Of a stretch of 64,000 nucleotides of DNA, positions 1 to 64,000 are shown in pieces (within the stretch, counting starts at the first letter, position 1; the number at the start of each line of letters is the position of its first letter). Source of the stretch: Candidatus Cloacimonadales bacterium (GTDB lineage Bacteria > Cloacimonadota > Cloacimonadia > G963667145). The notes beneath the pieces were generated by a model, which saw only the letters and a program-made list of their open reading frames with translations, ran no database searches and was not told the origin of the DNA. The stretch covers positions 158,718 through 222,717 of the forward strand of contig OZ245797.1 in the NCBI GenBank assembly GCA_965228195.1, given 5' to 3'. The translations under genes and the position numbers were made by a program.

Positions 1-215
1 TTGGACAAAGCCCCGCATTAATAAGCAGCCACTGCCCACCAGCAAGACAAAGCTCCTCAATAGCCAGCGTGGCAAAATAGTCAGACACATCGGCAAAACT
101 ACTGGTTATCCTCTGTGCTTGGGTTAAACACCCTTTGCGCAAAGAAGCCACTCCCCTCACCCCAGAAAAAGGGGCTAAACTAGGAAAAAGGTGGTTATCT
201 TCGAGAATGACCAGT

Positions 216-503
216 TTAGGTCTCATACACCAAAACTTTTTTATTTTTCTCCCGCCACGCCTTGTGCTCTTGCAATATCTCCATCTGAAAAAGGGTCTTC
301 TTATCTTCATCACGGAAAGTCAAGATGTCCATCCAGTGCATCCTGCCGTCTTTTCCTTTGAAAGATTTTTGGGGAAACTCCACCTGCAACTGACCGTCTT
401 TCCTGAGGACGGAAACCTCGTTGATATACACGCCTTCACACACTTCGATGATAACCCGAGAGTCCACGACCCCGCGGGAAACATCTTTAAAAGTCATTTT
501 CAT
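216..503 (-). CDS. spoVG: SpoVG-like small regulatory/septation protein (95 aa)
   Basis: 95-aa ORF whose conserved positions align with B. subtilis SpoVG (M..T.DVR...D.R....I.....V...G.L.V..P.K...DG...DI). The stop overlaps the downstream Nif3-like start by 4 nt. Confidence 0.55.
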   Translation of the reverse strand: MKMTFKDVSRGVVDSRVIIEVCEGVYINEVSVLRKDGQLQVEFPQKSFKGKDGRMHWMDILTFRDEDKKTLFQMEILQEHKAWREKNKKVLVYET

Positions 504-1234
504 ATTACCTCTAATTTTTGTATCTTGTGCTTTGGAGGCACAAAAGTTTTTATGTTCATCTTGTTCAAAAGGTTTTGCAAAATATCGATTGCCACCTTTT
601 CGCTCCAGTAGTGTCCAACATCCAAAATCGACACTTGGCTGTCTATGATTTGATGATATTTAAAATCTGAGGAGACCAAGATGTCCGCCTTACCTTGCAA
701 AATTGGCAAGAGTGAACTTCCGTTGCCACCGCAAACTGCCACGGTTTGCACAAACTCTTGCAAAGGGTAAACCTTAGCAAAAGGCGCCCCCAGCTTATTT
801 TTGCAACTCTTGGCAAACTCAAACAAACCTTGCTTTGACACTTGCCCCAAAAGCCCTATAGGCTCACTCTGGCTGATGGGTCGCAGATTATCTAGCCCCA
901 AAAGTTTGGCTAAGGCGTAGTTTAGGCCTTTGGGAGCGATGTCCAGATTGGTGTGAGCACAGATAACGCCAATCTTCTGCTCGGCTATCTGCAAAATGGT
1001 TGGGTCGGTAACCGAGCAAAGAGGAGAGATAAAAAGAGGATGATGAGAAACTATCAGGTTAGCTCCCACTTGAGTAGCGGTCTGCAGCGCGTTTTGGTCT
1101 ATGTCCAAACACACCACGGCTTTGCTCACCTCTTGGCTTTCCCTACCTAGCAAAAGCCCAACATTGTCCCACTCTAGGGCTGTTTGCCAAGGAGCAAAAT
1201 TGTCTAACTCTCTTAAAATTTCTTCTATTCTCAT
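500..1234 (-). CDS. Nif3-family dinuclear metal-centre protein (GTP cyclohydrolase 1 type 2 homologue, YqfO/YbgI-like)
   Basis: 244-aa ORF. Its N-terminus 'NVGLLLG...VVCLDIDQ', 'LIVSHHPLF' and C-terminal 'GGNGSS...ILVSSDFKYH' match the Nif3/NGG1p-interacting fold. Confidence 0.8.
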   Translation of the reverse strand: MRIEEILRELDNFAPWQTALEWDNVGLLLGRESQEVSKAVVCLDIDQNALQTATQVGANLIVSHHPLFISPLCSVTDPTILQIAEQKIGVICAHTNLDIAPKGLNYALAKLLGLDNLRPISQSEPIGLLGQVSKQGLFEFAKSCKNKLGAPFAKVYPLQEFVQTVAVCGGNGSSLLPILQGKADILVSSDFKYHQIIDSQVSILDVGHYWSEKVAIDILQNLLNKMNIKTFVPPKHKIQKLEVI

Positions 1235-1291
1235 GCGGTTAAAAAATCGACTACTTACTTTTAGTCAATAGTTTTTGCGGGGGGATTAGCT

Positions 1292-1351
1292 CTGAGCTGA
1301 CCACATAATTGCGGCTAATCAATCAAGAGTTTATTTATGTGGTCAGCTCAG
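1292..1351. repeat. hairpin H1 (type A, extended 17-bp stem)
   Basis: 'ctgagctgaccacataa' / 'ttatgtggtcagctcag'; the loop contains 'gcggctaatca'. Confidence 0.85.
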
Positions 1352-1514
1352 AAAATAAAAATTAAGAATTAAAAATGAAAAATTTCACCGCAACCCCGCA
1401 CTTTTCAGAGCATCGTCCTACTGATGGTTTCCTGCTTCCGCTAGGAATGAGGGCGGGAGGGGAAATATGTTTTTTTCTCCTTGCGGAGATTTGGTGGTTT
1501 GGCTTTCAGCCAGA

Positions 1515-1552
1515 CCCTCTCTTTTCGTTGAGCGCTCAACGAAAAGAGAGGG
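1515..1552. repeat. 38-bp palindrome T1, perfect (similar copies T2 17213-17250, T3 20265-20302, T4 62760-62797; T4 degenerate)
   Basis: 'ccctctcttttcgttgagc|gctcaacgaaaagagaggg'. T2 and T3 each have one central mismatch (gagcgttcaac / gaacgctcaac); T4 reads 'gagcgatcaaag'. Confidence 0.85.
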
Positions 1553-1768
1553 GAGAGAAAAGAAAACCGCTCCGCTTCAACTCGCTAGAGACAGGTCGTG
1601 AGATGTCTTAAGATTACCGTGGCGGGGAGCATCTCCGAGATTTTTTCCTGACTGGCTAATCACTTTGGTCTTGCGTTTTCAACACCTTACGAGAGTGCTA
1701 AGTGTCTCTGCTCAACCGAGCAAGTGAAAACGGGTGACCCCGATGAAGCGGAGAGTGCCACCCCAAAT

Positions 1769-1818
1769 CTGACACCAAAATAGTTGCTAACCATTTTTTG
1801 CTTATATTTTGGTGTCAG
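1769..1818. repeat. hairpin H5 (type C)
   Basis: 'ctgacaccaaaata' / 'tattttggtgtcag', a perfect 14-bp stem; the 22-nt loop contains 'gctaacca'. Confidence 0.85.
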
Positions 1819-1822
1819 ATTC

Positions 1823-3001
1823 TCACCGCAGTGGATAAAACCGCTGCAGAGATTCAGCTGGTAGAAGCTTTTCCCCCAAAGGGATCTCCACCAAACCGTC
1901 CACGCCGCACAGAGCTTGCAGATGTCCCGAGTTGACGAAGTTTGCCTCCACAATCTTGTCGTCTAAAATATAGACAGGGCGGAACTCTTGCCGGTCCAAA
2001 TCGTTTTTGCGCCTCAACTCTTTCCCCATCGGCAATTGAAAAGATCTGGGTTGCGGATGCAAGCCGACCATCCTTCTCAAAAGCCTTGCCACAAAAAGGT
2101 TGAAAACAACGAAACTGGCGACAGGATTGCCGGGCAAGGCAAAGTAAGGCTTGCCTTTGACCGTAGAAAAAAAGGTTGGCTTGCCCGGTTTAAACCTGAT
2201 TTTCTGGAACTCAAACTTGGCTGCCAAACTTTGTAAAGCAGAAGGGATATAGTCGTAATCGCCCATCGAGGCTCCCCCCGAGGAGATGACCAGATCACAT
2301 TCAGCCAAAGCTTTTTCGATAGCGGCGATAGTCGCATCCAAACTATCTGCCACCACCCGATACTCTTGCGGGACTCCCCCTTGCTCTTTTATCTGAGCTG
2401 CCAACATGGGGCTGTTACTATCGAACTTCTTGCCTGGTTGCAGCTGGCAGGCGTCTGCCACCAGCTCATCACCCGTGACCAACACTCCCACTTTGGGTCG
2501 GCGATAAACCTTGAGCTTCCTTTTGCCGACCGAAGCCAAAATTGCCACATCTTGGGGAAACAGCTTGGTGTCTTTGCTCAAAATCTTGGCTCCTTTGCTC
2601 AGATACTCACCTTGATAGCAGATGTTGTTGGCAACCTCAGCAGAGCAGATGTGTAGCCTGTTTTCAACAACTTTGGCGTCTTCCACCGGCACCAGCAGGT
2701 CAAACTCTTTGGGAACCACCGCTCCGGTCATAATCTTGATGCACTCACCCTTGGCATATTTTTTTTGCAAGTCTACCCCTGCCCTCTGGACTGCTACCAC
2801 CTGAGGGTGGATATCTTGACTTTTGCACGCATAACCGTCTTTGAGCGCTTTGTCGAAAGCTGGCTCATCGCTAGGCGCAAAAAGGTCTTCTGCCAAAACT
2901 CTGGACAAAGAGTCAGCCAAAGCAACTTGCTCAATCTTCGCTTTGTCCAGATGGTAACTATCTATCAGCTGCCAAGCTTCTTGGGTTTGTATGAAGTTCA
3001 T
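1823..3001 (-). CDS. moeA: molybdopterin molybdotransferase MoeA
   Basis: 392-aa ORF with MoeA N-terminal and MoCF-biosynthesis domains ('GDYDYIP', 'ALPGNPVASFVVF'). Its stop abuts repeat hairpin H5. Confidence 0.85.
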   Translation of the reverse strand: MNFIQTQEAWQLIDSYHLDKAKIEQVALADSLSRVLAEDLFAPSDEPAFDKALKDGYACKSQDIHPQVVAVQRAGVDLQKKYAKGECIKIMTGAVVPKEFDLLVPVEDAKVVENRLHICSAEVANNICYQGEYLSKGAKILSKDTKLFPQDVAILASVGKRKLKVYRRPKVGVLVTGDELVADACQLQPGKKFDSNSPMLAAQIKEQGGVPQEYRVVADSLDATIAAIEKALAECDLVISSGGASMGDYDYIPSALQSLAAKFEFQKIRFKPGKPTFFSTVKGKPYFALPGNPVASFVVFNLFVARLLRRMVGLHPQPRSFQLPMGKELRRKNDLDRQEFRPVYILDDKIVEANFVNSGHLQALCGVDGLVEIPLGEKLLPAESLQRFYPLR

Positions 3002-3146
3002 CTTTTCTTTCTCCCCTTAAAAATCTATTTTTCTACTTTCTTAAAGCCAGTGTTCGAGATTGAATATTTTTTGCCAAGCAGAAAATGAAACTAAAAAAGG
3101 GGTTGACAGATTTTCGATATTTTTTGGTGAATAGTTCGAGAAAATT

Positions 3147-3521
3147 ATGGAAGAAGATAGAAACATCCAAATAAAATTAGCGCTTCTGGACGACGAAAAC
3201 AAGCCGTTTATGGGCATCGGTATCGTCTGGCTGATGCAGGCAGTGGCTACTCACAAATCTTTGAAGAAAGCTGCCCAAAGCATGCACCTGTCTTACTCCA
3301 AAGCCAACAAGATGGTGCGGCGCGTAGAGTCGGTAACGGGTAAAACTTTCTTGCAGAGCCACAAAGGCGGAATAGAGCGAGGTGGCAGCGTCCTCACCCC
3401 TTTTGCTAGGCATTACATCCAAGCTTACCAAAAGATGAGCCAAGATCTAAAAGCTAACTCTCAAAAATTTTTTTATCGGTTCAAAGACGAAATAGGCAAG
3501 TTTAACCAAGAAGGAAAATAA
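3147..3521 (+). CDS. ModE-like winged-helix regulator, N-terminal HTH domain only (124 aa, no Mop/TOBE domains)
   Basis: 'MGIGIVWLMQAVATHKSLKKAAQSMHLSYSKANKMVRRVE' matches the ModE N-terminal LysR-like HTH. The gene is divergent from moeA and lies directly upstream of modABC. Confidence 0.65.
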   Translation: MEEDRNIQIKLALLDDENKPFMGIGIVWLMQAVATHKSLKKAAQSMHLSYSKANKMVRRVESVTGKTFLQSHKGGIERGGSVLTPFARHYIQAYQKMSQDLKANSQKFFYRFKDEIGKFNQEGK

Positions 3522-3522
3522 G

Positions 3523-4251
3523 ATGAAAAAAATAGTTATCGGCGTTTTGCTACTAACAATCTTGGCTTGCAACGCCAAGACCCCCAAAATCAAGCTATCC
3601 AGCGCTGCCAGTTTGACCGATGTCTTGACCGCTTTGAGCCAAGAGTATGGGAAGGAAAAAAATGCCGAGTTTCAGCTCAATTTCGCCTCCAGCTCCATCT
3701 GTGCCAAGCAAATAGGAAAAGGGATGCAAGCCGATATCTTCGTCAGTGCCAACCCCAAATGGAGTCAATATCTGATCGACAAAAAGATTGTTGCCAAAGA
3801 AAACAGCAAAACTTTGCTGCACAACTCGCTGGTGGTCGTAATACCGGCTGGCTCGGAGTTGGTTATAAAAAGCTTAGCCGATTTAGACAAGTGCCAGAAG
3901 ATTGCCTGCGGCGATCTCTCCCATGTGCCGGCAGGAATCTATGCCAAAAAGAGCCTAGAGCGTGCGGGTGTCTTTACTCAATTGGAGCAAAAAATCATCG
4001 GTGCGGTAGATGTGCGAGCGGCGATGAGTATGGTAGAGTCCGGCAGCATCGACTGTGGCATAGTTTACAAGACGGACGCCTTGGTAGGCAAAAACATCGA
4101 GATAGCTTTTGAAGTTCCTGCCGAGTTTACTCCCCAAATCACTTACACCATCTCTTGCTTAACGCCCCAAGGGGAGAAGTTTTGTCAGTTTTTACAAAGC
4201 GATAAGGCAAAAACTTTTTACAAGAAATTTGGCTTCACGCCTGCCTTTTAA
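3523..4251 (+). CDS. modA: molybdate ABC transporter substrate-binding protein
   Basis: 242-aa ORF with a signal peptide and ModA-like periplasmic binding fold ('ASSLTDVL', 'DIFVSANPKW', 'YAIAAL'-type motifs); first gene of the mod operon. Confidence 0.85.
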   Translation: MKKIVIGVLLLTILACNAKTPKIKLSSAASLTDVLTALSQEYGKEKNAEFQLNFASSSICAKQIGKGMQADIFVSANPKWSQYLIDKKIVAKENSKTLLHNSLVVVIPAGSELVIKSLADLDKCQKIACGDLSHVPAGIYAKKSLERAGVFTQLEQKIIGAVDVRAAMSMVESGSIDCGIVYKTDALVGKNIEIAFEVPAEFTPQITYTISCLTPQGEKFCQFLQSDKAKTFYKKFGFTPAF

Positions 4252-4260
4252 AACAAAAAG

Positions 4261-4935
4261 ATGACCTCCATAGAATTTTTTGCCATCAAGTTCTCCATTT
4301 TGGTGGCGTGCCTTGCCACCATCATCAACTTACCTTTTGTGCTGTTGACGGCACACTTTTTAACCCGATACAAGTTCAAAGGAAAGATGCTGATCGAGGC
4401 TGTGCTTATCTTCCCCTTAGTGCTTCCTCCGCTGGTGACAGGCTATATTTTGCTTTTCATCTTTAGCCAAAACTCCATCTTGGGTAGCTTCTTGGCTCGC
4501 CTTGGCATCGGTTTCACCTTCAACTTGTCTGCGGCTGTGCTCGCCTCTTGCGTGGTCAGTTTTCCGCTGATGCTCCGCCCGATCAAACTGGCGATGTCCT
4601 CTATCGACCAAGGGTATCTGAACATCAGCCGAAGCCTTGGGCAAAGCCGCTTCAACACCTTTATCAAAGTCATCTTGCCGATGTCCAAGTCGGGGATCAT
4701 CTCCGGCTCGGTGCTTTGCTTTGCCCGTAGCATCGGTGAGTTCGGTGCCACCATAATGCTGGCAGGCAACATCCCTTTCAAGACCACCACTATCTCGATG
4801 GCCATCTTCAGCTTTTTCAACTCCGTGGATGGCGATTTTGCTTGCTTCAGGCTAGTTTTGGTCTCCATCGTCATCTCCCTTATCGCCCTTTTGATAAGCG
4901 AATATTACCAAAAAAAAGGGTTGAAAAATGCTTGA
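4261..4935 (+). CDS. modB: molybdate ABC transporter permease
   Basis: 224-aa polytopic membrane protein carrying an ABC permease EAA-like loop ('SRSLGQSRFNTFIKVILP'); it follows modA. Confidence 0.85.
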   Translation: MTSIEFFAIKFSILVACLATIINLPFVLLTAHFLTRYKFKGKMLIEAVLIFPLVLPPLVTGYILLFIFSQNSILGSFLARLGIGFTFNLSAAVLASCVVSFPLMLRPIKLAMSSIDQGYLNISRSLGQSRFNTFIKVILPMSKSGIISGSVLCFARSIGEFGATIMLAGNIPFKTTTISMAIFSFFNSVDGDFACFRLVLVSIVISLIALLISEYYQKKGLKNA

Positions 4936-5983
4936 GGTGCAGATAAAAAAGAGGGTCGGTAAGTTTGAACTCGATTTAGATTTGCGCTTCGACAAGGAGT
5001 TCACCGTGCTACTGGGCGAGTCTGGCAACGGAAAATCTTTGACGCTCTCGGCAATCGCCGGGTTCCTAACGCCCGATAAAGGCTACATCAAGCTTGACAA
5101 CCGCTTTTTGCACTGCGACAAACAAAACATCTTCTTGCCACCCGAAAAGCGCCATATCGGCTATGTGATGCAAGACTCTTACCTGTTTTCGCATCTGAAT
5201 GTCAAAAAAAATTTGCTCTTCGGTGTTAAAGATCTAGACCAGGAGCTACTGGACTCTTTGCTGAAGATATTGCAGCTGCAGCCGCTACTCTGCCGTGGCA
5301 CTTGCAACCTCTCTGGTGGTGAAAAGCAGCGCGTGGCTATTGCCAGGGCTCTACTGACCAAGCCCAAGCTCCTTTTGATGGACGAGCCTATCTCGGCGAT
5401 AGACCCTCGCCAAAAAGATAAGATCTTGATCTATCTCAAAAAAATTCACTCCGTTTTCAAGATTCCCATCCTTTATGTCACCCACAGCATCAGCGAGGCT
5501 GAGTTTTTGGCTGAGAAGATCGCCATCATCAAGTCGGGCAAGATCGTCAAATGTGACACCAAAGAAAAGATCACCTCCTCGGACGACATCTTCAAGCTCG
5601 GAAAAACTTTTATCAACTTCCTCAAAGGCTCACTGCAGCAACAAGACCCCAAAAAAGATTTTAGCATCATCAAGGTGGCAGAAAAACAGATACACATCCC
5701 CTACCTAAAGGCAAAACTGGGGACACAAATCTACCTCAGCTTGCCTGCCGACCAGATCTTGCTCAGCAAAAGTAACCTGAGTGATATCGGCTCGGTCAAT
5801 GTTTTTAGGGCGAAGGTGAAAAGGTTTGTGCGCAAATCAAAGACGAAGAAGATTTTTTTGCTCGATTGTGGCTTCGATCTGGCAGTTGAGCTTCCTCAAG
5901 ACGACCTAAACGACATCAGCCACATCAGCATCGGCGACCAACTCAAGGTCGTTTTCCGTCGAGAAGCTATAGAAATTTTTTAA
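4928..5983 (+). CDS. modC: molybdate ABC transporter ATP-binding protein with C-terminal TOBE domain
   Basis: Walker A 'GESGNGKS', signature 'LSGGEKQRVAIARAL', Walker B 'LLLMDEP'. A C-terminal TOBE-like extension follows. The start overlaps modB by 8 nt. Confidence 0.85.
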   Translation: MLEVQIKKRVGKFELDLDLRFDKEFTVLLGESGNGKSLTLSAIAGFLTPDKGYIKLDNRFLHCDKQNIFLPPEKRHIGYVMQDSYLFSHLNVKKNLLFGVKDLDQELLDSLLKILQLQPLLCRGTCNLSGGEKQRVAIARALLTKPKLLLMDEPISAIDPRQKDKILIYLKKIHSVFKIPILYVTHSISEAEFLAEKIAIIKSGKIVKCDTKEKITSSDDIFKLGKTFINFLKGSLQQQDPKKDFSIIKVAEKQIHIPYLKAKLGTQIYLSLPADQILLSKSNLSDIGSVNVFRAKVKRFVRKSKTKKIFLLDCGFDLAVELPQDDLNDISHISIGDQLKVVFRREAIEIF

Positions 5984-7196
5984 GCGCCCTGATCCTTTGC
6001 AAGACAGGAGGATGAGAGTAACTAACAAAGACGCGCAAGGGCGATGGGGTTAGGTTACTCAGGTTGCTGGACGACAACTTTTTCAGAGCCGATATAAGGT
6101 GCTGCCCTGAGCCGGTCGTAGTGGCACTATACTCGTCTGCCTCGTATTCGTAACGGCGCGAGAAGTGCGCTGCACAAATATCTTGCGCTACAGATACGGG
6201 TGTAAAAATCAGCCCAAACAAGATCATCCCAACATAGATGCTGGTGCTACTAACACCGAAATCGGCATAAAGAGAAACCTCCTTGACGAAGAAAGAAAAA
6301 AGAAACAGCACCAATCCCGTGTTCAAAAAGCTGAGCAAAAGCCCTTTTTTGATATGACCTTTCAGGCAATGCCCCACCTCGTGAGCCAAAACTGCCACTA
6401 TCTCTTGGCTACTCATTTTTTCGATCAAGGTGTCGTATAAGGCGATTCTTTTGGTCTTGCCAAGCCCGGTGAAGTAAGCGTTAGCTTTGGTTGACCTTTT
6501 GGAGCCATCGATAGAGAAAAGCCCTGATATTTTGAAGCGTTGCTTTGCCATATACTCCATAATCTTCGTTTTCAGATCACCATCCGGCAAAGGCGAAAAC
6601 TTGTTGAACAGTGGCAAGATCACCACCGGCGAGAGGAACGCTAAAAACAGCCCCAGCAAAATCATAGCTACCCAAGCGTAAAGCCAAGCCAACTGCCCCA
6701 AAGAGGCGAAGATCCAAACAGCCAAGGCAAAAACGCCTCCCAAGATCAGCAAAGAGAGCAAAGAGCTTTTCAATTTATCCAAACAAAAAGTGGCAAGAGT
6801 GGTTTTGTTAAACCCGAATTTGGCTTCGATGACAAAAGTTGAGTATAAGCTAAAAGGCAAGCTCAAAAAAGTTAGGACAAGCAAAAGCACGCCCAAGTAA
6901 ACGGCTGCCGAAAGAGCAAGAGGCAACTGCCAGCTTTTGACCCAAACATCAAGGAGTGCTACTCCACCAAGCCCGAGGAAGGTAAACATCGCCAGCAGAT
7001 CGAAGCTCTTTTTCCACAGCCCAAATTTGGTGATCACCCGCGAGTATGCTTGGCTTTTTTGATACTTAGCCTCATCAAAAACATCGGCAAACTCGGCTGG
7101 CATTGGTTTGGCCAGCCACTTAAAAGTGGAGATATCGCAAACCAAATCTAAGATGTAGTTCGCCAACAAAAGGGACAAAATCAAGTATAAATACAT
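5967..7196 (-). CDS. M48-family zinc metalloprotease (Ste24/HtpX-like) with N-terminal multi-TM domain
   Basis: HEXXH motif 'VLAHEVGHCLKGH' plus a downstream 'EYEADEYS' glutamate; N-terminal TM helices. Converges with modC and overlaps it by 17 nt. Confidence 0.75.
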   Translation of the reverse strand: MYLYLILSLLLANYILDLVCDISTFKWLAKPMPAEFADVFDEAKYQKSQAYSRVITKFGLWKKSFDLLAMFTFLGLGGVALLDVWVKSWQLPLALSAAVYLGVLLLVLTFLSLPFSLYSTFVIEAKFGFNKTTLATFCLDKLKSSLLSLLILGGVFALAVWIFASLGQLAWLYAWVAMILLGLFLAFLSPVVILPLFNKFSPLPDGDLKTKIMEYMAKQRFKISGLFSIDGSKRSTKANAYFTGLGKTKRIALYDTLIEKMSSQEIVAVLAHEVGHCLKGHIKKGLLLSFLNTGLVLFLFSFFVKEVSLYADFGVSSTSIYVGMILFGLIFTPVSVAQDICAAHFSRRYEYEADEYSATTTGSGQHLISALKKLSSSNLSNLTPSPLRVFVSYSHPPVLQRIRALKKFL

Positions 7197-7199
7197 AAT

Positions 7200-8624
7200 C
7201 TAGGCGTCCAACTTTTGTTTGAGTAACTTATTGGCTATCTGAGGGTTAACTTGTCCTTTGGACAGTTTCATCAGTTGCCCTACGAAAAAGCCAAACAGCT
7301 TCACTTTGCCAGCGCGGTAATCTTGGAGCTGGACAGGATTTTCCTCTAACACTTTGTCTACCATCGCCAAGATAGCCTCTTGTCCAGATATTTGCACCAA
7401 ACCAAGCGAGTCAACGATCTGCTTGGGGCTACGCGGATTTTTTACCAGCTCGGCAAAAACTTTTTTAGCCATCTTGGAGCTGAGCTGACCGCAAGAGACC
7501 AAATCTGCCAGCTCACCCATCATCTGAGCCGAGATAGGACACTGGCAAATATCTAGCTCCTCTTTGTTTAGATACGCCAAAAGCTCGGCTTGAATCAAGT
7601 TGGAGACGATTTTGGCATCACCGAAAGTGCAAGCTTTTTCGTAGTAGTCGGCGATATGCTCGCTATCTGCTAGCACAATCGCATCTTGACTGGTGAGACC
7701 ATACTGCTGAGTAAACCTTTTGCGCTTGGCATCGGGTAACTCCACCAGGTGTGTTTTCAAGAAGTTGATATGCTCTTGGCTGACTCTGATCAAAGGGATA
7801 TCCGGCTCGTCGAAGTAGCGATAGTCACTGCTGCCCTCTTTTATGCGCATGGTCTTCAGCTCCATGGTAACCGGGTTGAGCGTCTTGGTCGCTTGCAAAA
7901 TCTTCTCACCTTTGGCTAAGGCTTGCTTTTGGATCTCTATTTCGATCTCGATCGCCTTTTGAACATTCTTGAAGGAGTTCAAGTTCTTAATCTCCACTTT
8001 CGTACCCAAGGTTTTGGTCTTGCTAATGGAGATATTGACATCACAACGCAGCGAACCTTGCGACATATTGCCATCAGAGATCTTCAGGTAAGTGAGGATC
8101 TGCTTAAGTTTTTGCAAGTAGTTGTAAGCTTGCTCCCCCGTGTGCATATCTGGATGGGAGACGATCTCCAAAAGCGGAACGCCTGCCCGATTGAAATCGA
8201 TGTAACTCCTGTCTTGCGGCACATAAGAGGCGTCGTGCATACTCTTGGCAGTATCTTCTTCCATATGAACTCGCTCGATGCCGACTTTGGTTCCATCGTC
8301 CAAAAGCAGTGAGCCTTCAAAACAGATAGGCTTGTCGCTTTGCGAGATTTGATACCCTTTTGCCAAATCTGGGTAGAAGTAGTTTTTGCGAGCAAACTGA
8401 ATATCTTCTCTGATCTGACAGCCCAAACTGAGTCCCAAGATGATGGCGTTGTCCACCAGCTTCTTGTTTACCCTGGGCAAAGCCCCGGGCATCCCCAAAC
8501 ACACCGGACAAGTGTTAGAGTTGGGTTGTTTGCCAAACTCTGTGGAGCAACCGCAAAAAGCTTTGCTTTTGGTCAATAGCTGTGTATGAATCTCTAATCC
8601 TATGGTCGTTTTCACTTTTTTCAA
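7200..8624 (-). CDS. gatB: Asp-tRNA(Asn)/Glu-tRNA(Gln) amidotransferase subunit B
   Basis: 474-aa ORF. The N-terminus 'IGLEIHTQL...AFCGCSTEFG...NTCPVCLGMPGALP' is diagnostic of GatB; a C-terminal GatB/YqeY domain follows. Confidence 0.9.
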   Translation of the reverse strand: MKKVKTTIGLEIHTQLLTKSKAFCGCSTEFGKQPNSNTCPVCLGMPGALPRVNKKLVDNAIILGLSLGCQIREDIQFARKNYFYPDLAKGYQISQSDKPICFEGSLLLDDGTKVGIERVHMEEDTAKSMHDASYVPQDRSYIDFNRAGVPLLEIVSHPDMHTGEQAYNYLQKLKQILTYLKISDGNMSQGSLRCDVNISISKTKTLGTKVEIKNLNSFKNVQKAIEIEIEIQKQALAKGEKILQATKTLNPVTMELKTMRIKEGSSDYRYFDEPDIPLIRVSQEHINFLKTHLVELPDAKRKRFTQQYGLTSQDAIVLADSEHIADYYEKACTFGDAKIVSNLIQAELLAYLNKEELDICQCPISAQMMGELADLVSCGQLSSKMAKKVFAELVKNPRSPKQIVDSLGLVQISGQEAILAMVDKVLEENPVQLQDYRAGKVKLFGFFVGQLMKLSKGQVNPQIANKLLKQKLDA

Positions 8625-8634
8625 TTCCTTTTTG

Positions 8635-10092
8635 TCAAAAATAGTATTTCACGCCGGCATAAATCTGCGGGCCTCTTTCTGGATAGATCGGCAGTTTGTT
8701 CAATTTATTATCGAGCAGGTTCAGTAGCCGCAAGCTCAAACTAAGCTCTTGGGTGAAGTTCCAACTTTGCTCCAAGTTTAGCTCAAACTTATCGTCCAAC
8801 TGTTGTCCGTCTTCGTCTTTTATTAGCCTTTCGACAACGAAGCTCAGCTCGTTGGTGATAATATCGAACATCGTGCAAGACAAGCTCGCTTTTGCCTGAT
8901 TGGCAGGCTCGTAGGCGATGTAATCTTTTGGGCTATTGAGCACCATCATCAAATAAGAGGAGAGCGACAACCGATACCCTTTGTAGTCAACACTCGCCTG
9001 GGCGCCGCTTTTGTTGAGCAAAAAATCTTCTTCGTCTAAAAGGTAGCTTTGTTGATCTGCCGCCTTGCTATAACAGATGTGATTCATCCGATAGCTGATG
9101 TTGTTAAATAGGGAAAAATACCTCTTGTAGCCACTCTTGATGGTGAGATCCAAAGGAACTATCTCTTGCAAAAGCTCGTAATCGAGGTCTTGGGCGTAGT
9201 TTTCGCTCAAAAGCTCAAAATGGGTCTTCTTGGAGATAGAGGGTGCGTTCTCGATGTGAAAGAAAATCTTGTTGGGTAAGAAGTATAGCCCCAAAAAACC
9301 TACCGACGGCATAATTTTGTCTTGCGAGATCCCAGCCCAAAAATCTACGGTGTAAAAGCCCCAGTCGTTGACATTCTTGTGCGCTTTGAACTCTGCGTTC
9401 AACACATCTGCGTAGTGGAAAAGATCTGCGGAGAGCAAAACATCTTTGATCGTCCCTACAGGAGAGATGGCGAAGTTGGAAAAGCTCTTAGTTTTGGTCA
9501 CATCAGCCTTATCTTGTTGTAGCTCCTGGGCGAAAAACGAGATACTCACCGACTCCAATAGTGTGTCCAAAATCGCCAAGTTCCAAGAAAATCCGCCTTC
9601 TAACACCTTGGTAACAAGGGAATCGGCGCTGGCGTCCAACTGCTCAAAAGAGAAATCTATCTCGGTTCTGCCAAAGTTCGGACTCCACAAAAAAGATTGC
9701 CGCAAGCTATACCAATCAGGGTCGTAATAGAAGTTTTTGCTCTCAAACTCAAAGTCTAAAAGCTCGTTTTGCAAGCTGTGGTAAACGCTCTTGAGCTGAG
9801 CCTTGTGTCCATAACCAAGCCAAAAATCGAAAAAACCAACCCGAAGATTGCTCCCAGTGGTATCTTTTTTGCTGGCAAAATCTAAGTCTTGCAAACCGAC
9901 ATCGAAGTCGAAATCACCCTCGATTTGCCACTGCTCAGAAAGATCATCATCGAAGTAAAACTGCTCCTTCTTTTGCAACTCGTCTTTGCCCTCGATAGTC
10001 ACCGAAGGCAAATCTAGCTCATCAGAATCTAAAGACCACACCAAACAAGGGACCAGCCAAAGCAAGCAAAGAGACCTTTTTAGTCCGCTCAA
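8635..10092 (-). CDS. predicted outer-membrane beta-barrel protein (hypothetical)
   Basis: Signal peptide 'MSGLKRSLCLLWLVPCLVWS' and a C-terminal aromatic beta-signal '...GVKYYF' ending in Phe; no recognisable enzyme motifs. Confidence 0.45.
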   Translation of the reverse strand: MSGLKRSLCLLWLVPCLVWSLDSDELDLPSVTIEGKDELQKKEQFYFDDDLSEQWQIEGDFDFDVGLQDLDFASKKDTTGSNLRVGFFDFWLGYGHKAQLKSVYHSLQNELLDFEFESKNFYYDPDWYSLRQSFLWSPNFGRTEIDFSFEQLDASADSLVTKVLEGGFSWNLAILDTLLESVSISFFAQELQQDKADVTKTKSFSNFAISPVGTIKDVLLSADLFHYADVLNAEFKAHKNVNDWGFYTVDFWAGISQDKIMPSVGFLGLYFLPNKIFFHIENAPSISKKTHFELLSENYAQDLDYELLQEIVPLDLTIKSGYKRYFSLFNNISYRMNHICYSKAADQQSYLLDEEDFLLNKSGAQASVDYKGYRLSLSSYLMMVLNSPKDYIAYEPANQAKASLSCTMFDIITNELSFVVERLIKDEDGQQLDDKFELNLEQSWNFTQELSLSLRLLNLLDNKLNKLPIYPERGPQIYAGVKYYF

Positions 10093-10122
10093 ACTACTTC
10101 ATCCCCTCTACAAGCTCTTTTC

Positions 10123-11055
10123 TCACTTCTTGTGTTTGCGCAAATAACCTTCTACCAAGATGGGACTTGCCACAAATATCGAAGAGTAAGTTCCGATTAC
10201 CACGCCTACCAAAAGAGCGAAAGAAAAGTCGTGAATTACCGAACCACCAAACAAAAACAAAAACAAGATCACTACAAAGGTGGTGAAAGAGGTGATCACG
10301 GTGCGGCTCAAAGTCTCGTTGATACTGAAGTTGATGATATCGGGGAAAGCCATACGGCTGTTTTTGTTGGAGTCTTCCCGAATCCGAGCGAAAACAACGA
10401 TGGTGTCGTTGAGGGAGTAACCCACCAAAGTCAACAAAGCTGCCACGATGGACAAACTAAGCTTTAGATCTAACACCGAAAAGATCCCGATGGTAATCAA
10501 AACATCGTGAGCCAAAGCTACCACAGCCGCAAAGCCGTAAGTGAACTTCTTGAACCTCCACCAAATGTAGAGGATGATCCCGCAAAGGGCGTAAAATATC
10601 GCTTTGAGCGCTTTGCCTTTGAGCTCCTTACCGATTTGCGGACCCACAGTTTGCGAGCTCCGCACCAAATCGGCGTTCTTGGTGTATTGCGGCAACTTCT
10701 CTTGCAACGCTTGGACGATCTCTTTTTCTACCAAAGGAGCGTCTTTGCCAGAAGGGATTTGAGTAGAGAGCAAGAAAATGCTCTTACCCCCTTGCATAGA
10801 AAGTTTTTGAAAATCCACATTGTCGTAGCTACCACCGACAAAAACATCTCTTAGTTGTTGCAAAGTTACCGCTTGCTCACCCTGGCCGCTAAGGTTAAGC
10901 TCCATCGACACACCGCCGGTGAAATCTATGCCGTAGTCGGGTCCACCCTTGAGTAGCAAAGATACCAAACTACCCACAATCAAAAGAGCCGAGAACAAAA
11001 ACATAGCTCTTCTTTTGCCGACAAAATCTATTTTAGAGTTTTTAAACAATCTCAT
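10123..11055 (-). CDS. secF: protein translocase subunit SecF
   Basis: 310-aa SecD/F-family membrane protein ('IDFTGG', 'LHDVLITIGIFS', RND-like TM bundle) directly downstream of secD. Confidence 0.9.
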   Translation of the reverse strand: MRLFKNSKIDFVGKRRAMFLFSALLIVGSLVSLLLKGGPDYGIDFTGGVSMELNLSGQGEQAVTLQQLRDVFVGGSYDNVDFQKLSMQGGKSIFLLSTQIPSGKDAPLVEKEIVQALQEKLPQYTKNADLVRSSQTVGPQIGKELKGKALKAIFYALCGIILYIWWRFKKFTYGFAAVVALAHDVLITIGIFSVLDLKLSLSIVAALLTLVGYSLNDTIVVFARIREDSNKNSRMAFPDIINFSINETLSRTVITSFTTFVVILFLFLFGGSVIHDFSFALLVGVVIGTYSSIFVASPILVEGYLRKHKK

Positions 11056-11080
11056 TTTTTACTTCCTTAATTTTTTAACT

Positions 11081-12697
11081 CTAGATACTCAGACGCTTTA
11101 CCGCTCTGTCTTTGATAATCCGCTCAAAAAAGAGCTTTACCAAGATGAGGGTAGAAAAAAGCGATCCAACTATTCCGATGGATAAAGTCACTGCAAATCC
11201 ACGAATAGGTCCACTGCCAAACTTGTATAACACCGCGGCTGTGATCAGGGTGGTGACATTGGCGTCCATAATAATCCAAAAAGCTTTTTGGAAACCTGCT
11301 GAGATAGCCGAGGAGACAGGTCGCTCCAGATCTAGCTCCTCTCTGATCCGCTCGAAGATCAAAACGCATCCATCCACTGCCATGCCGATAGTAAGGACAA
11401 TCCCGGCAATGCCTGGCATCGTCAGAGTAGCAGAGAACATCGTCAGGGCTGCCAAGATAAACAAGATGTTAGCAGCCACAGCCACGATAGCCAAAATCCC
11501 TGATAGACGATAATAGAAGATCATAAAAAGCAAGATGGCTGCCAATCCCAAAAGACCTGCCATAAATCCAGCCTTGATGCTGTCAGCACCCAAAGTAGGA
11601 CCAACAGAGCGGCGCTCCAAAATGCTCACCGGTGCAGGCAAGTTACCCGCACGCAGCACAATCACCAGGTTTTGCACCTCTTCCATGCTCATACTACCGG
11701 TGATGCTGGCTTTGCCATCGGCGATGCGAGAGTTAATCGTGGGAGCCATATAAACCACATCGTCCAAAACGATTGCCAACCTCTTGTGCAGGTTATCGGC
11801 AGTGATGTTGGCAAACTTCTTGGCTCCTTCCGAGTCGAACTCCAAAGAGACATAAGGCTCGTTGGTCTGGATACCACCCACATCTTGCCCGACGCGAACA
11901 TCGGCAGACTGGAGGTATTTGCCCGAGAGTTGCACCTTCTTTTGCAAGAAAAAAAGCGGCGTGTAAAGAGGCACCCCGTTTTTATCCAAATAAACTTTGC
12001 CCAGATTAAAACTGTATTCGGACGGCAACAACTTGGCTACCTCGTTGCTGGCGACTATTTTCTTCAGCAGCTCCACATTCTCTTGAGCCACGATCAGGTT
12101 ATTAGAACCTTGATAGTTTATCAAAGCCGAAAAAAGGTTTTCGTTTTTGCCATCTTGCGCCTTTTTTTCCTTGGGATCGTCCAAGACAGACTCGGCTAAG
12201 TTTTCGTCCTCGGTGGCAATTTTTGCACTCAACTCGGGAAACTTCTGGCTGTTTTTTTGCAAATAAGCGTCGATAGCGGAGATCACTTTCGCCAGAGATT
12301 CACTACTACCCAAAAGCTTAAACTCCAAAAGGGCAGTCTTGCCAATCAACTGCTCGGCTCTATTAAAATCTTTGACACCCGGCAGACTCACGGCAATCCT
12401 GTTGCTACCCACTCTTTGGATAACAGGTTCGGTCACCCCAAACTCGTCCACACGATTACGAATAATCTCCAAAGATGTCTCCACCACTTGGTCTTCTTGC
12501 TCTTTGGATATTCCAGCTGCCTTGCTATCCACTCCCAAAACAAGCCTCATGCCACCTTGCAAATCCAAGCCAAGATTGAGTTGTTTGGAAGTAAACCCTT
12601 TGCCTGCTACATTGGGCCAAACCAGCGGAACCAAATAGTAAACGATAGCCAAAATCACCAGAGTCACTACCGTAAATCTAAACTTACCTTTTTTCAT
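11081..12697 (-). CDS. secD: protein translocase subunit SecD
   Basis: 538-aa ORF with the large periplasmic domain and SecD/F TM region ('LGLDLQGGMRLVL', 'GPTLGADSIKAG'). Confidence 0.9.
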   Translation of the reverse strand: MKKGKFRFTVVTLVILAIVYYLVPLVWPNVAGKGFTSKQLNLGLDLQGGMRLVLGVDSKAAGISKEQEDQVVETSLEIIRNRVDEFGVTEPVIQRVGSNRIAVSLPGVKDFNRAEQLIGKTALLEFKLLGSSESLAKVISAIDAYLQKNSQKFPELSAKIATEDENLAESVLDDPKEKKAQDGKNENLFSALINYQGSNNLIVAQENVELLKKIVASNEVAKLLPSEYSFNLGKVYLDKNGVPLYTPLFFLQKKVQLSGKYLQSADVRVGQDVGGIQTNEPYVSLEFDSEGAKKFANITADNLHKRLAIVLDDVVYMAPTINSRIADGKASITGSMSMEEVQNLVIVLRAGNLPAPVSILERRSVGPTLGADSIKAGFMAGLLGLAAILLFMIFYYRLSGILAIVAVAANILFILAALTMFSATLTMPGIAGIVLTIGMAVDGCVLIFERIREELDLERPVSSAISAGFQKAFWIIMDANVTTLITAAVLYKFGSGPIRGFAVTLSIGIVGSLFSTLILVKLFFERIIKDRAVKRLSI

Positions 12698-12745
12698 CTA
12701 AATTTTCTCCTTAAAATATTATCGCCTTTCTTGCGCTAAACAAAA

Positions 12746-13131
12746 TCAGAGCTTACGCTCCAACTCATTCACTTTCTTGGAAATTCTGTTCACCTTGAAC
12801 TCGATTGCGTTCAATATCCAGAACTGAAAATGGCTAACTTTACTCTGCAGATGCATCATCCAAATAAGCTTGATCGAAACCAAAAAAAGACCGATTTCGA
12901 TAGTCAACACGCCTGACCAGTTTTCGTAAACGAAGATGTTTTTGTACATATCTATCAAAAACAAAACCATCACCGTGGCAATGAAGATGCTCATGGTTGC
13001 CTTGGAAACATTACCGCTTTTACCCCCAATCTGTCCGAGCATATTGCGGAGCTTCTCTTTTTCGTTTTTGTAAGAAGCCAGCTCCTTTTGCAGTTGATCG
13101 AACTCTTGGTTGATACAATCTTTTTTATTCA

Positions 13132-13132
<1 letters not shown>
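12746..13132 (-). CDS. hypothetical small membrane protein with N-terminal coiled-coil
   Basis: 128-aa ORF whose start overlaps the atpC stop; two predicted TM helices; no family recognised. Confidence 0.35.
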
Positions 13133-14924
<1,792 letters not shown>

Positions 14925-14998
14925 TTAAATCCTCCAGTTCTAAGTTTTCGCCAAACTATTTTTCTCAAAACTTCTTATCAATACTTTTTTTACTTTTT

Positions 14999-15736
14999 TT
15001 ACAACTTCTCCAAAACCTCGTCCGAAATCTCGAAATTTGCATAAACTTTTTGGACATCGTCGCTGTCTTCCAGCTTGTCTATCAGGTTCAAGAGTTTCTC
15101 GGCTACATCGTCGGCGTTGACCGTGTTTTTGGGGATTTTGGTCAGCTCAAACCTTGTTACCTCAAACCCTTCCGATTTTAAGGCGTCCACCACCGTGTGT
15201 AGCTCTTTGGAGTCGGTGTAGACCAAAAACTCACCTTGGTCCATCTCGATGTCTTCGGCTCCACAATCCAGTGCCTTGAGCATAAACTCGTCTTCACCCA
15301 GATCGCTTTTGACCACGATCTCACCCTTGGAATCGAAAACCCAAGCCACCGCTCCGTTCTCTGCCAAACTTCCCCCGTGCTTGGAAAAAATGTGGCGAAC
15401 ATCTGCCACGGTCCGATTGCGGTTGTCTGTCAAACATTCGACGATGATTGCCACTCCCGCCTGACCGTAACCCTCATAGGTTATCTCTTCGTAGTTAACG
15501 CCATCGGTCTCGCCGGTGCCACGCTTGATCGCCTTGTCCACATTGGAGGTGGGCATATTGGCGTCTTTGGCCGCTGCCATGGCTGTCCGAAGGCGAGGAT
15601 TGGAGCTCTCGTCTCCTCCCCCCTGCCGGGCTGCCACGGTAATCTCTTTGATCAACTTGGTAAAAAGCTTAGCCCTCTTTTTGTCCGCTGCTCCTTTCTT
15701 GTGCTTGATGGAGCTCCATTTATTGTGTCCTGACAT
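14999..15736 (-). CDS. yebC: YebC/PmpR-family transcriptional regulator
   Basis: 'MSGHNKWSSIKHKKGAADKKRAKLFTKL...NPRLRTAMAAAKDANMP' is the canonical YebC N-terminus; 245 aa. Confidence 0.9.
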   Translation of the reverse strand: MSGHNKWSSIKHKKGAADKKRAKLFTKLIKEITVAARQGGGDESSNPRLRTAMAAAKDANMPTSNVDKAIKRGTGETDGVNYEEITYEGYGQAGVAIIVECLTDNRNRTVADVRHIFSKHGGSLAENGAVAWVFDSKGEIVVKSDLGEDEFMLKALDCGAEDIEMDQGEFLVYTDSKELHTVVDALKSEGFEVTRFELTKIPKNTVNADDVAEKLLNLIDKLEDSDDVQKVYANFEISDEVLEKL

Positions 15737-15926
15737 AATCGGTTTAATTTTCTCCTTAAAATTAGTTCACCCTCAAATCAAAGCAAAAAAGGGAAAACGG
15801 CAAATATCTGTCAAATAGTTTCTTTGGTTGATTTCGCCGAAAGCTTTGTCGCTTCCGCTCCAAAGCTTTGGTTGATTTCCTATAAGTAAAAATGTCACCT
15901 TTTTTTTCTCCTTGCGGAGGGCTAGT

Positions 15927-15976
15927 ATGACCACTAAAATATAGTCGCAAATTTATAGCTTAATTTTAGTGGTCAT
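15927..15976. repeat. hairpin H2 (type B)
   Basis: 'atgaccactaaaat' / 'attttagtggtcat', a perfect 14-bp stem; 22-nt loop 'atagtcgcaaatttatagctta'. Confidence 0.85.
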
Positions 15977-16516
15977 AAATTAAAAGTTAAAAATGAAAAA
16001 TTTCATCCAAACCCTTTCCCTTTAAGTGATTAAATTTTTTCTCCTGCGGAGGCTATTTTTTTTGCGGGGCAGGTAAGCACCCGCTCCTTTCCTTATTTTG
16101 CTAAGTAAATTATTATTGCTTTCTCCTGCGGAGGGCTTACTCTTTTCGGATTGCCGAAAAGAGTAACAGAAAAGACAACTCCGCTTCAAAGCGCCAGCGA
16201 CGGAGCGTGTCACCAGCAGAGTAAAAAAGTGTGGTCGTTCCCGCTTATTACCCGTAGTCTTGTCATTTTCTGCTTTTGGCTTTGCACCTCTACTTAGAAA
16301 GTGATTGGTGTCGCTGGCTTAACAAAGTAACGAAAAGGGGCTAATTTCCCTTTAAGCGGAGGTTGTCCCCACACTCTAAGCAAATAAGCAAGCACCTATC
16401 CACCCAGCTGGGCAGGGCAGGAAGCTCCCTGCCCGCCCCCCTCATTCCTAGCGGAAGCAGGAATCCATCAGTAGGACGATGCTCTGAAAAGTGCGGGGTT
16501 TGAATGGAAAAAAATC

Positions 16517-16801
16517 CTAATCGCACCAACCATCAGATAAATCTTTCCACTCAGGGTTGTCTTTTTCTATCAGCTCTATCTTCCACTCTCTTTTCCACTT
16601 TTTCAGGCTTTTTTCTCGATACACGGCTTCCAGCACTGTTTCATACTCTTCGTAATAAACCAATCGAGTAACATTGTATTTATTGGTAAAACCTTTATTT
16701 ATTTTCTGCTTGTGGGTGGACACTCGCCAAACAAGGTTACGAGTGGTGCCGATATAGAGAGTGCCATTTCGACAGGATGCTAGTATATAAACATACTGCA
16801 T
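16517..16801 (-). CDS. GIY-YIG nuclease-domain protein (94 aa), nested inside repeat block R2
   Basis: 'VYILASCRNGTLYIGTTRNLVWRVSTH' is the GIY-x10-YIG motif. 'YEEYETVLEAVYREKSLKKWKREWK' matches the C-terminal helix and the conserved Arg/Glu. The gene is flanked by inverted copies of repeat module P. Confidence 0.8.
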   Translation of the reverse strand: MQYVYILASCRNGTLYIGTTRNLVWRVSTHKQKINKGFTNKYNVTRLVYYEEYETVLEAVYREKSLKKWKREWKIELIEKDNPEWKDLSDGWCD

Positions 16802-16938
16802 TATGCTTCCTTTGATTTTTTAGCTAAAATGGTATAGCTTTTATTTTGTGTTTACTGTTTTTTGTTCCCTACCCAACCCTTCCTTGGATTCCTGCTTCCG
16901 CTAGGAATGAGGGTGGGAGGGGAAAATGGGTTTCCTAC

Positions 16939-16988
16939 CTGACCACATAAATACGGCTAATCATTTGAGACTTCATTTATGTGGTCAG
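16939..16988. repeat. hairpin H3 (type A)
   Basis: 'ctgaccacataaat' / 'atttatgtggtcag'; loop 'acggctaatcatttgagacttc'. Followed by a duplicated 'gtcag' and then module S. Confidence 0.85.
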
Positions 16989-17532
16989 GTCAGATTTGGG
17001 GTGGCACTCTCCGCTTCATCGGGGTCACCTGTTTTCACTTGCTCGGTCGAGCAGAGACACTTAGCACTCTCTTCAAGTGTTGAAAACGCAAAGACCAAAG
17101 TGATTAGCCTAATCAGGAACAAATCTCGGAGATGCTCCCCGCCACGGTAATCTTAAGACATCTCACGACCTGTCTCTAGCGAGTTGAAGCGGAGTGCGTT
17201 TTCTTTTCTCTCCCCTCTCTTTTCGTTGAGCGTTCAACGAAAAGAGAGGGACTCACCGTAGGTGAACCAAAGGCTTTGTCGCTTCCGCTCCAAAGCAATT
17301 GATGAGTTACAAAGGATAATTGTTAATTAAAAATAAAAGTGAAAAAATCTACTCCACCAGATGGACAGGGTGGAAACACTTTACCCCTATTCCCTCATTC
17401 CTAGCGAAAGCAGGAATCCATCAGTAAAACGATGCTCTGAAAAGTGCGGGGCGAGGAAGAAAAAAACACCATCACTTAGTGGGGAAAGGATGGGGTGTAA
17501 TTTTTCATTTTTCATTCTCAATTTTTAATTTT

Positions 17533-17582
17533 ATGACCACTAAAATGAAGCTATAAATTTGAGACTATATTTTAGTGGTCAG
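17533..17582. repeat. hairpin H4 (type B)
   Basis: 'atgaccactaaaat' / 'attttagtggtca(g)'; loop 'gaagctataaatttgagactat'. Followed by 'atttggggtgg' (the start of S). Confidence 0.85.
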
Positions 17583-17658
17583 ATTTGGGGTGGATTTTTT
17601 CATTCTTCTTTTTTATTCTTTCATTTGCGTGAGCTACTGCTCACGCAACTATCAACTA

Positions 17659-19905
17659 TCAATTACCTAGTTCCGCGTCCCAGTCGAACTGCTCTTTTTT
17701 CAAGAGAGGTAGTTTATCATCATCGGCAAAGATATGCCAAATATTTTCGTCCAAACCGATAGTGTTTTTCCAGTGATTTTCCATCGTCCCCGTAATCACG
17801 GTGCCTTGATTAGTAAATGTTTGTGAGGTACTTGATAAAGAAAAATCACTACTAGATTTATAGTAATTGTTAAGTGATTGGAGATCTTTTCCTAGTTGAT
17901 TGGTCTGAACATAACCACCACCAGAAGATATAATTTGTATTTGACCTGTCCCATTACGCAAAACAGTGTTTTTTTCGATACTTGCATTTGCATTGTTGGC
18001 TCCTGAAATACTTGCCACCAAAGCTCCACCTTGAGAGTATCCATATCCTCTTACCTTGGTTATCTTCATAATATTTTTTTCTACTACCCCAGTTTTATTT
18101 TTAAAACCTCCTATAAGACCTCCCGTGTGAACAGAAGAATACGTTGTTAAAGAATTATAAACTTGAACAAGATCTATCTCCATATAACAGTTAGATATAT
18201 TCAAACCGCTGCTTACAGCATATCCTATAAGACCACCTACAGCTCCACTGCTGGAATTAGTAACATTAAGATAGTAATTAGTAAGAGCCAATCTACTGAA
18301 ATTTGAAGCATATGAATTAGAAACAAATCCCTGACTATATCTATTCCCGCTTATATTAATTCCATCTAATTCATGCCCTTTCCCATCAAAATTAGTGTTT
18401 AAAGTATAAATAAAACATCCAGCAGTAAATCCTTGGTCTATTTGCCAAATAGAGGCTGTTCCACTCTTAGAAAACTCCATATCTGTGTATAAACTCAGTG
18501 TGAAATCACTTCCCCCCCCCGCACTCTTACCTTTAGCATTCACAAGCCCTAGCCCGGTGTGGATAGACTCGGTAGCGCCTGAAGTAAATCCGGACATATC
18601 TGCCTCAAAGCCGCGCCGCGTGATAAGCCCATTGGTCGCGACGCTACTAACACCACCAGCGCAAGTCGGCACGGGATACTGGTCTCCTTCGGTGAAAGTC
18701 CAGTCAGTAGTTAAGTCGAAGTCTGCCTTGTTAGCCCAAAAAGTTGTCGTGTTGCTCTTATTATCTGAAAAACTCAAAGCGGCTAGATTGTAGTCGCCCA
18801 CAAAAAGATTCTCCCCGTGTTCCTGCACATCGTCAACATCGCCAGTATAGGTACTATTGTTATCCCAGTAAGGGTAGTAAACCCAGTAGTAGTTACCGAT
18901 GTCGTTGTTCCAGCGGGTGAAGCCGGTCTCCACCCAGCCATAAAGGTCAAGATATTCCATCCCACTTCTGTTTCCCGAAACCCGTCCAAGCGTTCCGTTT
19001 TTTGCCGGTTTGTAGTTGAGTTTAAACATATCGAGCATAGTAACAATATTAGTAAAATAAGCGTAAACTCCTATATAGCCAACTGCTCCTCCTACATGAG
19101 CATCAGTTATTAAAACGTCGGGGTCGTCACCGATGTTGCTGGTGATGGTGCCGTTGACCACCAAGCACTTTTGCACTTTCCCGCAATTTGAACTGCTAGC
19201 GCTAGTACCATCTTTGATACTTCCGGCAAACATACCCAGATATCTGCCTCCGGTGATGTGGCAATCTTTGATCAGGCAGTTTTGGATGGAGCCACCGTTG
19301 CAGACCTCGGCAGCCACGATACCTACCGTGTCGCCGTCGTAGATGACCTCGGCGTTTTCGATGACCAGATTTTGCACCGTTCCTTCTAGATTTTCGATAA
19401 ACCCTTTGCCCTCTATCTTGAAGTTGCATATCTTGTATCCGTTGCCATCTAAGGTCCCTTTAAATTCGCTGATAGATTTAATCGTTGCCCAGTTTAGGTC
19501 GATATCGCCTTCCAAGGTCATATCGTGCTCGCCGAAATTGATCTTCCCCTCTTCGCCGATCAGCGGCTGGTCGGCTTCGAAAATATCCAAGAATTCGCTC
19601 TCGTTGCTGAAGATTTTACTCTCGCCTATCGTAATAACCCCGTCGCTGGAGGCGAAGTTCTTTTGATCTTCGTGCTGGACGGGGAAGCCTGTGCCCTCTT
19701 TCATATACCAAGGATTGGCAGTGTTCGCATTAATTCCTACCGCATCTTTCCACTGCATCGTATCTTGCCAAAATTCTATGGTTTGCAAAAGGTCAGTATC
19801 GGTCTCCTGCTTGCCGCTTTTATCGCCGAGAGCTGCCCACAGGCTCAGCACTCCACCAAGAAGTGCCAGCACGAGCATCGCTTTTATTTTGGGAAAATTT
19901 TTCAT
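17659..19905 (-). CDS. secreted repeat protein with GLUG-like (GGxxG beta-helix) motifs, 748 aa
   Basis: Signal peptide 'MKNFPKIKAMLVLALLGGVLSLWAALG'. Recurrent 'GG[LA][IV]G...N[SC]' units ('VGGLIGYAVSSGLNISNCY', 'TGGLIGGFKNKTG', 'GGAVGYIGVYAY') resemble GLUG/adhesin-type beta-helix repeats. Repeat blocks R2 and R3 flank the gene. Confidence 0.55.
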   Translation of the reverse strand: MKNFPKIKAMLVLALLGGVLSLWAALGDKSGKQETDTDLLQTIEFWQDTMQWKDAVGINANTANPWYMKEGTGFPVQHEDQKNFASSDGVITIGESKIFSNESEFLDIFEADQPLIGEEGKINFGEHDMTLEGDIDLNWATIKSISEFKGTLDGNGYKICNFKIEGKGFIENLEGTVQNLVIENAEVIYDGDTVGIVAAEVCNGGSIQNCLIKDCHITGGRYLGMFAGSIKDGTSASSSNCGKVQKCLVVNGTITSNIGDDPDVLITDAHVGGAVGYIGVYAYFTNIVTMLDMFKLNYKPAKNGTLGRVSGNRSGMEYLDLYGWVETGFTRWNNDIGNYYWVYYPYWDNNSTYTGDVDDVQEHGENLFVGDYNLAALSFSDNKSNTTTFWANKADFDLTTDWTFTEGDQYPVPTCAGGVSSVATNGLITRRGFEADMSGFTSGATESIHTGLGLVNAKGKSAGGGSDFTLSLYTDMEFSKSGTASIWQIDQGFTAGCFIYTLNTNFDGKGHELDGINISGNRYSQGFVSNSYASNFSRLALTNYYLNVTNSSSGAVGGLIGYAVSSGLNISNCYMEIDLVQVYNSLTTYSSVHTGGLIGGFKNKTGVVEKNIMKITKVRGYGYSQGGALVASISGANNANASIEKNTVLRNGTGQIQIISSGGGYVQTNQLGKDLQSLNNYYKSSSDFSLSSTSQTFTNQGTVITGTMENHWKNTIGLDENIWHIFADDDKLPLLKKEQFDWDAELGN

Positions 19906-19967
19906 CTTCTATCCTTTGTTAAAAATAAGACAATTTTACAAGACGAAAAAAGGGTTGCAGGGTGAAG

Positions 19968-20966
19968 GTGTCAAATAGTTTCTTTGGGTGTTTTTGCCGA
20001 AAGCTTTGTCGCTTCCGCTCCAAAGCTTTGGTTTATTTTACCAAAAGGAAAAATATTACCTTTCTTTTTGGTCGTTCACCTTGCGGTGAGCTACTCTTTC
20101 TTGCAAAGCAGGTAAGCACCCATTCCTTTCCTTATTTTACGAAGTAATCTATTATTGCTTTCTCCTGCGGAGGGCGGACTCTTGTCGCTTTCAGCGGTGA
20201 GTCTTTTTTTCGCCTAGTGGCGAGATGTGTCGCCTTTCTTTTTGGTTATTGGCTTTCAGCCTGACCCTCTCTTTTCGTTGAACGCTCAACGAAAAGAGAG
20301 GGGAGAGAAAAGAAAACCGCTCCGCTTCAACTCGCTAAAGACGGGTCGTGAGATGTCTCTAGAGTTCCGTGGCGTAGAGCATCTCCGAGATTTTTTCCTG
20401 ACTGGCTTATCACTCTGGTCTTTCGTTTTCAACACCTTAAAGAGAGTGCCAAGTGTCTCTGCTCAACCAAGAAAGGAAAAAAAGTGACCCCAGATGAAGC
20501 GGAGTATACCATCTTACCCCTCTAAGCAAGCAAGTGAGACCTAGTCTATCCCCCCCAGCTGGGCGGAATGGGTGCTTGCCTGCTTGCCTAGAGGGAGGGA
20601 ACAATCTCCGCTTAACTGGGTCTTCTTGTTTTCCCTGCATTGATAAGCCAGTGACAAAAATCACTTTCTAAATAGAGGTGCAAAGCCAAAAGCAGAAAAT
20701 AACAAGACTACGGGTAATAAGCGGGAACAACCACACTTTTTTACTCTACTGGTGACACGCCCTGTCGCTGGCGTTCTGAAGCGGAGTTGTCTTTTCTGTT
20801 ACTCTTTTCGGCAATCCGAAAAGAGTAAGCCCTCCGCAGGAGAAAAAATTTAATCACTTAAAGGGAAAAGGTTTGGATGAAATTTTTTCATTTTTCATTT
20901 TTAATTTTTATTATCTGACACCAAAATATAAGCAAAAAATGATTAGCAACTATTTTGGTGTCAGAT
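19968..20966. repeat. repeat block R3: modules S (inverted), T3, Q (inverted), ending in hairpin H6
   Basis: 20230-20520 is the reverse of the S/T unit in R1/R2. 20690-20880 is the reverse complement of Q at 16120-16270. Lies between the GLUG-gene start and the hemW stop. Confidence 0.85.
20914..20963. repeat. hairpin H6 (type C, stem extendable to 17 bp 'tatctgacaccaaaata')
   Basis: 'ctgacaccaaaata' / 'tattttggtgtcag'; loop 'taagcaaaaaatgattagcaac' contains 'tgattagc'. Overlaps the hemW stop codon. Confidence 0.85.
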
Positions 20967-22046
20967 AAGAGCCAGAGCTATCAGCTCGTCTGCCACGAAG
21001 TAATCTTTCGGTTTTAAAGCCACCCTCTTATCATCAACCAGCAAAAATTCGGCATATTTTGCCAAAAATTGCCGATACTTCTGCCGAAAGTCACTGCCAA
21101 ACTTCTTCCGATAATCTGCCAAAATGATGCCTGTTGCCAAGCGTAAACTCAATAAGATGAACTCCGACTCCCGCTGAGCCAGGCTCAGCTCCTCCACCCC
21201 GCCGTGTCCGTCGGTGCGCAAAAACTTATCGCCCTTTTGGTAATAACTGCATCCGCCCTTGCCCAAAGCCAAATACTGCTTGTCTTGCCAATAAGCCAAG
21301 TTGTGCTGCGAGCGGTAGCCCGGCAGGCAGAAGTTAGACAGCTCATAGTGACAATATCCTGCCTGCAAAAGCTTCTTTCTGATCTGAGCATAAAAATCAG
21401 CCAACTGATCGTCACCGGGCAAGTTTTGCTTTTGGGCGAACATCGGCACGCCCTGCTCCAGTGTGAGCAAATAGGTGGAGATATGTTCTGGACGAAGAAG
21501 CAAAAACTTCTCTAGACTCTTGTCTAGATCTGCCTGAGTTTGCCCCGGCAAGCCATAAATCAGATCCAAAGAGATGTTGTCAAAACCTACAGAGCGCAAA
21601 GTATGAAAAGCGGCAATGTTTTGGCGACTATCCGACCGGCGCCCTAGTAGCTGCAGCTCGCTATCCAAGAAAGATTGCATCCCCAGACTCACTCTGGTGA
21701 AGCCCAGTTCCTTGAGGCTACGGGCAAACTGGCTGGTAATATCGAAAGGGTTAGCCTCGATACTCAGCTCTTGCACTCTTGCCAAATCTAAACAAGACAA
21801 GAGCTTACCTAGCTGTCCATAAGTGAGCAAAGAGGGCGTGCCACCGCCGAAGTAAACGGTGATTGGCTTAAAAGTGGGAAAAGCAGCAAGACGCTTTTGT
21901 GCTGCCGCTAGATATTCGTCAAAATCGAACTCCAAGCCAGAGTAAAAACTACAGTAGTTGCACTTTTGACGACACCAAGGAATATGGAAGTAGAGGTGTT
22001 CCAAGCTCTTCAAATCAGCTTTAGACCCAGTAAAATCCCCAGCCAA
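20961..22046 (-). CDS. hemW: radical SAM family haem chaperone HemW / oxygen-independent coproporphyrinogen-III oxidase-like
   Basis: 'LYFHIPWCRQKCNYCSFY' is the CxxxCxxC radical-SAM cluster motif at the HemN/HemW position, and 'GGGTPSLL' is present; 361 aa. The stop overlaps hairpin H6. Confidence 0.8.
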   Translation of the reverse strand: MAGDFTGSKADLKSLEHLYFHIPWCRQKCNYCSFYSGLEFDFDEYLAAAQKRLAAFPTFKPITVYFGGGTPSLLTYGQLGKLLSCLDLARVQELSIEANPFDITSQFARSLKELGFTRVSLGMQSFLDSELQLLGRRSDSRQNIAAFHTLRSVGFDNISLDLIYGLPGQTQADLDKSLEKFLLLRPEHISTYLLTLEQGVPMFAQKQNLPGDDQLADFYAQIRKKLLQAGYCHYELSNFCLPGYRSQHNLAYWQDKQYLALGKGGCSYYQKGDKFLRTDGHGGVEELSLAQRESEFILLSLRLATGIILADYRKKFGSDFRQKYRQFLAKYAEFLLVDDKRVALKPKDYFVADELIALALI

Positions 22047-22387
22047 ACTGCCAACACCCCTAGTAGCAGATGCAAGAAAATATATTGCAAGCAGACAAGC
22101 CAGTCGCCCTTTTCTAGCAAGGCAAACACATCAAACATAAAACTGGAGTAAGTGGAAAATCCGCCCAAAAACCCCACGAACACGAAGCGGCGAAAGTTTT
22201 CGGAAAACCAGCTGTAATGTTCGGCAAGCGGAAAAAGCATCCCGAAAATAAAACACGCCAGAAGGTTGGTAAGCAGAGTCGGATAAGGAACCTTGCAATG
22301 GTCTAAAAGCCCTGTCAAAAAATCGCCATTCAAGTAACGGAAGCAAGCTCCCAAAAATCCGCCCAAACCGATGTAAAGCAAACTCAT
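22010..22387 (-). CDS. crcB: fluoride ion channel CrcB/FluC
   Basis: 125-aa four-TM protein; 'GGFLGACFRY' and 'TLLTNLLACFIFG' are CrcB hallmarks. Confidence 0.8.
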   Translation of the reverse strand: MSLLYIGLGGFLGACFRYLNGDFLTGLLDHCKVPYPTLLTNLLACFIFGMLFPLAEHYSWFSENFRRFVFVGFLGGFSTYSSFMFDVFALLEKGDWLVCLQYIFLHLLLGVLAVWLGILLGLKLI

Positions 22388-23427
22388 CTTAAGAGGGCAA
22401 ACCCCATTGCCTTGCGCAAGTTATCCAGATTTCGCTGTGCCAACACACGCACCTTGGCAGCTCCCTGTGCCAACACCTTGTCCAGATAAGGTTTATCGTC
22501 GATTATCTGCTGATAAACTTGGCGCTTGTCGGCTATCTCCCGCTCGATCGCCTCAAACAAAGTTTGTTTGGCATCGCCCCAGCCCATTCCACCGGCTTTA
22601 TACCTTTGTGCCAAAGCAGCTTGCTCGTCGGGGGAACTGAAATGTTTGTAAAGGGCAAAAACTCCACAACTCTCTGGATCTTTCGGCTCTTGCACGGTTT
22701 GAGAGTTGGTCTTTATCTTCATCACCAGCTTGCGCAGCTTCTTACTGGGCAAAAACAGAGGAATGGTGTTCCCATAAGATTTACTCATCTTGCGTCCGTC
22801 CAAACCAAGCACCTGCATCTCTTTGCTAAACTTCGCCTTGGGAATTTGCAAAAGCTCTTTCCCATAAGTGTTGTTGATCACCCTGGCTGCCTGAGCACAC
22901 ATCTCCACATGCTGCTTTTGGTCTTTGCCCACCGGCACGATGTGGGGATTGAAGATCAAGATGTCGGCTGCCATCAACACCGGATAGGTGAAAAGACCCA
23001 CATTGACCTCGTCGTCCGCTGGGCGTCCAGCCTCCAAGTTTTTGGCAACCTTGTCTTTGTAAGAGTGAGCCCGATTGAGCAAACCTTTGGGCATAAAAGC
23101 TGCCAAGATAGTCGCCAGCTCAAAAATCTGGGGAACATCCGATTGACGGTAAAAGTGGATCTTGGCAGGGTCGAGTCCACAAGCCAACCAAGTGGCAGCG
23201 ATCTGATACATACTCTCCAGCCTCTGGTGAGGATCTTTCACCGAGTTCAGCGAGTGATAATCTGCCATAAAGTAGTAAGAGTCGTAATCTTTGGCGTGCT
23301 GCAAGGCGGGCTTAATCGCCCCCAAGTAGTTGCCCAGATGAGGCACGCCCGTGGTTTGAATACCTGTTAAAGACCTTTTCATAAAACTTCCTTCCTCATT
23401 TCTAACATTTTTTCTTTTTATGGGCAA
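22384..23427 (-). CDS. trpS: tryptophan--tRNA ligase
   Basis: Class I synthetase motifs: HIGH-type 'GVPHLGNYLG' and 'KMSKS'; the 347-aa length fits TrpRS. Confidence 0.9.
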   Translation of the reverse strand: MPIKRKNVRNEEGSFMKRSLTGIQTTGVPHLGNYLGAIKPALQHAKDYDSYYFMADYHSLNSVKDPHQRLESMYQIAATWLACGLDPAKIHFYRQSDVPQIFELATILAAFMPKGLLNRAHSYKDKVAKNLEAGRPADDEVNVGLFTYPVLMAADILIFNPHIVPVGKDQKQHVEMCAQAARVINNTYGKELLQIPKAKFSKEMQVLGLDGRKMSKSYGNTIPLFLPSKKLRKLVMKIKTNSQTVQEPKDPESCGVFALYKHFSSPDEQAALAQRYKAGGMGWGDAKQTLFEAIEREIADKRQVYQQIIDDKPYLDKVLAQGAAKVRVLAQRNLDNLRKAMGFALLR

Positions 23428-23430
23428 CGC

Positions 23431-24717
23431 TCAAAACTTGCCCAAAACATTTTTCAAAAATTGGTCTCGGGATCGCACCGCTTTGGCGTAAGAGCCGTTT
23501 TCCACAAACGCAAACAGATACAAGCGCTGCTGCTTGCCCTGATACAACCCCGACAAGGCGCTAACATTGTAAAGCGAGCCGCTCTTGGCTTTCACCTTCA
23601 TCTGGCTATCGATCCGCTCCAAGGTGCCTTCTTTGCCCAAATCTGGCAAACCTGCAAAAAAATCTAGGCGCAAAAACGGCTTGCTCCAAACATATTTCAA
23701 CAATTCCAAGATCGTCTGCACTGACAAGTAATTTTTGCCCATCCCACTGCAACTCTCTAGCCTGGCGCTTTGCCCCAAGCTGTCTTGAATAAAACTCTCC
23801 ACCATCCTCACCCCCATCTTGGCATCGCCAAACTTGTGTTGCCCAAGATAACAACCCAAAGACTCGGCAATGAAGTTGGAAGAGTAGATGTTCATCAGAT
23901 GCAAAATATCTTTCAAAGGTTTAGAGTGGTGCGTGTAAACATCTCCATCGGCAAATACCTCGTCGCTCAGTTTTCGCCTGACCAACTGAGTGGTTTCGGG
24001 CAAATCTAGGTAGTAGCACAAGGTGTAAAAAAAATGGCTGGTGGGGTTATAAACCCGTTTGAATTTACGCCTTCGCCTCTTGCTCATTTTCTTACCCACC
24101 TCGATCAAAAGCTTGTCTTGATAAGCACGAGTGAGAATTTGCTCTCCCAGCTCTTCTCTTGGTTTGACCACAAAGTATCCACCGGGCGTTTTGACCGAAA
24201 CCTTGCCTTTTACGATATCGAGCCTATAGGTGTTGTAGTTCAGAGCCAAGGCACTGACAGGAGCGTTGTAAGCTCGGTCGTTTTTGGCGTTGGGCAAATC
24301 TTGATAACCAGACGGAAAGTAAAGCTGGTCGTCGATCACCACTGTCACCTCTTTGCTTTTCAGCTGCTCTTTACATTTTGTTAAGGCTGTTTTTGCCCCT
24401 GACTTCTTCAGCTCCAGACCGATCAGATAAAGCTCCTCCATCACCAGAGTCGGGTCACCGCCAGCCTTGACAAAAAGCGTGTCTTGTTTCCATCTGAACT
24501 GGGTGGCAAACCGAAAGTCGGAGCCAAGCTCCTGCAACGCCACCAAAGATGTGAAAAGTTTTAGGTTAGAGGCGATGTTCAGACTCTGCCCTTGAGCTTG
24601 CTCTGCCACCGCTTGCTTACTTGCCAGATCGTAAACGATGTAACCTCCACGCGCCGACAACTGCCCGAAAGCTAGCCACACCAACAGCACCATCGAAAAT
24701 TTGGCTACTTTCACCAC
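23431..24717 (-). CDS. dacB: D-alanyl-D-alanine carboxypeptidase/endopeptidase, PBP4 (S13) type
   Basis: Signal peptide, then SxxK 'SNLK', SxN 'YSSNF' and KSG 'KAKSGS' motifs in PBP4 order; 428 aa. Confidence 0.7.
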   Translation of the reverse strand: MVKVAKFSMVLLVWLAFGQLSARGGYIVYDLASKQAVAEQAQGQSLNIASNLKLFTSLVALQELGSDFRFATQFRWKQDTLFVKAGGDPTLVMEELYLIGLELKKSGAKTALTKCKEQLKSKEVTVVIDDQLYFPSGYQDLPNAKNDRAYNAPVSALALNYNTYRLDIVKGKVSVKTPGGYFVVKPREELGEQILTRAYQDKLLIEVGKKMSKRRRRKFKRVYNPTSHFFYTLCYYLDLPETTQLVRRKLSDEVFADGDVYTHHSKPLKDILHLMNIYSSNFIAESLGCYLGQHKFGDAKMGVRMVESFIQDSLGQSARLESCSGMGKNYLSVQTILELLKYVWSKPFLRLDFFAGLPDLGKEGTLERIDSQMKVKAKSGSLYNVSALSGLYQGKQQRLYLFAFVENGSYAKAVRSRDQFLKNVLGKF

Positions 24718-25712
24718 AAACCTCGCACAGCCTCAAAATCTACCTTGTAATCTATACGCAAAGTTACCAGCTTGCTCCTAAGGCTTTGGTCTGTGCTCAA
24801 CTTGACCAGATCTTTGTCGGTCACCACCAAGAACTCAGCTTGAGCCAACCGCTTCTTAGGCAAACCTTGCAGATGGTGATGATCGGCAAAAGAGAACCTC
24901 TTTGCCAAGCGGACACCAAAGTTTTCCACCATCTGCTCGAAAGCGGTTGGATCGGCGATGGCAGAAAGCGAATAACACCGTCCGCATCGCAGCTTCTCTA
25001 TCGAAACCTTGTTGCCATCGGCATCGAAAAACCCTCGGGGGACAATCTCGCCTTTGACAAGCTGCTTCTTGTATCTCTTTGCCAACCTCTCCACGCTGGG
25101 GTTGTCGCCGTCCAGCACGATGCAATCGGCGTCAGCCAAAGCCTCTTCGCCCTCTCGCAAATATCCAGCCGGCAAACACCAACCGTTTCCGACTCCCACC
25201 TTGGCTTTGAACAAAACGAAGTCGAAGTCGTGCGCAAGCTTGAAGTTTTGGAAAGAGTCTTCCAAGATAACCACCTCTAAATCTTTGAACTTATCCAACA
25301 GGAGCCTCACCGCTCGCTGTCTGTCTTTGCCCACCACCACCGGCACTCCCGGTAGCATTTGCGCCAAAAGTTGCGGCTCATCACCAGCCATCTTGGCTTG
25401 CGGTAACACCGCTTTTCTATCACTAATTAAAGTAGCGCTACTCTCCAGCCGGCTCTTGTAGCCTCGCACCGAGATTGCCACCTTAACCTTCTTCTCTTGG
25501 TAGCACCGTGCTAGAGCCACATCAAAAGGCGTCTTGCCCGAGCCACCACAGACGATGTTCCCCACCCCCACTATCTTCACCCCTTTTATCTTCAGCGGGG
25601 CAGCTTTCTTCCTTTTGGCTGCCACCACAAAGCGGTAGATCAAAGAAGCTCCCCACAAAAGGTGCGAGAGCCAAGATTTTTTTTTCAGGTGTTTATCGGC
25701 AAAACTGCTCAT
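24711..25712 (-). CDS. lpxK: tetraacyldisaccharide 4'-kinase
   Basis: P-loop 'VGNIVCGGSGKTP' in the characteristic LpxK context; 333 aa; indicates lipid A synthesis. Confidence 0.8.
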   Translation of the reverse strand: MSSFADKHLKKKSWLSHLLWGASLIYRFVVAAKRKKAAPLKIKGVKIVGVGNIVCGGSGKTPFDVALARCYQEKKVKVAISVRGYKSRLESSATLISDRKAVLPQAKMAGDEPQLLAQMLPGVPVVVGKDRQRAVRLLLDKFKDLEVVILEDSFQNFKLAHDFDFVLFKAKVGVGNGWCLPAGYLREGEEALADADCIVLDGDNPSVERLAKRYKKQLVKGEIVPRGFFDADGNKVSIEKLRCGRCYSLSAIADPTAFEQMVENFGVRLAKRFSFADHHHLQGLPKKRLAQAEFLVVTDKDLVKLSTDQSLRSKLVTLRIDYKVDFEAVRGLW

Positions 25713-26728
25713 CTGTCTAACAAAGAGTAATGCTCAAAATTTTTCTTGAAAAAATCTATGGTGAACAACATATCGGCAGGTAAATCGGAGGTAAAACTCA
25801 TCTTCTCTGCACTGATAGGATGCTCAAAGCCAAGCAGATGAGAGTGCAAAGCTGTCCGCAAAAGATGATTTTTGAGCAAGTGCTTCATCTTCTTGGCGTA
25901 GCTGGGTGGAACCCGCATAATCGCATTTTTGTCGCTCCCATAAACTTTGTCTGCCAAGATCGGATGCCCCAGATGTGCCAGATGAACGCGGATTTGGTGG
26001 GTCCTGCCGGTCAATATCCTCACCTTCACCAGCGAAAAAAAATCGTAACTCTCACAAGTTTGATACTCTGAGATAGCCAGCTTCCCTGTCTGATAGACAC
26101 CCATCTTGCGAAAATCTTTCTTGCTCCGAGCCATCATATTTTCTATCCTGCCCTCGGGCGGCTCGATGTTTCCCAGCACCAGAGCCAGATAACTCTTGCT
26201 TATCTGCCGCAGAGCAAACATCTTACTCAGTGCCACTGCCACCTCATCACGCTTGGCAATCATCATCAAACCGGAAGTGTCTTGGTCGAGGCGATGAACA
26301 ATCCCTGGGCGCACCGTGTCCAAATTTGCCAGATTGTCACCAAACCTTTTCAGCAGTCCGCTCACCAGAGTCCCCGAGGTTTGCCCGTTGCCAGGATGAA
26401 CGCAAACTCCTGCCGGCTTGTCGATTACTGCCAAGTGCTCATCTTCGTAAACTACGCCAAACTCCACATCCTCAGGCTGCAAATTTGCCGCCGACATCTG
26501 ATTGGCTACTGCGTGCTCAGCTGACAAATCTATCTCTACAGCATCGCCTTGGCTCAATCTAAAGCTTTTCTTGGTCTCTTGTTTGCCGTTCACCCGCACC
26601 AAGCCATCGCTGATAATCCGCCCTGCCTCGGAGCGAGAGCTAAACTGAGTTTGCAAGAACTTATCCAATCTTTGCTCGCCGCCTTCCAAAACTTGCAAGG
26701 GAGCCGACAAAACTTTTTTACTCTTCAC
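25709..26728 (-). CDS. rluD: RluA/RluD-family 23S rRNA pseudouridine synthase with N-terminal S4 domain
   Basis: S4 domain 'RLDKFL...SRSEAGRII..G.V.VNG'; catalytic 'HRLDQDTSGLMMIAK' (HRLD motif); 'GRTHQIRVHLA'. Confidence 0.85.
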   Translation of the reverse strand: MKSKKVLSAPLQVLEGGEQRLDKFLQTQFSSRSEAGRIISDGLVRVNGKQETKKSFRLSQGDAVEIDLSAEHAVANQMSAANLQPEDVEFGVVYEDEHLAVIDKPAGVCVHPGNGQTSGTLVSGLLKRFGDNLANLDTVRPGIVHRLDQDTSGLMMIAKRDEVAVALSKMFALRQISKSYLALVLGNIEPPEGRIENMMARSKKDFRKMGVYQTGKLAISEYQTCESYDFFSLVKVRILTGRTHQIRVHLAHLGHPILADKVYGSDKNAIMRVPPSYAKKMKHLLKNHLLRTALHSHLLGFEHPISAEKMSFTSDLPADMLFTIDFFKKNFEHYSLLDR

Positions 26729-27467
26729 TCTTTTTTTCTTTTTTCTTGGTGCTACCTTTGATACTCACGGCGATCACAAAGCCCAAAATCTCCGAATTTT
26801 GTCCCCTGACCACCGCACTCTTCAGTCCGAAATGTAGCTCCATCTTCTTCATATTGTAGAAAGTGGGCTCTTGCGCCTCTTTGGCTTCCAGCACCTCCAA
26901 AACATAATCCCGCAACTTCTGCGAGCCAGCACCCAGAGTGACATTGAACAGGTTGGTATCTTCCTCTATATCGGGAAAATAGTCTCGTAGTAGATTGGAG
27001 ATACTCACCACTTGAGCTTGCAAATCGACAATCAAATAAGCGTCGCTGGAGATCGAATACAGCGCCTCCAATCGTGATCTTTGCTCCAAGATCTTGACCT
27101 TCTTAAGCTCATCAAAATCTCTGAGTTCGTTATACATAATGCGCACATTCTCATAAAGTTTCATCAACTCTTTTTCCGCTTTGGGAACCTTGATTTGCGT
27201 GTTAAACTTACCCACAGCAATATCTTTGACCACCCGATTGAGTCCACTCAACATCTTGTTCAAAAATCTGGGGATAAACAAAAACAAGATCGAGCCCACG
27301 GCAAACTGCACCACCACCAAAATCATCAAGTTGTTCAAGAAAGTGTTCTTGATATACTTTTCCGCAATCGAGTAGTCGCCAGTAAACCTGAAGGTGTAGA
27401 TCAGCTGCGATACCGAAAGCAAAATCAAAACTATCACAAAAAATCTTAGCGTAAATTTCAATCTCAT
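26718..27467 (-). CDS. hypothetical membrane protein (two TM helices, then a HAMP-like coiled-coil region)
   Basis: 249-aa ORF with an N-terminal TM pair, a linker, and a charged helical region; no catalytic motif found. Confidence 0.35.
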   Translation of the reverse strand: MRLKFTLRFFVIVLILLSVSQLIYTFRFTGDYSIAEKYIKNTFLNNLMILVVVQFAVGSILFLFIPRFLNKMLSGLNRVVKDIAVGKFNTQIKVPKAEKELMKLYENVRIMYNELRDFDELKKVKILEQRSRLEALYSISSDAYLIVDLQAQVVSISNLLRDYFPDIEEDTNLFNVTLGAGSQKLRDYVLEVLEAKEAQEPTFYNMKKMELHFGLKSAVVRGQNSEILGFVIAVSIKGSTKKKEKKSEE

Positions 27468-27472
27468 AACTA

Positions 27473-28177
27473 TCAGCTCCTTTTGAACTTATCTATAAAT
27501 ATGTTCACATTTTCTTGCAACCCGATGAGCAGAAAAGAGTCTCCGCTAGAAAGAATGTCGTTAGCTTTGGGTCTGTCGTTCATCACAAACTGAATCTGGT
27601 TCTCGCCGTTCTCGTCCACAAACTTCTTCCTTCTTTTGATAGCTATCACATTCAGCCCATACTTAGCCAAGATCTCAGCCTCCGAGAGCGACTTGCCAAA
27701 AAACTTCTCCGGTATCTCTATCTCCACCAAAGAGTGAGTCTTAGATATCTCGGTGTAAGCCAAGATGTTGTTGTGCAAGATGGTTCTGGCAAGCTCGATG
27801 CCCACCTTTTTTTCGGGATAGATGACATTGAAGATGCCCATCCTTTCCAAAATCTCTTTGTGTATCTGGTCTTTCACCTTGCTAAAGATGACCGGAATTT
27901 TCATCTTCTTCAAAAGCATATTGATGGTGATATTTATCTCAAGATTGCTACAAGTTGCCACGATCACCGCATCCATCTCGTGCAAATTCAGCTGATTGAG
28001 GACAGCCTCGTCGGTCGCATCGGCGTTGATAGCAGAACTCACCAACCCCTTTGCCTGCATCTTGTCGGTCATCTTCTTGTTGATGTCCACCGCCCAAACC
28101 TCCACGCCCGCCTCGTAAAGCTCCGATGCCACCGTGCTACCAAATTTCCCCAATCCTAATACTGCATACTTACTCAT
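27473..28177 (-). CDS. trkA: Trk potassium uptake system NAD-binding subunit TrkA
   Basis: Rossmann 'AVLGLGKFGSTVASEL' (TrkA-N) followed by a TrkA-C domain; 234 aa; adjacent to trkH. Confidence 0.8.
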   Translation of the reverse strand: MSKYAVLGLGKFGSTVASELYEAGVEVWAVDINKKMTDKMQAKGLVSSAINADATDEAVLNQLNLHEMDAVIVATCSNLEINITINMLLKKMKIPVIFSKVKDQIHKEILERMGIFNVIYPEKKVGIELARTILHNNILAYTEISKTHSLVEIEIPEKFFGKSLSEAEILAKYGLNVIAIKRRKKFVDENGENQIQFVMNDRPKANDILSSGDSFLLIGLQENVNIFIDKFKRS

Positions 28178-28211
28178 AACTTTTCTATCTCCTGTCTACT
28201 AATAACTCGAT

Positions 28212-29944
28212 CTACCCGATGTTAATATTTTCCACTGGGTAAACAAAAACATTTTTTTCGCTGGCGTCCGACAAAGCGAAGATTATCGTCAAAGGACCGA
28301 TTCTGCCGAAAAACATCAGAAACATCACCACCAGTTTGCCACCCCACGAAAGCCCTGAGGTGATCCCCATACTGAGTCCCACCGTGCCGAAAGCCGAAAC
28401 AGCCTCGAAGATGATCGGCTTGAACCCAAAAGGCTCCAAGGCGAACAAGAAGAAGATTGCCACCAAAACCGTCAAAATGGCAATCGCCAAAAGAGCGATG
28501 ACTTGGTTGAGCTTGCTCAACGGAATGCTCCGCTGAAACACCGTTATCCTCTTGTTGCCACGCATCAAAGAGATCACTGCCACCACAATAATCGCCAGAG
28601 TGGTCGTCTTGATGCCACCTCCGGTCGAGCTGGGACTGGCTCCCACGAACATAAAAAGCAATGTCCACAAAAAAGAGGAGTCGGAGAGCTGGGCTTGGTC
28701 TATGGTGTTAAATCCGCAAGTTCTGGTGGTAACAGACTGAAAGAAAGAGTGAGCCATCCGTTGCAAGTTGCCAATGCTACTCATGGAGCTGTTAACCTCG
28801 GAGAAGTAGTAAAAAATCGTGCCCACCACCAGCAAGATCAAGGTGGTGTTCACCGCAATCTTGGTGTGCAGAGCCAGGCGACTAAACTGCAAGTTTCGGT
28901 GCCTTACCATATTCCAAAGATCGATAAGGCTGGGGAAGCCAAGCCCCCCCAAGATTATCAAGATAGGCACAACCAAAACAAGATACCAGCTCAAATCTAA
29001 CCCCACGAAACTTTCTTGATACAAAGAGAAGCCCGCATTACAAAAAGAGGAGATAGAATGAAAAACCGCAAAGTAGCCCGATTTGAGGTAAGAGTATTGC
29101 AAAGAGCGGAAGTTGAGGTAGAGCAAGATAGCTCCTACAAACTCGATGTGAAAGTCAAGACGATCACATTGCGCATCAAAGAGCCGATGCTGTAACCTTT
29201 CAAAATTCCGCTGACGGTCTCCTCCATAGATTTACCCGCCGAGTTGATCTTCTCCCCGATTATCAGAGCGAAGAGGGTCGATATGGTCATTATCCCCAAG
29301 CCGCCTATCTGGATCAAAGACAAAATCACCAGCTGCCCAAAAAGGGTGAAGTAGGTGTAAGTGTTTTTGACCACCAAACCGGTGACGCAAACCGCAGAGG
29401 TGGAGGTAAAAAAAGCGTCGATCACCGAGATTTTGCCTTCCACCACCGACATCGGCAACTTCAGCAGCACCGCTCCCAAAAAGATTGCCAACAAAAAACT
29501 GATTATCACCAAATAAAAAGGGTTGTTGTAATATTTTTCTAAGAGAGGGTTGTCTTGTGAATTGGTAGAAAACGAGTAAAGAAAACGCGCAATTTGCCTA
29601 AAGATGATGAAGAGGAAAAATATGTTGCTGCTGGAGTAACTCCAAAAAAAGGCAAAGCAGAAACTCTCGGCAACCACCAAGATTTGCCTGACCAGAGGAA
29701 AACTTTTGAACTGGAAATAAAACAAAGCAACATTGGCGCCATAAAAAGCCAACACCACCCTGCCATAATGACCCAAGATGAAGTTCGCCGACATCTCGGA
29801 GACATTGACCCCCAACAGCAAAAAGCACAAGTTTACCAGAGCAAAAAAGTAAAGAGCCACTCTGAGAGTGGCACTAAGCACTCCGACCTTGCTATAGATT
29901 TTCTTTAATAAATCCAAAAACTTGCTCCGGAGATTGATCGGCAT
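28212..29944 (-). pseudogene. trkH: Trk potassium uptake permease TrkH, apparently frameshifted into two ORFs (29135..29944 N-part; 28212..29126 C-part)
   Basis: Both ORFs align with consecutive parts of TrkH: the N-part ends '...MRNVIVLTFTSSL*', and the +1/-1 frame continues '..EFVGAILLYLNFRSLQ..GYFAVFHSISSFCNAGFS'. The frames differ, the gap is 8 nt, and there is no obvious homopolymer. Confidence 0.5.
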
Positions 29945-30548
29945 CGACCCTTACCAAAATATTTTTGGCTGCGAAAAAATCGAGTAGCGGCTCAGTTTGT
30001 TTCTTGAAAGTAGCCACCCTCTTGGCAATCGCCTTAGGGTTGTCGTCTGCCCTTCTTTGCAAAGGCTTGCCACACACATCGCAAACATCTGCCACCTTCG
30101 GCTTGTTGATAAGGCTATACTCGATGTTGCAGCTAGGGCAATTTTGCCTTGCCGACATTCTGGCAATAGCCAAATCTTCTTGCAAATCCATATAGATCAC
30201 TTTGTCTATCTCAAACTCTTGCAAAAGAAACTCAGCCTGCGAGATGTTGCGTGGAAATCCGTCCAAGATAAACCCTTTGCCTTGAGCAGCTATCTCTTGC
30301 TTCAAGAGTCTTATGACCAGCTCATCTGGCACCAGGGTGCCCTCATCCAGATAACCTTTGAGCTCTTTGCCGATAGGACTCTGCTCTTTGATGTTTTTCC
30401 TAAAAAGGTCACCCGTGCTGATGTGAGCCAAATCGTAACCCTTTTCGATCTTCTTCGATTGCGTGCCTTTGCCACAACCTTGAATACCCATTATACAAAT
30501 AGCCAACTTGTTATTATACATCTGTTCTCCTGTTGTTCTAATTATCAA
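29892..30548 (-). CDS. adk: adenylate kinase (with zinc-binding lid)
   Basis: P-loop 'GIQGCGKGTQ'; lid 'CPSCNIEY...CDVCG' is a Cys4 zinc knuckle; 218 aa. Its 3' end overlaps the annotated trkH start by about 50 nt. Confidence 0.9.
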   Translation of the reverse strand: MIIRTTGEQMYNNKLAICIMGIQGCGKGTQSKKIEKGYDLAHISTGDLFRKNIKEQSPIGKELKGYLDEGTLVPDELVIRLLKQEIAAQGKGFILDGFPRNISQAEFLLQEFEIDKVIYMDLQEDLAIARMSARQNCPSCNIEYSLINKPKVADVCDVCGKPLQRRADDNPKAIAKRVATFKKQTEPLLDFFAAKNILVRVDADQSPEQVFGFIKENL

Positions 30549-31476
30549 AATTTATACTTTCTTCTACCACCACACCCTCAGATCTGCCACCTTTGAGATG
30601 CACCATCAGCTCGCAAATAAGCCCGATGGAGATAAACTGAACCCCGATCACCGAGAGCAGCACCCCCAGCATCAAAAGAGGTCTGCCCGAGATGCCCTCT
30701 ATCATAAAATATTTAAGGTAAACAAGATAAAGGCAAATTCCAGTTCCAGCAAGCGTCAACAAAGAGCCGATGCCACCAAAGAAGTAGATGGGGCTTTTTT
30801 TGTATTTGGTGATAACCCTGATGGTCAAAAAGTCCAAAAACCCACGCAAATATCGCTCAAACCCGTATTTAGACTTACCGTGTTCCCTTCTGCGATGTTC
30901 GACGATCACCTCGCCACAACTAAATCCCAAAGATTTCGCCAACACAGGGATATAGCGGTGCATCTCCCCATAGACATTCAGACTCTTGACAACTTTTTGG
31001 CGATAAGCTTTGAACCCGCAGTTATAATCGTGCAACCTCATCCTAAAAAATCGAGAAACCACGAAGTTGAAAAGCTTGGAAGGCAAAGTCTTACCCAAAG
31101 GGTCAAACCTTTTTTTCTTCCAGCCGCTAGCCATATCGTAACCCTCATCCAGCTTTGCCAAAAACTTACCTATCTCTTTGGGGTTGTCTTGCAAATCGGC
31201 GTCCAGAGTGATCACCACCTCACCTTTAGCCAGCTCAAACCCTTTTTGGATGGCTGCGGCTTTGCCGAAGTTGCGCTGAAACTTGACCACCTGCACCTTT
31301 TTATCTTTCTTTGCTTGCTCAACCATCCGAGCGTAGCTATCATCGTGCGAGCCATCATCGATCAAGATGATCTGATAGTCGTCGCCCAAAGGGATGTTTT
31401 CCCGTATCTCATCACACAAAATGCCGATGGTCTCTTGCTCGTCTAACACCGAGACGATAAACGAAATTAACCTCAA
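30538..31476 (-). CDS. family-2 glycosyltransferase (polyprenyl-phosphate sugar transferase, DPM1/ArnC-like)
   Basis: N-terminal GT-A fold 'ISFIVSVLDEQE', 'IILIDDGSHD' and 'DADLQD' (DxD), then two C-terminal TM helices typical of polyprenol-P glycosyltransferases. Confidence 0.75.
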   Translation of the reverse strand: MRLISFIVSVLDEQETIGILCDEIRENIPLGDDYQIILIDDGSHDDSYARMVEQAKKDKKVQVVKFQRNFGKAAAIQKGFELAKGEVVITLDADLQDNPKEIGKFLAKLDEGYDMASGWKKKRFDPLGKTLPSKLFNFVVSRFFRMRLHDYNCGFKAYRQKVVKSLNVYGEMHRYIPVLAKSLGFSCGEVIVEHRRREHGKSKYGFERYLRGFLDFLTIRVITKYKKSPIYFFGGIGSLLTLAGTGICLYLVYLKYFMIEGISGRPLLMLGVLLSVIGVQFISIGLICELMVHLKGGRSEGVVVEESINFDN

Positions 31477-32087
31477 AACTGTCCTCCAACTCTCAAAACT
31501 ATCATCATCACCACTCCCGCGGCTATGGGCATCTTCAGATTATCGTCGAACCTACCCGGGATAAGCTCGGCAATGGTGGCAGCCAAAGCCCCACCCGAAC
31601 AAGCCGTCCAAAAAAGCCACTGCGAGGCTACAAAACTGCGGTCGGCAAAGAAGTAAACCAGTGCCAAACATCCCAAAAAACAAGCCAAAGATCCTTCTAA
31701 GCTCTTTGCCCCTAGCCGTATCTTGCCGAACTTCTTGCCGATCAAAGCAGCCAAAGAGTCACCCAAAGACAAAAAGCTCAGTGATAAGAAGGCGACCTCT
31801 CCCGAAAAAAATAAGATACAAACCGCACTCGCCACCAAAAGGTGAAAAGAGCCTGCCAAACTACCGGCTTTCTCGTGGTCCCGCAAGACCATCCCAAACC
31901 ATCTATTCAGCAGTTTACCCATCTTTCCTTTGGTGCGGCGCAAATATTCGTAAGCAAAAAAAACAGCAAACACAATCGCCAGCCAAAACAAAGCAGCCGG
32001 CTTATCGTAACCAAACCAATACTTGTAACCAAAAGGGATCAGCAACGAGCAAAGGTGGATCGTTTTTCGCAGTAGCTCTTGTTTCAT
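31473..32087 (-). CDS. CTP-transferase-1-family membrane protein (CdsA / dolichol-or-polyprenol kinase-like)
   Basis: The 'GDSLAALIGKKFGK' signature of the CdsA/DGK/dolichol-kinase superfamily within a polytopic membrane protein. The start at 32087 ('MKQELL') is preferred over the longer ORF start at 32219, which would overlap secA. Confidence 0.5.
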   Translation of the reverse strand: MKQELLRKTIHLCSLLIPFGYKYWFGYDKPAALFWLAIVFAVFFAYEYLRRTKGKMGKLLNRWFGMVLRDHEKAGSLAGSFHLLVASAVCILFFSGEVAFLSLSFLSLGDSLAALIGKKFGKIRLGAKSLEGSLACFLGCLALVYFFADRSFVASQWLFWTACSGGALAATIAELIPGRFDDNLKMPIAAGVVMMIVLRVGGQF

Positions 32088-32094
32088 CGTCTTC

Positions 32095-35000
32095 TCAAGA
32101 TTTTTTACCGCAACACTGCTTGTATTTTTTCCCACTACCACAAGGGCAAGGGTCGTTTCTGCCGACTTTTTCTTCCACCACTCTTTGCTTGGTGACAGGC
32201 GGTTCATCTCCGCTGGCACTGTAAGCAGAGCTATTAGAGTGTTGCAAGCTCAGTCTTTGATCTTCTGCGGTAGCCAAAGGTTGTCGTGCCACCACCTGAA
32301 AGATGAAAACTTTCTTGGCAACACTCTCGGTGATGTTAGCCAGCAGCTCCTCAAAAAGCTTGAAACTCTCTTTCTTATACTCGATCAAAGGATCTCGCTG
32401 TCCATACGAACGAAGCCCGATACCCTCTTTGAGCGAATCCATCTCGTGCAAATGCTCGCGATAAAGTTCGTCCACGGTCTCCAGCAGCACAAACCGCTCG
32501 ATCTGCTCGATCATCTGCTTGCCCATGGTCTTGACTTTGTGATGGTAAGCACTCAAAACCTCGTCTTGCAACTTCTGCTCCACATCACCTGACTCATAAT
32601 CTGCCGTCTGTAGATGCAAATCTAGCTCTCGGTTGATCTTTGCCAGCAGCTCAGCCACATCTATCTTGCCGTCCACATCGGTGGTTTGGCTCACCTTGTT
32701 ATAAACAAAATCGCCGATAAACTCCAAAATCTCGGGGCGAACGCTTTTGCCTTCTAGCACCTTGCGACGATAAGAGTAGATGATCTCCCGCTGGCTACTG
32801 CCAACTTGATCGTATTCCAACAAGTTCTTACGAATCTGGAAGTTGTGCGACTCCACCCTCTTTTGCGCCTTCTCCACCGAGCGATTCATCCAAGGATGGT
32901 AGATAGCCTCGCCGTCTTTCAAGCCCAGCCTTTTCATCATCGGAGCGATCCTATCCGAGCCAAAAAGACGCATCAAGTTGTCTTCCAAAGACAGATAGAA
33001 GCGTGATGTCCCCGGATCGCCTTGGCGCCCGGCACGACCCCGCAGCTGGCGGTCTATTCGTCTGGATTCGTGCCTCTCGGTGCCTATCACATGCAGTCCG
33101 TCCATCATCTTGCCATAAGGCAACTTCTCACTGATTTTCTTGTTGTAACCTTGTCGGTAGCTCTCTTTAGATTGGCTGATAACGCCTTGACCCAGCTTGA
33201 TATCTGTTCCCCGCCCAGCCATATTGGTGGCAATCGTCACCGCTCCAGGCTCTCCTGCCTTAGCTACAATCTCCGCCTCTTTGGCGTTTTTCTTGGCGTT
33301 CAAAACATTGTGCGGTATCTTGCGTCTTTTGAGCATCTTGGACAAAAGTTCCGACACATCCACCGAGACAGTTCCCACCAGCACTGGCTTGCCTTGCTTG
33401 TGCCAAAAAACCACCTCGTTTATCACCGCTTGATACTTCTCGTTTCTAGTCAGATAGATCATATCGTCGTAATCTATCCTGGTTATCGGCACATTGGTCG
33501 GCACCTCCAACACAGGCAAGTTGTAAATCTCACCAAACTCTTTCGCCTCGGTCACAGCCGTTCCGGTCATTCCTGAGATTTTATTGTAAAGACGGAAATA
33601 GTTTTGAATAGTCACCGTAGCGAAAGTTTGCGAGGCGTTCTCGATCCTAACACTCTCTTTGGCCTCGATGGCTTGATGTAACCCTTCGGAAAACCTTCTG
33701 CCCGGCATCAAGCGCCCGGTGAACTCATCGACAATCATCACCTTGCCGTCTTGCACCACATACTCTTCGTCTTTGTTAAATAGGGCATAAGCTTTCAGCA
33801 GCTGGTCGATGTTGTGTAGCTTCTCGTTTTTATCCAAGAAGTTCTCCGAGATCTCCTCTTTTTTTTGTGCCTTCTCTTCGACCGAGAGCTGACTGTCTTG
33901 GTCCACCTCCGCTAGCGCCTCGTCCAGCGAATTTACCAGAAACAGATCGTTTTCCAGTTTGCCGATCTCAGCCTGACCTTTCTCGCTCAAGTGACAAGAG
34001 TGACCTCTCTCATCCACCACAAAATAAAGTTGCTCGTCAGCCACATACATCTTCTTGTCTCGAATTGCCACATTCTCCGCATCGATCAGAGCTTGTTTGT
34101 AGGCAGGATCTTTTAGCAGCTTCAAAAAAGCTTTCCGCTTGGGCAAAGCCCTTTTTATCTTCAACAAAATCTCGCCGACTTCCACGCTCTGCTTGGTCAC
34201 ATCCAAGCTACCGATCTGCTTAAGAAGCTCGCCTACCAACTCGCGTTGCAACCTGAAGAGTCTGGAGATGATCGGTCTGAACTCGGCAAAGTAGTTCTTA
34301 CTCTGCGGCACAGGTCCGCTGATGATCAAAGGGGTTCTCGCCTCGTCTATCAAGACGCTGTCCACCTCATCGATAATCGCATAGTTCAGCTTCCGTTGCA
34401 CCAGCTGACTCTTGTCCACAGCCATATTGTCGCGCAAATAATCGAAACCGAACTCACTGTTGGTGCCATAGACGATGTCCCGAGCGTAAATCTCTTGCTT
34501 TTCTTGCGAATCCATCATATTTTGCAAACAACCCACCGTAAGACCGTGATACTCGAAGACGGGACTCATCCATTGCGAGTCTCTTTTTGCCAAGTAGTCG
34601 TTCACCGTCACCAGATGCGCTCCGTCTCCGCTGATCGCATTCAAAAAAAGCGGCAACACAGCCACCAGCGTCTTACCCTCACCCGTTGCCATCTCGGCTA
34701 TCTCGCCATCGTGCAAGGCTATGCCCCCGATCAGCTGAACATCGAAAGGCACCATATCCCACACCTGCTGATGCTCTGCCACCTGATAAGTGTGCCCAAT
34801 TAGTCTGCGGCAAGTGTCTTTTAGATACGCAAACACCTTTGGCAGATAGTCGTCCAAAACCTTCTTGGTTTGCTCTTTCAGCTTTTGTTGCTGCTTATTT
34901 AAAGCATCGTGATTAGCGTCGGTCTTGTGGCTTTGATACTCATCTTCCAACCTCGCCAAAACCTCTTTCTCCACCTTCAACTTCTGCCGAATATCTTTCT

Positions 35001-35151
35001 TAATCTCTTGCAAGTTGCTCTTGAACACCTCATCGGAAAGCCCTGGCAAAGATTTATAAACCTTATTTATCTCTTCCACAATAGGATAGATAGATTTCAG
35101 CTTCTTGGCAGATCTATCTCCAAAAACTTTTTCGATCATCGATTTTAACAT
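32095..35151 (-). CDS. secA: preprotein translocase ATPase SecA
   Basis: DEAD-motor motifs ('MATGEGKTLVA', 'DEVDSVLIDEARTPLIIS'), a preprotein cross-linking domain, and a C-terminal zinc finger 'CPCGSGKKYKQCCG'. The 'MLKSMIEKVFGD' start at 35151 fits SecA better than the upstream ATG at 35199. Confidence 0.93.
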   Translation of the reverse strand: MLKSMIEKVFGDRSAKKLKSIYPIVEEINKVYKSLPGLSDEVFKSNLQEIKKDIRQKLKVEKEVLARLEDEYQSHKTDANHDALNKQQQKLKEQTKKVLDDYLPKVFAYLKDTCRRLIGHTYQVAEHQQVWDMVPFDVQLIGGIALHDGEIAEMATGEGKTLVAVLPLFLNAISGDGAHLVTVNDYLAKRDSQWMSPVFEYHGLTVGCLQNMMDSQEKQEIYARDIVYGTNSEFGFDYLRDNMAVDKSQLVQRKLNYAIIDEVDSVLIDEARTPLIISGPVPQSKNYFAEFRPIISRLFRLQRELVGELLKQIGSLDVTKQSVEVGEILLKIKRALPKRKAFLKLLKDPAYKQALIDAENVAIRDKKMYVADEQLYFVVDERGHSCHLSEKGQAEIGKLENDLFLVNSLDEALAEVDQDSQLSVEEKAQKKEEISENFLDKNEKLHNIDQLLKAYALFNKDEEYVVQDGKVMIVDEFTGRLMPGRRFSEGLHQAIEAKESVRIENASQTFATVTIQNYFRLYNKISGMTGTAVTEAKEFGEIYNLPVLEVPTNVPITRIDYDDMIYLTRNEKYQAVINEVVFWHKQGKPVLVGTVSVDVSELLSKMLKRRKIPHNVLNAKKNAKEAEIVAKAGEPGAVTIATNMAGRGTDIKLGQGVISQSKESYRQGYNKKISEKLPYGKMMDGLHVIGTERHESRRIDRQLRGRAGRQGDPGTSRFYLSLEDNLMRLFGSDRIAPMMKRLGLKDGEAIYHPWMNRSVEKAQKRVESHNFQIRKNLLEYDQVGSSQREIIYSYRRKVLEGKSVRPEILEFIGDFVYNKVSQTTDVDGKIDVAELLAKINRELDLHLQTADYESGDVEQKLQDEVLSAYHHKVKTMGKQMIEQIERFVLLETVDELYREHLHEMDSLKEGIGLRSYGQRDPLIEYKKESFKLFEELLANITESVAKKVFIFQVVARQPLATAEDQRLSLQHSNSSAYSASGDEPPVTKQRVVEEKVGRNDPCPCGSGKKYKQCCGKKS

Positions 35152-35220
35152 ACAATTTCCCCTATTTTCATAGTGTAAGCTTGATTTGGAGTGTGCCAAG
35201 TCAAGAGTTTTTTTTAAAAT

Positions 35221-36393
35221 CTACCCTTGAGCCAAAACTTCCCTGCTGCCTGTCTTGCTCTGGACCAAATAGACAAACCCCAAAAAGAAAAGAACAAGCC
35301 CACCAACCACAAAGGCGTGATGAGAGCTGACCCACTGCAAAACAAAATAGACCCAAAAAGGTGCTACTCCTTGCCCCAAAAATGCGAAAGCACTCAACCC
35401 CGCAATCATCGCTCCTTTCGACTGCGGACAAACCATAGACATAAGGCAACTGGTGCAGTTGACCACCACCAAACCTCCCCCAAGCCCTGCCACAAACACG
35501 CCCAAAAGCAGCGGGTAATAACCGGTGGCAAACCCTATCAGCAAATAACCAAGCCCCATCACCAATGAGATCAAAACGAAGATTTTCCTGTTGTTAAACT
35601 TGCTTAAAATCTTGTCGAAAAAAAGACAAATAAAGCCGGTGGAAACATTTAGCACCACAAAAACCATCGAAACATAGTAGCTTTTAACAAAGCCACCTGT
35701 CTGCAAGATGAAGGGGATGATGTTGTGCATCATCAAAAAAAGGCACATCAACCCGAAGGTTGTCAGATATACAGGCAAAGCTTTATAAAAATCTTGCTTG
35801 GACAAAGCGGCACTAGTGGTTACAACTTTTTTGGGGGTTGCCGTAGCCGGCAAACTGACCAAGCTCAGCAAAAACAAGACAAATCCAAATCCATAAATCC
35901 AAAAAGGCGTCTTCCAACCGTAGGCGACCAAAAAGCCTCCACCCCCAACCCAAACAATCCCCCCAAGACTGATGGCAACCCCTTGATAGCCGAGCATCTT
36001 CTCCCTGAGCTTATCAGAAAAGTAGTCGCCGATAAGGATATTCACGCTGGTGTAAGCCCCGCCGATGGCAAGACCTAGCAACATTCGAGAAAACAGAATC
36101 AAAGGCAAAGATTGGCAAAATATGGGAACAAGCCCAAAGATGGCGTAAGCAAGCAAAGAGAGGCTCAAAACCTTCTTCACGGCAAACTTGTTGATAAACC
36201 CATTGCAAAACAAGAAGCCGACACCAACTGCCAAAGAGGGCAGAGTCAACACCAAACGAGCCAAGCTCTTGGAGTTAGGATAGTCAGAAAACTGCTCTGC
36301 CATCCCAGGCAAGCAGGCGCTTACGGCAAAGGCGCTAACGTATAAAGAACTGACTAAACAAAGAGATAAGACGCCCCATCGGGAGAGCCTCAC
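35221..36393 (-). CDS. major facilitator superfamily transporter
   Basis: 390-aa protein with 12 predicted TM helices and the MFS loop motif 'GDYFSDKLREK'. It overlaps the upstream radical SAM gene by 4 nt and lies 20 nt upstream of secA. Confidence 0.8.
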   Translation of the reverse strand: MRLSRWGVLSLCLVSSLYVSAFAVSACLPGMAEQFSDYPNSKSLARLVLTLPSLAVGVGFLFCNGFINKFAVKKVLSLSLLAYAIFGLVPIFCQSLPLILFSRMLLGLAIGGAYTSVNILIGDYFSDKLREKMLGYQGVAISLGGIVWVGGGGFLVAYGWKTPFWIYGFGFVLFLLSLVSLPATATPKKVVTTSAALSKQDFYKALPVYLTTFGLMCLFLMMHNIIPFILQTGGFVKSYYVSMVFVVLNVSTGFICLFFDKILSKFNNRKIFVLISLVMGLGYLLIGFATGYYPLLLGVFVAGLGGGLVVVNCTSCLMSMVCPQSKGAMIAGLSAFAFLGQGVAPFWVYFVLQWVSSHHAFVVGGLVLFFLGFVYLVQSKTGSREVLAQG

Positions 36394-37301
36394 TCTTTGA
36401 CTCTCACGAATGTTTGCCCCGAAACATCGGTGTATTCCAGCTCATCTTTGCTCACCAACTTGGCAACTTTTTTGCTCAAGGCGTGCAGGTTGACCCCCAA
36501 AATCTCTGCCAACTCCACCACCGTGCAAGGTCTTCGCTTGATCGTGTTCAAAATCTGCTCTCGTAGGTTACCTTCCAGACTAACCAAAGAAGAGTCGACA
36601 TCTTTGCGCACAGGAATATCTACCGGCACGCCCCACGGCAAAGCGGCTATCTGCTGCAACTTTTGGTAACTCACCGGTTTCACCCAGCTCTCCGTCCCCG
36701 GGCGATCCAGCGTGTTGAGCTGCACTCGGTTAGGCTTTATCTTCTGCACGGCTGCCACCAACTTCTCCAGCTCGGCTTGTGTGTCGTTCACTCCCGCTGC
36801 CAAAAAAATCTCCAACCACATTTGTCCTGTAAAACTTTTTTGGAACTTCGCCAGATCTTCTACGATTTGGGACGCCTTTATCCCCGCAACGGGTCTGTTG
36901 ATTTTTTGGAAAATATCTTGGCTGACGGCGTCCAACGACGGCACCAACAGATCGACCCGCGGCTCTAGATAAGAGCTGGAGTTGGTAATAAGACAAAGCC
37001 GATACTGCGGATAGTTCGCCTTCATAAAATCGGTAATCTTCTCCAGGCTAGTGGACAAAGCCGGCTCTCCATTACCCGAAAAAGTGACATAATCTAGCTG
37101 AGGTGATTTTTGCAAATATTGGTCCAACTCGGCGATCACATCTTGAGTCGGCACCAGCTCAGCTCGCTTGGCACTGAGCTGCGTCGTCCGCCCCGATTCG
37201 CAATAGACACAGTCGAAACTGCAATGCTTGTAAGGAACGATGTCCACCCCTAAAGACACACCCAACCTTCTGGATAAGATAGGTCCGAAAACATACTTCA
37301 T
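36390..37301 (-). CDS. radical SAM domain protein with C-terminal winged-helix-like tail
   Basis: 'GPILSRRLGVSLGVDIVPYKHCSFDCVYCESG' has CxxxCxxC for the 4Fe-4S/SAM cluster. No SPASM or B12 domain is seen, and the C-terminal 70 aa look HTH-like. Confidence 0.65.
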   Translation of the reverse strand: MKYVFGPILSRRLGVSLGVDIVPYKHCSFDCVYCESGRTTQLSAKRAELVPTQDVIAELDQYLQKSPQLDYVTFSGNGEPALSTSLEKITDFMKANYPQYRLCLITNSSSYLEPRVDLLVPSLDAVSQDIFQKINRPVAGIKASQIVEDLAKFQKSFTGQMWLEIFLAAGVNDTQAELEKLVAAVQKIKPNRVQLNTLDRPGTESWVKPVSYQKLQQIAALPWGVPVDIPVRKDVDSSLVSLEGNLREQILNTIKRRPCTVVELAEILGVNLHALSKKVAKLVSKDELEYTDVSGQTFVRVKE

Positions 37302-37480
37302 AATTAAATCTCCGTTATTAAAAAAAGCCCGATTATCGAGCCTATTTTATCTAATCGCTAGCTAGTTGCTCCTAAAGCAAAGGAAAAAATCACTTATTGC
37401 CAAACTCTTAGATCGTTTTTATCAAAAGATTTATTTGTTCTCAAATTAAGAGCTTCAAGAAGTTTATACCAATAGCAAAG

Positions 37481-37762
37481 TTAGCGCTTAACCGTCTTGG
37501 GAACGCTGAAATAGACATCTGAGTCTTGCGATCGTCTGTTGGCAAGAGCCTCTTGCCTACTCAAAGATTTCTCCAGCTCATCATCACGCAAATCATCGTA
37601 ATCCAAAGCGAACCTTTGACCATTGTCGGTTTTCGACTGCACCTCACCGATGACTCTCACATAATCGACAATCTTACCAAAATCTTGACTGAACTCTTGC
37701 AAATCGTCGAAATCGACCTTGCAAAGATCGGCAATTCTCTTTATCTCGTCTGTCTTTATCAT
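37481..37762 (-). CDS. gatC: Asp-tRNA(Asn)/Glu-tRNA(Gln) amidotransferase subunit C
   Basis: 93-aa ORF. 'IKRIADLCKVDFDDLQEFSQDFGKIVDYVRVIGEV' matches the GatC pattern (I..IA.LARL.L.EEE...F...L..IL.YVE.L.EVD). Confidence 0.65.
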   Translation of the reverse strand: MIKTDEIKRIADLCKVDFDDLQEFSQDFGKIVDYVRVIGEVQSKTDNGQRFALDYDDLRDDELEKSLSRQEALANRRSQDSDVYFSVPKTVKR

Positions 37763-37790
37763 CTTTTTTCACACCTTCTTTTTTGGCTTA

Positions 37791-38336
37791 TTAAGGATTT
37801 AGCTTCACATTCATAGGGTTGTCTTTGCTCAGGATATACTCGCCCACATAGTCGGTGCTATCGGCGAGCCAGACGGCGATCTGCTCATCCTCCAACTTCG
37901 CCTGACAACTCCTTCTCTCTTCAGCTTTTACCTTGCTCTTGCTACCTAACATGGGGTCAACCTGAAAGTTGCTATGAATGTAGCCAGTTGCTGCCAACAT
38001 CAAACAGATGACCGCCGCTATTGGCAGTCCATACAAAAACCACTTCGACGACCAGAAACTTTTGGAGTTGTCAAAATCACCCAAACTCCGTTTGACTTTT
38101 TTCTCGCCCGAAAAGTTCTCATCGAAAGCGTCCAAAATCTTGCGGGTGTCGGCACCGATGACTCTGGCGTAGGTATAAACGAAGTTTCTTGCCAAGGTGC
38201 CTTTTTGGTAATAATCTTGGTCATCAGACTCTATCTTCTTGAGTATATCCAAAGAGATGCGTGTGGCCAAAGCCACCTCTTCTAAGCTCTTGCCTACAGA
38301 CTCTCTATACTGAACTAATAACTCTCCAACACTCAC
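37791..38336 (-). CDS. RodZ-like cytoskeleton protein (XRE-type HTH plus single TM)
   Basis: N-terminal HTH 'VGKSLEEVALATRISLDILKKIE', then a TM helix 'FLYGLPIAAVICLMLAA'; 181 aa. Confidence 0.5.
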   Translation of the reverse strand: MSVGELLVQYRESVGKSLEEVALATRISLDILKKIESDDQDYYQKGTLARNFVYTYARVIGADTRKILDAFDENFSGEKKVKRSLGDFDNSKSFWSSKWFLYGLPIAAVICLMLAATGYIHSNFQVDPMLGSKSKVKAEERRSCQAKLEDEQIAVWLADSTDYVGEYILSKDNPMNVKLNP

Positions 38337-38471
38337 GAAATCTCCCTATCTCCAAGATTTTGATACAAAAAAAAGGAGCCTAAAATCTATTAACTTTTTC
38401 TCGGAAAGCTTGCCGCTCGACAAAAAAAGTTAATCAAACTTCAATCTCCTTGACAATTATAAATAAAAAAA

Positions 38472-38547
38472 TGGTGGACCCAAGTGGATTCGAACCACTG
38501 ACCGTCCGGTTATGAGCCGGAAGCTCTACCAACTGAGCTATAGGTCC
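38472..38547 (-). tRNA. tRNA-Met (anticodon CAT; elongator-type, tRNA-Ile2/lysidine not excluded)
   Basis: The reverse complement folds as a cloverleaf: acceptor ggaccta/tgggtcc, anticodon loop 'ctCATaa', T-loop 'ggttcgaatcc', encoded CCA. Confidence 0.85.
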
Positions 38548-38559
38548 TATGACGATTTG

Positions 38560-39300
38560 AACGCTTAAAACAAGCCAAATTTTACCCTCGCTTATGTCAA
38601 GAAAAAATAGTTTGTGTCTGCTTTCTCCTGCGGAGGGCTCTGACCTGACCACATAAATACGGCTAATCATTTGAGACTTCATTTATGTGGTCAGGTCATA
38701 ATTAAGAGTTAAAAATTAAAAATGAAAAATTCCACCGCAACCCCGCACTTTTTTTTGCATCGTGCTACTTATGGATTCCTGCTTCCGCTAGGAATGAGGG
38801 AATAGGGGTAAAGCGTTTCCGCCCTGTCCATCTGGTGGAGTAGATTTTTCACTTTTATTTTTAATTAACAATTATCCAATGTAACTTATCAATTGCTTTG
38901 GAGCGGAAGCGACAAAGCTTGCGGAGGGCTTACTCTTGTCGCTTTAGCTAGTGGTTCACCTTGCGGTGAGCTACTCTTTCTTGCAGGGCAAGTAAACACC
39001 CATTCCCTTCCTTATTTTGCTAAGTAAATTATTATTGCTTTCTCCTGCGGAGGGCTTACTCTTTTCGGATTGCCGAAAAGAGTAACAGAAAAGACAACTC
39101 CGCTTCAGAGCGCCAGCGACGGGGCGTGTCACCAGCAAAGTAAAAAAGTGTGGTCGTTCCCGCTTATTACCCGTAGTCTTGTTATTTTCTAAACTTAACC
39201 TTTGCACCTCTATTTAGAAAGTGATTTTTGTCGCTGGCTTATCAATGCAAGGAAAATAAGAAAACCCCGTTAAGCGGAGGTTTCCCCGCCTTTAAGTCAT
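38560..39300. repeat. repeat block R4: H7 - inverted P - linker - Q, adjacent to tRNA-Met
   Basis: 38745-38930 is the reverse complement of 17270-17450 (P plus linker). 39040-39250 matches Q at 16120-16330. Detached hairpin H8 lies 340 bp further on at 39649. Confidence 0.85.
38641..38698. repeat. hairpin H7 (type A, extended 18-bp stem with duplicated 'tgacc')
   Basis: 'tgacctgaccacataaat' / 'atttatgtggtcaggtca'; loop identical to H3. Confidence 0.85.
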
Positions 39301-39648
39301 CGCTAGCTTTTGTGGTTGGCATATATTCAAGGCTCAGCACCAAATAAATACTCTAATCAAAAAGCGTCCAATTTCTTACACTGACTGAGCTTACGATAAT
39401 TGCGTAGTGCTATATCACCGATAAAAAAGAATGATAGTGATTCATAGCACAAGCAATATTAGCGTGCGAGGCGAAGTTTAGAAATTTAGCTTTTTGATTA
39501 TGTATTTTGTTTTTACCTTTTGTTTTACTTTTAGCTTTGGACACCCAAAGGGAAAAGTAAATAACTAGTCACCTATTAGGCGAAAGAATCCACTCTGACC
39601 AGTTAGGCGGGGTGGATTTTTTCATTTTTCATCTTTAATTATTATTTT

Positions 39649-39698
39649 CTGACCACATAAGTGCGGCTAAAGATTTTAGACTTAATTTATGTGGTCAG
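39649..39698. repeat. hairpin H8 (type A variant, 12-bp stem), solitary, just downstream of cysK
   Basis: 'ctgaccacataa' / 'ttatgtggtcag'; loop 'gtgcggctaaagattttagacttaat'. Preceded by the AT-rich 'ttttcatttttcat' box. Confidence 0.8.
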
Positions 39699-39705
39699 AA
39701 ATCCC

Positions 39706-40602
39706 CTATCTTCTAAACAAATCGGTGGAGAGATACCTATCGCCGCGGTCGGTCAGCACGGTCACTATTGTCCCTTTTTCCAGCTTTTCTGCCAGTTGCA
39801 CAGCACCCAACACATTGGCTCCAGAACTCATCCCCACGAAAAGACCTTCCTGTTCAGCAAGGCGCCTGGTCATCGCAAAAGCTTCGTTGCAAAAAACATT
39901 TTTCACTTGGTCTAACTTGTCAATCTCGTAAATCTTCGGTTTCACCGACTCCACCATATTTTTCAAACCTTGCAAATCGTGCTTCAACTGTGGCTCTAGC
40001 CCCACTATCTTAATCTTTTGGTTTTTCTGCTTGAAAAAGCGACTACACCCCATCAAGGTGCCGGTAGAACCCATCCCAGCCACGAAGTAGTCCAGCTTGC
40101 CCTCCAGCTGCTCATAAATCTCGGGAGCTGTCCCCTCATAGTGCGACAAAGGGTTAGCGGGATTACTAAACTGGTCAGGATAAAAATACTTTTCGGGATT
40201 CTCTTGTAGCAGCTCTTGCACCCGCTCAATCGCACCATCGGTGCCTTTATCTTTGGCAGAGAGAACCACCTCCACCCCAAAACCTTCCAAAATCTGCACC
40301 CGCTCTTTGCTGACGGCACTACTCATCACGATCTTGCACTTGTAGCCTAGGTGCGCTGCCAACATCGCCAAAGCCAACCCTGTGTTGCCCGAGGTCGCCT
40401 CGATAATCGTCTTGTCTTTGTTCAGGCTCCCGTCTGCCTCTGCCTTGCGGATCATCATCGCCGCGGGCCTGTCTTTTATCGAGCCTCCGGGATTCATAAA
40501 CTCCAACTTGGCGTAGATCTTCACACCCCCATGCGGCTCGATCTTGGGCAAACGCAGAAGCGGGGTGTTACCGATGCAGTCCAATAAATTAGCCGGTCTC
40601 AT
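39706..40602 (-). CDS. cysK: cysteine synthase (O-acetylserine sulfhydrylase, CysK/CysM type)
   Basis: PLP motif 'GGSIKDRPAAMMI' (Lys), 'TSGNTGLALA', 'GMGSTGT'; 298 aa. Confidence 0.9.
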   Translation of the reverse strand: MRPANLLDCIGNTPLLRLPKIEPHGGVKIYAKLEFMNPGGSIKDRPAAMMIRKAEADGSLNKDKTIIEATSGNTGLALAMLAAHLGYKCKIVMSSAVSKERVQILEGFGVEVVLSAKDKGTDGAIERVQELLQENPEKYFYPDQFSNPANPLSHYEGTAPEIYEQLEGKLDYFVAGMGSTGTLMGCSRFFKQKNQKIKIVGLEPQLKHDLQGLKNMVESVKPKIYEIDKLDQVKNVFCNEAFAMTRRLAEQEGLFVGMSSGANVLGAVQLAEKLEKGTIVTVLTDRGDRYLSTDLFRR

Positions 40603-41005
40603 CTGGTTTATACCCTTTCAACCCTGCGAAGGTTTTGCCACTTTTTTGGCTATAGTCCCAAATCGCCGCTTTGATGGCGTCTTCTGCCAACACCGAGCAA
40701 TGCACCTTCTCGCTGGGTAGTCCACCCAAAGCTTCCAGCGCATCTTTGTTCTTGAAGCGCAAAGCCTCTTCCACGCTTTTGCCGATGATCATCGTCGAGG
40801 CTATCGAAGAAGAAGCCACCGCCGCACCACAGCCGTAAGTTTGGAACTTCAAATCGGTGATAATCTGGTTCTCGTCCACCTTGATATATATCTTCATCAC
40901 ATCGCCACACTGCGGACTGCCAATCTCGCCAATTCCGTCGGCGTCGTCTATCTTACCCACATTCCTAGGATTTTGGAAATGGTCCAAAACTTTATCTGAA
41001 TACAT
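40589..41005 (-). CDS. iscU: Fe-S cluster assembly scaffold IscU/NifU
   Basis: 'HFQNPRNVG...GSPQCGDVMKIYIKV' and 'GCGAAVASSS' supply the three conserved Cys ligands. Confidence 0.9.
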   Translation of the reverse strand: MYSDKVLDHFQNPRNVGKIDDADGIGEIGSPQCGDVMKIYIKVDENQIITDLKFQTYGCGAAVASSSIASTMIIGKSVEEALRFKNKDALEALGGLPSEKVHCSVLAEDAIKAAIWDYSQKSGKTFAGLKGYKPDETG

Positions 41006-41048
41006 CCTTTTCCTCCTTAAATTTTACCAATCTACCCTTTTAAAAAAA

Positions 41049-42203
41049 TCAATCGCACAACGGCGAGAGCACCCTTAACCTTTTTATGCTTTTCTTCAAA
41101 ACTTCTACCACTTGATCTACCTCAGCCAAGCTGTTGAAATGTCCCACAGACAAACGCAGTGAACCGTGCGAGATCATATCGGGGATGTTCATCGCCTCCA
41201 GCACATGCGATGCTCCCGCAGAACCGGTTGTGCAAGCCGAACCTGTCGAGGCGTAAATATCGGCGAAGTTCAAATCCAAGACGATCGCCTCTCCCTCTAC
41301 ATACTCGAAACAAAAACTGGCGATGCCGCTGTGCCTTTTTTGAGGATGCCCGGTCAAGTAAACAGAGTCTATCTCGCTGGTAATCCTCTGAATGAGCCTA
41401 CTGCTCATCTTTTGCAAACGGTTTTGGTGGGCAGCCAGATCTTTGCTCAAAAGCTCCACCGCCTTGGCAAAACCAACGATACCCGGGATATTCTCTGTGC
41501 CTGCTCGCTTACCTCGCTCTTGCGCTCCACCTTCTATAAAAGGCAAAAGATTCACCTTGCTCTCCACATAGAGCGCTCCCACCCCTTTTGGCCCGTAAAC
41601 CTTGTGAGCCGAAAAGCTTGCCAAATCTACACCCAACTCCTTCACATCTAGAGGCAAAACCCCTAAAGCCTGCACCGCATCTGTATGCAACAAAGCTCCC
41701 GCTTGGTGGGCGATCTTGGCGATCTTCTTTATGTCTTGGATAGTGCCTACCTCGTTGTTGACCATCATCACCGACACCAGCGTCGTTTGGTCGTTTATCG
41801 CATTTTCCAACTGCTGAAGATCCACCTGTCCATACTCGTCCACATCCAGATAAACCACCTCAAACCCTTCTTTCTCTAGGCTCTGAAACGAATGCAACAC
41901 GGCGTGATGTTCAATTTTTGTAGTTATCAAACGCTTACCACCAGAAGCCAACCGCCTTGCTACGCTCTTAATCGCCCAGTTGTCACTCTCGGTGCCACCA
42001 GAGGTGAAAAACAGCTCCTGAGACTCGGCTCCGATAAAATCGGCAATCACCCTGCGGGCGTCTGCCAAAAGCTTGCCAGCCTCAACCCCCGGCTTATAAT
42101 AGATACTAGAAGCGTTCCCAAAATCTTTCTCATAGCAAGGCAACATCGCCGCAACTACCTCCCTGCGCACCCGCGTGGTGGCAGAGTTATCCATATATAT
42201 CAT
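41049..42203 (-). CDS. iscS: cysteine desulfurase IscS/NifS
   Basis: Class V aminotransferase; 'SFSAHKVYGPKGVGALY' (PLP Lys) and 'SGSACTTGS' (catalytic Cys loop). Confidence 0.9.
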   Translation of the reverse strand: MIYMDNSATTRVRREVVAAMLPCYEKDFGNASSIYYKPGVEAGKLLADARRVIADFIGAESQELFFTSGGTESDNWAIKSVARRLASGGKRLITTKIEHHAVLHSFQSLEKEGFEVVYLDVDEYGQVDLQQLENAINDQTTLVSVMMVNNEVGTIQDIKKIAKIAHQAGALLHTDAVQALGVLPLDVKELGVDLASFSAHKVYGPKGVGALYVESKVNLLPFIEGGAQERGKRAGTENIPGIVGFAKAVELLSKDLAAHQNRLQKMSSRLIQRITSEIDSVYLTGHPQKRHSGIASFCFEYVEGEAIVLDLNFADIYASTGSACTTGSAGASHVLEAMNIPDMISHGSLRLSVGHFNSLAEVDQVVEVLKKSIKRLRVLSPLCD

Positions 42204-42216
42204 CTTCGTCTCCTTC

Positions 42217-42612
42217 TCAACCGTTTAATAAATCTTGCAAAGTAGTGGTGTCTATCACCTTCTTGATACTGGCATAAATCTTGGCAAAAGCTTTTTTACT
42301 CAAGCAGTCTGTCTGTTTGTCACAATGCTGAGTTGAGCCCAAACACTCGATGGGAAACATATCGTCTTCTAAAGACCGCAAGATCTCTCCCACCGTAATC
42401 TGCCCAGCGTCTCTTGCCAAACTATACCCACCGTATTTCCCCCGCTTGCTCTCCAAAATTCCCGATTTTTTCAGTTTGGCAGCCAGCTGCTCCAGATAGC
42501 TCAGGGAGATCTCTTGCTCTTTGGCAATCGTCTGCAAAGACAAAGGTTTTTGCGCCGCAGCGATGTGTGCCACAGCCCGCAAACCGTATCTGCTCTTCGT
42601 CGAAAAGTTCAT
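42217..42612 (-). CDS. Rrf2-family transcriptional regulator (IscR-like)
   Basis: 'STKSRYGLRAVAHIA' and 'LSYLEQLAAKLKKSGILESKRGKYGGYSLAR' form the Rrf2 wHTH. Three Cys 'C..C.....C' near the C-terminus may ligate a cluster. First gene of the isc-like operon. Confidence 0.8.
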   Translation of the reverse strand: MNFSTKSRYGLRAVAHIAAAQKPLSLQTIAKEQEISLSYLEQLAAKLKKSGILESKRGKYGGYSLARDAGQITVGEILRSLEDDMFPIECLGSTQHCDKQTDCLSKKAFAKIYASIKKVIDTTTLQDLLNG

Positions 42613-42753
42613 CCTGCCTCCTTGAACTTAAACCTTTATTTAACCATTTTTAATTCCCACTATTTTTGTCAAGTATAAACTTACTCTTTAATCAATAAAA
42701 AAAACCTTCTCTTTTTTATTAGAAAAGGTTTCTTAAGGGGTCTGTTTTTTACA

Positions 42754-43389
42754 TTAAAACCAGTGACGCACCTCTTTCCCTTCGTTGATGAAGATACTAC
42801 CTTGGGCGATGTTCGTCGCCAAATCGGCTATCCGCTCTAGGTTTTTGGAAAAGTTGTTGATCAAAAGAGCGTCTTCTACCTCCACCTTATCTTTTATCAG
42901 CTTCCGCAAAATCTCGTCTTTAAGCTCGTCAACTTCGTCGTCGTCTTGGCACACTTTCTTTGCCAACTGGCTATCTTCACCAAAAAAACTTTTCAGCGCC
43001 TGCTCATACATCTCTTGCACCTTGCTCAGCATCTGCACCATCTGTTCTTGTAAAATCTGTCTGCCGCTTATCTTTACAAACTTTTCGATTATCACGCGGT
43101 TGTTATCACACAAATCGCCTATCCGCTCAAGGTCTGTGTTTACCTTGCGGATCATCAACACCTCTCGTAAACTCTTGGCGTGTGGAGTGCGCAAAGCCAA
43201 AACATAAAAAGCCATCTTCTCCAGCCTCAAATCTGCCAAATTAACCTCTTGTTCCAACTCTGCCACCTTGGGCAACTGGCTACTATCACCAGATCTGTAA
43301 CTATCGGCAACAATTTCTACCATCTTTGCCACCCGCAGATTTTGTTTATGCAAACCTTTTTTAAGCTCTGCTATCTTCTTTTGAATCAT
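42754..43389 (-). CDS. phoU: phosphate transport system regulator PhoU
   Basis: Two PhoU repeats ('LERIGDLCDN', 'LERIADLATNIA'); 211 aa; last gene of the pst operon. Confidence 0.85.
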   Translation of the reverse strand: MIQKKIAELKKGLHKQNLRVAKMVEIVADSYRSGDSSQLPKVAELEQEVNLADLRLEKMAFYVLALRTPHAKSLREVLMIRKVNTDLERIGDLCDNNRVIIEKFVKISGRQILQEQMVQMLSKVQEMYEQALKSFFGEDSQLAKKVCQDDDEVDELKDEILRKLIKDKVEVEDALLINNFSKNLERIADLATNIAQGSIFINEGKEVRHWF

Positions 43390-43406
43390 CTCTACTCTCC
43401 TTCACT

Positions 43407-44159
43407 TTAGCCAAAATTGCCTTGCAAATAATCTTCGGTCATCTTCTGCTGAGGGTTGGTAAAAAGGTGCTTGGTCTTGCCAAACTCGACCATCTTGCCC
43501 AGATACATAAAGGCGGTGTTGTCCGAAATTCTGCCGGCTTGTCCGATGTTGTGGGTGACGATCAAGATCGTCATTTTTTGTTTCAATCGCAAACACAGCT
43601 CCTCTATCTTCAAGGTCGATTTGGGATCAAGAGCCGATGTGGGCTCGTCCAAAAGCAGCACCTTGGAGTCGTTGGCGATGGCCCTAGCGATACAAAGCCG
43701 CTGCTGCTGTCCACCCGATAACCTCAAGGCACTTTGCGACAACCTGTCTTTCACCTCGTCCCATATCCACGCCTGTTTTAAGGCTGACTCAACGATCTGG
43801 AGCAAATCTTTTTTGGGCAATCCTTTCAAACGCGGTCCATAGCTGATATTGTCAAAAATAGATTTGGGAAAAGGATTGGGACGCTGGAAAACCATACCCA
43901 CTCTAGATCGCAGCTGGTTCACATCGTAACCAGAAGCAAAAATGTCCTTTTTCTCTAAGCAAACAGAGCCTTTAACCCTTAAGACGGGCGACAAGTCGTT
44001 CATCCGATTAAATGTCCGCAAAAGCGTAGATTTGCCACAGCCAGAGGGTCCTATCAAGGCGGTGATTTGGTTGGTTGCCACCTTCAAGTTCACATCTTGC
44101 AAAACATGGTTATCGGCAAACCACAAGTTTAAATCTTTGGTTTCTATTATATTCATCAA
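43407..44159 (-). CDS. pstB: phosphate ABC transporter ATP-binding protein
   Basis: Walker A 'GPSGCGKST', signature 'LSGGQQQRLCIARA', Walker B 'LLLDEPTSALD'; 250 aa. Confidence 0.9.
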   Translation of the reverse strand: MMNIIETKDLNLWFADNHVLQDVNLKVATNQITALIGPSGCGKSTLLRTFNRMNDLSPVLRVKGSVCLEKKDIFASGYDVNQLRSRVGMVFQRPNPFPKSIFDNISYGPRLKGLPKKDLLQIVESALKQAWIWDEVKDRLSQSALRLSGGQQQRLCIARAIANDSKVLLLDEPTSALDPKSTLKIEELCLRLKQKMTILIVTHNIGQAGRISDNTAFMYLGKMVEFGKTKHLFTNPQQKMTEDYLQGNFG

Positions 44160-44182
44160 ATTCCTCTTTTTAAAAAAAATAA

Positions 44183-45031
44183 CTATCTGTTTTTCCTAAT
44201 CCGATAACGCACCACCACCGCCAGTGAGCTCACGCTCATCACCAAAACTAGCAAAAGCAAAGCCGAACCATAAGCGATGGGTATCTGATTTTTTGGGTGC
44301 ACCCCTTCGCTCACCAAAGCATAGATATGGTAAGGCAAAGCCATCACCTCCGAAAAAAGTCCCGTCGGCAAAAAGCGAGAATAAAAAGTGACCGCCGTGA
44401 ACATAATCGGAGCTGTCTCTCCTGCCACTCTGCCCATGCTGATGATCACCCCCGTTAAGATATTGGGCAAAGCCACCGGCAGTGCTACCCGCAAAATCGT
44501 CTGCGCCTTACTCGCCCCCAGTCCATAAGAGGCTTCCAGATAATCTTGAGGAAGTTTGGCAAAGGCGTGACAAGAGTTGGAGACGATCACCGGCAACACC
44601 AACACAGCTAGGGTGCAAGCACCAGCCAGCAAACAAACCCCCATACTCAAAAGCTTGACAAAGACCGTCAGCCCAAACAAGCCATAAACTATCGACGGCA
44701 CCCCTGCCAGTGTGTCCAAAGCTATCTGCACCGAACTCTTGAACAGTCCGGCTTTGGCATAAAACACCAAATAGATAGCGCTCATTATTGCCAAAGGCGT
44801 AGCTAAGGCGATAGATAGCAAAGTCAAAAGAAAGCTACCCAGCAAGGCGGGAAACACTCCGCCCTTGGTCATATTGTGCAAAGGCGCACTGGTCAAAAAC
44901 TCCCAAGAAAGCACCGCAGAGCCTCGCAAGATCACATCTGCCAAAAAAATAAACAAAAATAAACAGGTAAACCCAAGGCAAGCCAGTAAGAAAAAGTAGC
45001 CTAGCCTTTGCTTCATCTCACGCAGTCTCAT
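44183..45031 (-). CDS. pstA: phosphate ABC transporter permease PstA
   Basis: 282-aa six-TM permease with EAA loop 'ASYGLGASKAQTILRVALP'. Confidence 0.85.
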   Translation of the reverse strand: MRLREMKQRLGYFFLLACLGFTCLFLFIFLADVILRGSAVLSWEFLTSAPLHNMTKGGVFPALLGSFLLTLLSIALATPLAIMSAIYLVFYAKAGLFKSSVQIALDTLAGVPSIVYGLFGLTVFVKLLSMGVCLLAGACTLAVLVLPVIVSNSCHAFAKLPQDYLEASYGLGASKAQTILRVALPVALPNILTGVIISMGRVAGETAPIMFTAVTFYSRFLPTGLFSEVMALPYHIYALVSEGVHPKNQIPIAYGSALLLLVLVMSVSSLAVVVRYRIRKNR

Positions 45032-45894
45032 CTGGCTTCTCCTTTTTTGGACAGGTAGTTAGCTACCAGCACCAAACCAAAACAGATCGCAAATAGCACC
45101 ATACTAATGGCGAACAAAGCGTAGTAATGGACAGAGCCGATCACCGTCTCACCCATCTCAGCTGCCACCGTAGCCGGCATAGGTCGCACCGGACTAAATA
45201 TACTGGTAGGGATAATCACCGCTCCGCCTGCCAACATCACCACCACCATCGTCTCGCCCACGGCTCTACCCAACCCCAACACCAGCGACTTCATCACCCC
45301 AGCCTTGGCAGCGGGCAACACCACTCTCATAGTCGTCTCCCACTTGTTCGCCCCTAACCCCAAAGACGCCTCCCGCAGCGATACAGGCACCATCGACAAG
45401 GCGTCTTCGCTCACCGAGCAAATAATCGGCACCACCATCACCCCCAGTATCACCGCAGTGGTAAACATATTCAACCCGATAGAGGCGCCCAAATAGTTTT
45501 GCACCCACGGAGCCAACACCACCATCCCAAAAAGACCGTAAACTACCGATGGTATCCCTGCCAGCAGCTCGATAGTCGGCTTAACCACCTCCCTGAATCT
45601 GTCGCCTGCGAACTCCGACAAATAGACTCCCGCACCGACCCCTGTCGGCACTGCCACCATCATCGCCCCCAGAGTGACCACCCCTGAGCCGATAATGATC
45701 GCTCCGATGCCAAAGCTGGGCTCGCTGGCAGTGGGTTGCCACTCAGTGGAAAAGATAAAATCGCCTAGGCCGACAAATCGAAAAAGCTTGAGCCCTTCGC
45801 CAAAGATGGTAAACACGATCCCCAAAAGAACCAAAATCACACTCACAGCTGCCAGATAAACGCAAAGCTCAAAAATCTTCTCGCCTTTTTTCAT
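45028..45894 (-). CDS. pstC: phosphate ABC transporter permease PstC
   Basis: 288-aa permease; EAA loop 'REASLGLGANKWETTMRVVLP'; overlaps pstA by 4 nt. Confidence 0.85.
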   Translation of the reverse strand: MKKGEKIFELCVYLAAVSVILVLLGIVFTIFGEGLKLFRFVGLGDFIFSTEWQPTASEPSFGIGAIIIGSGVVTLGAMMVAVPTGVGAGVYLSEFAGDRFREVVKPTIELLAGIPSVVYGLFGMVVLAPWVQNYLGASIGLNMFTTAVILGVMVVPIICSVSEDALSMVPVSLREASLGLGANKWETTMRVVLPAAKAGVMKSLVLGLGRAVGETMVVVMLAGGAVIIPTSIFSPVRPMPATVAAEMGETVIGSVHYYALFAISMVLFAICFGLVLVANYLSKKGEAR

Positions 45895-45932
45895 AATCTT
45901 TTTCCTTATCGCTTTCTACACAACCGAGCAAC

Positions 45933-46742
45933 TCAGTTGATCTCCACAAACCCTTGCCCCGATACCACCTTTTGCCCTTCTTTCGATTTGACAAAATCTA
46001 GGTAAGTTTTTACCATCCCTTTTGGTTGCCCTGCGGTATACATCTGCAAAGAGCGTGAGATTGGGTACTCGCCAGATTTGATCACCTTCTTGCTGATACT
46101 CACGCCCTCCACTTTCAACACATTCACTTTAGATCTGATATAGCCATAACCAACATAGCCGATAGCCCCTTTGGTGCTTGCCACACTGCTCACCACCGCA
46201 TTGTTCGAGCCCAAATTCAGAGCCGTTGCCACTATCTTCTGCTTACGCATCACCCTCTTCTCAAAGGTCTCAAAAGTTCCCGAAGAGGCGTCTCTGCTTA
46301 TCACCACAATCTTCTTATCTTCTGCCCCCAACTCTTTCCAGTTGCTTATCTTACCGCTGTAAATATCTGCCAAATCGGACAAGCTTATCTGCCCGATAAG
46401 ATTAGATTTATCCACCACAACGGCAATGCCATCGAAAGCTACGATGTGCTTTACCAGCTGAACCCCTGCCGCTTGTGCCTTCTTTTGCTCTTTCTCTTTT
46501 GCCAATCTAGAGGCGCTACCAATATCCACGGTGCCCTGGATAACCCCGGCAATACCCACCGAAGAGCCTCCCCCACGAACACTCACATCCACATCTTGAT
46601 GCTCCTGCATAAAAGCCTCAGCCGTCGCCTGGGCTATGGGTAACACCGTGGTGGAACCTGCCATACTCACCTTCTTTATCTCAGGTTTGCAACCCAGCAA
46701 AGCGACCACCATCACACCAACTAAAATAAAAACTTTTCTCAT
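45933..46742 (-). CDS. pstS: phosphate ABC transporter substrate-binding protein PstS
   Basis: Lipoprotein-like signal 'LLGC', PBP fold with 'GSTTVLPI', 'RDASSGT'; 269 aa. Confidence 0.85.
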   Translation of the reverse strand: MRKVFILVGVMVVALLGCKPEIKKVSMAGSTTVLPIAQATAEAFMQEHQDVDVSVRGGGSSVGIAGVIQGTVDIGSASRLAKEKEQKKAQAAGVQLVKHIVAFDGIAVVVDKSNLIGQISLSDLADIYSGKISNWKELGAEDKKIVVISRDASSGTFETFEKRVMRKQKIVATALNLGSNNAVVSSVASTKGAIGYVGYGYIRSKVNVLKVEGVSISKKVIKSGEYPISRSLQMYTAGQPKGMVKTYLDFVKSKEGQKVVSGQGFVEIN

Positions 46743-46867
46743 CTTTTTTTTCTCCTTAAACTTTAACTCGTTTTTTTTATTAAAAAGCCAAAACTAATCT
46801 TCAGCCCTTTAACCTATTATACTCTGCCAAAGTTAAAATTTTATAAAGGTTATGTTAAGATTGTATT

Positions 46868-46917
46868 AAAAACAAAAAAAAACGGCTCAAGCCTAAACTT
46901 GAACCGTCTGTTTTATT
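46868..46917. terminator. candidate bidirectional intrinsic terminator between clpX end and pstS start
   Basis: Hairpin 'acggctcaagc ctaaa cttgaaccgt' (46882-46907) with an A-run 5' and a T-run 3'. It would serve the minus-strand tig-clpPX transcript. Confidence 0.5.
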
Positions 46918-46928
46918 AAAAAAAATTG

Positions 46929-48140
46929 CTAAAACTTATACTCCGGCTTACCACCATCGGTGATGACATCTTGCCCCACCACACACTTTTGCAATCCATC
47001 CATATCTGGCACCTCATACATAATATCCAGCATACTCTTCTCCATGATCGAGCGCAAACTGCGTGCCCCCAGCTTCTGGTTCATTGCCAACTCTGCCACC
47101 TTCTCCAAAGCGTCTTCGGTGATCTGCAAATCCACTCCCTCTAAGGCAAACAAAGCTTTATACTGGCGAACCAAAGCGTTTTTGGGAACAGTCAAGATGC
47201 TCTTCAGGGCAAGCTTGTCCAAACGCTCGAAAGTGGTCAACACCGGCAACCTGCCGATCATCTCGGGAATCAAACCGTAGTGCAAAATATCCTCGTAACT
47301 CACCTGATGCATCAGCTCTTTTTTTTGATCTTTGCTGATAATCGTCGAGTCAAAACCAATGCTTTTCTTGTTCACCCTTTGTTTAATCAGCTTCTCGATG
47401 CCGGCAAAAGCTCCGCCGACGATAAACAAGATATTGGTGGTGTCCATCTGGATGAAATCTTGGTTGGGATGCTTACGCCCACCTTTTGGCGGCACATTCA
47501 CACTCGTTCCTTCCAAAATCTTCAAGATGGCTTGTTGAACGCCTTCCCCCGACACATCTCTGGTGATGCTGGTGCTCTCCGATTTGCGGGCAATCTTGTC
47601 GATCTCGTCGATATAGATGATCCCTTTCTCGGCTTTCTTCACATCGTAATCGGCACTTTGCAAAAGACGAACCAAGATGTTCTCCACATCCTCACCCACA
47701 TAACCAGCCTCGGTCAGGGTGGTAGCATCGGCTATGGCAAAAGGCACCTTAAGCATCTTCGCCAAAGTTTGAGCGATGTAAGTTTTGCCACAACCTGTTG
47801 GGCCCATCATCAAGATGTTACTCTTCTCGATGGTCACCTCGTCTTTCTCCTGGGCTTTCCAGACTCGCTTGTAATGGTTGTAAACGGCAACGGCTATCGT
47901 CCGTTTGGGAGCGTCTTGTCCGATCACATACTCGTCCAGATACTCTTTTATCTTGGCTGGCGTAGGCAACTCCACCTCTTGCTCGACACTCTCTTCTGCC
48001 TGATACCTATCTTGAAATATATTGGCACAATGCTCAACACACTCGTTGCAAATCGCCACATTAGAAACCCTGATCAGCTCTCTGGTCTGGCTCTCTGGCT
48101 CTCCGCAAAAAGAGCATCTGCCGCGTTTGTATTCACTCAT
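46929..48140 (-). CDS. clpX: ATP-dependent Clp protease ATP-binding subunit ClpX
   Basis: N-terminal C4 zinc finger 'CSFCGE...CNEC' and AAA+ '[15 protein letters not shown]'; 403 aa. Confidence 0.95.
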
Positions 48141-48730
48141 TTCACTTGACTCCTGTCTTCTAACACCTTATCCAAAATTCCGTAACTTTTACTCTCTTGC
48201 GCCGACATAAAAAAGTCACGGTTGGTGTCTTTCTCTATCTTCTTCAAAGTTTTGCCGGTGTGATGGCTCAAGATCTTGTTCAAATTGTCTCTCACCTTCA
48301 GGATTTGGTTGGTGTGAATCTCGATATCGCTAGCTTGTCCTTGCATTCCACCCAAAGGCTGATGAATCATCACTCTGGCGTTCTTCAACGCAAACCGCTT
48401 ACCCTTGGCTCCACCTGCCAAAAGCACCGCTGCCATCGAACAAGCTTGCCCCAGACAAATAGTGGAAACTTTAGGGGTGATGAACTGCATCGTATCGTAA
48501 ATTGCTAGCCCCGCGGTCACCACACCACCGGGAGAGTTCAAATAGATGTAAATATCTTTGTGTGGATCTTCGCTCTCCAGATGCAGAAGCTGAGCGCAAA
48601 CCAAATTTGCCACATTGTCGTCGATCTGCGAGCCGATGAAGATTATCCTATCTTTAAGCAAGCGAGAAAAGATGTCGTAAGCCCTCTGGTCACGACCACT
48701 CTGCTCTACCACCATTGGCACAAAAGACAT
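48137..48730 (-). CDS. clpP: ATP-dependent Clp protease proteolytic subunit ClpP
   Basis: Catalytic triad context '[11 protein letters not shown]', 'MIHQPLGG', 'RDFFMSA'; 197 aa. Confidence 0.95.
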
Positions 48731-50022
48731 TAGTTATCCTCTTTTTTCTGGGTCGCTTTAGCTTTAGGCTGGCTTTTGCCCGAAGTTGCCTCTGCTGCCG
48801 CCTCAGGACTGATAACGCTCATCTTCTTGACTATCTTGTCCACAATCTTGTTGTCCAAAGCAGGAGCAAAATATTTATCTTCGTCAGCCAAACTGTCTTT
48901 GTATTTATCTTGGTAATCCTCAAGGCTCATCTTCATCCCTTGGGCGTTGAGTAAGGTAAACTTCTCTTTTTCGTTATCGGTCAGCTTCACATCCATACTC
49001 TTGCGGAAAAAATCCAAAACATACATCTCACGCAGTTGAGACTCTGCCATATTCATAAACATCGGCATAACCCCAGAGATCTTCGACTTGTAAGCTTGCA
49101 TATAAGGTTGTGCCATCTGACGAGCATACTCTCTGACCAAATCTTGCGGAACTTCCAGATCGTTGACCTTCGCCAGTGCTGCTACCATCGCTTGTTTCTT
49201 AAGCACCTTGTTGTCCACATCCAACTTAGTTTTGAGATCTTTTTTTATCTCAGCCTTCATCGTCTTCAAATCATCAAATCCAGCATCTTTCGCCAGCTCA
49301 TCGTCAACTTTCGGCAAATTCAATCTTTTCACCGAGGTGATCTTCATCTCCACCTGTTTCATATCCGAGCCATCTTTCTCTTTGCTATAATCCATCTGCG
49401 TGGTCAGCTCATCACCCACTTTCACGCCCTTGAGCGCATCTTCAAACTCCTTGCCATAAGGGGTGCTACCATAGATAAAGTTGCGTTGAAACTCCTTGCC
49501 ACTAACCACAAACTTCATATCGGCATAAATCGTGTCGCCCTTCTTGGGAGCGGTCTTAATCTCCTCCAACTTGCCCATCTTGTAACACAGATTTTGCAGC
49601 TCGGCGTCCACCTCTTTGGCTCCCACCTTCTTCTGCTCAAAAACCATCTCCACACCGTCGTAGTCGATCTTATCGTAAACAGGAGCCACCTGATAAGAGT
49701 ATTTAATCTCCAAATCTTGAGAAGGCTTTTCTTGAATATCCAAAATATCACCAACTCCCACAGGCTTAATCTCTAGCTTCTCTACCACCGACTTATACTC
49801 TTTTGAGGCAAAATCTTCTCTAAACTGAGCGGTTATGCTCTGGCCATAGATCTTCTCCACCATAGTCAAAGGCGCTTTGCCCTTGCGGAAACCTTTGATA
49901 CTCACCATCTTGGCGTATTTGCGCAAAGATTTTTGATACTCTTTGTTTACCAACTCAGCCGCAAAAACGACTGTAGCTTCTCTCTTACATTTACTAATCT
50001 CTTTCAGTTGAATATCCATCAA
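48730..50022 (-). CDS. tig: trigger factor
   Basis: 430-aa ORF with a ribosome-binding N-domain, an FKBP-type PPIase middle domain and a C-terminal arm. Confidence 0.9.
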
Positions 50023-50273
50023 AACTCCTACTCTTTGAGTCTAAAAAATCACAAAAAAAAATCTTTCTTCAGAAAAACAGTTTGAAGAACGACCAATTAC
50101 TTAACATTTCTCGAGCCAAATAAGACTCTACATTACATCTTGCAAACTACAACCAACCAAAAAAAGAGTGCCAAGCTGTCAAACAATTTGTTATCTAGCC
50201 AATTCACTCTTTATCTTTCTTGATTTTCGGGTTGATCGTAATCGGTTATCCATTTTTTCCCTCAAGAAAAAAA

Positions 50274-50359
50274 TGGTGCGAGAGGGGGGACTTGAACCCC
50301 CAAGAGCAGAGCTCGCTGGATTCTAAGTCCAGTGCGTTTACCAATTTCACCACTCTCGC
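50274..50359 (-). tRNA. tRNA-Leu (anticodon TAG)
   Basis: The reverse complement 'gcgagagtggtgaaattggtaaacgcactggaCTTAGAAtccag...' has a long variable arm (class II), T-arm 'ggggttcaagtcccc' and encoded CCA. Confidence 0.85.
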
Positions 50360-50439
50360 TTTTGGAAAAAGCAGTAGCCTCTTTGCAAAAAGAAAAAACC
50401 ACCACTGCGCCCACAATTTAAAAACTGCCTTGGCTGTCA

Positions 50440-51195
50440 AGGCAAAAAAGACAAGATTTCCTGCCCCAAAGGGCTGGAAATCTCTCCGCTTTCAGCGGGG
50501 AATGTTTTTTTCGCCTAGCGGCGAAGAGTTTTTTACTTTTCCCTTTGGGTTCTTGGCTTTCAGCCAAAATGTCACCTTTCTTTTTTTTTGAAAAAAAATA
50601 AATGTGACCGAAAGAAAAAATCAAATCAAAAGACAAAATCCTAACTTGCAAAACTCCTTCGTTGTGGCTGTAGTGTATCGTTTAGATTCTTTCTTAGATA
50701 TACTAAAGTAAGAGAAATAAACTCCTCACACATCCACAACTTCAGTCGTTTAAACAAGTTCACGGATTTAGCCTTGATTGATTACTAGCCCTTCCCGCCT
50801 AGCTGGGTAGGATAGGTGCTTGCTTATTTGCTTAGAGTGTGGGAACAACCTCCGCTTAAAGGGGTCTTCTTATTTTAGTTACATTGATAAGCCAGCGACA
50901 AAAATCGCTTTCTCAGTAAAGATGCAAAACCAGAAGCAGAAAATGACAAGACTACGGGTAATAAACGGGAACAACCACACTTTTTTACTCTGCTGGTGAC
51001 ACGCCCCGTCGCTGGCGCTCTGAAGCGGAGTTGTCTTTTCTGTTACTCTTTTTGGCAATCCGAAAAGAGTAAGCCCTCCGCAGGAGAAAGCAAATATTAC
51101 TGCTTTAATGAGACTAAGACGATGGTGTCTCCGACACCTTATCTTTCTCCCCTAATTCCTAGCGGAAGCAGGAATCCATCAGTAGGACGATGCTG
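50440..51195. repeat. repeat block R5, including direct repeat DR1 (50571-51195), left boundary of the defense island, adjacent to tRNA-Leu
   Basis: 50571-51195 and 61604-62226 differ at about 17 positions over ~625 bp by eye. The block contains Q (reverse orientation) and P, and begins with hairpin-like 'gtcaccttt...aaatgtgac'. Confidence 0.9.
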
Positions 51196-51391
51196 AAAAA
51201 AACCAAACAAAGCAAACAGCTACAAAAAAAAATCTTTCGCTGTTTTTCAGCTTGCGGGTAACGGTTTGAATATGTGGAATACAGGATTTCAAAGCACTTC
51301 ACTATCAAACCGTTGAGAAGTTGAAGCGGGCTATAACCGTTGAATTCACTACTATTTCGCCTATTTTGTATATAAAATGTTGTAACATTTT

Positions 51392-52936
51392 TTATTCTTC
51401 ATCCTTTTTAAAGACTGCCAAATGTTCTAATAATTCTATGTTTCTTTTCGGTTTCTTTATAGTCTCAAATAATTTAATCCCTGTTGGTATCGGTTTAAAG
51501 AATTCAGCCCGATTATCTTTTAAACTTTTAATCAACTTGCTCCTAACTTTTGATGGAAAGCTAACTTTAAATAAGTCCAAAGACTTTACAAAGTACACCA
51601 ACCAAATAATATCATATTGATTGTCCTCTGGATTTTTCAACTTGTCATTTAAAAGATTTTCAATCACTGAACTAATTGTTGAAATCGTCCTGACCTTTTT
51701 CCTATTGTTCAATATTATTTGCTCTATTATTCCTAATATTTGAGGAAATGATTTATTTCTTCTTTCCTTAAGCATAAGCAATAAGCTTATTGTTTTCAAT
51801 AAATCTTTTTCCTTAAAGTCAAATTTAAGGTCAAAATCCTTGGTGTAAAGTTCACTTAAAAACCTATCAACAACACCAGTACCTTCGTATTTTTGGTCTA
51901 CCTTTAGAGTTCCTCTTATTGAACTTTCAAATCTTTTATAACTTACCTTTCTCTTATACCTTAATGAATATTGTTGGTAATCAGCCGTCCATTCCCTAAA
52001 TAATCCTTCTGGCAATTCATCAATTTTCGATTTACCTTCATTTAGCGTCAGGTTGTATAAAGCTAACTGTTTCTGCAATACCTTAATTATTTGATTAGCT
52101 TCTTCTTTTGTCTGACACAAAAAACGATAATCGTCTTTAAATCTTACTCCTAAAAAATCAATCCCTTGAGTATCGATTATTTTAGAGCACTCAGTATCCA
52201 AAGCAACAAGAATTAACTCAGAAATTAAGTCTGAAAGAGCTGGCCCAATAGCGATTCCGTTTGTACACCCATCATTAGAATATTGGAATAGTTTATCCAG
52301 AACTAATCCGACAAAATTATTAAAATCACTCCGATTACCCTTTTTTCTTATCTTCTCCTTAGTGTGAATTGCCCAAGCAATACTATGTGTATAGATTGAA
52401 GAATAGAAATTTTTAATATCTGTTTTAAGTATGTATTTATAGTTATAAGCTTCTGCTACTAAATCATTTTCTGCCATTTCAAGAAACTCATAAATCATTC
52501 TACCAGCTCTCAAATTTCCAAGAAGTCCTTCACTTTTATTTGAAACGGGTATTGGAAAACTATAAGAGTAGATTTTATTCTGTCGCCTAAACAATGATTT
52601 CTGAATTAATTCCCAATCATTTATCAAGTACCATACAATGTCGTGATATATTTTAGGAGCAATAATTCCAAATGTTCTATCAGTCAGTTGTGTTTTTGGA
52701 AATGAAACATTTAATAATTCGGATTTTTCAGGCTCAAATTTAGGCTGGCTACCTGAATTATCTATTTCAAAATATGGATTTGTCAATAGGTCAAATTTAC
52801 CAACTTCAAAACACGGAGGCATAACATATTGCTCAGGAAAATAACCTTCTTCCAATAACCATTTTGCAACAATGTCTTTTGGTACTTTTTTTAGAAGTTT
52901 TTTAGTTTCAATGCTATGTTTTCTTGGTAATGTCAT
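51392..52936 (-). CDS. stand-alone reverse transcriptase of the UG/Abi (defense-associated, DRT/Abi-P2-like) type, 514 aa
   Basis: RT motif 1 'FPIPVSNKSEGLLGNLRAGR', motif 2 'DIKNFYSSIYTHSI', motif B-like 'NGIAIGPALSDLISELIL', motif C 'FLGVRFKDDYRF' (catalytic DD), then a ~170-aa helical C-terminal domain. No maturase or endonuclease domain; A+T-rich codon usage. Confidence 0.8.
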   Translation of the reverse strand: MTLPRKHSIETKKLLKKVPKDIVAKWLLEEGYFPEQYVMPPCFEVGKFDLLTNPYFEIDNSGSQPKFEPEKSELLNVSFPKTQLTDRTFGIIAPKIYHDIVWYLINDWELIQKSLFRRQNKIYSYSFPIPVSNKSEGLLGNLRAGRMIYEFLEMAENDLVAEAYNYKYILKTDIKNFYSSIYTHSIAWAIHTKEKIRKKGNRSDFNNFVGLVLDKLFQYSNDGCTNGIAIGPALSDLISELILVALDTECSKIIDTQGIDFLGVRFKDDYRFLCQTKEEANQIIKVLQKQLALYNLTLNEGKSKIDELPEGLFREWTADYQQYSLRYKRKVSYKRFESSIRGTLKVDQKYEGTGVVDRFLSELYTKDFDLKFDFKEKDLLKTISLLLMLKERRNKSFPQILGIIEQIILNNRKKVRTISTISSVIENLLNDKLKNPEDNQYDIIWLVYFVKSLDLFKVSFPSKVRSKLIKSLKDNRAEFFKPIPTGIKLFETIKKPKRNIELLEHLAVFKKDEE

Positions 52937-53084
52937 TCTCTGTCTTTAAATAACTGGCAACCACTCGCTACCATCATTTTACATATCATCCTTATTTGAC
53001 TTGCTATCTACATAGTTTATATTTTTTCCCATAACTCTTACTCACTCCTACTTGTCGAAAAAATAAGCCCAAACTTCTTTGTCA

Positions 53085-53500
53085 ACCAAAATAGTCAAGG
53101 CTTTGTCGCTTCCAGCGGTGAATGTTTTTTTCTCCTGCGGAGGGCTTACTCTTTTCGGATTGCCGAAAAGAGTAACAGAAAAGACAACTCCGCTTCAAAG
53201 CGCCAGCGACGGGGCGTGTCACCAGCAGAGTAAAAAAGTGTGGTTGTTCCCGCTTATTACCCATAGTCTTATTATTTTCTGTATCTGGCTTTGCATCTCT
53301 ACTTAGAAAGTGATTTTTGTCACTGGCTTATCAATGCAGAGAAAATAAGAAGATCCCGTTAAGCGGAGATTGTCCCCACACTCTAAGCAAATAAGCAAGC
53401 ACCTATCCCGCCCAGATAAGCAGCGCAAGAAGCCCATTTTCCCCTCCCACCCTCATTCCTAGCGGAAGCAGGAATCCATCAGTAGGACGATGCTGAAAAA
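53085..53500. repeat. repeat block R6 inside the island (Q forward ... P forward) between the RT promoter region and the DUF1016 gene
   Basis: 53130-53230 matches Q ('ttctcctgcggagggcttactcttttcggattgccgaaaagagtaacagaaaagacaactccgcttcaaagcgccagcgacggggcgtgtcacc'). 53450-53500 matches P ('cctcattcctagcggaagcaggaatccatcagtaggacgatgctg'). Confidence 0.85.
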
Positions 53501-53602
53501 AACCATTTGACAATCAATGTCTTAACCAAACCCTTTGAAAGATCAATCCAAATTGTTCAAAACAAAAAGCCAATATTTTGAGTTGGTCGAAAGGAGATAG
53601 CT

Positions 53603-54604
53603 GTGAGTAACAAAAAAAATATAGATGATCAACTAATTAGTTCAAATTTTTATTCTGACATAAAAAATATCCTCCAAAATGCTCGCTCTAAAGCCCGCTC
53701 TGCTGTAAATTCGACAATGGTTGAAGCTTATTGGTTTATAGGTAAACGAATAGTAATAGAAGAGCAAAATGGACAAAGCAAAGCAAAATACGGTCTGCAT
53801 TTATTGGAAAATTTATCAACAAAACTAGCCGATGATTTTGGCAGAGGATTTTCTTATGCTAATCTCAGAAATTTCCGTCAGTTTTATCTAACCTATCCAC
53901 AGAAAGAGATTTGCTACACAATGTGTAGCAAATTGACTTGGAGCCACAACAGATTAATAATGCGTGTTGAAGATCCAAAAGCTCGGGATTACTACTTACA
54001 AGAGGCTTCACAAGAAAACTGGAGCGTTCGCCAACTAGAGCGTAATATCAAATCTAACTATTTTGAACGCTTGCTTTCTACGCAAAAAAACGATGCTGTT
54101 TCTAATACTGAGAAAACACTCGACTTTATTAAAGATCCTTATGTTTTAGAGTTTTTGCAACTGCCAGAGAGTAACATAAAAGAATCAGCTTTAGAAGAAG
54201 CTATTGTCAGTGAATTAAAAAGTTTCTTGCTTGAAATGGGAAAGGGATTCTCTTTTGTAGCTAAACAAATGCGTATAAGCACCGAAACTTCTCATTTTTA
54301 TATCGATCTTGTATTTTATAATTATTTGCTAAAATGCTTTGTGATTATAGATCTTAAAACAGGCAAACTCACCCACCAAGACATTGGGCAAATGGATATG
54401 TATGTGCGTATGTTTGACGATTTAAAACGCAATAAAGACGATAATCCTACCATCGGAATTATCTTATGTGATAGCAAAGATAAAACCGTCGTGAAATATT
54501 CTGTGTTAAAAGAGAACGAACAACTTTTTGCTTCAAAATATCAGAAAGTGCTACCAACCGAAGAAGAGCTAATTGCTGAAATTGCAAGAGAAAAACGCAG
54601 ATAG
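53603..54604 (+). CDS. DUF1016/YhcG-like protein with C-terminal PD-(D/E)xK nuclease fold
   Basis: 333-aa ORF. 'FYIDLVFYNYLLKCFVIIDLKTGK' gives the D...(D/E)xK nuclease core seen in YhcG-family proteins; A+T-rich; between the RT and the hsd operon. Confidence 0.75.
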   Translation: MSNKKNIDDQLISSNFYSDIKNILQNARSKARSAVNSTMVEAYWFIGKRIVIEEQNGQSKAKYGLHLLENLSTKLADDFGRGFSYANLRNFRQFYLTYPQKEICYTMCSKLTWSHNRLIMRVEDPKARDYYLQEASQENWSVRQLERNIKSNYFERLLSTQKNDAVSNTEKTLDFIKDPYVLEFLQLPESNIKESALEEAIVSELKSFLLEMGKGFSFVAKQMRISTETSHFYIDLVFYNYLLKCFVIIDLKTGKLTHQDIGQMDMYVRMFDDLKRNKDDNPTIGIILCDSKDKTVVKYSVLKENEQLFASKYQKVLPTEEELIAEIAREKRR

Positions 54605-54715
54605 TAGTGTTTTTTTTCCACCAAGCACATAAATTTGCTCCTAAGAGATATTAAAATTTATTCTATTCAAATTATTTATAAAATTGTAAACAATTTGTGT
54701 GCTGGTAAGAGTCTT

Positions 54716-57700
54716 CTATAATCTGATTTGATTACCAGTTTGACTCTGAATCAATGTTTCAAAAATAAACTCTTTATATCTTCTTTGAAAATCTTTGTCG
54801 TTGTTAAACTTTTTGAACACTTCAGTTTGACTAAACAAATATTGTTGCACCACTTCCTCAAGTTTTTTATCTGCACTAATTTTTGCGTTTTGGCGATCTG
54901 AGTATTTTATCGTATTCATTATTTCTTTATTAGCTTTCATTTCTGCAGGTAATTGCTCTATTAATATTTTTCTTACTTTGTCTTTATCAGACCACTCAAT
55001 ATCACCAAATCGCTGATTAAATACACTTAAAATATTTTCCAGTGTATCTAACTCTGGTTCTTGTTGTCCACCTCTTACATCAACAGGAATTCCACAAATT
55101 TCGCCTGGCTTCTCAACTAATGCAATATCTTTGGTTGTCTCTTTTGAGGGACGATAACTGTCCATATCAATACTTTCCAAAATTCCTTCCGTAAAATCAT
55201 CAGTCTGATCTATATATAACTTAGTAACAAGGTATTTAAGAAACCAGAAAAGCTTTTCCCAAGTTTGATTGTTAAAATCTAGTATTTTAGTAAGATAGCT
55301 GTAAACTCTCAAAAATGATTTTGCTTTTGCCTTGAAATCTATTTGTTGATCTTTGCTAATATCATTTTTAAATATTTTAACAGACCTATCTATTATAGGG
55401 TCAAGTTTTGCACGCTCTTCACCTTCAATATATTTTTTGAAAAAGTCATCAATTTGGTAATCAGAATAAACCTCGAAAGCTTCCATAGAGTCTACTAAAT
55501 CGTTCAGTTTATTTGGATTAGTTTCTTCACTTAATATGGTTGCCGTGTAATAAGGGTCAAAAGCCAACTTAATTTCTTCTGCTTCGTTGAAAAAGTCTAA
55601 GACAAAGGTATCTTTTTTATGTGGTTTTTTAGCACGGTTTAATCGTGAAAGTGTTTGAACGGCTTGAACTCCTGCCAACTTTTTATCTACATACATAGTG
55701 TGCAATAATGGCTCATCAAAACCTGTCTGGTATTTTTCGGCAACTATCAAAAAGCGATATTCCATTTTTTTAAAATTCTTGGGAATATCTGTTTTAAATG
55801 TTTTGAAGTTATTCATGCCAACCTCATTATATTCAACACCCTTGTATAGTTTTGTTCCAGAGAAAGCAACAATAGCTTTGTAGGGCGATTTTATTTCTTT
55901 CAAATAAGTGTCGAAAGCTTGCTTATACTTAATTGCTAATTCAATACTTTTGGTAACAACCATCGCTTTTGCTTTTCCACTTATTAGTTGACGAACATCA
56001 CGATGAAAATGGTCAATCATTATTTTAGACTTTTCGGCAATGGCAAATTCATTACCCTCTACATAAGCTCGAAGTTTTTTCTGTGCCTGTTTGGTGTCAA
56101 ATTCAGGATTATCTTCAACCGCTTTAATTAGCTTATAAAAAGAGTTGTAAGTTGTGTAATTTTTCAATACATCCAGAATAAACCCTTCCTCAATTGCCTG
56201 TTTCATGCTGTAGACATGGAAAGCATAAAATCTATGTTTTATCTCCCCATTTTCATCGGTGTAAGTTTCTTCCGATTTTACACCAAAAGTTTCCAGTGTT
56301 TTATTTTTTGGCGTAGCCGTAAAGGCAAAGTAAGAGCCGTTTTTGATCATTTTACGACTTTCAATCAGGTCGTTTATTTTATCCTCCAAGGTTTTCTCTT
56401 CCTTTTCTTCTTCGCCATGTTTATCTGCTAAAACAGCATTCATTTTCGAAGAAGTCTGTCCACTTTGTCCACTGTGTGCTTCATCAATGATAATTCCGAA
56501 TTGCATAGCTGGCATATCTGCCATTTCATCTAATAAAAACGGGAAAGTCTGAACGGTGCAAACAATTACTTTTTTACGGTTGGCGAGTGCTTCTTTTAGC
56601 TGACTTGTTTTACTTCCACCAACACTGGTAATGTGCTCAACAATGCCACGTTTTGGCGAGAACTGTTTAATATCTTCGCTTAGCTGTTTATCAAGCACAA
56701 TACGGTCTGTAATTACGATAACCGAATCAAATAAATGCGTTTCTCCTGAAGTGTCAAACAAACCATGCAGTTGATGAGCCAACCAAGCTATCGATTTTGA
56801 TTTGCCCGAACCTGCCGAATGTTGAATCAAGTATTTATTGCCAACACCATTACTTTTTGCATCTGCTAAAATTTGCCTGACTGCGGTAAGCTGATGATAA
56901 CGAGGAAAAATCATCATGCGTTTTACTCTTTTAGTTTCCTCGTCGGTTTCTTCAACAACCTGTGCAAATTTGTCGATAATGTTGGCAAGCGACTGTTTGG
57001 TTAAAACCTCTTCCCAAAAGTAATGTGTTTTTAGTCCCGTTGGGTTTACTGGATTTCCAGCCCCAAAATTGCCTGTTGCTCTACCTTCGTTTAAGCCTTT
57101 GTTAAAAGGCAAAAAGAAAGTTTTTTTATGATTCAAATGCGAGCTCATAAAGATCAATTCTGTATCGACTGCAAAATGAACCATGCAACGAGCAAAAGAA
57201 AATATCTTTTCTTTTGGGTCTCGGTCGTTTTGGTATTGGCGAATGCCGTTGTGAACGGTTTGTCCGCTTAACGGATTTTTAAGCTCACATGTAATAATTG
57301 GCAAGCCGTTTAAAAAGATAGTCAAATCTAAGCGGTTGGCATTGTCAGAACTATAAACTAACTCCTGAGTCACTGAAAAAATATTGGCGTTGAATTTATC
57401 AAGGTCTTTGGTATTGTAGCTTGAAGCAGGTTGACGGAAAAACAAATTCACGGTTTTATCGAAGTGCTTTATACCTTTTCGTAACACTTCAATTACGCCT
57501 AGTTTCCTGAGTTTTTCATCCAAACGCACCAAAAAAGAACGCTCGCCCTTGCGCTTAATCATTTGGTAAGTCTCAGGCTGGGTCTTTTTGATAAACCCCC
57601 ACAATTGTTTTGGGTTTATGCAAAACTCTTTGTCGAAATCTTTAGAAACAGTCTCGCAAAACTTGTTTTGCTCCACAAGTTGTTTCACAATGTATTTCTG

Positions 57701-57736
57701 AAACCCCTTTTCTGATGTATCTGTAAATGTCCTCAT
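54716..57736 (-). CDS. hsdR: Type I restriction enzyme R subunit HsdR
   Basis: 1006-aa ORF. N-terminal nuclease domain, SF2 helicase motifs 'QHSAGSGKSKSIAW' (Walker A) and 'IIIDEAHSGQ' (DEAH), and a C-terminal helical domain. Last gene of the operon. Confidence 0.9.
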   Translation of the reverse strand: MRTFTDTSEKGFQKYIVKQLVEQNKFCETVSKDFDKEFCINPKQLWGFIKKTQPETYQMIKRKGERSFLVRLDEKLRKLGVIEVLRKGIKHFDKTVNLFFRQPASSYNTKDLDKFNANIFSVTQELVYSSDNANRLDLTIFLNGLPIITCELKNPLSGQTVHNGIRQYQNDRDPKEKIFSFARCMVHFAVDTELIFMSSHLNHKKTFFLPFNKGLNEGRATGNFGAGNPVNPTGLKTHYFWEEVLTKQSLANIIDKFAQVVEETDEETKRVKRMMIFPRYHQLTAVRQILADAKSNGVGNKYLIQHSAGSGKSKSIAWLAHQLHGLFDTSGETHLFDSVIVITDRIVLDKQLSEDIKQFSPKRGIVEHITSVGGSKTSQLKEALANRKKVIVCTVQTFPFLLDEMADMPAMQFGIIIDEAHSGQSGQTSSKMNAVLADKHGEEEKEEKTLEDKINDLIESRKMIKNGSYFAFTATPKNKTLETFGVKSEETYTDENGEIKHRFYAFHVYSMKQAIEEGFILDVLKNYTTYNSFYKLIKAVEDNPEFDTKQAQKKLRAYVEGNEFAIAEKSKIMIDHFHRDVRQLISGKAKAMVVTKSIELAIKYKQAFDTYLKEIKSPYKAIVAFSGTKLYKGVEYNEVGMNNFKTFKTDIPKNFKKMEYRFLIVAEKYQTGFDEPLLHTMYVDKKLAGVQAVQTLSRLNRAKKPHKKDTFVLDFFNEAEEIKLAFDPYYTATILSEETNPNKLNDLVDSMEAFEVYSDYQIDDFFKKYIEGEERAKLDPIIDRSVKIFKNDISKDQQIDFKAKAKSFLRVYSYLTKILDFNNQTWEKLFWFLKYLVTKLYIDQTDDFTEGILESIDMDSYRPSKETTKDIALVEKPGEICGIPVDVRGGQQEPELDTLENILSVFNQRFGDIEWSDKDKVRKILIEQLPAEMKANKEIMNTIKYSDRQNAKISADKKLEEVVQQYLFSQTEVFKKFNNDKDFQRRYKEFIFETLIQSQTGNQIRL

Positions 57737-57739
57737 AAA

Positions 57740-59128
57740 CTATTCCTTTATTTTTGAACGATATTGGTTTTCTTTTTCGGCGACCATTCCCAAATCAATA
57801 TCTTGACCCAAATTTGAGTTTGCATCATCAGGCACTTTTAACTGCCCTGTTACTATTTGGGTGATTAAACTTTCTTGGTACTCTTTGGCTTTAGCGATTT
57901 CTGTTTGGGCTTTTGTAACAGCTATTTCATACGGAGATAGTTCGCTCTCAATCTTTCGAACAATATTAATTTGTTCCTCTTTAGGAGGTAGTGGAATAAA
58001 CATTTTACTAAAATCTCCCTTGCCAATATTTGGTTGACCTGTCTCTCTTTGACCAAATATAATTTGGTCAAAAATAACAGACGAAGATAATAGCCAAAAA
58101 AGATAGTCTTTATTTAGTTTTTTATTAGAAGGGAAAAAGTTGCCTACACGATAGTTTTGTAATAAAACTTCGTTAATACCCTTTGCACATATAATCTTAC
58201 CAATTGTACCACCTGTCAATGCCATTAAAATATCACCTTCGTTTATGATATCTTCTCTAAATTCAACCTTCCTTTTAGAATCAACAAAAGAGCAATTTGA
58301 TAAATCTAAACTTCCTTCATAGGTTAGTTGGGTGATTTTAACAATTTTAATTCCAATATTCTTAAAGTCATAATCTCTAAATTGGTGACCATGCCTTAAA
58401 TAAATATAATGGTTAAATTTCACAACTTCCCAATGTTCAGGTATATCACCAATCCATTCGTTGTTAGAACTAATAAGTTTTCCTGAACCCTCACCATTGG
58501 TTATAAGTTTATATATGATTGATTTCTTTTCTTCCTCCAACAGCTCAATCAATCGTTCTTTTTTAGCAACAAAATCTTGTATTTGCTTTGTTTTGCGGTC
58601 GAGGTAGGCAACTATGGCATTTTGGGTTTCAAGCGGTGGCACAATACTGTACATACGTTTGAAATCCACGTAACGTAATGGTATTTGTCCATCTGCAATT
58701 CCATAAGCAAAACGTTCCACATAGTTTTTATAAAAACCAGTACGAAACATGTAATAGAAGAAACGAGGATTTAACTCAACTCCTTTCTTTGGTTTCAAAA
58801 CTGTACAAGCTGGACTTACAATTCCTTTGTAAACGCTGTAACCCGATGCACCTTGGCGAAAACGCATGCTGTAAACCAAATCGCCAGGATAAACCAATAA
58901 GTACTTACTTTTATCTAAAGTGGATGAATCCCTTTTCTCCAATTCAGATTGTTTAATTACTCCACGCCCAATGGTTACTGAAAGTAGTTCTTTATCTTCG
59001 TGTCCACGTTCAATCCGTTCCTGAAAAATTGCAATATTTGGTAACAGTTTCCAGCCTTCGGGTAATTGCGAAATGTAATCGTATTCAACAGGCTGATAGT
59101 TTGTGTATGCTTGTAATTTACCCATCAC
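57740..59128 (-). CDS. hsdS: Type I restriction-modification specificity subunit HsdS
   Basis: 462-aa ORF with two target-recognition domains separated by conserved coiled-coil spacers ('LIELLEEEKKSIIYKLITNG', '...LITQIVTGQLKV'). It overlaps hsdM by 4 nt. Confidence 0.85.
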   Translation of the reverse strand: MMGKLQAYTNYQPVEYDYISQLPEGWKLLPNIAIFQERIERGHEDKELLSVTIGRGVIKQSELEKRDSSTLDKSKYLLVYPGDLVYSMRFRQGASGYSVYKGIVSPACTVLKPKKGVELNPRFFYYMFRTGFYKNYVERFAYGIADGQIPLRYVDFKRMYSIVPPLETQNAIVAYLDRKTKQIQDFVAKKERLIELLEEEKKSIIYKLITNGEGSGKLISSNNEWIGDIPEHWEVVKFNHYIYLRHGHQFRDYDFKNIGIKIVKITQLTYEGSLDLSNCSFVDSKRKVEFREDIINEGDILMALTGGTIGKIICAKGINEVLLQNYRVGNFFPSNKKLNKDYLFWLLSSSVIFDQIIFGQRETGQPNIGKGDFSKMFIPLPPKEEQINIVRKIESELSPYEIAVTKAQTEIAKAKEYQESLITQIVTGQLKVPDDANSNLGQDIDLGMVAEKENQYRSKIKE

Positions 59129-61314
59129 TCTTTCACTATTTGGTTTAAAATACCGTCGGTTTCTTGCTCTAGTTGCAAAATTTCTGCGCTAATCTCTTCA
59201 ATGCTGCGTGGCGGAACATAGTTGTAGAAATAACGGGTAAAAGATATCTGGTAACCTTTTACGGTTTTCTTGTGGTCAATCCAAGCGTCATTTACATGAG
59301 CCAAAACCTCACGCTCAAAATAGGTTTGAATATCTTCGTCTAAAGGCACATTTTCGGTGTCGCGCAAATCGCCATCGGCTTCGTAAATTATAGTGCCGTC
59401 TTTTTCTGTTTTCTTGATTACAGGCTCGGCATCTTCGTTTTTCCAAGTAATGGCGTTTATAATTGCTTTTTGTGCCTTATTGTCGAGTTTCAGCTTTTCA
59501 CTCTTTATGGTTTCGGTAAATAGTTTAGAAAACTTGTTAAAATCGTTATGCTGTTCGGTTCCAATGCTGCTCATTAGTTTTGTCGCATTTTTAAGCAGTT
59601 CTTTTTGTGCTTTCCAAAAATCCTCACTAAACAAATTTTTCTTTTGTGCCGCTTTTAGTTTTATCTCGTGTCGGGCAAGATGGTTTTCAATCTCAGGTTT
59701 TAAATCTTTCAGTTTGGTATAAACATCATCGCCAAACTTCTGGTAAACCCAAACCATTTCAGCGGCAATACTTTTTTCAAAACGCAAACCCTTAAGGGCT
59801 TCCTGGGTAAATTGTGCCGATAAACGCAAAGGGCGTTCAACCGTAATTTTATTGTAGCCAAAATAGTCGTTCGGGAATATTTTGGAAATGTCCGATTCTT
59901 CAAAGTCCATATAAAGCTTTGTAATTTGGTCGATGTGTTTGGCTGTCATCTCACAGTTCTTATCTCCCAAGTTTTTGCGAAGCTTTACATACAATTCAAG
60001 TGCGTTAATCAATTGCACCTTCCCTTTTCGTTTGTCTGGTTTTCGGTTGTTCACAATCCAAACATAGGTTGGTATTCCTGTATTATAAAAGATATTTTTA
60101 GGTAAAGCAATGATGCAGTCTAACCAATCGTTTTCGATAATATATTTGCGGATTTCGCTTTCTCCGCCACCAGCGTCGCCTGTAAACAAAGCCGAACCAT
60201 TATGAACAGTTGCAATTCGGCTTCCCAGTTCGGTATTGTGTTTCATTTTGCTGAGCATATTCATCAGGAACAATAATTGCCCGTCAGAAATAGTTGGCAA
60301 ACCAACTTGAAAACGAGGATCTTTAATATTCTGGGCATTTTCGCCCGAACCTTTTTTGCCTCGGTTGGCAACAATGGCGTTTTCATCAAGCTTCCAAGTT
60401 TTGCCATAAGGTGGATTTGAGAGCATAAAATCAAAATTAAGGCTTGGAAAACCATCTTTTGAAAGGGTAGAGCCAAAAGCGATATTTTCAGGTTTATCGC
60501 CTTTTATCAGCATATCAGAGGTGCAAATTGCAAAAGTTTCAGGATTTACCTCTTGTCCATACAACAAAAATGATGCTTCGTTTTCTGTAAGTTCCAAAGC
60601 AAACTGTTCTGCCTCGGTTAACATTCCGCCACTACCACAGGCTGGATCATAGATTAAATAACTTCCTTTTTTGATTTTATTTTTAACAGGCAAGAACAAA
60701 ATGTGAGTCATCAGTTTAATGATTTCTCGTGGCGTAAAGTGTTCTCCAGCTTCCTCGTTATTTTCTTCGTTAAACTTTCTGATTAGTTCCTCGAAAACAT
60801 AACCCATTCCTAAATTGGTCAACGGTGGCATTTTATCACCTTTTCCATTTACCGCTTCATTAGGACTCAAGTTAATCTCTCTGGAGGCAAACTTTTCAAT
60901 TAGCAAATAGGTGATCTCGTTTTCTTTCATAGTCTCAAGCTGGTTTCGCAGTTTGAATTTGCTAATTATTTCTTGCACATTGGGGCTGTAACCATCCAAA
61001 TAAACCTCAAGGTTGCTGTCTATATTATCAGAATCGTTTAACAGGCTCTCAAAAGTAAACTTGGAAGTGTTCCAAAATGGATAACCAGTTTGTGATTTTA
61101 AAGCAGACAAATCGTCTATTTGATTTTGCTTCATAAACTCTACTGCTTCAAGCACCTTTGCCTTTGTCGGAACAAGAAGAGCGTCTAACCGTCTCAAAAC
61201 AGTAAAAGGCAAAGTTATATCTCGATATTTGCCTCTAACAAAAACATCTCTGAGCACATCGTCGGCAATACTCCAGATGAAACTTACTATTTGATTGTGA
61301 ACTTTATTGTTCAT
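59125..61314 (-). CDS. hsdM: Type I restriction-modification N6-adenine DNA methyltransferase HsdM (long form, 729 aa)
   Basis: HsdM N-terminal domain, SAM-binding 'DPACGSGGML', catalytic 'LSNPPYG', and a ~250-aa helical C-terminal extension. Confidence 0.9.
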   Translation of the reverse strand: MNNKVHNQIVSFIWSIADDVLRDVFVRGKYRDITLPFTVLRRLDALLVPTKAKVLEAVEFMKQNQIDDLSALKSQTGYPFWNTSKFTFESLLNDSDNIDSNLEVYLDGYSPNVQEIISKFKLRNQLETMKENEITYLLIEKFASREINLSPNEAVNGKGDKMPPLTNLGMGYVFEELIRKFNEENNEEAGEHFTPREIIKLMTHILFLPVKNKIKKGSYLIYDPACGSGGMLTEAEQFALELTENEASFLLYGQEVNPETFAICTSDMLIKGDKPENIAFGSTLSKDGFPSLNFDFMLSNPPYGKTWKLDENAIVANRGKKGSGENAQNIKDPRFQVGLPTISDGQLLFLMNMLSKMKHNTELGSRIATVHNGSALFTGDAGGGESEIRKYIIENDWLDCIIALPKNIFYNTGIPTYVWIVNNRKPDKRKGKVQLINALELYVKLRKNLGDKNCEMTAKHIDQITKLYMDFEESDISKIFPNDYFGYNKITVERPLRLSAQFTQEALKGLRFEKSIAAEMVWVYQKFGDDVYTKLKDLKPEIENHLARHEIKLKAAQKKNLFSEDFWKAQKELLKNATKLMSSIGTEQHNDFNKFSKLFTETIKSEKLKLDNKAQKAIINAITWKNEDAEPVIKKTEKDGTIIYEADGDLRDTENVPLDEDIQTYFEREVLAHVNDAWIDHKKTVKGYQISFTRYFYNYVPPRSIEEISAEILQLEQETDGILNQIVKE

Positions 61315-62285
61315 TTATTTACCTCGTCAATTTAAAAAAGTCATAACAATAAACAAATTACAGCTTTGCAAAAAAAAATCTTGCTGCAAATTTGAGTTTT
61401 AGCAAAAATGTGACTTTTTGGCAAGCTAAAAACATCAACTTGTGTGTCGGAGCTTGCAAATTTGCTGTTTGTGTGGAGTGCAATCACAACTATTTACTAA
61501 CATCATTGTCTATAATTTTCATTATAGTATCCAAGAAAACTTATCCAAATTTTCCCGTCAACCAAAATAGTCAAGGCTTTGTCGCTTCCGGCGGGTTACT
61601 TATGTCACCTTTCTTTTTTTTTGAAAAAAATAAATGTGACCGAAAGAAAAAATCAAATCAAAAGACAAAATCCTAACTTGCAAAACTCGTTCGTTGTGGC
61701 TGTAGTGCATCATTTAGATTCTTTCGGAGCATAGCTAAAGACAGAGAAATAAACTCCTCACACATCCACAACTTCAGTCGTTTAAGCAAGTTCGACGGAT
61801 TTAGTCTTGATTGATTACTAGCCCGTCCCGCCTAGCTGGGTAGGATAGGTGCTTGCTTATTTGCTTAGAGTGTGGGAACAACCTCCGCTTAAAGGGGTCT
61901 TCTTATTTTAGTTACATTGATAAGCCAGCGACAAAAATCGCTTTCTCAGTAAAGATGCAAAACCAAAAGCAGAAAATGACAAGACTACGGGTAATAAACG
62001 GGAACAACCACACTTTTTTACTCTGCTGGTGACACGCCCCGTCGCTGGCGCTCTGAAGCGGAGTTGTCTTTTCTGTTACTCTTTTTGGCAATCCGAAAAG
62101 AGTAAGCCCTCCGCAGGAGAAAGCAAATATTACTGCTTTAATGAGACTAAGACGATGGTGTCTCCGACACCTTATCTTTCTCCCCTAATTCCTAGCGAAA
62201 GCAGGAATCCATCAGTAAGACGATGCCCAAAAAAGTGCGGGGTTGCGGTGGATTTTTTCATTTTTCACTCTTAATTTTTTCTTTT

Positions 62286-62335
62286 ATGACCACTAAAATG
62301 AAGTTATAAATTTGAGGCTATATTTTAGTGGTCAT
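62286..62335. repeat. hairpin H9 (type B)
   Basis: 'atgaccactaaaat' / 'attttagtggtcat'; loop 'gaagttataaatttgaggctat'. Followed by module S. Confidence 0.85.
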
Positions 62336-62990
62336 ATTTGGGGTGGCACTCTCCGCTTCATCGGGGTCACTTTTTTTCCTATCTTAGTAGAGCAGAGACA
62401 CTTGGCACTCTCTTAAGGTGTTGAAAACGAAAGACCAAAGTGATTAGCCAGTCAGGAACAAATCTCGGAGATGCTCCCCGCCACGGTAATCTTTAAGACA
62501 TCTCACGCCCTGTCTCTAGCGAATTGAAGCGAAAGCGACAAAGCTGTGGGGACAATCTCCGCTTAAAGGGAAATTAGCCCCTTTTCGTTACTTTGTTAAG
62601 CCAGTGACAAAAACCACTTTCTAAGTAGAAGTGTAAAAGTTACGTTTAGAGAATGACAAGTCTACGGATAATAAGCGGGAACAACCACACTTTTTTACTC
62701 TGCTGGTGACACGCCCCGTCTCTAGCGAATTGAAGCGGAGCGCGTTTTCTTTTCTCTCCCCTCTCTTTTCGTTGAGCGATCAAAGAAAAGAGAGGGTCTT
62801 GCTGAAAGCAATAAGAGTAAGCCCTCCGCAGGAGAAAGCAATAATAATTTACTTAGCAAAATAAGGAAAGGAGCGGGTGCTTACCTGCCTGCAGAAAAAA
62901 ATGCAAGGTTAGAAAGAGAAAAACATAATCACTCAGTGGGAAAAAAATTGAATGAAATTTTTTCATTTTTCATTCCCAATCTTTTATTTT

Positions 62991-63040
62991 ATTACCACTA
63001 AAATGAAGCTATAAATTCGAGACTATATTTTAGTGGTCAT
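62991..63040. repeat. hairpin H10 (type B, one stem mismatch)
   Basis: 'attaccactaaaat' / 'attttagtggtcat'; loop 'gaagctataaattcgagactat'. Confidence 0.8.
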
Positions 63041-63150
63041 ACCTGCCCTCCGCGAGGAGAAAAAGACATCCCACCCCCTTGCAAGCAGAAAACAAAAAAA
63101 AAGATTGACTCAAAATCTATCTTCCAGAGTTTACTCCTAAATTAAGATGT

Positions 63151-63227
63151 GCGCCCGTGGCTCAATTGGATAGAGCACCTGACTACGGATCAGGAGGTTT
63201 GGGGTTCGAATCCCTACGGGCGTGCCA
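63151..63227 (+). tRNA. tRNA-Arg (anticodon ACG)
   Basis: 'gcgcccgtggctcaattggatagagcacctgaCTACGGAtcagg...ggttcgaatccc...cgggcgtgcca': a cloverleaf with anticodon ACG, encoded CCA and a G1:U72 wobble. Confidence 0.85.
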
Positions 63228-63247
63228 TTTTTTTTGTTTGGGAGTAA

Positions 63248-63628
63248 TTGATGATTTTTGGTGTTGGAGTTGATATTCTCAAGGTGGCTCGCCTAGAAGA
63301 GTCGATCAACAAACTGGGCGAAAAGTTTTTAGAAAAAATCTTCACTCCTGCGGAAATCTGTTATTGCCAAAGCAAGTCCTGCCCTGCTATCCATTTCGCC
63401 GCTCGCTTCGCTGCCAAAGAGGCTTTGAGCAAAGCTATCAAAACTGGTTTTGCCCAAGGCGTTTGTCCACAACAGATAGAGGTTACCAAAAACGATCTCG
63501 GATCTGTTTGCTTGCAGTTGCACGGCCAAACGAAAGAGGTTTGTGAGCGCCTGCAGATCAAGCGTCTACACCTGAGCCTCTCACACGAAAAAGATTTTGC
63601 TATTGCCCAGGTGACTGCCGAAATTTGA
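63248..63628 (+). CDS. acpS: holo-[acyl-carrier-protein] synthase
   Basis: 'IFGVGVDILKVARL' (Mg-binding Asp), 'FAAKEALSKA', 'LSLSHEKDFAIAQV'; 126 aa. Confidence 0.85.
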   Translation: MMIFGVGVDILKVARLEESINKLGEKFLEKIFTPAEICYCQSKSCPAIHFAARFAAKEALSKAIKTGFAQGVCPQQIEVTKNDLGSVCLQLHGQTKEVCERLQIKRLHLSLSHEKDFAIAQVTAEI

Positions 63629-63652
63629 TGCGACAACACAATAGATATTAAT

Positions 63653-63743
63653 GGAGATGTGTCCGAGTGGTTGAAGGAGCACGCTTGGAAAGCGTGTATA
63701 CGCTAACTGCGTATCTAGGGTTCGAATCCCTACATCTCCGCCA
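63653..63743 (+). tRNA. tRNA-Ser (anticodon GGA)
   Basis: 'ggagatgtgtccgagtggttgaaggagcacgcTTGGAAAgcgtg' plus a long variable arm, T-arm 'agggttcgaatccct', and acceptor end 'catctccgcca'. Confidence 0.85.
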
Positions 63744-63770
63744 TTTTCACCTCTACTGCCAGCACCCCAG

Positions 63771-63998
63771 CTAAGCTAACCACTGAATCAACTCAGCCTT
63801 GTCTGGAACTCTACCCACACATTTGACCTGATCGTCGATAACCACCGCCGGCATCGACATCACTCCATAACTCATCACCTTGGCGATATCGGTGATTTTT
63901 TCCACGCTCGCCTTGAAGCCACCATCTTGTATCACCTTGGCGATGTTTTGTTTTAACTCTGAACAAGTGGTGCATTTCTCAGCACCCAAAACCAACAC
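63771..63998 (-). CDS. small thioredoxin-fold protein (redox-active disulfide protein 2-like)
   Basis: 75-aa ORF with N-terminal 'KCTTCSELK' (CxxC) in a thioredoxin-like beta-alpha-beta layout. Confidence 0.55.
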   Translation of the reverse strand: MLVLGAEKCTTCSELKQNIAKVIQDGGFKASVEKITDIAKVMSYGVMSMPAVVIDDQVKCVGRVPDKAELIQWLA

Positions 63999-64000
63999 TT

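Follow-up and report, generated by a model that had tools for sequence, protein, structure and literature searches.

Here we show that seven intergenic loci in a 64-kb stretch of DNA (the window, analysed over its full length) carry mosaics of recurrent hairpin-forming modules. We regard them as probably lineage-specific 'repeatome' arrays of hairpin-forming, non-coding DNA repeats, a counterpart of the neisserial dRS3/NTS mosaics (NIMEs; for definition and behaviour see PMC1797815), with which they share a layout of intergenic hairpin mosaics and an apparent Ssn/SRM pair. They differ from a strict dRS3-RS-dRS3 array in that only eight modules are of the P type, most boundaries carrying other motifs (CTCCGC, 36 copies).

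Self-BLAST of the window assigned 6,334 bp (9.9%) to shared modules in nine blocks (1289-1820, 15809-16500, 16885-17593, 19969-20966, 38637-39296, 39609-39699, 50487-51205, 53081-53505, and 61557-63064), every one of which sits between ORFs or tRNA genes. These 6.3 kb recover the seven intergenic loci at which a preliminary description of the sequence had placed a repeat family, except that the locus given as 38.6-39.3 kb extends on its right to 39.7 kb. A repeat search of the window returned direct repeat families of up to 300 nt (82-99% identity) and inverted repeat pairs of up to 308 nt (90% identity). The four modules quoted in that description all occur in both orientations (P, n = 8; S, n = 4; Q, n = 7; 38-bp palindrome, n = 4), and its "at least four" can be extended by a 30-bp palindrome, the F and D mini-hairpins, and two ~165-nt rods; a 50-nt hairpin (HP50) is present ten times and an A/T box nine times. 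Because 36 of the 56 CTCCGC/GCGGAG motifs in the window lie inside the arrays, which make up ~10% of it, the array repeats are not attributable to chance. As proposed earlier, a GIY-YIG gene (16517-16801) is the sole Pfam-supported ORF in the blocks, the arrays otherwise giving no Pfam match, and the family is modular, hairpin-punctuated, intergenic, and non-coding, and is neither CRISPR, attC, nor GTAG-type REP. With one array as blastn query, no match was obtained in a plasmid collection.

Array 1 (R1; 1289..1821) reads, in minus-strand order, HP50, S, the 38-bp palindrome (pal38), linker, P, A/T box, and HP50; hairpins bound this copy at each end, as had been stated, and its size is 531 bp (1291-1821). 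The left half of array 2 (15809..17593) consists of F, HP50, A/T box, Q(-), P, and the GIY-YIG gene, after which the right half continues with P (inverted), HP50, S, pal38, F, P, A/T box, and HP50. Array 3 (19969..20970) is composed of F, linker, pal38, S(-), linker, Q(+), A/T box, and HP50, and array 4 (38623..39701) of D, HP50, A/T box, P(-), F(-), Q(-), rod K, A/T box, and HP50. The shorter arrays 5 (50487..51205; rod, linker, Q(+), P) and 6 (53081..53505; Q(-), linker, P) are followed by array 7 (61557..63064), with rod, Q, P, A/T box, HP50, and a curtailed S in its left part, and a Q/S chimera, pal38, D, A/T box, HP50, and D in its right part.

The gene nested in array 2 (ssn; 16517..16801, minus strand) encodes a 94-aa single-domain GIY-YIG protein (Pfam GIY-YIG, E 6e-16) that belongs to the recently described Ssn group of single-strand DNA nucleases. 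End to end, it shares 55% identity with the 94-aa Neisseria gonorrhoeae SsnA orthologue (BLASTP E 5e-35; tblastn E 3e-18), whose own gene is flanked by canonical NTS sites, and it keeps the equivalents of the catalytic Tyr/Tyr/Glu residues (Y6/Y17/E64, named in PMC11893778). Homologues 66-67% identical to it carry read-through tails (VIPAKAGIH / WIPAFAGMT) that are translated NTS hairpins. On either side of ssn stands a module-P hairpin, the pair being mutually inverted, one downstream with its tag facing outwards (16440..16471, plus strand) and one upstream (16881..16912, minus strand). The hairpin, CCTC-ATTCCT(A)GC-GGAA-GCAGGAAT-CCA, comprises a tag, an 8-bp stem, a 4-nt loop, and a CCA tail, folds as ssDNA with NTS geometry, and resembles in anatomy the palindromes with CGTC/CCTC tags that are bound, as ssDNA, by Ssn enzymes (Neisseria dRS3/NTS, "SRM"). 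CCTC in place of the CGTC tag, AT-opening stems, and CCA tails are documented variants of that class (PMC3733652), of which the P hairpin is, by its anatomy, a member; in a related genome, CCTC-ATTCCTGC-GCAG-GCAGGAAT-CCA is found seven times in 20 kb, beside two ssn copies. Neither the window nor the loci of two relatives contain a match to the published degenerate SRM search string, so P is assigned to this Ssn from position and anatomy only; on those grounds, ssn appears to be not an incidental passenger but the nuclease accompanying the P hairpin. Further P hairpins lie at 1421..1452 (minus strand, GGAAAC variant), 17393..17424 (plus), 38768..38799 (minus), and 62184..62215 (plus, CCTAATT variant), and two more edge an RT cassette on its left (51151..51182, plus, CCTAATT variant) and right (53451..53482, plus).

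Since the P hairpin falls in the dRS3/NTS class and the nested gene is its presumptive Ssn, part of the family is already known. The label "unidentified" given to it in the preliminary description therefore suits the other modules but not P and ssn, and the neisserial mosaics, the best of the likenesses drawn there, were wrongly said to lack any sequence relationship. No known counterpart was found for HP50, the S and Q units, the 30- and 38-bp perfect palindromes, or the two ~165-nt foldback rods, and the lack of an assignable enzyme for HP50, S, Q, and the rods counts against our reading.

An alternative that we think unlikely is that the modules are non-autonomous transposons (MITEs, PATEs, or REPINs) and Ssn an unrelated neighbour. 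The transposase moving them would then have its gene elsewhere in the genome and could be an IS200/IS605 TnpA, a RAYT, or a DDE enzyme; a gene of the last kind, from the IS256 family, does lie inside one array of the relative L084. The foldback rods and inverted-repeat-bounded units do resemble MITEs or REPINs, and array presence differs between genomes, as does fit such mobility; however, the 64-kb window encodes no transposase, no target-site duplications were seen (the flanks of HP50 are mutually complementary and not direct repeats), and in both genomes examined for this, ssn is the one enzyme gene that lies within arrays and has a module hairpin at its flank. An IS200/IS605-type origin, suggested earlier, finds neither TnpA/TnpB in the window nor a GTAG tag.

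The modules other than P are built of nested inverted repeats and perfect palindromes in which Watson-Crick complementarity is kept through compensatory changes. HP50 occurs as type 1 at 1291..1352 (18-bp stem), 16937..16990 (50/50 nt identical to positions 13230-13279 of the relative L081), 38639..38700 (20-bp stem, one mismatch), and 39646..39701 (5 nt from a cysK-like stop codon); as type 2 at 15926..15977, 17532..17583, 62285..62336, and 62990..63041 (one arm mismatch); and as type 3 at 1766..1821 (ending 2 nt from the moeA stop codon) and 20909..20970 (overlapping the stop codon of the neighbouring HemN-like gene). Over 17 copies its 15 core pairs are ~100% paired, with double changes in eight columns and G·U pairs in 2 of ~255 cells, and its covariation score of 0.329 compares with 0.152±0.022 in shuffles (0/500 reach it) and at most 0.093 when partners are slid. 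Pal38 is found at 1515..1552, 17213..17250, 20265..20302, and, as a decayed copy, 62759..62796, and the 30-bp palindrome (pal30) at 16137..16166 (TTACTCTTTTCGG-N4-CCGAAAAGAGTAA), 20799..20828, 39056..39085, and 53146..53175, and with one mismatch at 51043..51072 and 62076..62105.

S units are delimited by an outer inverted repeat (CTCCGCTTCA/TGAAGCGGAG) enclosing an inner one (GCAGAGAC/GTCTCTAGC) followed by pal38, as at 16993..17250 (plus strand), and recur at 1515..1769 (minus), 20265..20520 (minus, variant 5' end), and 62335..62531 (plus, cut short at GAAGCG). Q units have an outer CTCCGCTTAA/TGAAGCGGAG and an inner CCAGCGAC/GTCGCTGG repeat, pal30, and a D mini-hairpin, as at 50850..51088 (plus), with further copies at 61883..62121 and 20606..20844 (both plus) and at 16121..16361, 39040..39279, and 53130..53368 (all minus). 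The unit at 62557..62836 (plus) is a chimera of a Q body and, 3' of it, an S-type portion that includes pal38, and chimeric units are joined at short common motifs (GAAGCGGAG, GTC(G/T)CT, and GGGGTGG). The first rod, a ~165-nt imperfect foldback with a small T/A hairpin, is present at 50571..50800 and 61604..61833; rod K (39345..39560), of a second ~165-nt foldback family, has one copy in the window and two in the relative L087.

Such structures raise the question of whether, as the preliminary description allowed, the family is one of structured RNAs. In that case the modules would be non-coding RNA genes, S, Q, and the rods each yielding an RNA of ~165-190 nt with long-range closing helices, and the hairpins would be processing or termination signals. 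We consider this quite improbable. S and Q do have a closing outer helix of 10 bp and an inner helix that covaries across Q, S, and the units of relatives, several G·U pairs fall on one strand of one S hairpin, and small, terminator-like hairpins with a T-rich tail after them are enriched in the arrays (14 vs 6.6±2.6; 12 vs 2.0±1.7), some of these with G·U pairing confined to one strand. However, no module matches an Rfam family, even at E<=1, fold z-scores, at -1.1 to -3.5, are modest and derive mostly from the perfect palindromes, and those of 13-18 bp are not followed by a U-tract; no consistent promoter was found, module orientation relative to neighbouring genes goes both ways, and orthologous sites may have or lack an array. 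The rods, in which compensatory pairs occur, take the same fold on either strand (-43.8 and -46.1 kcal/mol), and S and Q have similar fold energies on both. Folding on both strands, together with the near-absence of G·U in HP50, therefore points to DNA-level hairpin repeats and not RNA genes. Module interiors, however, share 72-90% identity in genomes that have only 75% protein identity between their trigger factors, and HP50 stems are still recognisable in a relative at 45%; this conservation exceeds what selfish DNA would need and could reflect a sequence-specific function, including an RNA one.

The host is uncultured, with a ~1.56-Mb genome and Cloacimonadota as nearest named relatives. 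Related 1.5-Mb genomes share the same module families, and an orthologous spacer may hold an array in one genome and none in another. The clpX-pstS spacer measures 186 bp in the window, 176 bp in L087, and 172 bp in L088, whereas in L081 it contains a mosaic and reaches 880 bp; between rpoD and fusA, the lengths are 180 bp (L088), 1,128 bp (L081), and 2,264 bp (L087).

For repeats acting as DNA, we infer a mechanism that, for most modules, would run as follows. Hairpins would extrude from DNA left single-stranded in the course of replication, repair, or DNA uptake; Ssn, if it behaves like the Neisseria enzyme, would bind P hairpins on one strand and nick a few nt upstream; and arrays would grow, shrink, and shuffle through insertion and through recombination at shared motifs. 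By analogy with RAYT, which is thought to spread REPINs, we hypothesize that Ssn might also spread the repeats. The arrays may thereby serve as recombination substrates flanking variable loci, namely a secreted protein and a defence island that would be cut into cassettes by P hairpins.

This island has a GC content of 35.1%, compared with 46.1% elsewhere, lies beside tRNA-Leu, and is bracketed by 633-bp direct repeats (50569..51201 and 61602..62234, both plus strand; 96.9% identity). These repeats, and the three arrays that adjoin tRNA genes, are what one would expect of a decayed integrated element (a prophage, or an island att site with its regulatory regions) duplicated by island insertion beside tRNA genes. 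We hold that explanation to be highly improbable, given that the window contains no integrase or phage genes, a viral contig collection gave no match to the exact HP50 pattern, and the same modules recur at many housekeeping spacers in several genomes. The secreted protein flanked by arrays (748 aa) is fast-evolving, being 43% identical to its L084 homologue as against 75% for trigger factor, and has five homologues in 5.8 billion proteins.

The preliminary description had regarded the seven intergenic mosaics (arrays 1 to 7: 1289-1821, 15809-17593, 19969-20970, 38623-39701, 50487-51205, 53081-53505 and 61557-63064) as an unidentified repeat family with a nested GIY-YIG gene; this no longer holds for the gene or for module P, a hairpin, which together represent a known system, the Ssn nuclease and its hairpin class. 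The gene (ssn, in array 2; 16517-16801, minus strand) encodes a 94-aa single-domain protein with a Pfam GIY-YIG match over residues 2-74 (E 6e-16) and no further domain. Homologues with 60-73% identity are spread over many phyla, and read-through ORF calls of homologues into flanking DNA contain VIPAKAGIH, SVIPAQAGIQ...SRFRGND and WIPAFAGMT tails, which are the translated hairpin CGTCATTCCCGC...GCGGGAATCC and which led to the 2025 paper in which Ssn nucleases and their hairpins were first described (Chenal et al. 2025, PMC11893778). In that study, SsnA of Neisseria meningitidis, a 94-aa GIY-YIG enzyme, binds an extended dRS3, the NTS hairpin (CGTCATTCCCGCGMAVGCGGGAATCYRG), solely as single-stranded DNA (ssDNA) and cleaves a few nucleotides upstream of it, mutation of Y6, Y17 or E64 abolishes cleavage, the SsnA/NTS pair reduces integration of transforming DNA, and Ssn-related motifs (SRMs) adjoin homologues from across the bacteria; the family is delimited by homology to Neisseria SsnA at E < 1e-10 (PMC11893778). 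The window protein matches the N. gonorrhoeae orthologue (tblastn E 3e-18), a 94-aa ORF with canonical NTS sites on its flanks, aligns with it over its full length at 55% identity (BLASTP E 5e-35), and keeps the catalytic Tyr6, Tyr17 and Glu64 of SsnA as Y5, Y16 and E63. By every testable sequence criterion, the nested gene is a member of the Ssn family (cd10448). It is bounded by inverted P hairpins at 16440-16471 (+) and 16881-16912 (-) with their tags pointing outwards, which is the NTS-ssnA-NTS layout of Neisseria and, more generally, the published arrangement of a single-domain 94-aa enzyme with a tagged hairpin on both gene flanks (SRM-ssn-SRM), in which hairpins bracket further genes as well (PMC11893778).

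Folded as ssDNA, P has an unpaired tag of 5 nt and a once-bulged 6+2-bp stem, ATTCCT(A)GC/GCAGGAAT, which is closed by a GGAA loop and followed by a CCA tail; the geometry is the same as that of the Neisseria NTS. P has the anatomy of SRMs, the NTS and CGTC-tagged REPs (8-9-bp stem opening with AT, 4-5-nt loop, unpaired 5' tag, CCA-type tail), and shares with the SRM hairpin the unpaired 5' tag, the ATTCC-opening stem, the 4-nt loop and the C right after the palindrome. CCTC tag variants, AT-opening stems, 4-nt loops and CCA tails have been described for CGTC-tagged REPs, among which dRS3 is placed in the CGTC-1 family (Di Nocera et al. 2013, PMC3733652); P resembles these in its CCTC variant tag, 8-bp AT-starting stem, 4-nt loop and CCA tail, and in having clustered copies with other repeats in between, like those of Neisseria and Wolbachia, and differs from them in being a new stem/loop sequence type from a phylum outside those reported. 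The tag is CCTC or CCTA in all window copies, and relatives carry both CCTC and CGTC. Genomes with this hairpin class have hundreds of such sites; the window has 8 copies of P in 64 kb. Compared with the published Ssn/SRM systems, the putative system of the window has the tag CCTC rather than CGTC, an A/T-richer stem with one bulged A, and a host only distantly related to the Proteobacteria in which such systems have been examined. The published degenerate SRM string, HGTCWYN(0-2)YYVSBRHN(0-5)WNVSBRGN(0-2)RNCYNB, has 0 matches in the window and in L081 and L084, two loci of one related genome, and P is thus a divergent variant. Position and anatomy suggest that P pairs with this Ssn, with a candidate cleavage site on one strand, a few nucleotides 5' of CCTCATTCC at the P hairpin. 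This would be, in an uncultured and distant lineage, a divergent Ssn/hairpin pair that escapes the published search motif and lies within arrays like neisserial intergenic mosaic elements (NIMEs); it would also be a new candidate enzyme/site pair for ssDNA tools.

The extent of the repeats was confirmed by self-BLAST of the window, in which nine blocks totalling 6,334 bp coincide with the seven loci reported earlier; segmentation by BLAST end-points gave blurred boundaries only. Every block sits between ORFs or tRNA genes, and the ten longest ORFs within blocks have no Pfam match, which upholds the earlier statements that the copies are always intergenic and hold no credible ORF besides the GIY-YIG gene. 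The modules are non-coding, and such repeats explain spurious small ORFs in the annotation of this lineage and are probably behind its assembly breaks. Direct families reach 300 nt at 82-99% identity and inverted pairs 308 nt. By approximate matching, the 64-kb window contains 8 copies of P, 4 of the 38-bp palindrome pal38, 6 of the related 30-bp palindrome pal30, 4 of the F hairpin, 10 of the D mini-hairpin (TTCTCCTGCGGAGGGC), 9 of the A/T box and 10 of HP50, a hairpin of ~50 nt; 36 of the 56 CTCCGC/GCGGAG hexamers in the window fall within arrays. CRISPR and attC were considered as identities for the modules and dropped. The surrounding DNA is ordinary chromosome (44% GC) with secA, clpXP-tig, gatB, secDF, a V-type ATPase subunit and yebC. 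Among the matches listed, YebC has its closest named relatives in Cloacimonadota MAGs, with just 61-64% identity, and the loci anchored on it, all from distant genomes (<=64% identity), have the modules in none. A plasmid collection gave no BLAST match to one array, and exact P-hairpin and HP50 patterns had 0 occurrences in genome, metagenome and viral contig collections, a result of little weight given that the source genome and its close relatives are apparently absent there. Three of the seven arrays directly adjoin tRNA genes (Met 38472-38547, Leu 50274-50359, Arg 63151-63227), and similar modules likewise adjoin a tRNA-Leu at another locus compared (L082).

The remaining modules are built on inverted repeats. 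S and Q units share one architecture, with an outer inverted repeat CTCCGCTT(C/A)A ... TGAAGCGGAG, a perfect CTCTTTTCG-type palindrome in each, and an inner inverted repeat that covaries among families (Q CCAGCGAC/GTCGCTGG, S GCAGAGAC/GTCTCTAGC, relatives AAAGAC/GTCTTT). Q and S are joined in one chimeric unit, and an S unit elsewhere ends early at GAAGCG, which suggests that units recombine at shared motifs. Two ~165-nt imperfect foldback modules, the rod (50571-50800 and 61604-61833) and rod K (39345-39560), show 9-10 compensatory pairs between genomes. A gap-free alignment of 17 HP50 copies, drawn from three related loci as well as the window, has a core of 15 pairs that are paired essentially always, with changes on both sides in 8 of the 15 columns and G·U in just two cells; its covariation score of 0.329 was reached by 0 of 500 shuffles (0.152±0.022), and slid partners scored <=0.093. 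Beyond the conserved core CTGAC(C/A)(A/C)C, the HP50 stem is extended in each copy by 1-7 copy-specific, complementary bases. Intrastrand complementarity has been selected or maintained in HP50, in the rods and in the inner repeat of S and Q. The asymmetric 22-nt HP50 loop carries a conserved TAATCATTTG-like motif and is found either way round with respect to the flanks. Stems of three types recur from genome to genome, and a copy in the window agrees at 50/50 positions with one from a genome that has 75% identity in trigger factor. The stems of HP50 stay conserved in sequence over deep divergence; HP50 and the two rods are newly exposed foldback families, as yet uncharacterised. A reading of HP50 type-1 arms as Xer/dif arms was dropped, the spacer being 22-26 nt rather than 6 and the resemblance absent from types 2 and 3.

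The modules had also been thought compatible with a structured-RNA family, for which Rfam gave no support: no module matched, four tRNAs alone reach the gathering score, and at E<=1 the window yields merely weak miRNA-like hairpin matches and RT-2 (21.5 bits, threshold 40). Perfect Watson-Crick symmetry, near-absent wobble, palindromes without U-tracts and placement in either direction with respect to adjacent genes together suggest hairpin repeats that act at the DNA level rather than RNA genes. The first rod family has the same fold and energy for both strands, and single-sequence RNA folding of S and Q gives modest z-scores that are similar between strands. The modules may have an RNA role as well, given that their interiors are conserved beyond the needs of selfish DNA and that terminator-like mini-hairpins are enriched in arrays (14 vs 6.6±2.6 and 12 vs 2.0±1.7 in shuffles). 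Promoter scans showed no enrichment at 15.7-21.0 kb (9 sites vs 8.3±3.2) and about two SD more than shuffles at 61.3-63.3 kb (7 vs 3.1±1.9), with no promoters at a consistent place within modules in either region. G+C-rich mini-hairpins with T-rich tails are ~2- to 6-fold over shuffles at 15700-21000 and 61300-63300, and several of the enriched mini-hairpins use a CTCC...GG(A/G)G motif with T·G/T-A alternation. The RT-2 match (19981-20108, minus strand, E 0.057) lies over the F hairpin region, away from the reverse transcriptase (RT) gene between arrays 5 and 7, and is probably noise. A retron or RT-associated RNA was dropped, the RT being a UG14 defence RT separate from the repeats.

Comparison with related genomes shows that the arrays turn over. 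Seven relatives were found by trigger factor (66-80% identity), five of them on 1.54-1.59-Mb contigs that are mostly circular by name, and the loci L081 and L084 are dense with the module families of the window. L084 has two ssn copies, and in 20 kb of this relative the hairpin CCTC-ATTCCTGC-GCAG-GCAGGAAT-CCA occurs seven times. The clpX-pstS spacer serves as an empty reference site in the window (46743-46928; 186 bp, with a canonical intrinsic terminator and a conserved promoter); it is 176 bp in L087 and 172 bp in L088, and 880 bp in L081, including a ~640-bp mosaic with a CGTC hairpin at its end. The rpoD-fusA spacer, not applicable to the window, measures 2,264 bp in L087, 180 bp in L088 and 1,128 bp in L081. 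Orthologous spacers are thus empty or filled depending on the genome, and arrays have been gained, lost and remodelled, as have NIME arrays (PMC1797815). The promoter region common to the window and relatives at clpX-pstS is CAATCTTAACAT..CCTTTATAAAATTTTAAC. At L084, 3.4 tandem copies of a 211-bp unit (F-like module plus CCTC hairpin) lie between two 99%-identical ssn cassettes (9157-9871), and an IS256-family (Transposase_mut) gene lies within an array with module repeats on either side (14134-15303).

Two variable loci are flanked by arrays. Arrays 5 and 7 hold a 633-bp direct repeat (96.9% identity) that brackets a 10.4-kb island (51206-61556) next to a tRNA-Leu, with 35.1% GC vs 46.1% elsewhere. 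This defence island encodes a UG14-class defence RT (51392-52936, minus strand), a DUF1016/PDC-S02 nuclease (53603-54604, plus strand) and a type I RM system (hsdR 54716-57736, hsdS 57740-59128, hsdM 59125-61314), and no integrase; P hairpins subdivide it, and those that bracket the RT cassette have identical tails. Between arrays 2 and 3 lies a gene for a 748-aa protein (17659-19905, minus strand); its N-terminus resembles a signal peptide, Pfam, PADLOC and NCBIfam give no match to it, and only five homologues were found among 5.8 billion proteins. In the one case available, its identity to the L084 homologue is 43%, against ~75% for trigger factor and housekeeping proteins; that homologue is array-flanked too and lies <~7 kb from ssn, with a split paralogue 576 bp from ssn. 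By sequence, this is a fast-evolving, lineage-restricted, predicted secreted protein. An apparent homologue at 96% identity (P0242) was rejected as a second strain: it comes from the window's own organism, by way of a foldback contig, and so offers no strain-level comparison. The island and the 748-aa gene, each a single case, would parallel the association of NIMEs with variable surface genes, and the idea of mosaic hairpin arrays that organise variable loci may in this way extend beyond Neisseria to a defence island and to a predicted secreted protein that evolves fast.

Among known repeat systems, NIMEs (PMC1797815) share with the arrays of this lineage an intergenic position, a make-up of many short repeat families with dRS3-class hairpins between them, length and content that differ at syntenic sites, further repeat types and IS elements within arrays and, in one candidate case here, flanked genes for variable surface proteins. 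The likeness in layout noted in the preliminary description stands; its proviso that no sequence relationship exists does not, P being of the dRS3 class by anatomy. The window differs in that its modules are longer (160-280 nt), internally palindromic and unrelated in sequence to Neisseria RS elements. RS elements each lie between dRS3-class inverted repeats, an arrangement absent here: the 6.3 kb of arrays contain 8 P hairpins, and CTCCGC mini-hairpins or HP50, not a dRS3-class hairpin, bound most window modules, so that the arrays are not strict NIMEs. By analogy, the closest system in function and layout would be Neisseria NTS/dRS3-Ssn inside NIME arrays. The likeness to IS200/IS605-type elements gained no support: neither TnpA/TnpB nor matching IS ends occur in the window or across ~100 kb of loci from relatives. 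The rods resemble Correia elements and other bacterial MITEs in being array-embedded foldbacks of ~165 nt whose terminal inverted repeats are long and imperfect, and differ in having no target-site duplication and no identified parent IS. A DDE-type MITE was rejected: the flanks of HP50 are complementary to each other and hold no direct repeats of the target-site-duplication kind, and comparison of orthologous spacers showed no target duplication at array borders.

With REP/BIME and REPIN-RAYT systems the arrays have in common mosaics of hairpins and motifs, foldback doublets, predicted recognition as ssDNA and a nuclease gene between its own hairpins, single-copy in the window and in two copies in L084. 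The window enzyme differs in being GIY-YIG, not an HUH tyrosine transposase; REP/BIME-RAYT itself was rejected, as the window has neither GTAG-tagged hairpins nor a Y1 transposase. A GIY-YIG analogue of RAYT-REPIN, in which Ssn would be more than a restriction-like nuclease and would propagate hairpin-bounded non-autonomous modules (P, perhaps HP50, the rods and S/Q), appears improbable to us. To our knowledge, mobilisation by Ssn has never been demonstrated. Were it true, this small-genome lineage would be a natural case of Ssn-spread elements that fill intergenic space and organise the exchange of defence and surface-protein cassettes.

We infer that the modules act as ssDNA hairpins and that Ssn would bind P on one strand and nick upstream of it. 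The arrays would be shuffled by recombination at GAAGCGGAG, GTCKCT and GGGGTGG, and may be sites at which variable cassettes land and are exchanged.

L090, from a distant relative with 33% GC and a trigger factor at 45% identity, holds in its spacers 1-397, 1201-1445, 5109-5630 and 10979-11363 an intergenic repeat family of its own (TGAGACCTTTGCAAAATTAAAATAA...), and also a hairpin CCTGTCACCAAA-N14-TTTGGTGTCAGG followed by ATTTG (5362-5399) that is like HP50 type 3. Two linear contigs fold back on themselves, L091, which is 100% identical to window positions 18640-26646 and turns back inside the 748-aa gene, and L085, a mirror of the relative's ssn/cinA region; both are probably long-read chimera artefacts. 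Through L091, the organism of the window is seen to occur in ENA analysis ERZ25074352.

Follow-up and report, generated by a model that had tools for sequence, protein, structure and literature searches.

REPs and REPINs, the repeats of the RAYT (IS200/IS605-like Y1) system, are short and intergenic and form hairpins in single-stranded DNA; they carry conserved inverted arms around a less conserved spacer of fixed length, show compensatory changes, are abundant in particular lineages, cluster in mosaics, and undergo asymmetric excision in which a few 3'-end bases stay in place (PMC3116915). In these respects they are like ten hairpins found in a 64,000-nt stretch of DNA (the window), which look like a previously undescribed relative of REPs in the repeat-filled gaps of a small Cloacimonadota genome. 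There are also clear differences. The arms of the hairpin are not small palindromes themselves and the GTAG tag is absent; the hairpin has a perfect 15-bp stem and a 22-nt loop with a conserved core, whereas in catalogued REPs the stems span 5-13 bp and most loops are 2-5 nt long (PMC3733652). Moreover, the RAYT transposase of related genomes is flanked by its own, different REP, GTATGCATTCCCAAGCTSSAGCTTGGGAACGAG, and not by hairpins; in the source genome, no close RAYT homologue was called among the matches listed.

A second close system is that of the Neisseria mosaics, with dRS3/NTS repeats (CGTC-tagged REPs, Ssn-related motifs) and Ssn GIY-YIG nucleases of single-stranded DNA. There, as here, hairpin repeats bound longer repeat units and form intergenic mosaics near surface-protein genes, and the hairpin mosaics of the window include a 94-aa, single-domain, Ssn-like GIY-YIG gene (16517-16801, minus strand) between ATTCC..GGAAT palindromes (PMC11893778, PMC3733652). 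These palindromes (CCTCATTCCTAGCGGAAGCAGGAATCCA, at 16444-16464 and 16888-16908) are of the dRS3/NTS-like type and distinct from the hairpin; tested against the published SRM search pattern, the NTS-like palindromes of the window did not fit. In contrast, the TGACCAC hairpin forms a sequence family of its own, with neither an ATTCC/GGAAT stem nor a CGTC/CCTC tag, and it does not flank the GIY-YIG gene directly: H3 and H4 bracket that gene further out.

Like MITEs, the hairpins are small, non-coding and intergenic, have terminal inverted repeats, and occasionally supply a stop codon to a neighboring gene. Unlike MITEs, they have no parent insertion sequence with matching ends and no target-site duplication, and at 52 nt they are far under the usual MITE size, with the inverted repeats making up most of the element. 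Insertion at palindrome centers, the pattern of several hairpin copies (a REP shell, an X/Y terminal-repeat shell, CTGAC^GTCAG), is shared with IS1397, ISKpn1 and other elements that enter REP loops, but those are full insertion sequences encoding a transposase, whereas insertion of the 52-nt hairpin is inferred rather than observed.

A stem-pattern scan confirmed all ten hairpins of the initial annotation at the places it gave, far above the expectation from shuffled sequence (ca. 0.02-0.03 matches per stem pattern), and a covariance-model scan of the window found no eleventh copy. The three stem classes also held: A (H1, H4, H7 and H8), B (H3, H5, H9 and H10) and C (H2 and H6). The unit, described as 50 nt with perfect stems of 13-14 bp, is in fact 52 nt, with a 22-nt loop and a 15-bp stem, the 15th covarying pair (T-A, C-G or G-C) being present in all ten copies; pairing is perfect (15/15) in six of them, while H1, H5, H8 and H10 have a single mismatch each. 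The constant loop length proved exact in the ten window copies and in ten more from relatives, and the 52-column alignment of these 20 copies, a small sample from five related Cloacimonadota genomes in which several copies are non-independent, is free of gaps.

Across the 20 copies, 97.9% of stem positions are paired, and compensatory double changes, with both sides altered, occur at 8 of the 15 stem pairs. The covariation score of 0.469 exceeded those of shuffles (0.137; 0/500) and of slid partners (0.053 at most). These values support maintenance of the stem by compensatory change, which has kept pairing intact in three subfamilies. Within classes, substitutions from the class consensus affect 18 of 570 stem positions (3.2%) and 48 of 418 loop positions (11.5%); thus, the stems are constrained beyond neutral decay. 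A conserved loop on co-varying stems, as originally claimed, holds only between classes, whereas within classes it is the stems that are more conserved. The mismatches are of several kinds and include few G.T pairs, a pattern that fits DNA better than a single transcribed RNA strand. With DNA parameters, the folds are much more stable than those of shuffled sequence, at -11 to -15 kcal/mol (z from -5.7 to -8.2). Compensatory changes could alternatively arise from arm-to-arm templated repair instead of selection.

All classes have a loop core of 11 nt in common (CAAATGATTAG or CAAATTTATAG). The loop motifs named in the initial annotation are less widespread than it had stated: GCTAATCA, assigned to every copy, is exact only in H1, H4, H7 and H6 and differs at 1-3 positions in the rest, and ATTTGAGACT, said to be shared across classes A and B, is exact only in H4, H7 and H5. 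The loop carries real sequence information, because in the covariance model the forward loop strand outscores the reverse by 25-35 bits at nearly every copy (12 at H9, 18 at H3).

All ten window copies are intergenic, and eight are the outermost repeat of their own mosaic. H1 (1296-1347, plus strand, class A), the outermost repeat of the mosaic at 1235-1822, lies 63 nt from the start of a Nif3-like gene; its stem has one T.T mismatch and is lengthened by 5 bp through the flanks TCTGA/TCAGA. H2 (1768-1819, plus, class C) follows the moeA stop by 4 nt and has ATTTGGGGTGGCACT and then a Y element on its inner side. H3 (15926-15977, minus, class B), with an AT-rich module on its inner side, lies at the outer end of the mosaic at 15737-17658, upstream of yebC. 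H4 (16938-16989, plus, class A) is separated by 30 nt from the NTS-like palindrome on the upstream side of the GIY-YIG gene and is followed by an extra GTCAG, then ATTTGGGGTGGCACT and a Y element; H5 (17532-17583, plus, class B), which ends in a base typical of class A (A.G mismatch), is located 77 nt past the stop of a 748-aa secreted-protein gene. At H6 (20914-20965, minus, class C), hemW takes its TGA stop codon from the stem-edge TCA (20961-20963). H7 (38644-38695, plus, class A), with flanks CTGAC...GTCAt and tRNA-Met ca. 98 nt away, and H8 (39648-39699, plus, class A, one G.T pair), 7 nt past the cysK/M stop, are the two outer ends of the mosaic at 38337-39705. H9 (62285-62336, plus, class B) lies between an NTS-like palindrome with AT-rich module and ATTTGGGGTGGCACT with a Y element, and H10 (62990-63041, plus, class B, one mismatch) lies at the outer end of the mosaic at 61315-63150, 111 nt from tRNA-Arg. 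The hairpins thus accumulate at outer mosaic edges beside gene ends and tRNA genes, and the proximity to gene stops noted earlier was borne out at H2, H6 and H8.

The AT-rich module (GGTGRATTTTTTCATTTTTCATTCTYAATTTTTWWTTTT; 17492-17531, plus strand, beside H5) adjoins eight of the ten hairpins, invariably on the mosaic-interior side; its other copies are at 20875-20913, 39609-39647, 62245-62284 and 62950-62989 and, in reverse, at 1348-1392, 15978-16010 and 38696-38740. In intergenic DNA, the ATTTGGGGTGG motif (16994-17004, plus strand, 17583-17593 and 62336-62346; reverse, 1758-1768) occurs only directly beside hairpins, in all three classes. Within mosaics the hairpins also neighbor two MITE-like elements of ca. 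183 nt bounded by CTCCGCTTCA...TGAAGCGGAG, namely Y (17009-17194, 1570-1753 and 20320-20504) and X (16179-16361, 20606-20786, 39098-39279, 50850-51030, 53188-53368 and 61883-62063). The composite hairpin-ATTTGGGGTGGCACT-Y holds class A (H4), B (H9) or C (H2), and the composite of AT-rich module and hairpin likewise holds A (H1, H7, H8), B (H3, H5, H9, H10) or C (H6), with the loop oriented one way relative to the AT-rich flank in five copies and the opposite way in three. Because the same flanks hold A, B or C in either loop orientation, the hairpins behave as exchangeable units, and their placement at module junctions, as first described, stands. Every window copy also sits within a larger repeated composite, and part of the copy number is therefore due to segmental duplication (e.g. 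H1 and H7).

Comparison with relatives revealed differences in whole mosaics only, and no exact empty/filled pair was seen for any one hairpin. The related genome L005, syntenic with 43320-50359 of the window, bears a mosaic of ca. 650 bp, including one hairpin of class C and one of class A, at a position that a spacer of 186 bp occupies in the window. In three relatives, lpoB follows hemW at a distance of 92-132 nt with no hairpin in between; in the window, H6, a mosaic and other genes come after hemW, and synteny stops at H6. The class A copies of L002 and L005 are 100% identical to H4 and H7, although identity to the window in the syntenic DNA around the L005 copy is 74-79%. The AT-rich module was not found beside hairpins in relatives. 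Perfect class A/B copies number one or two per genome in three related closed genomes, compared to six in the 64-kb window, a lineage-specific expansion. In intergenic DNA, gain, loss and replacement affect the 52-nt module as a whole.

Duplications of 5 nt at the stem edge, as initially reported, were seen at H7 (CTGAC|CTGACC...GGTCAG|GTCAt), H4 (GGTCAG|GTCAG) and H1 (CTGAG|CTGACC...GGTCAG|CTCAG). Their interpretation as self-targeting is only partly right: insertion into a full older copy would leave ca. 45 nt of that copy on one side, and none was seen. They are better described either as a hairpin at the dyad center of a short palindrome (CTGAC^GTCAG, CTGAG^CTCAG) or as a replaced copy that left behind 1-5 nt of the previous 3' end (H5, H4), which recalls asymmetric REPIN excision (PMC3116915). 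Dyad-center cases in relatives are ATTCCC^GGGAAC and CCCGCTTCA..TGAAGCGGG, the latter with 9-bp arms, and in four independent contexts, against ca. 0.3 expected, the flanks continue the pairing past the stem without interruption for 3 bp or more. In OY762940, the hairpin takes the place of the center of the RAYT-associated REP (ATTCCC[hairpin]GGGAAC), and three of the four copies there are no more than 3 kb away from the RAYT gene. The hairpins thus recur at the center of larger palindromes.

On balance we favor, with moderate confidence, the view that the hairpins are a lineage-specific REP/REPIN-like module that is swapped as a whole and recognized in its folded, single-stranded DNA form. 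A trans-acting enzyme would recognize the stem, loop core and fixed geometry of the folded hairpin, and the module would insert, or take the place of an earlier copy, at transiently single-stranded sites, for which AT-rich spacers and the tips of other extruded palindromes are candidates; 1-5 nt of the earlier copy's 3' end might sometimes be left over. In one relative, the hairpin probably hitch-hikes within the REP belonging to the RAYT transposase. The protein reader proposed in the initial annotation is consistent with the stem covariation and loop information, but neither enzyme gene found (GIY-YIG, RAYT, each with palindromes of its own) is directly flanked by hairpins, and no mover or reader enzyme was found.

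An unlikely alternative is that the hairpins are RNA structures selected by the host, which shield the 3' ends of mRNA or act as insulators or terminators of transcription at the gene-mosaic boundary, are retained where they are of use, and spread only passively. REPs do stabilize upstream mRNA (background cited in PMC3733652), the stems are strongly kept at each locus, mosaic edges face genes or tRNAs at eight of the ten copies, and H2, H6, H8 and H5 lie 4, 0, 7 and 77 nt past stops, and would therefore be transcribed at minus-strand mRNA ends. However, half of the copies are upstream of genes or tRNAs, G.T wobble accounts for one of six stem mismatches, and Rfam gave no match. The four post-stop copies do not share one loop orientation with respect to the mRNA (three one way, H6 opposite), so a conserved loop core read in RNA is unlikely. 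Nor are the hairpins canonical terminators, in agreement with the original assessment: the stems are AT-rich with a T-run on neither strand, and a terminator scan of 15700-21000, covering four of the ten copies, listed none of those. Under the DNA module reading, copies directly past stop codons may still serve secondarily as protective hairpins at mRNA 3' ends.

We also consider it unlikely that the hairpins are passengers with neither mobility nor function of their own, their stems kept by intrastrand arm-to-arm repair, in larger composites (NTS-like palindrome, AT-rich module and hairpin; X, linker, AT-rich module and hairpin; hairpin and Y) that multiply via recombination and segmental duplication. 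All ten do lie in blocks repeated at 75-97% identity (e.g. 1289-1453 with 38637-38800, 17440-17581 with 62897-63039, 15903-16373 with 62545-63064), relatives also carry the hairpin within other repeats, and the lack of target-site duplications fits. Yet one composite type holds different classes and both loop orientations, and therefore replacement of the hairpin alone is needed; nothing but the hairpin is conserved between genomes (one copy 100% identical), the AT-rich module being absent beside the hairpins of relatives; and arm-to-arm repair leaves the conserved loop core and invariant loop length unexplained. Very unlikely, in our judgment, is that the mosaics are built and delimited by the hairpins as sites of recombination or processing, where a nuclease or recombinase breaks and rejoins DNA; by analogy with the dRS3/NTS-flanked Neisseria mosaics, this might link them to uptake or restriction of single-stranded transforming DNA. 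Hairpins do occupy module junctions and, in three mosaics, both outer ends (H1/H2, H3/H5, H7/H8), synteny breaks exactly at the H6 edge, staggered leftovers of 1 or 5 nt occur at junctions (H5, H4), the Ssn-like nuclease gene and NTS-like palindromes share mosaics with them, and the mosaics flank a fast-evolving secreted-protein gene, as in Neisseria (PMC11893778). But Ssn enzymes characterized so far bind the NTS-type palindrome itself (PMC11893778), with which the hairpin has no sequence in common, a nearby recombinase gene is absent, hairpin orientation at junctions is non-uniform, and the phylum is without established competence.

The hairpins also showed a strand bias, which is only a trend: the forward loop is on the plus strand in eight of the ten window copies and opposite to the local gene direction in 14 of 19 copies overall.

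The initial annotation placed inverted stem pairs of three sequences at ten sites, and all ten were recovered where shuffled sequence yields only ~0.02-0.03 matches. Its 14-bp stem was also correct, but the unit (H1-H10) is 52 nt rather than 50 nt long, as a reading of the flanks and a generic inverted-repeat scan add a 15th pair, which is T-A, C-G or G-C in 10/10 window hairpins. The loop is exactly 22 nt in every copy, and the stem is perfect in six window hairpins, with one mismatch in each of the other four. Class A (CTGACCACATAAAT) comprises H1 (1296-1347), H4 (16938-16989), H7 (38644-38695), and H8 (39648-39699); class B (ATGACCACTAAAAT) comprises H3 (15926-15977), H5 (17532-17583), H9 (62285-62336), and H10 (62990-63041); and class C (CTGACACCAAAATA) comprises H2 (1768-1819) and H6 (20914-20965). 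The ends read (T/C)CTGAC...GTCAG(A/G). Folded as single-stranded DNA (ssDNA), the hairpins reach -11 to -15 kcal/mol (z -5.7 to -8.2 relative to shuffles), and a structure search found only weak, inconsistent 2-5-bp helices inside the loop. A search of the window with a covariance model of 20 copies found no eleventh hairpin.

These 20 copies, from five genomes, align without gaps. The 15-pair helix has standard pairs in 97.9% of cells, and both-sided changes occur at 8 of the 15 stem pairs. A conserved loop on co-varying stems had been proposed; the covariation was confirmed, with a score of 0.469 as against 0.137 for shuffles (0/500 reach it) and at most 0.053 for slid partners, but within classes the loops are less conserved than the stems, with differences from the class consensus at 48/418 (11.5%) and 18/570 (3.2%) positions, respectively. 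Between classes both parts diverge (stem identity 60-75%, loop identity 48-58%). Three loop columns are nevertheless invariant and four nearly so, and the loop core is CAAATGATTAG in classes A and C and CAAATTTATAG in class B. The earlier statement that all hairpins contain GCTAATCA, like that on the sharing of ATTTGAGACT, was too strong, as these are exact in only four and three copies, respectively. The loop carries sequence information: the model scores the two strands 25-35 bits apart at nearly every hairpin (12 bits at H9, 18 at H3). The six stem mismatches vary in kind, with a single G.T among them, and so give no hint of one transcribed RNA strand being under selection. The forward loop lies on the strand opposite the dominant gene direction in 8/10 window hairpins and 14/19 overall, a weak and statistically non-significant trend that fits an ssDNA, replication-linked process.

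All ten hairpins are intergenic and lie inside mosaics of repeated modules, which form seven stretches totaling ~8.8 kb of the 64 kb. Five are at 1235-1822, 15737-17658, 19906-20960, 38337-39705, and 61315-63150; two more, without hairpins, surround a reverse-transcriptase gene. The largest modules, X and Y, are ~183 nt each and bounded by CTCCGCTTCA...TGAAGCGGAG, and 22/22 of the window's AAGCGGAG octamers fall inside mosaics. The mosaics also hold a ~60-nt module with the palindrome CCTCATTCCTAGCGGAAGCAGGAATCCA as its core, several smaller hairpins, and an AT-rich module of 35-40 nt. The latter adjoins 8/10 of the 52-nt hairpins, and the motif ATTTGGGGTGG adjoins four; neither was found in intergenic DNA away from them. 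In eight cases (H1/H2, H3/H5, H7/H8, H6, H10) a hairpin is the outermost repeat of its mosaic, with the AT-rich side inwards. H2 lies 4 nt from the moeA stop, H8 7 nt from that of cysK/M, and H6 directly at hemW (0 nt), where it supplies the TGA stop.

The hairpin is exchanged unit-wise, and is gained and lost between genomes. The composite hairpin-ATTTGGGGTGGCACT-Y is found with class A (H4), class B (H9), and class C (H2), the composite AT-rich-hairpin is found with all three classes, and loops are oriented either way relative to the AT-rich flank (five copies against three). A class A copy in two comparison loci, L002 and L005, is identical base for base, loop included, to H4 and H7. L005 is syntenic with window positions 43320-50359 at 74-79% DNA identity, and this same range holds for the DNA flanking its class A copy. 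The window spacer at 46743-46928 is free of repeats; the orthologous site in L005 holds a ~650 bp mosaic that includes one hairpin of class C and one of class A. In three relatives lpoB follows hemW after 92-132 nt, and 63 kb of their DNA contains no hairpin or mosaic module; the window's synteny with relatives at hemW stops exactly at H6.

When one genome per species was scanned with the stem patterns, only three closed 'Candidatus Cloacimonadota' chromosomes (~1.58 Mb) had the hairpin, at 5 loci. Each of these relatives has 1-2 perfect class A/B copies in its genome, as against six in the 64-kb window alone; the total of ten hairpins likewise refers to this window of a ~1.56-Mb genome. The stem patterns had no matches in a viral collection. 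Three matches in a metagenome collection (L006 6704-6757, L007 2612-2665, and L008 1827-1880), of the form CTGACCACTAAAAAA-(22-nt GC hairpin)-TTTTTTAGTGGTCAG and similar, were judged unrelated: they are nested and bidirectional-terminator-like, with an A-run, a GC hairpin, and a T-run, and are otherwise unlike the compared Cloacimonadota DNA. With an outer stem almost equal to that of class B and an inner part likewise of 22 nt, they probably match the degenerate pattern by chance. As far as these collections show, the family is thus confined to one small-genome clade. Among named proteins, those nearest to HemW likewise come from Cloacimonadota. A literature search on repeats in Cloacimonadota returned nothing specific, and leftward extension from the window reached a fold-back contig, which added no hairpins; the right-hand protein has no database record. 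Several low-coverage linear contigs from the source sample (L009-L012 and L021; ENA ERZ25074352) repeat parts of the window as inverted duplications (for example, cysK...mosaic...cysK; nif3-moeA...moeA-nif3). At least one of them folds back within moeA rather than at a hairpin, and they are probably long-read assembly artefacts.

Hairpins are nested in larger palindromes. Flank pairing of at least 3 bp beyond the stem occurs in four independent contexts, compared with ~0.3 expected: H1 (TCTGA/TCAGA), H7 (TGA/TCA, in CTGAC...GTCAt), H6, and the copies in OY762940, a relative. Every known copy in OY762940 lies within ATTCCC-hairpin-GGGAAC, and the unfilled form of this site, ATTCCCAAGCTGGAGCTTGGGAAC, is common nearby. 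The class C hairpin in L002 and L005 sits between the X/Y-type ends CCCGCTTCA and TGAAGCGGG. The initial annotation had read the boundary duplications as insertion into the stem edge of an older copy; had that copy been complete, ~45 nt of it should remain to one side, and none is seen. Between the hairpin and the constant ATTTGGGGTGG there is instead an extra GTCAG at H4 and a single class-A-type G at H5. These look as if the 3' end of an earlier copy had been left behind, and resemble asymmetric REPIN excision, which leaves ~6 bp of the right end (PMC3116915). There are no direct repeats at the flanks, which are palindromic or unrelated, except for TA..TA in class B, which is equally a stem extension. 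Target-site duplication, TA..TA included, was rejected because the explanation fails for classes A and C.

The proposed search for a gene carrying these hairpins at its ends found none; the GIY-YIG and RAYT (REP-associated Y1 transposase) genes are flanked by other palindromes. The only nuclease gene within the window's mosaics is a 94-aa single-domain GIY-YIG ORF at 16517-16801 on the minus strand (Pfam PF01541, E 6e-16). Inverted ATTCCT-N9-AGGAAT palindromes flank it at distances of 53 nt (downstream) and 87 nt (upstream), within 16444-16908, and H3 and H4 bracket it only farther out. Further copies of CCTCATTCCTAGCGGAAGCAGGAATCCA lie at 1431-1451, 17397-17417, 38775-38795, 51155-51175, 53455-53475, and 62188-62208. 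The comparison locus L013 has two homologues of this gene (73% identity) with ATTCCTGCGCAGGCAGGAAT 107-109 nt away, and its similarity to the window around the gene is limited to the palindrome. The gene was rejected as the hairpin's enzyme because its conserved flanks are a different palindrome. Ssn proteins are site-specific ssDNA nucleases with an NTS-ssnA-NTS layout and CGTC-tagged cognate repeats, dRS3/NTS (PMC11893778); for these repeats, CCTC tag variants and a CCA tail have also been noted (PMC3733652), and both are present at the window's GIY-YIG-associated palindromes. The palindrome-GIY-YIG-palindrome arrangement, here in Cloacimonadota, has this NTS-ssnA-NTS layout. The window palindromes miss the published Ssn-related motif (SRM) pattern because their stem has T/A where the pattern requires C/G, a variant that is compensated. 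In L013, a small hairpin module, GGCTTTGTCGCTTCCGCTCCAAAGC, forms a tandem array of 211-bp period between the two GIY-YIG copies (9161-9852); window copies lie near 15838, 17273, 19998, and 38884.

An ORF adjoining hairpins in L004 (1252-1776, minus strand) has a Pfam Y1_Tnp match and homologues named 'REP-associated tyrosine transposase', and is a RAYT; the hairpins near it are nested within its REP. The intact RAYT of L019 (6001-6534) and the 66%-identical one of L020 (6001-6534) are flanked by inverted GTATGCATTCCCAAGCTSSAGCTTGGGAACGAG, and the covariance model finds no hairpin at either locus; thus, the RAYT's own REP is GTATGCATTCCCAAGCTSSAGCTTGGGAACGAG, which accompanies the L020 gene in a 29%-GC genome. 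The hairpin of OY762940 lies at the center of this REP, with 3/4 copies within 3 kb of the RAYT gene, so that hitch-hiking on the RAYT is plausible there. RAYT was rejected as the hairpin's enzyme, as it is found in relatives only and has its own REP. No close homologue was present on the source genome's contig among the matches listed, and so no agent was found for the expansion of hairpins in the window. The L004 RAYT is truncated by its own REP at the catalytic-tyrosine region. On one side of the RAYT/REP cluster, in both L004 and L019, is an N-terminal Type ISP restriction-modification ORF, and on the other a separate C-terminal fragment, Type_ISP_C.

The hairpin works like a REP/REPIN, with conserved arms, a fixed, less-conserved spacer, compensatory changes, and an ssDNA fold, but it lacks the defining features of each known family compared. 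REPs end in GTAG or a similar tag, whereas none of the 20 aligned copies has GTAG/CTAC at or beside its ends; a RAYT gene lies between inverted copies of its REP, and the RAYTs of L004, L019, and L020 are flanked by GTATGCATTCCCAAGCTSSAGCTTGGGAACGAG instead of the hairpin. Tabulated stem and loop ranges for REPs (PMC3733652) exclude a perfect 15-bp stem with a conserved 22-nt loop. MITEs have terminal inverted repeats, target-site duplications, and autonomous relatives among insertion sequences. The hairpin shows no such duplication, and motif and model searches found nothing hairpin-like at the insertion sequences of L002 and L013 (IS256-type) and of L018 (HTH/rve type). On balance, we favor, if by little, a lineage-specific REP/REPIN-like palindromic module, exchanged as a unit, kept as a hairpin, and probably recognized as folded ssDNA. 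Its structure, compensated subfamilies, fixed geometry, and loop core are direct observations, and so are its unit-wise exchange, its gain and loss, and its nesting. Movement of the module would involve an ssDNA intermediate, favor AT-rich spacers and the tips of palindromes, and have a staggered 3' boundary. A bolder version, which we regard as doubtful, is a third REP-like kind, neither GTAG- nor CGTC-tagged, in which a putative ssDNA-hairpin-specific enzyme would read the 11-nt loop core on a stem of fixed geometry and insert at the single-stranded tips of other extruded palindromes, including RAYT/Ssn cognate repeats, building nested 'hairpin-in-hairpin' mosaics.

The location of hairpins after stop codons would suit an RNA-level role at gene ends. 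We consider this unlikely, if still worth weighing, given the mixed loop orientation, the lack of T-runs, and the copies upstream of genes. Intrinsic terminators in particular were rejected: the stems are AT-rich (G-C at 5-6 of 15 pairs), the loop spans 22 nt, and T-rich DNA precedes rather than follows. With no T-run after the hairpin, and with none of H3-H6 listed by a terminator scan of 15700-21000, the earlier view that these are not plain terminators stands. Only four tRNAs in the whole window reach Rfam 15 gathering scores, and no match overlaps a hairpin even at E<=1; a weak RT-2 match at 19981-20108 (21.5 bits, threshold 40) was taken as chance. Class swapping within composites and the cross-genome identity of the hairpin make it improbable that the hairpins are passive passengers of larger duplicated composites. 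A role as sites of recombination or processing linked to the Ssn/NTS system is more improbable still. Ssn-related motifs have an ATTCCC-N8-GGGAAT core, which the hairpin lacks, and flank ssn genes directly, whereas H3 and H4 do not; the pattern HGTCWY..YYVSBRH..WNVSBRG..RNCYNB has no strict match in the window and one, inside a gene, with the tag relaxed.

If the reading as a REP/REPIN-like module is right, a small (~1.56-Mb) anaerobe genome spends ~14% of the window on palindromic repeats in layers, of three kinds or more, and neither of the two REP super-families in existing catalogues accommodates the hairpins. The 22-nt loop of fixed length, its conserved core, and the perfectly maintained stem offer a ready substrate in the search for a new structure-specific enzyme that binds or cuts ssDNA, which would be of practical interest following the Ssn nucleases, and one hairpin family nested in another's cognate repeats is a case for studying the assembly of intergenic (BIME/NIME-like) mosaics. 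If it is wrong and the hairpins are passive passengers, they are an ordinary lineage-specific repeat.

Modules X and Y are two MITE-like families with one common terminal inverted repeat, CTCCGCTTCA...TGAAGCGGAG. Copies lie at 1570-1753, 16179-16361, 17009-17194, 20320-20504, 20606-20786, 39098-39279, 50850-51030, 53188-53368, and 61883-62063, with a hybrid X/Y copy at 62557-62740. No parent insertion sequence was found for them, and they were rejected as structured RNAs because pairing occurs only in the terminal repeats (z ~ -2). Small CTCC-NNN-GGAG palindromes (e.g., 16123-16133) resemble minimal versions of X/Y. Next to a tRNA-Leu, positions 50274-61314 form a defense island. Its reverse transcriptase (51392-52936) is of class UG14, scoring 709 bits against the PADLOC RT_UG14 model; the island also has a YhcG/PDC-S02 nuclease at 53603-54604 and, at 54716-61314, a type I restriction-modification system. 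Mosaics bracket the island, and among their repeats is one of 635 bp, with 97% identity between 50569-51201 and 61602-62234. Mosaics also lie on both sides of the gene for a 748-aa secreted protein (17659-19905, minus strand), which was rejected as an enzyme candidate because it is secreted and has no Pfam/NCBIfam domain match. The protein is fast-evolving, with only 43% identity to its L013 counterpart, whose gene also has repeat modules on both sides. In this respect the gene resembles the surface-protein genes of Neisseria, which are bracketed by repeat mosaics.

Follow-up and report, generated by a model that had tools for sequence, protein, structure and literature searches.

A single-domain GIY-YIG nuclease gene, ssn, in the 64-kb stretch of DNA analysed here (64,000 nucleotides of contig OZ245797.1 from a Candidatus Cloacimonadales bacterium, hereafter the window) is very probably flanked by two inward-facing hairpins of its own cognate repeat, the Ssn-related motif (SRM), and the hairpin module of these flanks, module P, would be this genome's variant of that motif (probability about 0.85). 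The other copies of P in the window would be a dispersed SRM population within an intergenic repeat mosaic. The Ssn/SRM system was published in 2025, and finding its known architecture here is in itself no surprise; the locus adds to the hosts of the system the Cloacimonadota, a phylum known mostly through metagenomes.

For the cd10448 clade, Chenal et al. (Nat Commun 2025) described the architecture NTS-ssnA-NTS, in which NTS is an oriented Neisseria repeat, CGTCATTCCCGCGMAVGCGGGAATCYRG, and SRM its generalised form (PMC11893778). An SRM lies close to 71% of the homologues of NMV_0044 (ssnA), and 42% are flanked by SRMs left and right. The SsnA protein of Neisseria meningitidis, a cd10448 member of 94 aa, binds the hairpin in single-stranded DNA only and on one strand only, cuts a few nucleotides upstream of it and does not act on double-stranded DNA or RNA; the substitutions Y6A, Y17A and E64A abolish cutting (PMC11893778). 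Hairpin-directed cleavage restricted to single-stranded DNA was demonstrated for four homologues (N. meningitidis, N. elongata, N. wadsworthii and Wolbachia), the three bases of the 5' GTC being those that most affect cleavage by the meningococcal enzyme, which also lowers transformation by NTS-containing DNA (PMC11893778). A search of a literature library found no later paper on the Ssn family.

The ssn cassette in an intergenic repeat mosaic

The cassette is delimited by a 27-mer, CCTCATTCCTAGCGGAAGCAGGAATCC, which a search of the window places forward at 16440-16466 and as its exact reverse complement at 16886-16912; reading of the sequence extends the perfect complementarity to 29 nt (16439-16467 against 16885-16913). 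An earlier note on this DNA had recognised the inverted pair, which is real, with coordinates that need correction by 28 nt for the left copy and by 2 nt for the right one. It had also put about 390 bp between the copies; the two 27-mers are in fact 419 bp apart, and the unique DNA between them amounts to 384 bp (16501-16884). According to a self-comparison of the window, these 384 bp are the sole unique DNA within a 1.8-kb repeat mosaic, with repeat blocks on either side (15809-16500 and 16885-17593). One credible open reading frame lies between the arms, the 94-aa GIY-YIG frame at 16517..16801 on the minus strand, exactly as first described. The features of the locus, in window coordinates, are the following.

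15809..17593, no strand: intergenic repeat mosaic hosting the cassette
16439..16467, plus strand: module P as putative downstream SRM hairpin, in inverted orientation to ssn, with the plus strand as the recognisable one
16468..16500, plus strand: 3' extension that module P has in its long form (ATCAGTAGGACGATGCTCTGAAAAGTGCGGGGTT), with the downstream hairpin on one side and the ssn stop codon on the other
16517..16801, minus strand: ssn, gene of a 94-aa single-domain GIY-YIG nuclease
16802..16884, minus strand: AT-rich 5' spacer of ssn with an AGGA-type ribosome-binding site, 'aaaggaagcataATG'
16885..16913, minus strand: module P as putative upstream SRM hairpin, in forward orientation to ssn, from the inverted-repeat and hairpin comparison

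The upstream hairpin reads C-CCTC-ATTCCT-A-GCGGAAGC-AGGAAT-CCA on the minus strand and is cut off right after the hairpin, with unique DNA from there. The seven other P copies continue after GGAATCC with ATMAGTARNACGATGC, whereas the copy at 16886-16912 diverges one base past this point, which bears out the claim that the right-hand P is truncated at the edge of the repeat. The A/T-rich flanks that had been ascribed to the gene as its own are so on one side: the 84-bp 5' spacer (16802-16885) has 32% GC and, except for its last base, no other copy in the window, but on the 3' side positions 16468-16500 belong to the common long P module, shared whole or in part with other P copies, and the gene has just 16 nt of its own there, by the stop codon. 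The forward hairpin lies 86 bp upstream of the ATG and the inverted one 52 bp past the stop codon. No sigma-70 consensus promoter for ssn was found on its strand, which says little because Cloacimonadota promoters may differ.

A GIY-YIG protein, probably of the Ssn family

Pfam assigns residues 2-74 of the 94-aa protein to the GIY-YIG family (PF01541, E=6e-16) and finds no other domain, and its AlphaFold model (pLDDT 94) consists of one compact GIY-YIG domain. All its best matches among solved structures are GIY-YIG proteins, namely UPF0213, Slx1 and HIGLE, followed weakly (E>1) by UvrC and I-TevI; a search of the PDB found no Ssn structure. Six residues that are invariant in a 16-sequence family alignment (Y5, Y16, R26, H30, E63 and N82) are all kept in the window protein, and three of these, Y5, Y16 and E63, match Y6, Y17 and E64 of SsnA by position with a one-residue offset, rather than by direct alignment. 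The NCBIfam models gave sub-threshold matches only, and no defence-system model of PADLOC fits the protein. A search for an HUH/Y1 transposase of the IS200/IS605 kind between the inverted repeats was negative, the GIY-YIG protein being the sole family-matching product there.

Homologues of the window protein number 1348 from many phyla, with about 59-73% identity among the matches listed. Among them is a protein of Rickettsia bellii with 67% identity; Rickettsia had been named as an SRM-rich genus (PMC11893778). Given the canonical SRM flanks that most of its homologues carry, the window protein probably belongs to the Ssn family (cd10448). A tblastn search of the window with Ssn revealed a single copy and no remnants.

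Module P as a probable variant of the SRM hairpin

As single-stranded DNA, the P core ATTCCT-A-GCGGAAGC-AGGAAT is computed to form a hairpin with a 6-bp stem segment, a bulged A, 2 further bp and a 4-nt GGAA loop, with a fold energy of -4.9 kcal/mol compared with -2.0 for shuffled sequences. By its sequence, P appears to be a variant of the dRS3/NTS/SRM hairpin ATTCCY-N8-RGGAAT. Eight copies are present in the window at up to three mismatches, against 0 expected from 100 dinucleotide-preserving shuffles, and all eight lie inside intergenic repeat blocks. These mosaic repeats make up about 6.2 kb (9.7%) of the window in nine intergenic blocks. The six copies outside the cassette are listed below.

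1426..1452, minus strand: dispersed SRM/P copy, one mismatch, in the 3' arm
17393..17419, plus strand: SRM/P copy, one mismatch, in the same mosaic as the cassette, adjoining a 748-aa gene
38773..38799, minus strand: dispersed SRM/P copy, exact
51151..51177, plus strand: dispersed SRM/P copy, one mismatch, at the edge of a defence island
53451..53477, plus strand: dispersed SRM/P copy, exact, between DRT reverse transcriptase and YhcG-like nuclease genes
62184..62210, plus strand: dispersed SRM/P copy, two mismatches, at the far edge of the defence island

The P copies and mosaics of the window adjoin accessory or variable genes, and the defence island beside some of them is low in GC. The 748-aa protein encoded next to the cassette's mosaic has a hydrophobic N-terminus, and its relatives also neighbour ssn in a sister genome. 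A scan of the window at Rfam gathering thresholds returned four tRNAs and nothing else; the hairpins thus represent no known RNA family.

Two local peculiarities set P apart. The extra A after ATTCCT, which makes the core 21 nt long, is found in 8 of 8 window copies, and an unbulged copy does not occur in the window. At the sister-genome locus L001, none of 12 hairpins has this bulge; that genome contains two other subtypes, and the sister-species hairpin is CCCTCATTCCTGCGCAGGCAGGAATC. Six copies of P, those with TCATT, have CTC as the 5' flank and the remaining two have CTA; the 3' C is present. CTC is the flank in both Cloacimonadota genomes, as against GTC in nearly all other hairpins flanking homologues. 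The published SRM motif, HGTCWYN(0-2)YYVSBRHN(0-5)WNVSBRGN(0-2)RNCYNB, is a search aid drawn from 29 genomes (PMC11893778). It has no match in the window, and none at P when its G is relaxed to S; the CTC flank and the 1-nt stem bulge are the reason why it misses the window copies. Since this motif is an aid and no definition, we class P as a variant, non-canonical SRM. The flank and the bulge depart from the characterised sites where cleavage by the N. meningitidis enzyme is sensitive, which speaks against the assignment.

The exact bulged hairpin had no match in a scan of a metagenome collection. With the pattern CCCTCATTCCT-N8/9-AGGAATC, the same kind of scan gave 61 loci, about half of which resemble true SRMs, and an ssn homologue was present at two only. 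These loci fit a situation in which dispersed copies outnumber genes, and they are uninformative on the lineage studied here.

Hairpins flank ssn homologues in many phyla

A scan of one genome per species yielded 80 loci from many phyla, including Lysobacter, Flavobacteriia, Chloroflexota, Planctomycetes, Patescibacteria, Rickettsiaceae and Thermodesulfobacteriota, with proteins about 51-73% identical to the window Ssn. The 81 sequences comprising these loci and the window contain 83 homologous gene copies, which were surveyed for the core ATTCYY-N8/9-RRGAAT. A core hairpin is situated within 200 bp of the gene in 57 of the 83 copies, and hairpin density falls from 3.5 per kb near the gene to 0.052 per kb more than 600 bp away, a 68-fold local enrichment. 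The commonest layout, shared by 28 of the 83 copies including the window locus, places a forward hairpin before the gene and an inverted one after it. The median spacer in the family measures 27 bp between hairpin and ATG and 13 bp between stop codon and hairpin; the longer spacers of the window locus are a further point against its assignment. Most homologues carry the canonical GTC-ATTCCY..RGGAAT-C, the flank consensus across the surveyed hairpins being GTC-ATTCCY...RGGAAT-CCA, and several loci contain arrays of 7-13 hairpins.

The enrichment and the layout common to the homologues make the pairing of gene and hairpin a family-wide one and no local accident, and the order hairpin, gene, inverted hairpin appears from these comparisons to be the ancestral architecture of the family. 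The suspicion of the earlier note that nuclease and repeat had not met by chance is thereby upheld. Its proposal that the nuclease processes the repeat agrees with the experiments on the four homologues, by analogy with which the window enzyme would do the same (PMC11893778).

Sister genomes and the mobility of the unit

The nearest species-representative genome is that of a Candidatus Cloacimonadota MAG (OY781092.1, 1.57 Mb); housekeeping DNA of the window is 76-81% identical to that of two sister genomes. Synteny along secF-secD-atpC-atpD-yebC stops at 15823, just upstream of yebC, where the mosaic has its left edge. In both sister genomes a beta-eliminating lyase gene lies upstream of yebC, about 200 bp away, with neither a GIY-YIG gene nor a hairpin at this site in either. 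The closest homologue (73% identity) is encoded elsewhere in the 1.57-Mb genome, next to cinA, in two identical tandem copies. Each of these copies is preceded by CCCTCATTCCTGCGCAGGCAGGAATCTAGG; on the 3' side, one has an inverted hairpin of the second subtype and the other a further forward copy of the first subtype. The gene is therefore not the single-copy one, kept at the same place without repeats in relatives, that had been conceived as the counter-case: it is absent from the syntenic site and duplicated among hairpins elsewhere in one sister genome. The uniform and mutually exclusive hairpin variants of the sister species indicate that the repeats of each species spread or were homogenised after the split.

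These observations bear on whether ssn and its two hairpins form an active mini-transposon, autonomous and about 480 bp long, in which Ssn would excise or copy the cassette as well as the P modules, its non-autonomous derivatives; such an element would be a GIY-YIG analogue of RAYT/REPIN or IS200/IS605. An idea of this kind was raised by the discoverers of the system, who noted that NTS-ssnA-NTS is IS-like and resembles RAYT/REP and who offered mobility and domestication only as hypotheses (PMC11893778). The inverted terminal hairpins around a single nuclease gene do have the layout of an insertion sequence, and the cassette, located at a synteny breakpoint, is missing upstream of yebC in both sister genomes. 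Multiple copies also occur, both as the identical pair in the sister genome and as two copies in a small Thermodesulfobacteriota genome (L066 and L067) that lie 124 kb apart and differ by 1 nt. Ssn similarity is taxonomically incongruent, proteins from other phyla (70-72% identity) being about as close to the window Ssn as that of the sister species (73%), with housekeeping genes 76-81% identical in DNA between the window and the sister genomes, and each species has its own fixed hairpin variant.

Against this, no target-site duplication is visible around the unit when its edges are read (GCCCGCCC on the left, TGGGAGGG on the right), and 64 kb hold one copy. The two predicted nicks (see below) are on opposite strands, unlike in IS200/IS605. 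Tandem or segmental duplication, or gene conversion between repeat arrays, would explain the multi-copy cases equally well, and the L066/L067 copies leave the ends of an element undefined because the arrays flanking them are themselves repeats. A pair of filled and empty sites was not found, the contigs of cluster members being short fold-back (palindromic) ones that end before the locus. GIY-YIG enzymes hydrolyse DNA and have no known strand-joining activity. A hydrolytic enzyme of this kind would need host functions to move a unit. On balance we regard the active mini-transposon as an unlikely, though the most serious, alternative. Somewhat less likely again is the form of it in which the ~480-bp unit is a currently mobile, minimal selfish element, a RAYT/REPIN counterpart in which the nuclease together with host replication and repair also spreads the P modules; if the unit were mobile, the A bulge and the CTC flank would reflect recent co-evolution of enzyme and repeat. 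The unit of gene and hairpins probably arose as an IS-like selfish cassette or remains one.

Other alternative explanations

The hairpins could instead be merely cis-regulatory, as operators, terminators or mRNA stabilisers, and no nuclease substrate at all. Their closeness to start and stop codons in the family (the medians given above) would suit such a role, and regulation was initially considered by the 2025 authors, yet the same work demonstrated direct binding and cleavage of the hairpin in homologues (PMC11893778). Moreover, the hairpin also occurs far from the gene, in six further window copies and in the arrays of other loci, and no terminator-like T-run follows the hairpins. We therefore hold a purely regulatory function to be improbable.

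The earlier note had further spoken of a gene captured by the repeat or of a homing-type secondary insertion. On a homing reading, a free-standing GIY-YIG homing endonuclease would have entered the repeat by double-strand-break homing. The catalytic domain is of the right type, the unique cassette begins exactly at the hairpin edge, and there is a weak match to the group I intron endonuclease model TIGR01453 (E=0.0018), which at 18 bits remains far under the cut-off of 56. However, the 94 aa form a single domain without a DNA-binding extension, no intron or intein accompanies the gene, a search of viral contigs found no relatives of the window Ssn, and characterised family members never cut double-stranded DNA (PMC11893778). 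With the family-wide architecture added, capture or homing is quite implausible. A fortuitous position of a housekeeping YhbQ/UPF0213-type gene in a repeat-rich intergenic region has the least to recommend it and can practically be set aside: repeats are indeed abundant in the window and stand-alone GIY-YIG proteins of comparable size exist, but the UPF0213 structures 1ywl and 1zg2 match only at E=0.007 and 0.017 with 25-26% identity in the structural alignment, homologues in unrelated phyla lie by the same locally enriched hairpin, and the sister genomes lack ssn at the syntenic site.

Proposed mechanism

An ssn gene between two cognate SRM hairpins suggests the following course of events. 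When single-stranded, P would fold into the bulged hairpin described above. By analogy with the four characterised homologues, Ssn would bind it strand-specifically through the ATTCCT/AGGAAT arms, the adjacent 3' C and the 5' flank. With Mg2+, the enzyme would then nick single-stranded DNA about 3 nt 5' of the CCTCATT motif and leave double-stranded DNA and RNA untouched. Transfer of the N. meningitidis spacing predicts nicks near 16436/16437 on the plus strand and near 16916/16915 on the minus strand; the two would lie on different strands, each a little outside the pair of hairpins. Single-stranded DNA bearing P that arises from uptake, conjugation, replication or repair is likely to be cut in this way, and such cutting would probably alter recombination at P-flanked loci.

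A G-to-C change in the flank and a 1-nt bulge suffice for the published search motif to miss real cognate repeats, and counts of Ssn genes without repeats may for this reason be too high. The sister species with their mutually exclusive and uniform hairpin variants offer a compact natural test case for the co-evolution of enzyme and repeat, which also bears on whether NTS-ssnA-NTS units are mobile. As Ssn enzymes are under development as site-specific cutters of single-stranded DNA, the bulged-site variant is a candidate for a new specificity.

Comparison with known systems

Neisserial intergenic mosaic elements (NIMEs), reshuffled intergenic modules beside variable or accessory genes and at rearrangement breakpoints, presumably resemble the mosaics of the window in arrangement. 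In the window not every module has a hairpin beside it (8 hairpins in 6.2 kb of mosaic), and the others are unrelated in sequence to Neisseria RS units. The core of dRS3 is of the 20-nt ATTCCC-N8-GGGAAT type (PMC1797815), and P has a like core.

As to the protein, UPF0213/YhbQ (1zg2, 1ywl) has the same fold and size and gives the best matches among solved structures, at the low sequence identity reported above. Homing endonucleases of the I-TevI type have the catalytic fold in common with the window protein, which has neither their DNA-binding domain nor an intron context, and the characterised Ssn members differ from them in acting on single-stranded DNA only.

The REP/REPIN and RAYT systems share with the locus a usually single-copy nuclease gene between inverted copies of a dispersed hairpin (PMC3116915, PMC2817692). 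They also share lineage-specific repeat populations and the recognition of hairpins in single-stranded DNA, and REPIN populations show the same spread or homogenisation that P and the sister hairpins imply. RAYTs, however, belong to the HUH/Y1 enzymes, which pass through covalent intermediates and are able to rejoin DNA, whereas Ssn is a hydrolytic GIY-YIG enzyme and an HUH domain is absent here.

The closest counterpart is the Ssn/NTS system. The window differs from it in its host, a member of the Cloacimonadota whose genome is small (about 1.56 Mb), in the CTC instead of the GTC flank, in the 1-nt A bulge with the 21-nt core, and in the longer spacers between hairpin and gene. Both have a 94-aa protein of a single GIY-YIG domain with the conserved tyrosines and glutamate, inverted and oriented hairpins with ATTCCY...RGGAAT arms, TCA before and C after, and the same hairpin scattered through intergenic DNA in many copies. 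Likewise, the P copies that stand beside accessory or variable genes in the window have a parallel in the NTS-gene-NTS clusters of Neisseria (PMC11893778).

Palindromes, tRNA genes and strand asymmetry

The mosaics, the intergenic repeat blocks of the window, also contain a second family of near-perfect palindromes of ~54 nt, with at least ten copies. Examples have the form CTGACCACATAAAT...ATTTATGTGGTCAG, with the variants TGACCACTAAAAT and TGACACCAAAAT, and the P hairpin upstream of ssn, the GIY-YIG nuclease gene, has one such palindrome 24 nt away. The family may consist of MITEs, terminators or protein sites.

Copies of the ~54-nt palindrome
1295-1355
1767-1820
15926-15977
16937-16997
17532-17583
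20913-20966
38643-38703
39647-39707
62285-62336
62990-63041

The window has four tRNA genes, each located inside or adjoining a mosaic-repeat intergenic region.

38472-38547, tRNA-Met
50274-50359, tRNA-Leu
63151-63227, tRNA-Arg
63653-63743, tRNA-Ser

GC skew is below zero in all 1-kb bins from 1 to 64000 and the majority of long ORFs are encoded on the minus strand, so the plus strand is probably the lagging strand across the whole window. The P hairpins are divided between five on the plus and three on the minus strand, a number too small for a test of strand bias.

Low-GC defence island

Defence genes are found in a low-GC island at 50500-62350, where GC content is 32-39% compared with about 46%.

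51392-52936, DRT-type reverse transcriptase (PADLOC RT_UG14, E=8e-214)
53603-54604, YhcG/PDC-S02 PD-(D/E)xK nuclease
54716-61314, type I restriction-modification system (hsdR/S/M)

On both sides of these genes are 300-nt mosaic direct repeats (50762-51061 and 61795-62094), which are 99% identical. Three P hairpins share one orientation (51151, 53451 and 62184), and the tRNA-Leu gene occupies 50274-50359.

The 748-aa protein and fold-back contigs

The gene adjoining ssn is flanked by two mosaic blocks.

17659-19905, minus, 748-aa protein with a hydrophobic N-terminus

This protein has no match in Pfam. Its homologues at locus L001 of the sister Cloacimonadota genome (10858-12941 and 17017-19143) adjoin ssn copies and hairpins, and one of them is apparently broken into 172 and 499 aa. 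Together, these proteins look like a variable paralogous family tied to the repeats.

The same assemblies (ENA samples ERZ25074360 and ERZ25074352) include two short linear contigs, L002 (6.9 kb, 11x) and L147 (15.4 kb, 123x), that are perfect fold-backs (inverted duplications). One has its centre in cinA, beside the ssn tandem. The other has its centre within the 748-aa gene, and a chimeric 456-aa ORF is the result. These fold-backs may be long-read artefacts or genuine inverted duplications.

Repeat units around ssn in other genomes

At L001 (9150-9880), the two tandem ssn copies are separated by three copies of a 211-bp unit, which holds an inverted hairpin of a second subtype, ATTCTCGCGGAAGCGGGAAT, as well as a GGCTTTGTCGCT...CTCCAAAGC module also present in the window (15840-15870, 17270-17296 and 20000-20030). 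The Thermodesulfobacteriota MAG OZ245366.1 (1.48 Mb) has two ssn copies 124 kb apart with a one-nucleotide difference, located within long tandem arrays (L066, 3300-4950; L067, 3700-5060) of 112-136-bp units. Each unit combines a canonical Ssn-related motif (SRM), CGTCATTCCTGCGRAAGCAGGAATCCAG, with a second hairpin type in inverted orientation, GGATTCCGTGTCARGCACGGAATGAC, a pairing that makes a doublet similar to REPINs.

What the first reader, a model, noticed from the sequence alone, without database searches (positions are those of the whole stretch)
50440..62230. Defense island (RT + DUF1016 nuclease + Type I RM) bracketed by two ~625-bp near-identical direct repeats
What the sequence shows:
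- 50571-51195 and 61604-62226 are direct copies of the same repeat module, differing at about 17 positions by eye. The last ~330 bp are almost identical.
- The ~10.4 kb between them is visibly more A+T-rich than the flanking core (tig-clpPX, acpS). It holds a UG/Abi-type reverse transcriptase, a YhcG-like PD-(D/E)xK nuclease, and an hsdM-hsdS-hsdR operon.
- The island sits between two tRNAs (Leu-TAG and Arg-ACG), both transcribed away from it. It is not joined to a tRNA 3' end, and no integrase is present.

Inference: the arrangement looks like a composite, transposon-like or recombination-delivered cassette. Its boundaries are members of the genome's own multi-copy repeat family rather than an att site.
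Basis: partly seen in the sequence, partly recalled or inferred. Interest (0 to 1): 0.8.

Follow-up and report, generated by a model that had tools for sequence, protein, structure and literature searches.

The report
Repeat-bracketed foreign defence island, no integrase
A 10.4-kb block of imported anti-phage genes sits in a repeat-filled gap of a small uncultured bacterial genome, flanked by a duplicated piece of the host's own hairpin repeats; it is a real but fairly ordinary integrase-less defence island, most likely moved by homologous recombination.

Summary
Windows 50569-51201 and 61602-62234 are direct copies (635-nt alignment, 96.9% identity). They bracket 10.4 kb of low-GC DNA (GC3 0.25-0.38 against 0.48-0.63 in core genes). 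That DNA encodes a UG14 reverse transcriptase, a YhcG/DUF1016 nuclease and an intact hsdM-S-R operon. There is no integrase or transposase.

New findings:
- The island has two parts. A third, inverted repeat block (53081-53505) separates the RT from the rest, and both parts share identical junction sequences.
- The bracket is a mosaic of three modules: a 220-nt hairpin module, a 310-nt core and a 56-nt hairpin module. The flanking cores are 99.4% identical; other core copies are 77-90% identical.
- The right copy is the resident one. An island-free relative has the same module upstream of tRNA-Arg-acpS.
- The closest relative carries a different type I restriction gene at that spot, so the site is a hotspot.
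- The position between two tRNAs results from a large inversion.
- The RT is 74-86% identical to Bacteroidota RTs, whereas host Tig is at most 31% identical, so the RT was acquired horizontally.

Delivery and reshuffling by homologous recombination through native repeats is plausible but not proven. A composite transposon is not supported, because there are no terminal inverted repeats, no target duplication and no transposase.

The parts
50274..50359 (-). tRNA-Leu(TAG). Its 5' end faces the island. In three relatives its neighbour on this side is EF-G, not an island.
   Evidence: ARAGORN; Rfam; relatives
50360..50568 (.). Left outer flank: short terminator-like hairpin modules of the native repeat family. 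It is not part of the duplication.
50569..51201 (+). Left copy of the 635-bp direct repeat, a three-part mosaic. 50569-50792 is the 220-nt long-hairpin module (92.7% to the right copy). 50793-51164 is the core plus spacer (1 difference in 372 nt). 51150-51205 is the 56-nt hairpin module in a deletion variant shared with the internal copy.
51206..53080 (-). Cassette 1 (GC about 0.31). It holds the UG14 reverse transcriptase gene 51392-52936(-), 514 aa, with the FKDD catalytic motif at residue 266.
53081..53505 (.). Internal host-type repeat block (GC 0.42-0.51) that splits the island. It consists of the 38-nt junction module 53081-53118, an inverted core 53129-53421 (87% to the flanks) and the 56-nt module 53450-53505 (98% to 51150-51205).
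   Evidence: (I1, I2)
53506..61556 (.). Cassette 2. It holds the YhcG/DUF1016 PD-(D/E)xK nuclease 53603-54604(+), hsdR 54716-57736(-), hsdS 57740-59128(-) and hsdM 59125-61314(-).
61557..61594 (+). Second copy of the 38-nt junction module (37/38 identical to 53081-53118). Together with 61595-61601 it precedes the right repeat copy, which starts at 61602.
61602..62234 (+). Right copy of the 635-bp direct repeat. This is the resident copy: its 3' end runs on into the standard family sequence, and a homologous 220-nt module sits upstream of tRNA-Arg in an island-free relative (L165:9569-9788).
62235..63064 (.). Further native mosaic repeat array between the right copy and tRNA-Arg. It includes a diverged core copy at 62545-62755.
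63151..63628 (+). tRNA-Arg(ACG) 63151-63227 and acpS 63251-63628. This is the conserved anchor of the hotspot.

Best explanation
**What it is.** This is a 10.4-kb, two-cassette, horizontally acquired anti-phage island. Cassette 1 is a stand-alone UG14 reverse transcriptase. Cassette 2 is a YhcG-like PD-(D/E)xK nuclease plus a complete type I restriction-modification operon. The island lies in the repeat-filled intergenic region upstream of tRNA-Arg(ACG)-acpS. In related genomes that site is empty or carries different restriction cargo.

**The bracket.** The island encodes no mobility function. It is flanked by a 635-bp direct duplication made from the host's own mosaic hairpin repeats. The right copy is resident. 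The left copy is a truncated, patchwork duplicate.

**Most likely mechanism (inferred).** The cassettes were installed by RecA-type homologous recombination between copies of these repeats, and they are now reshuffled and can be deleted the same way. Entry could have been a Campbell-type single crossover of a circular intermediate carrying one repeat block, or a double crossover with DNA from a sibling lineage. Transposition and site-specific integration are less likely.

**Side effect.** The adjacency to tRNA-Leu comes from a separate, replichore-symmetric inversion.

**Shown.** The repeats, their mosaic structure, the foreign origin of the island, the gene content, the hotspot variability and the synteny break.

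**Inferred.** The recombination mechanism, the direction of the duplication and the inversion as a single event.
For: **Foreign origin.**
- Island gene GC3 is 0.25-0.38, against 0.48-0.63 in core genes.
- The RT is 74-86% identical to RTs of Flavobacterium, Fluviicola, Mucilaginibacter and Salegentibacter. Host Tig is at most 31% identical to anything outside its clade's near relatives, where the next hit is 45%.

**Two independent cassettes.**
- Of 72 metagenomic RT loci, none carries a close YhcG or hsdRSM homologue. Only six carry a distant one, at 26-33% identity and E as low as 5e-46.
- DNA homology with those loci stops at the RT ORF.
- A host-type repeat block at 53081-53505 separates the two cassettes.

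**No mobility genes or transposon ends.**

**The bracket is a true block duplication.**
- The flanking cores are 99.4% identical, against 77-90% for all other pairs.
- The 220-nt module, and about 40 nt of spacer, occur only in these two copies within the window.

**The right copy is resident.** In L165 (the same 1.57-Mb circular genome as L084) the order is infC | 220-nt module 9569-9788 | tRNA-Arg | acpS, with no island.

**The left copy is truncated at the foreign DNA.** It shares a deletion-variant 56-nt module with the internal copy, which points to patchwork recombination.

**Hotspot.** The closest relative, L167, has a low-GC EcoEI-type hsdR directly upstream of tRNA-Arg-acpS. That gene is unrelated to the window's hsdR.

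**Inversion.**
- rpoD-EF-G-tRNA-Leu-tig is conserved in L084, L087 and L088. Neither rpoD nor EF-G is in the window.
- The tig and acpS loci lie on opposite replichores in the relative (GC skew +0.21 and -0.18) but are co-polar in the window.
Against: - No genome of the same species was available. Neither an empty site with a single repeat copy nor a circular junction has been seen.
- All four contigs that carry this exact acpS also carry hsdM next to it.
- The 5' 220-nt part of the bracket is only 92.7% identical between the two copies. Copies of that module at three unlinked loci of a relative are 96.7-98.3% identical. Family-wide concerted evolution or gene conversion could therefore produce near-identity without a recent integration event.
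- A Bacteroidota-like donor would not carry the host's repeats. The first entry of the genes into this lineage needs another route.
- Both cassettes share junction sequences found nowhere else in the window. That is also what a site-specific process would leave.
- The closest relative's occupied site shows none of these repeat modules.
Confidence: 0.55

Rival explanations
1. The repeats came second. The foreign DNA entered the tRNA-Arg hotspot by some unrelated route, such as illegitimate or homology-facilitated recombination, or an element that has since decayed. MITE/REPIN-like modules then colonised the new intergenic DNA. The near-identity of the two flanking blocks would reflect later gene conversion between neighbouring direct copies.
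For: - The repeats fill every long intergenic region, including those next to native genes.
- The module order [56-nt module] gene(-) [TGTCAA...GCTTTGTCGCTTCC module] also surrounds native minus-strand genes (D6/D15, 71).
- Module copies are homogenised within a genome, at 96.7-98.3% across unlinked loci.
- The left copy is a three-part patchwork.
- The internal block is collinear with a native composite at 16106-16485.
Against: - The two flanks share the same order of three modules, plus spacer sequence that is unique in the window. This is more easily explained by duplication of one block than by independent colonisation.
- No target-site duplications surround the internal block or the flanks.
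- The left copy ends abruptly inside the family unit, exactly where the foreign DNA starts.
Confidence: 0.25
2. A MITE-bounded composite transposon. Two non-autonomous elements in the same orientation would be mobilised together with the cargo by a transposase encoded elsewhere, as with the 439-bp MITEs that flank class 1 integrons in Acinetobacter.
For: - Two same-direction, ORF-less repeats flank the cargo.
- The 220-nt module is a long imperfect hairpin with arms of about 35 nt, which is MITE-like.
- An rve-type transposase exists in a relative's genome at L087:1-642.
- A precedent is described in PMC3934969.
Against: - The 635-bp unit has no terminal inverted repeats.
- There is no direct target repeat outside the pair: GCCAAA on the left against GTGCGG on the right.
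- The copies are 97% identical, not 100%, and are mosaic.
- The right copy continues seamlessly into the standard family sequence and sits at an ancestral position.
- No transposase is present in the 64-kb window.
Confidence: 0.08
3. Site-specific cassette capture. The 56-nt and 38-nt junction modules would be recombination sites. Each cassette would have been inserted by an unidentified recombinase, giving an integron-like array.
For: - Both cassettes have the same left junction (GACGATGCTGAAAAAAACCA) and the same right junction (GTCAACCAAAATAGTCAAGGCTTTGTCGC).
- Each junction sequence occurs only at these two places in the window.
- All four junctions contain AACCA.
Against: - No recombinase is in the window.
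- The junction modules are variants of family modules that also flank native genes in the same order.
- The left-junction variant is explained by a ~22-nt deletion of the standard module, shared through recombination (D6, 41).
- The evidence rests on only two cassettes.
Confidence: 0.07
4. Assembly artefact. The duplication or the joins would have been created by mis-assembly of a repeat-rich long-read metagenome.
For: Three fold-back (palindromic) contigs from the same sample cover this region, which shows that the assembler or library had trouble here.
Against: - Those contigs reproduce the hsdM - right copy - tRNA-Arg - acpS join at 99.7-100% identity.
- The two copies differ at 22 alignment columns, so they are not one collapsed or duplicated sequence.
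- A 635-bp repeat is far shorter than typical HiFi reads (background knowledge).
Confidence: 0.03

Closest known systems
Minimal mobile elements (MMEs) and intergenic mosaic repeat arrays of Neisseria (Saunders & Snyder 2002; Snyder et al. 2007, as cited in PMC3082526)
   Same: - Cassettes without an integrase or transposase, often restriction-modification genes, sit between conserved genes.
- Different genomes carry alternative cassettes at the same site.
- Incorporation is by homologous recombination.
- The genome is rich in modular intergenic hairpin repeats.
   Different: - Only one flank (tRNA-Arg-acpS) is conserved here, because the other was replaced by an inversion.
- The cargo is bracketed by a 635-bp direct duplication of repeat modules, which is not part of the MME definition.
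- The comparison is between species with 65-80% protein identity, not between strains.
- Competence and uptake signals are unknown in this lineage.
MITE-flanked composite transposon-like elements (439-bp MITEs flanking class 1 integrons in Acinetobacter, PMC3934969)
   Same: - Two same-direction, non-coding repeats of a few hundred bp flank cargo that has no transposase.
- The authors also consider homologous recombination as a route.
   Different: - Those MITEs are 100% identical, have matching terminal sequences and leave a 5-bp direct target repeat.
- Here there are no terminal inverted repeats and no target duplication.
- Identity is 97% with mosaic structure, and one copy is at an ancestral position.
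Core defence hotspots without identifiable mobilisation (P. aeruginosa cDHS, PMC10250203; E. coli hotspots, PMC10121019)
   Same: - Variable defence cargo sits at a fixed chromosomal position next to conserved genes or tRNAs.
- Some occupied sites have no detectable mobile element.
   Different: - Those were defined from hundreds to thousands of genomes of one species. Here the evidence is three states in three related species.
- The flanks here are native mosaic repeats.
REP/BIME/REPIN, BOX and Correia-type intergenic repeat families
   Same: - Short hairpin modules are combined in mosaics and confined to intergenic DNA.
- Stems show compensatory changes.
- Copies are homogenised within a genome and diverged between genomes.
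   Different: - The modules here are longer (50-310 nt) and cover about 10% of the sequence of a ~1.56-Mb genome.
- No RAYT or other cognate transposase was seen in the window.
- There are no Rfam matches.
UG/Abi defence reverse transcriptases (Mestre et al. 2022, PMC9226505)
   Same: - Full-length match to the UG14 model.
- The nearest other models are Drt6, Drt4, Abi-P2 and AbiK.
- It is a stand-alone gene in a defence context.
   Different: UG14 is only predicted to be a defence gene, from its enrichment in defence islands. Activity has not been shown, and this copy is untested.

Membership tests
IS-bounded composite transposon | Insertion sequences encoding a transposase at both ends | tested here: not met
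   No ORF of 60 aa or more in either 635-bp copy has any Pfam match. The island's five genes are the RT, YhcG and hsdRSM.
IS-/MITE-bounded composite transposon | Terminal inverted repeats on each bounding element, and a short target-site duplication outside the pair | tested here: not met
   The unit starts with ATGTCACCTTTC and ends with GACGATGC(TG/CC)AAAAAA, which is not inverted symmetry. The outer flanks are GCCAAA and GTGCGG.
Integrase-mediated genomic island at a tRNA gene | A tyrosine or serine recombinase gene in the island | tested here: not met
   Pfam and PADLOC scans of all island ORFs found none.
Integrase-mediated genomic island at a tRNA gene | Short att direct repeats, one overlapping the tRNA 3' end | tested here: not met
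   Both tRNAs face the island with their 5' ends. The direct repeats are 635 bp long and lie 210 nt and 917 nt from the tRNAs.
Minimal mobile element / recombination-exchanged hotspot | Alternative cassettes, or none, at the same site between conserved genes in different genomes | tested here: inconclusive
   The acpS side shows three states: empty (L165), an EcoEI-type hsdR (L167) and this island. The other flank is not conserved because of an inversion. No same-species genomes were available.
Minimal mobile element / recombination-exchanged hotspot | Incorporation by homologous recombination in the flanks | not testable with these tools
   This needs sibling genomes or reads. All context look-ups and collection scans were exhausted.
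Type I restriction-modification system | Adjacent intact hsdM, hsdS (two target-recognition domains) and hsdR | tested here: met
   - HsdM: N6_Mtase + HsdM_N; MTase_I E = 1e-265, full length.
- HsdS: Methylase_S matched in 2 stretches; Specificity_I matched over residues 5-438.
- HsdR: HSDR_N + ResIII/SWI2_SNF2 + T1R_D3.
UG14 defence-associated reverse transcriptase | Full-length match to the UG14 profile with an RT catalytic motif | tested here: met
   RT_UG14 E = 8e-214 over residues 2-511; RVT_1 E = 4e-12; FKDD at residue 266.
UG14 defence-associated reverse transcriptase | Demonstrated anti-phage activity | not testable with these tools
   UG14 is only predicted to act in defence, from its enrichment in defence islands (PMC9226505).
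PADLOC candidate system PDC-S02 (YhcG/DUF1016 nuclease) | DUF1016_N plus the YhcG_C PD-(D/E)xK domain | tested here: met
   YhcG_C E = 9e-58; DUF1016_N E = 6e-49; PDC-S02 E = 2e-138. This is a candidate system only.
Known RNA family (for the repeat modules) | Match to an Rfam covariance model | tested here: not met
   Only tRNAs reach the gathering threshold. Nothing better than E = 0.29 was found in 50360-51400.

The most novel reading that the evidence does not exclude
The 56-nt hairpin module (variant ...GACGATGCTGAAAAAAACCA) and the 38-nt module (GTCAACCAAAATAGTCAAGGCTTTGTCGC...) would be the two recombination sites of an undescribed cassette-capture system. That system would stack foreign defence genes between host hairpin repeats, like an integron but with MITE-like boundaries and a recombinase encoded elsewhere in the genome.
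Probability: 0.07. Interest if true: 0.8.

Novelty: new member of a known kind. Interest (0 to 1): 0.35.

Why it matters
How defence islands move when they carry no integrase or transposase is an open question for many 'core hotspots'. This locus gives a concrete, sequence-level example in a deep-branching, uncultured lineage with small genomes. Foreign defence genes of Bacteroidota type are embedded in, split by and bracketed by the host's own recombining hairpin repeats. The same site is empty or differently loaded in relatives. If homologous recombination through such repeats is the vehicle, a dense intergenic repeat family would act as a general docking and exchange platform for defence genes. 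That would be a reason for a 1.56-Mb genome to tolerate about 10% repeats. The gene content itself is ordinary.

Tried and rejected
**Empty-site and strain comparison**
- Exact-protein look-ups of Tig found nothing.
- acpS was found only in the same sample, on three fold-back contigs. No strain-level comparison was possible.
- A scan of GTDB representative genomes with Tig found no relative.
- A ClpX scan gave at most 61% identity to hits spread across phyla, so taxonomy stayed unresolved.

**Wider distribution of the repeat modules**
- Scans of IMG/VR for the 220-nt and 56-nt modules gave 0 hits.
- A JGI metagenome scan for the 220-nt module gave 0 hits.

**The 220-nt module as an ncRNA gene**
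- It folds into a long hairpin with compensatory pairs.
- It is multi-copy and homogenised within a relative's genome, it sits at different loci in each genome, and it has no Rfam match.
- I therefore treated it as a MITE/REPIN-like element.

**The junction module as a sigma-70 promoter**
- The module ends in TTGACA/TTGACT on the gene strand, but no consistent -10 element follows. This idea was dropped.

**Transfer of the island as one block from a donor**
- Rejected. None of the 72 RT loci has a close YhcG or hsdRSM homologue nearby.
- DNA homology is limited to the RT ORF.
- The 98%-identical RT, on a 1.7-kb contig, extends the homology only to 51285-52961.

**Phage or plasmid origin**
- There are no close phage RT relatives.
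- Plasmid matches to the restriction-modification region are 66% identity or less and partial.

**Target-site duplications around 220-nt module copies in the relative**
- The boundaries are ragged and mosaic, with no duplication.

Full report
**1. The observation**

A self-comparison of the window finds 50569-51201 and 61602-62234 as direct copies. The alignment is 635 nt at 96.85% identity, with 16 mismatches and 4 gap openings (also families D1, D4, D10). A global alignment gives 22 differing columns. Seventeen fall in the first 232 nt and five in the last 401 nt (Fisher p = 1.3e-4).

The 10,400 bp between the copies have GC of 0.32-0.39 in 1-kb windows, against 0.41-0.53 elsewhere. GC3 of the five island genes is 0.25-0.38, against 0.48-0.63 for eleven identified core genes.

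Pfam and PADLOC profiles identify the genes:
- RT_UG14 (E = 8e-214, full length) at 51392-52936(-).
- A YhcG_C + DUF1016_N nuclease (PADLOC candidate PDC-S02) at 53603-54604(+).
- hsdR 54716-57736(-), hsdS 57740-59128(-) and hsdM 59125-61314(-), all full length.

tRNA-Leu(TAG) 50274-50359(-) and tRNA-Arg(ACG) 63151-63227(+) both turn their 5' ends to the island. No ORF in the island or the repeats has an integrase or transposase domain.

**2. What the bracketing repeats are**

The window holds a mosaic family of hairpin-rich modules. They are confined to seven long intergenic regions and total 6.3 kb, or 9.9% of the window. They are enriched in terminator-like hairpins, with 13 found against 2.5 expected in 50.2-53.7 kb.

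The 635-bp unit has three parts.

(a) A ~220-nt module (50569-50792). It occurs only in the two flanks within the window. It folds as a long imperfect hairpin, with compensatory changes across species.

(b) A ~310-nt core. Seven copies lie in the window. The two flanking cores are 99.4% identical, while every other pair is 77-90% identical.

(c) A spacer and a 56-nt hairpin module.

That criterion is not met.

The 220-nt module is not a single-copy gene. In a related 1.57-Mb circular genome it occurs at three unlinked places: L084:13468-13694, L165:9569-9788 and L165:17100-17321. Those copies are 96.7-98.3% identical to each other but only 65-69% identical to the window's copies. Another relative has it between rpoD and EF-G. 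This pattern of concerted evolution within a genome is that of MITE/REPIN-like elements. By this standard, the 92.3% identity of the window's two copies over the aligned module (92.7% counted over the first 232 nt) is not exceptional. No Rfam family matches.

**3. The island has two parts and regular junctions**

A third repeat block of host-like GC (0.42-0.51) lies inside the island at 53081-53505, between the RT and YhcG. Its core is inverted and 87% identical to the flanks (I1/I2, 40, 42, 61). It is collinear with a native composite at 16106-16485.

Each foreign segment begins after the same variant of the 56-nt module, GACGATGCTGAAAAAAACCA, at 51186-51205 and 53486-53505. Each ends at the same 38-nt module, GTCAACCAAAATAGTCAAGGCTTTGTCGC..., at 53081 and 61557. 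Neither variant occurs elsewhere in the window.

The left bracket copy is therefore a three-way patchwork:
- 50569-50792 is 92.7% identical to the right copy.
- 50793-51164 has 1 difference in 372 nt from the right copy.
- Its 56-nt module matches the internal copy, including a shared ~22-nt deletion, and not the right copy.

The right copy runs on into the standard family continuation (...AAAAGTGCGGGG...). The left copy stops where the foreign DNA begins.

The same module order (56-nt module, minus-strand gene, TGTCAA...GCTTTGTCGCTTCC module) also surrounds native genes (D6/D15, 71). This tempers any site-specific reading.

**4. Foreign origin and independence of the cassettes**

The RT's nearest homologues, at 74-86% identity, are in Bacteroidota (Flavobacterium, Fluviicola, Mucilaginibacter, Salegentibacter) and unnamed metagenome contigs. 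One short contig carries a 98% copy.

The host's Tig is 66-80% identical within a small clade of 1.54-1.59-Mb genomes. It is 45% identical to the next hit and at most 31% to anything else. ClpX is at most 61% identical to any GTDB representative sampled.

In 72 metagenomic RT loci with up to 10 kb of flank, none has a close YhcG or hsdRSM homologue. Six have one at 26-33% identity. DNA similarity is confined to the RT ORF. The RT and the YhcG-R-M block are therefore separate acquisitions. No phage or plasmid source was found.

**5. Comparison with relatives**

Three relatives (L084, L087, L088) share the order rpoD - EF-G - tRNA-Leu - tig - clpP - clpX - pst. They have no island beside tRNA-Leu. 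rpoD and EF-G are absent from the window.

In the L084 genome, tRNA-Arg-acpS lies 386 kb away, as infC | 220-nt module | tRNA-Arg | acpS | tRNA-Ser. There is no island. The module upstream of tRNA-Arg matches the position and orientation of the window's right copy, so that copy is resident.

One inversion between the two intergenic regions converts the relatives' order into the window's. The two loci have opposite GC skew in the relative (+0.21 and -0.18). They are co-polar in the window, as expected for an inversion across ori or ter. That this was a single inversion is an inference.

The closest relative (acpS 77% and Tig 80% identical) carries a different gene directly upstream of tRNA-Arg-acpS. 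It is a low-GC (0.35-0.39) type I R gene with ResIII, SWI2_SNF2 and EcoEI_R_C domains, split into 654 + 149 aa. It has no BLASTP similarity to the window's HsdR. The site upstream of tRNA-Arg-acpS is thus empty, loaded with one R-M system, or loaded with this island in three related genomes. It behaves as a defence hotspot.

**6. Mechanism**

A composite transposon is not supported. There is no transposase, no terminal inverted repeats and no target duplication. The copies are unequal and mosaic, and one of them is ancestral. An integrase-type island is also excluded.

The best-supported account is recombination among the native repeat blocks. A single crossover between the resident block and a block on a circular intermediate would give exactly this picture:
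- A left hybrid copy abutting the cargo.
- A right hybrid copy preceded by cargo-side sequence and followed by native sequence.

The patchwork of the three island-associated blocks shows that exchange between them has occurred. The same direct repeats allow loss of the island by recombination.

I put this explanation at 0.55. The main rival, at 0.25, is that the repeats colonised the island after it arrived and were then homogenised by gene conversion. MITE-mediated transposition (0.08), a site-specific cassette-capture system (0.07) and assembly error (0.03) are less likely.

The functional roles rest on family membership and are untested here:
- Type I restriction-modification.
- A candidate PD-(D/E)xK nuclease system.
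- A UG14 RT, which is only predicted to defend (PMC9226505).

**7. Comparison with known systems and novelty**

The arrangement works like two known kinds of system. One is the Neisseria minimal mobile elements embedded in mosaic intergenic repeats (definition in PMC3082526). The other is the 'core defence hotspots', some of which have no identifiable mobilisation (PMC10121019; PMC10250203). It resembles MITE-flanked integrons (PMC3934969) in layout but fails their defining features.

It is a new member of a known kind. The lineage, and the density and modularity of its repeat family, are the unusual aspects. The shared junction sequences remain unexplained. Interest 0.35.

Noticed in passing
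window 16939-16988 and 38645-38694; L084:13230-13279: A 50-nt perfect-stem hairpin (CTGACCACATAAAT...ATTTATGTGGTCAG) is 100% identical between this genome and a relative whose genes are only 74-79% identical at the DNA level. Other window copies (1297, 15926, 17532, 39648, 62285, 62990) carry compensatory stem changes. This suggests strong constraint or recent exchange of the element between species.
   Followed up: partly
window 1289-1820, 15809-17593, 19969-20966, 38637-39699, 50487-51205, 53081-53505, 61557-63064: Mosaic hairpin repeats occupy 9.9% of the window and fill every long intergenic region. That is a heavy load for a genome of about 1.56 Mb. No transposase or RAYT is in the window.
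   Followed up: partly
L001, L002, L003 (same sample; they cover window 59.4-64.0 kb): Three palindromic fold-back contigs (50x, 86x and 7x coverage) join inverted copies of the hsdM-repeat-tRNA-Arg-acpS region. The junctions are at window 59894/61170, 62214/59425 and 63266/61129. They are probably long-read or assembly artefacts, but all lie in this hairpin-rich region.
   Followed up: partly
window 17659-19905 (-): A 748-aa ORF has no Pfam or PADLOC match and a lower GC3 (0.45) than core genes. Repeat blocks flank it on both sides, in the same module order as the island cassettes. It is not homologous to the 753-aa PDDEXK_1 gene at a comparable place in L165. It may be another acquired gene.
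   Followed up: partly
window 50274-50359 / 63151-63227 compared with L084 (~319 kb) and L165 (~705 kb): The window's tRNA-Leu | tRNA-Arg adjacency is explained by one ~386-kb inversion relative to three related genomes. GC-skew polarity is consistent with an inversion across ori or ter. The partner junction (EF-G next to infC) could not be checked.
   Followed up: partly
L167:1-2579: The closest relative's hsdR at the hotspot is split into 654-aa and 149-aa ORFs, the latter carrying EcoEI_R_C. It is possibly a frameshifted pseudogene. No hsdM or hsdS is visible before the contig ends.
   Followed up: no
L087:5573-7668 and L087:1-642: A relative has a 2.1-kb repeat-filled gap between rpoD and EF-G that contains the 220-nt module. 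It also has an rve/HTH_28-type transposase gene about 5 kb away. This is the only transposase seen in any of the clade's loci.
   Followed up: no
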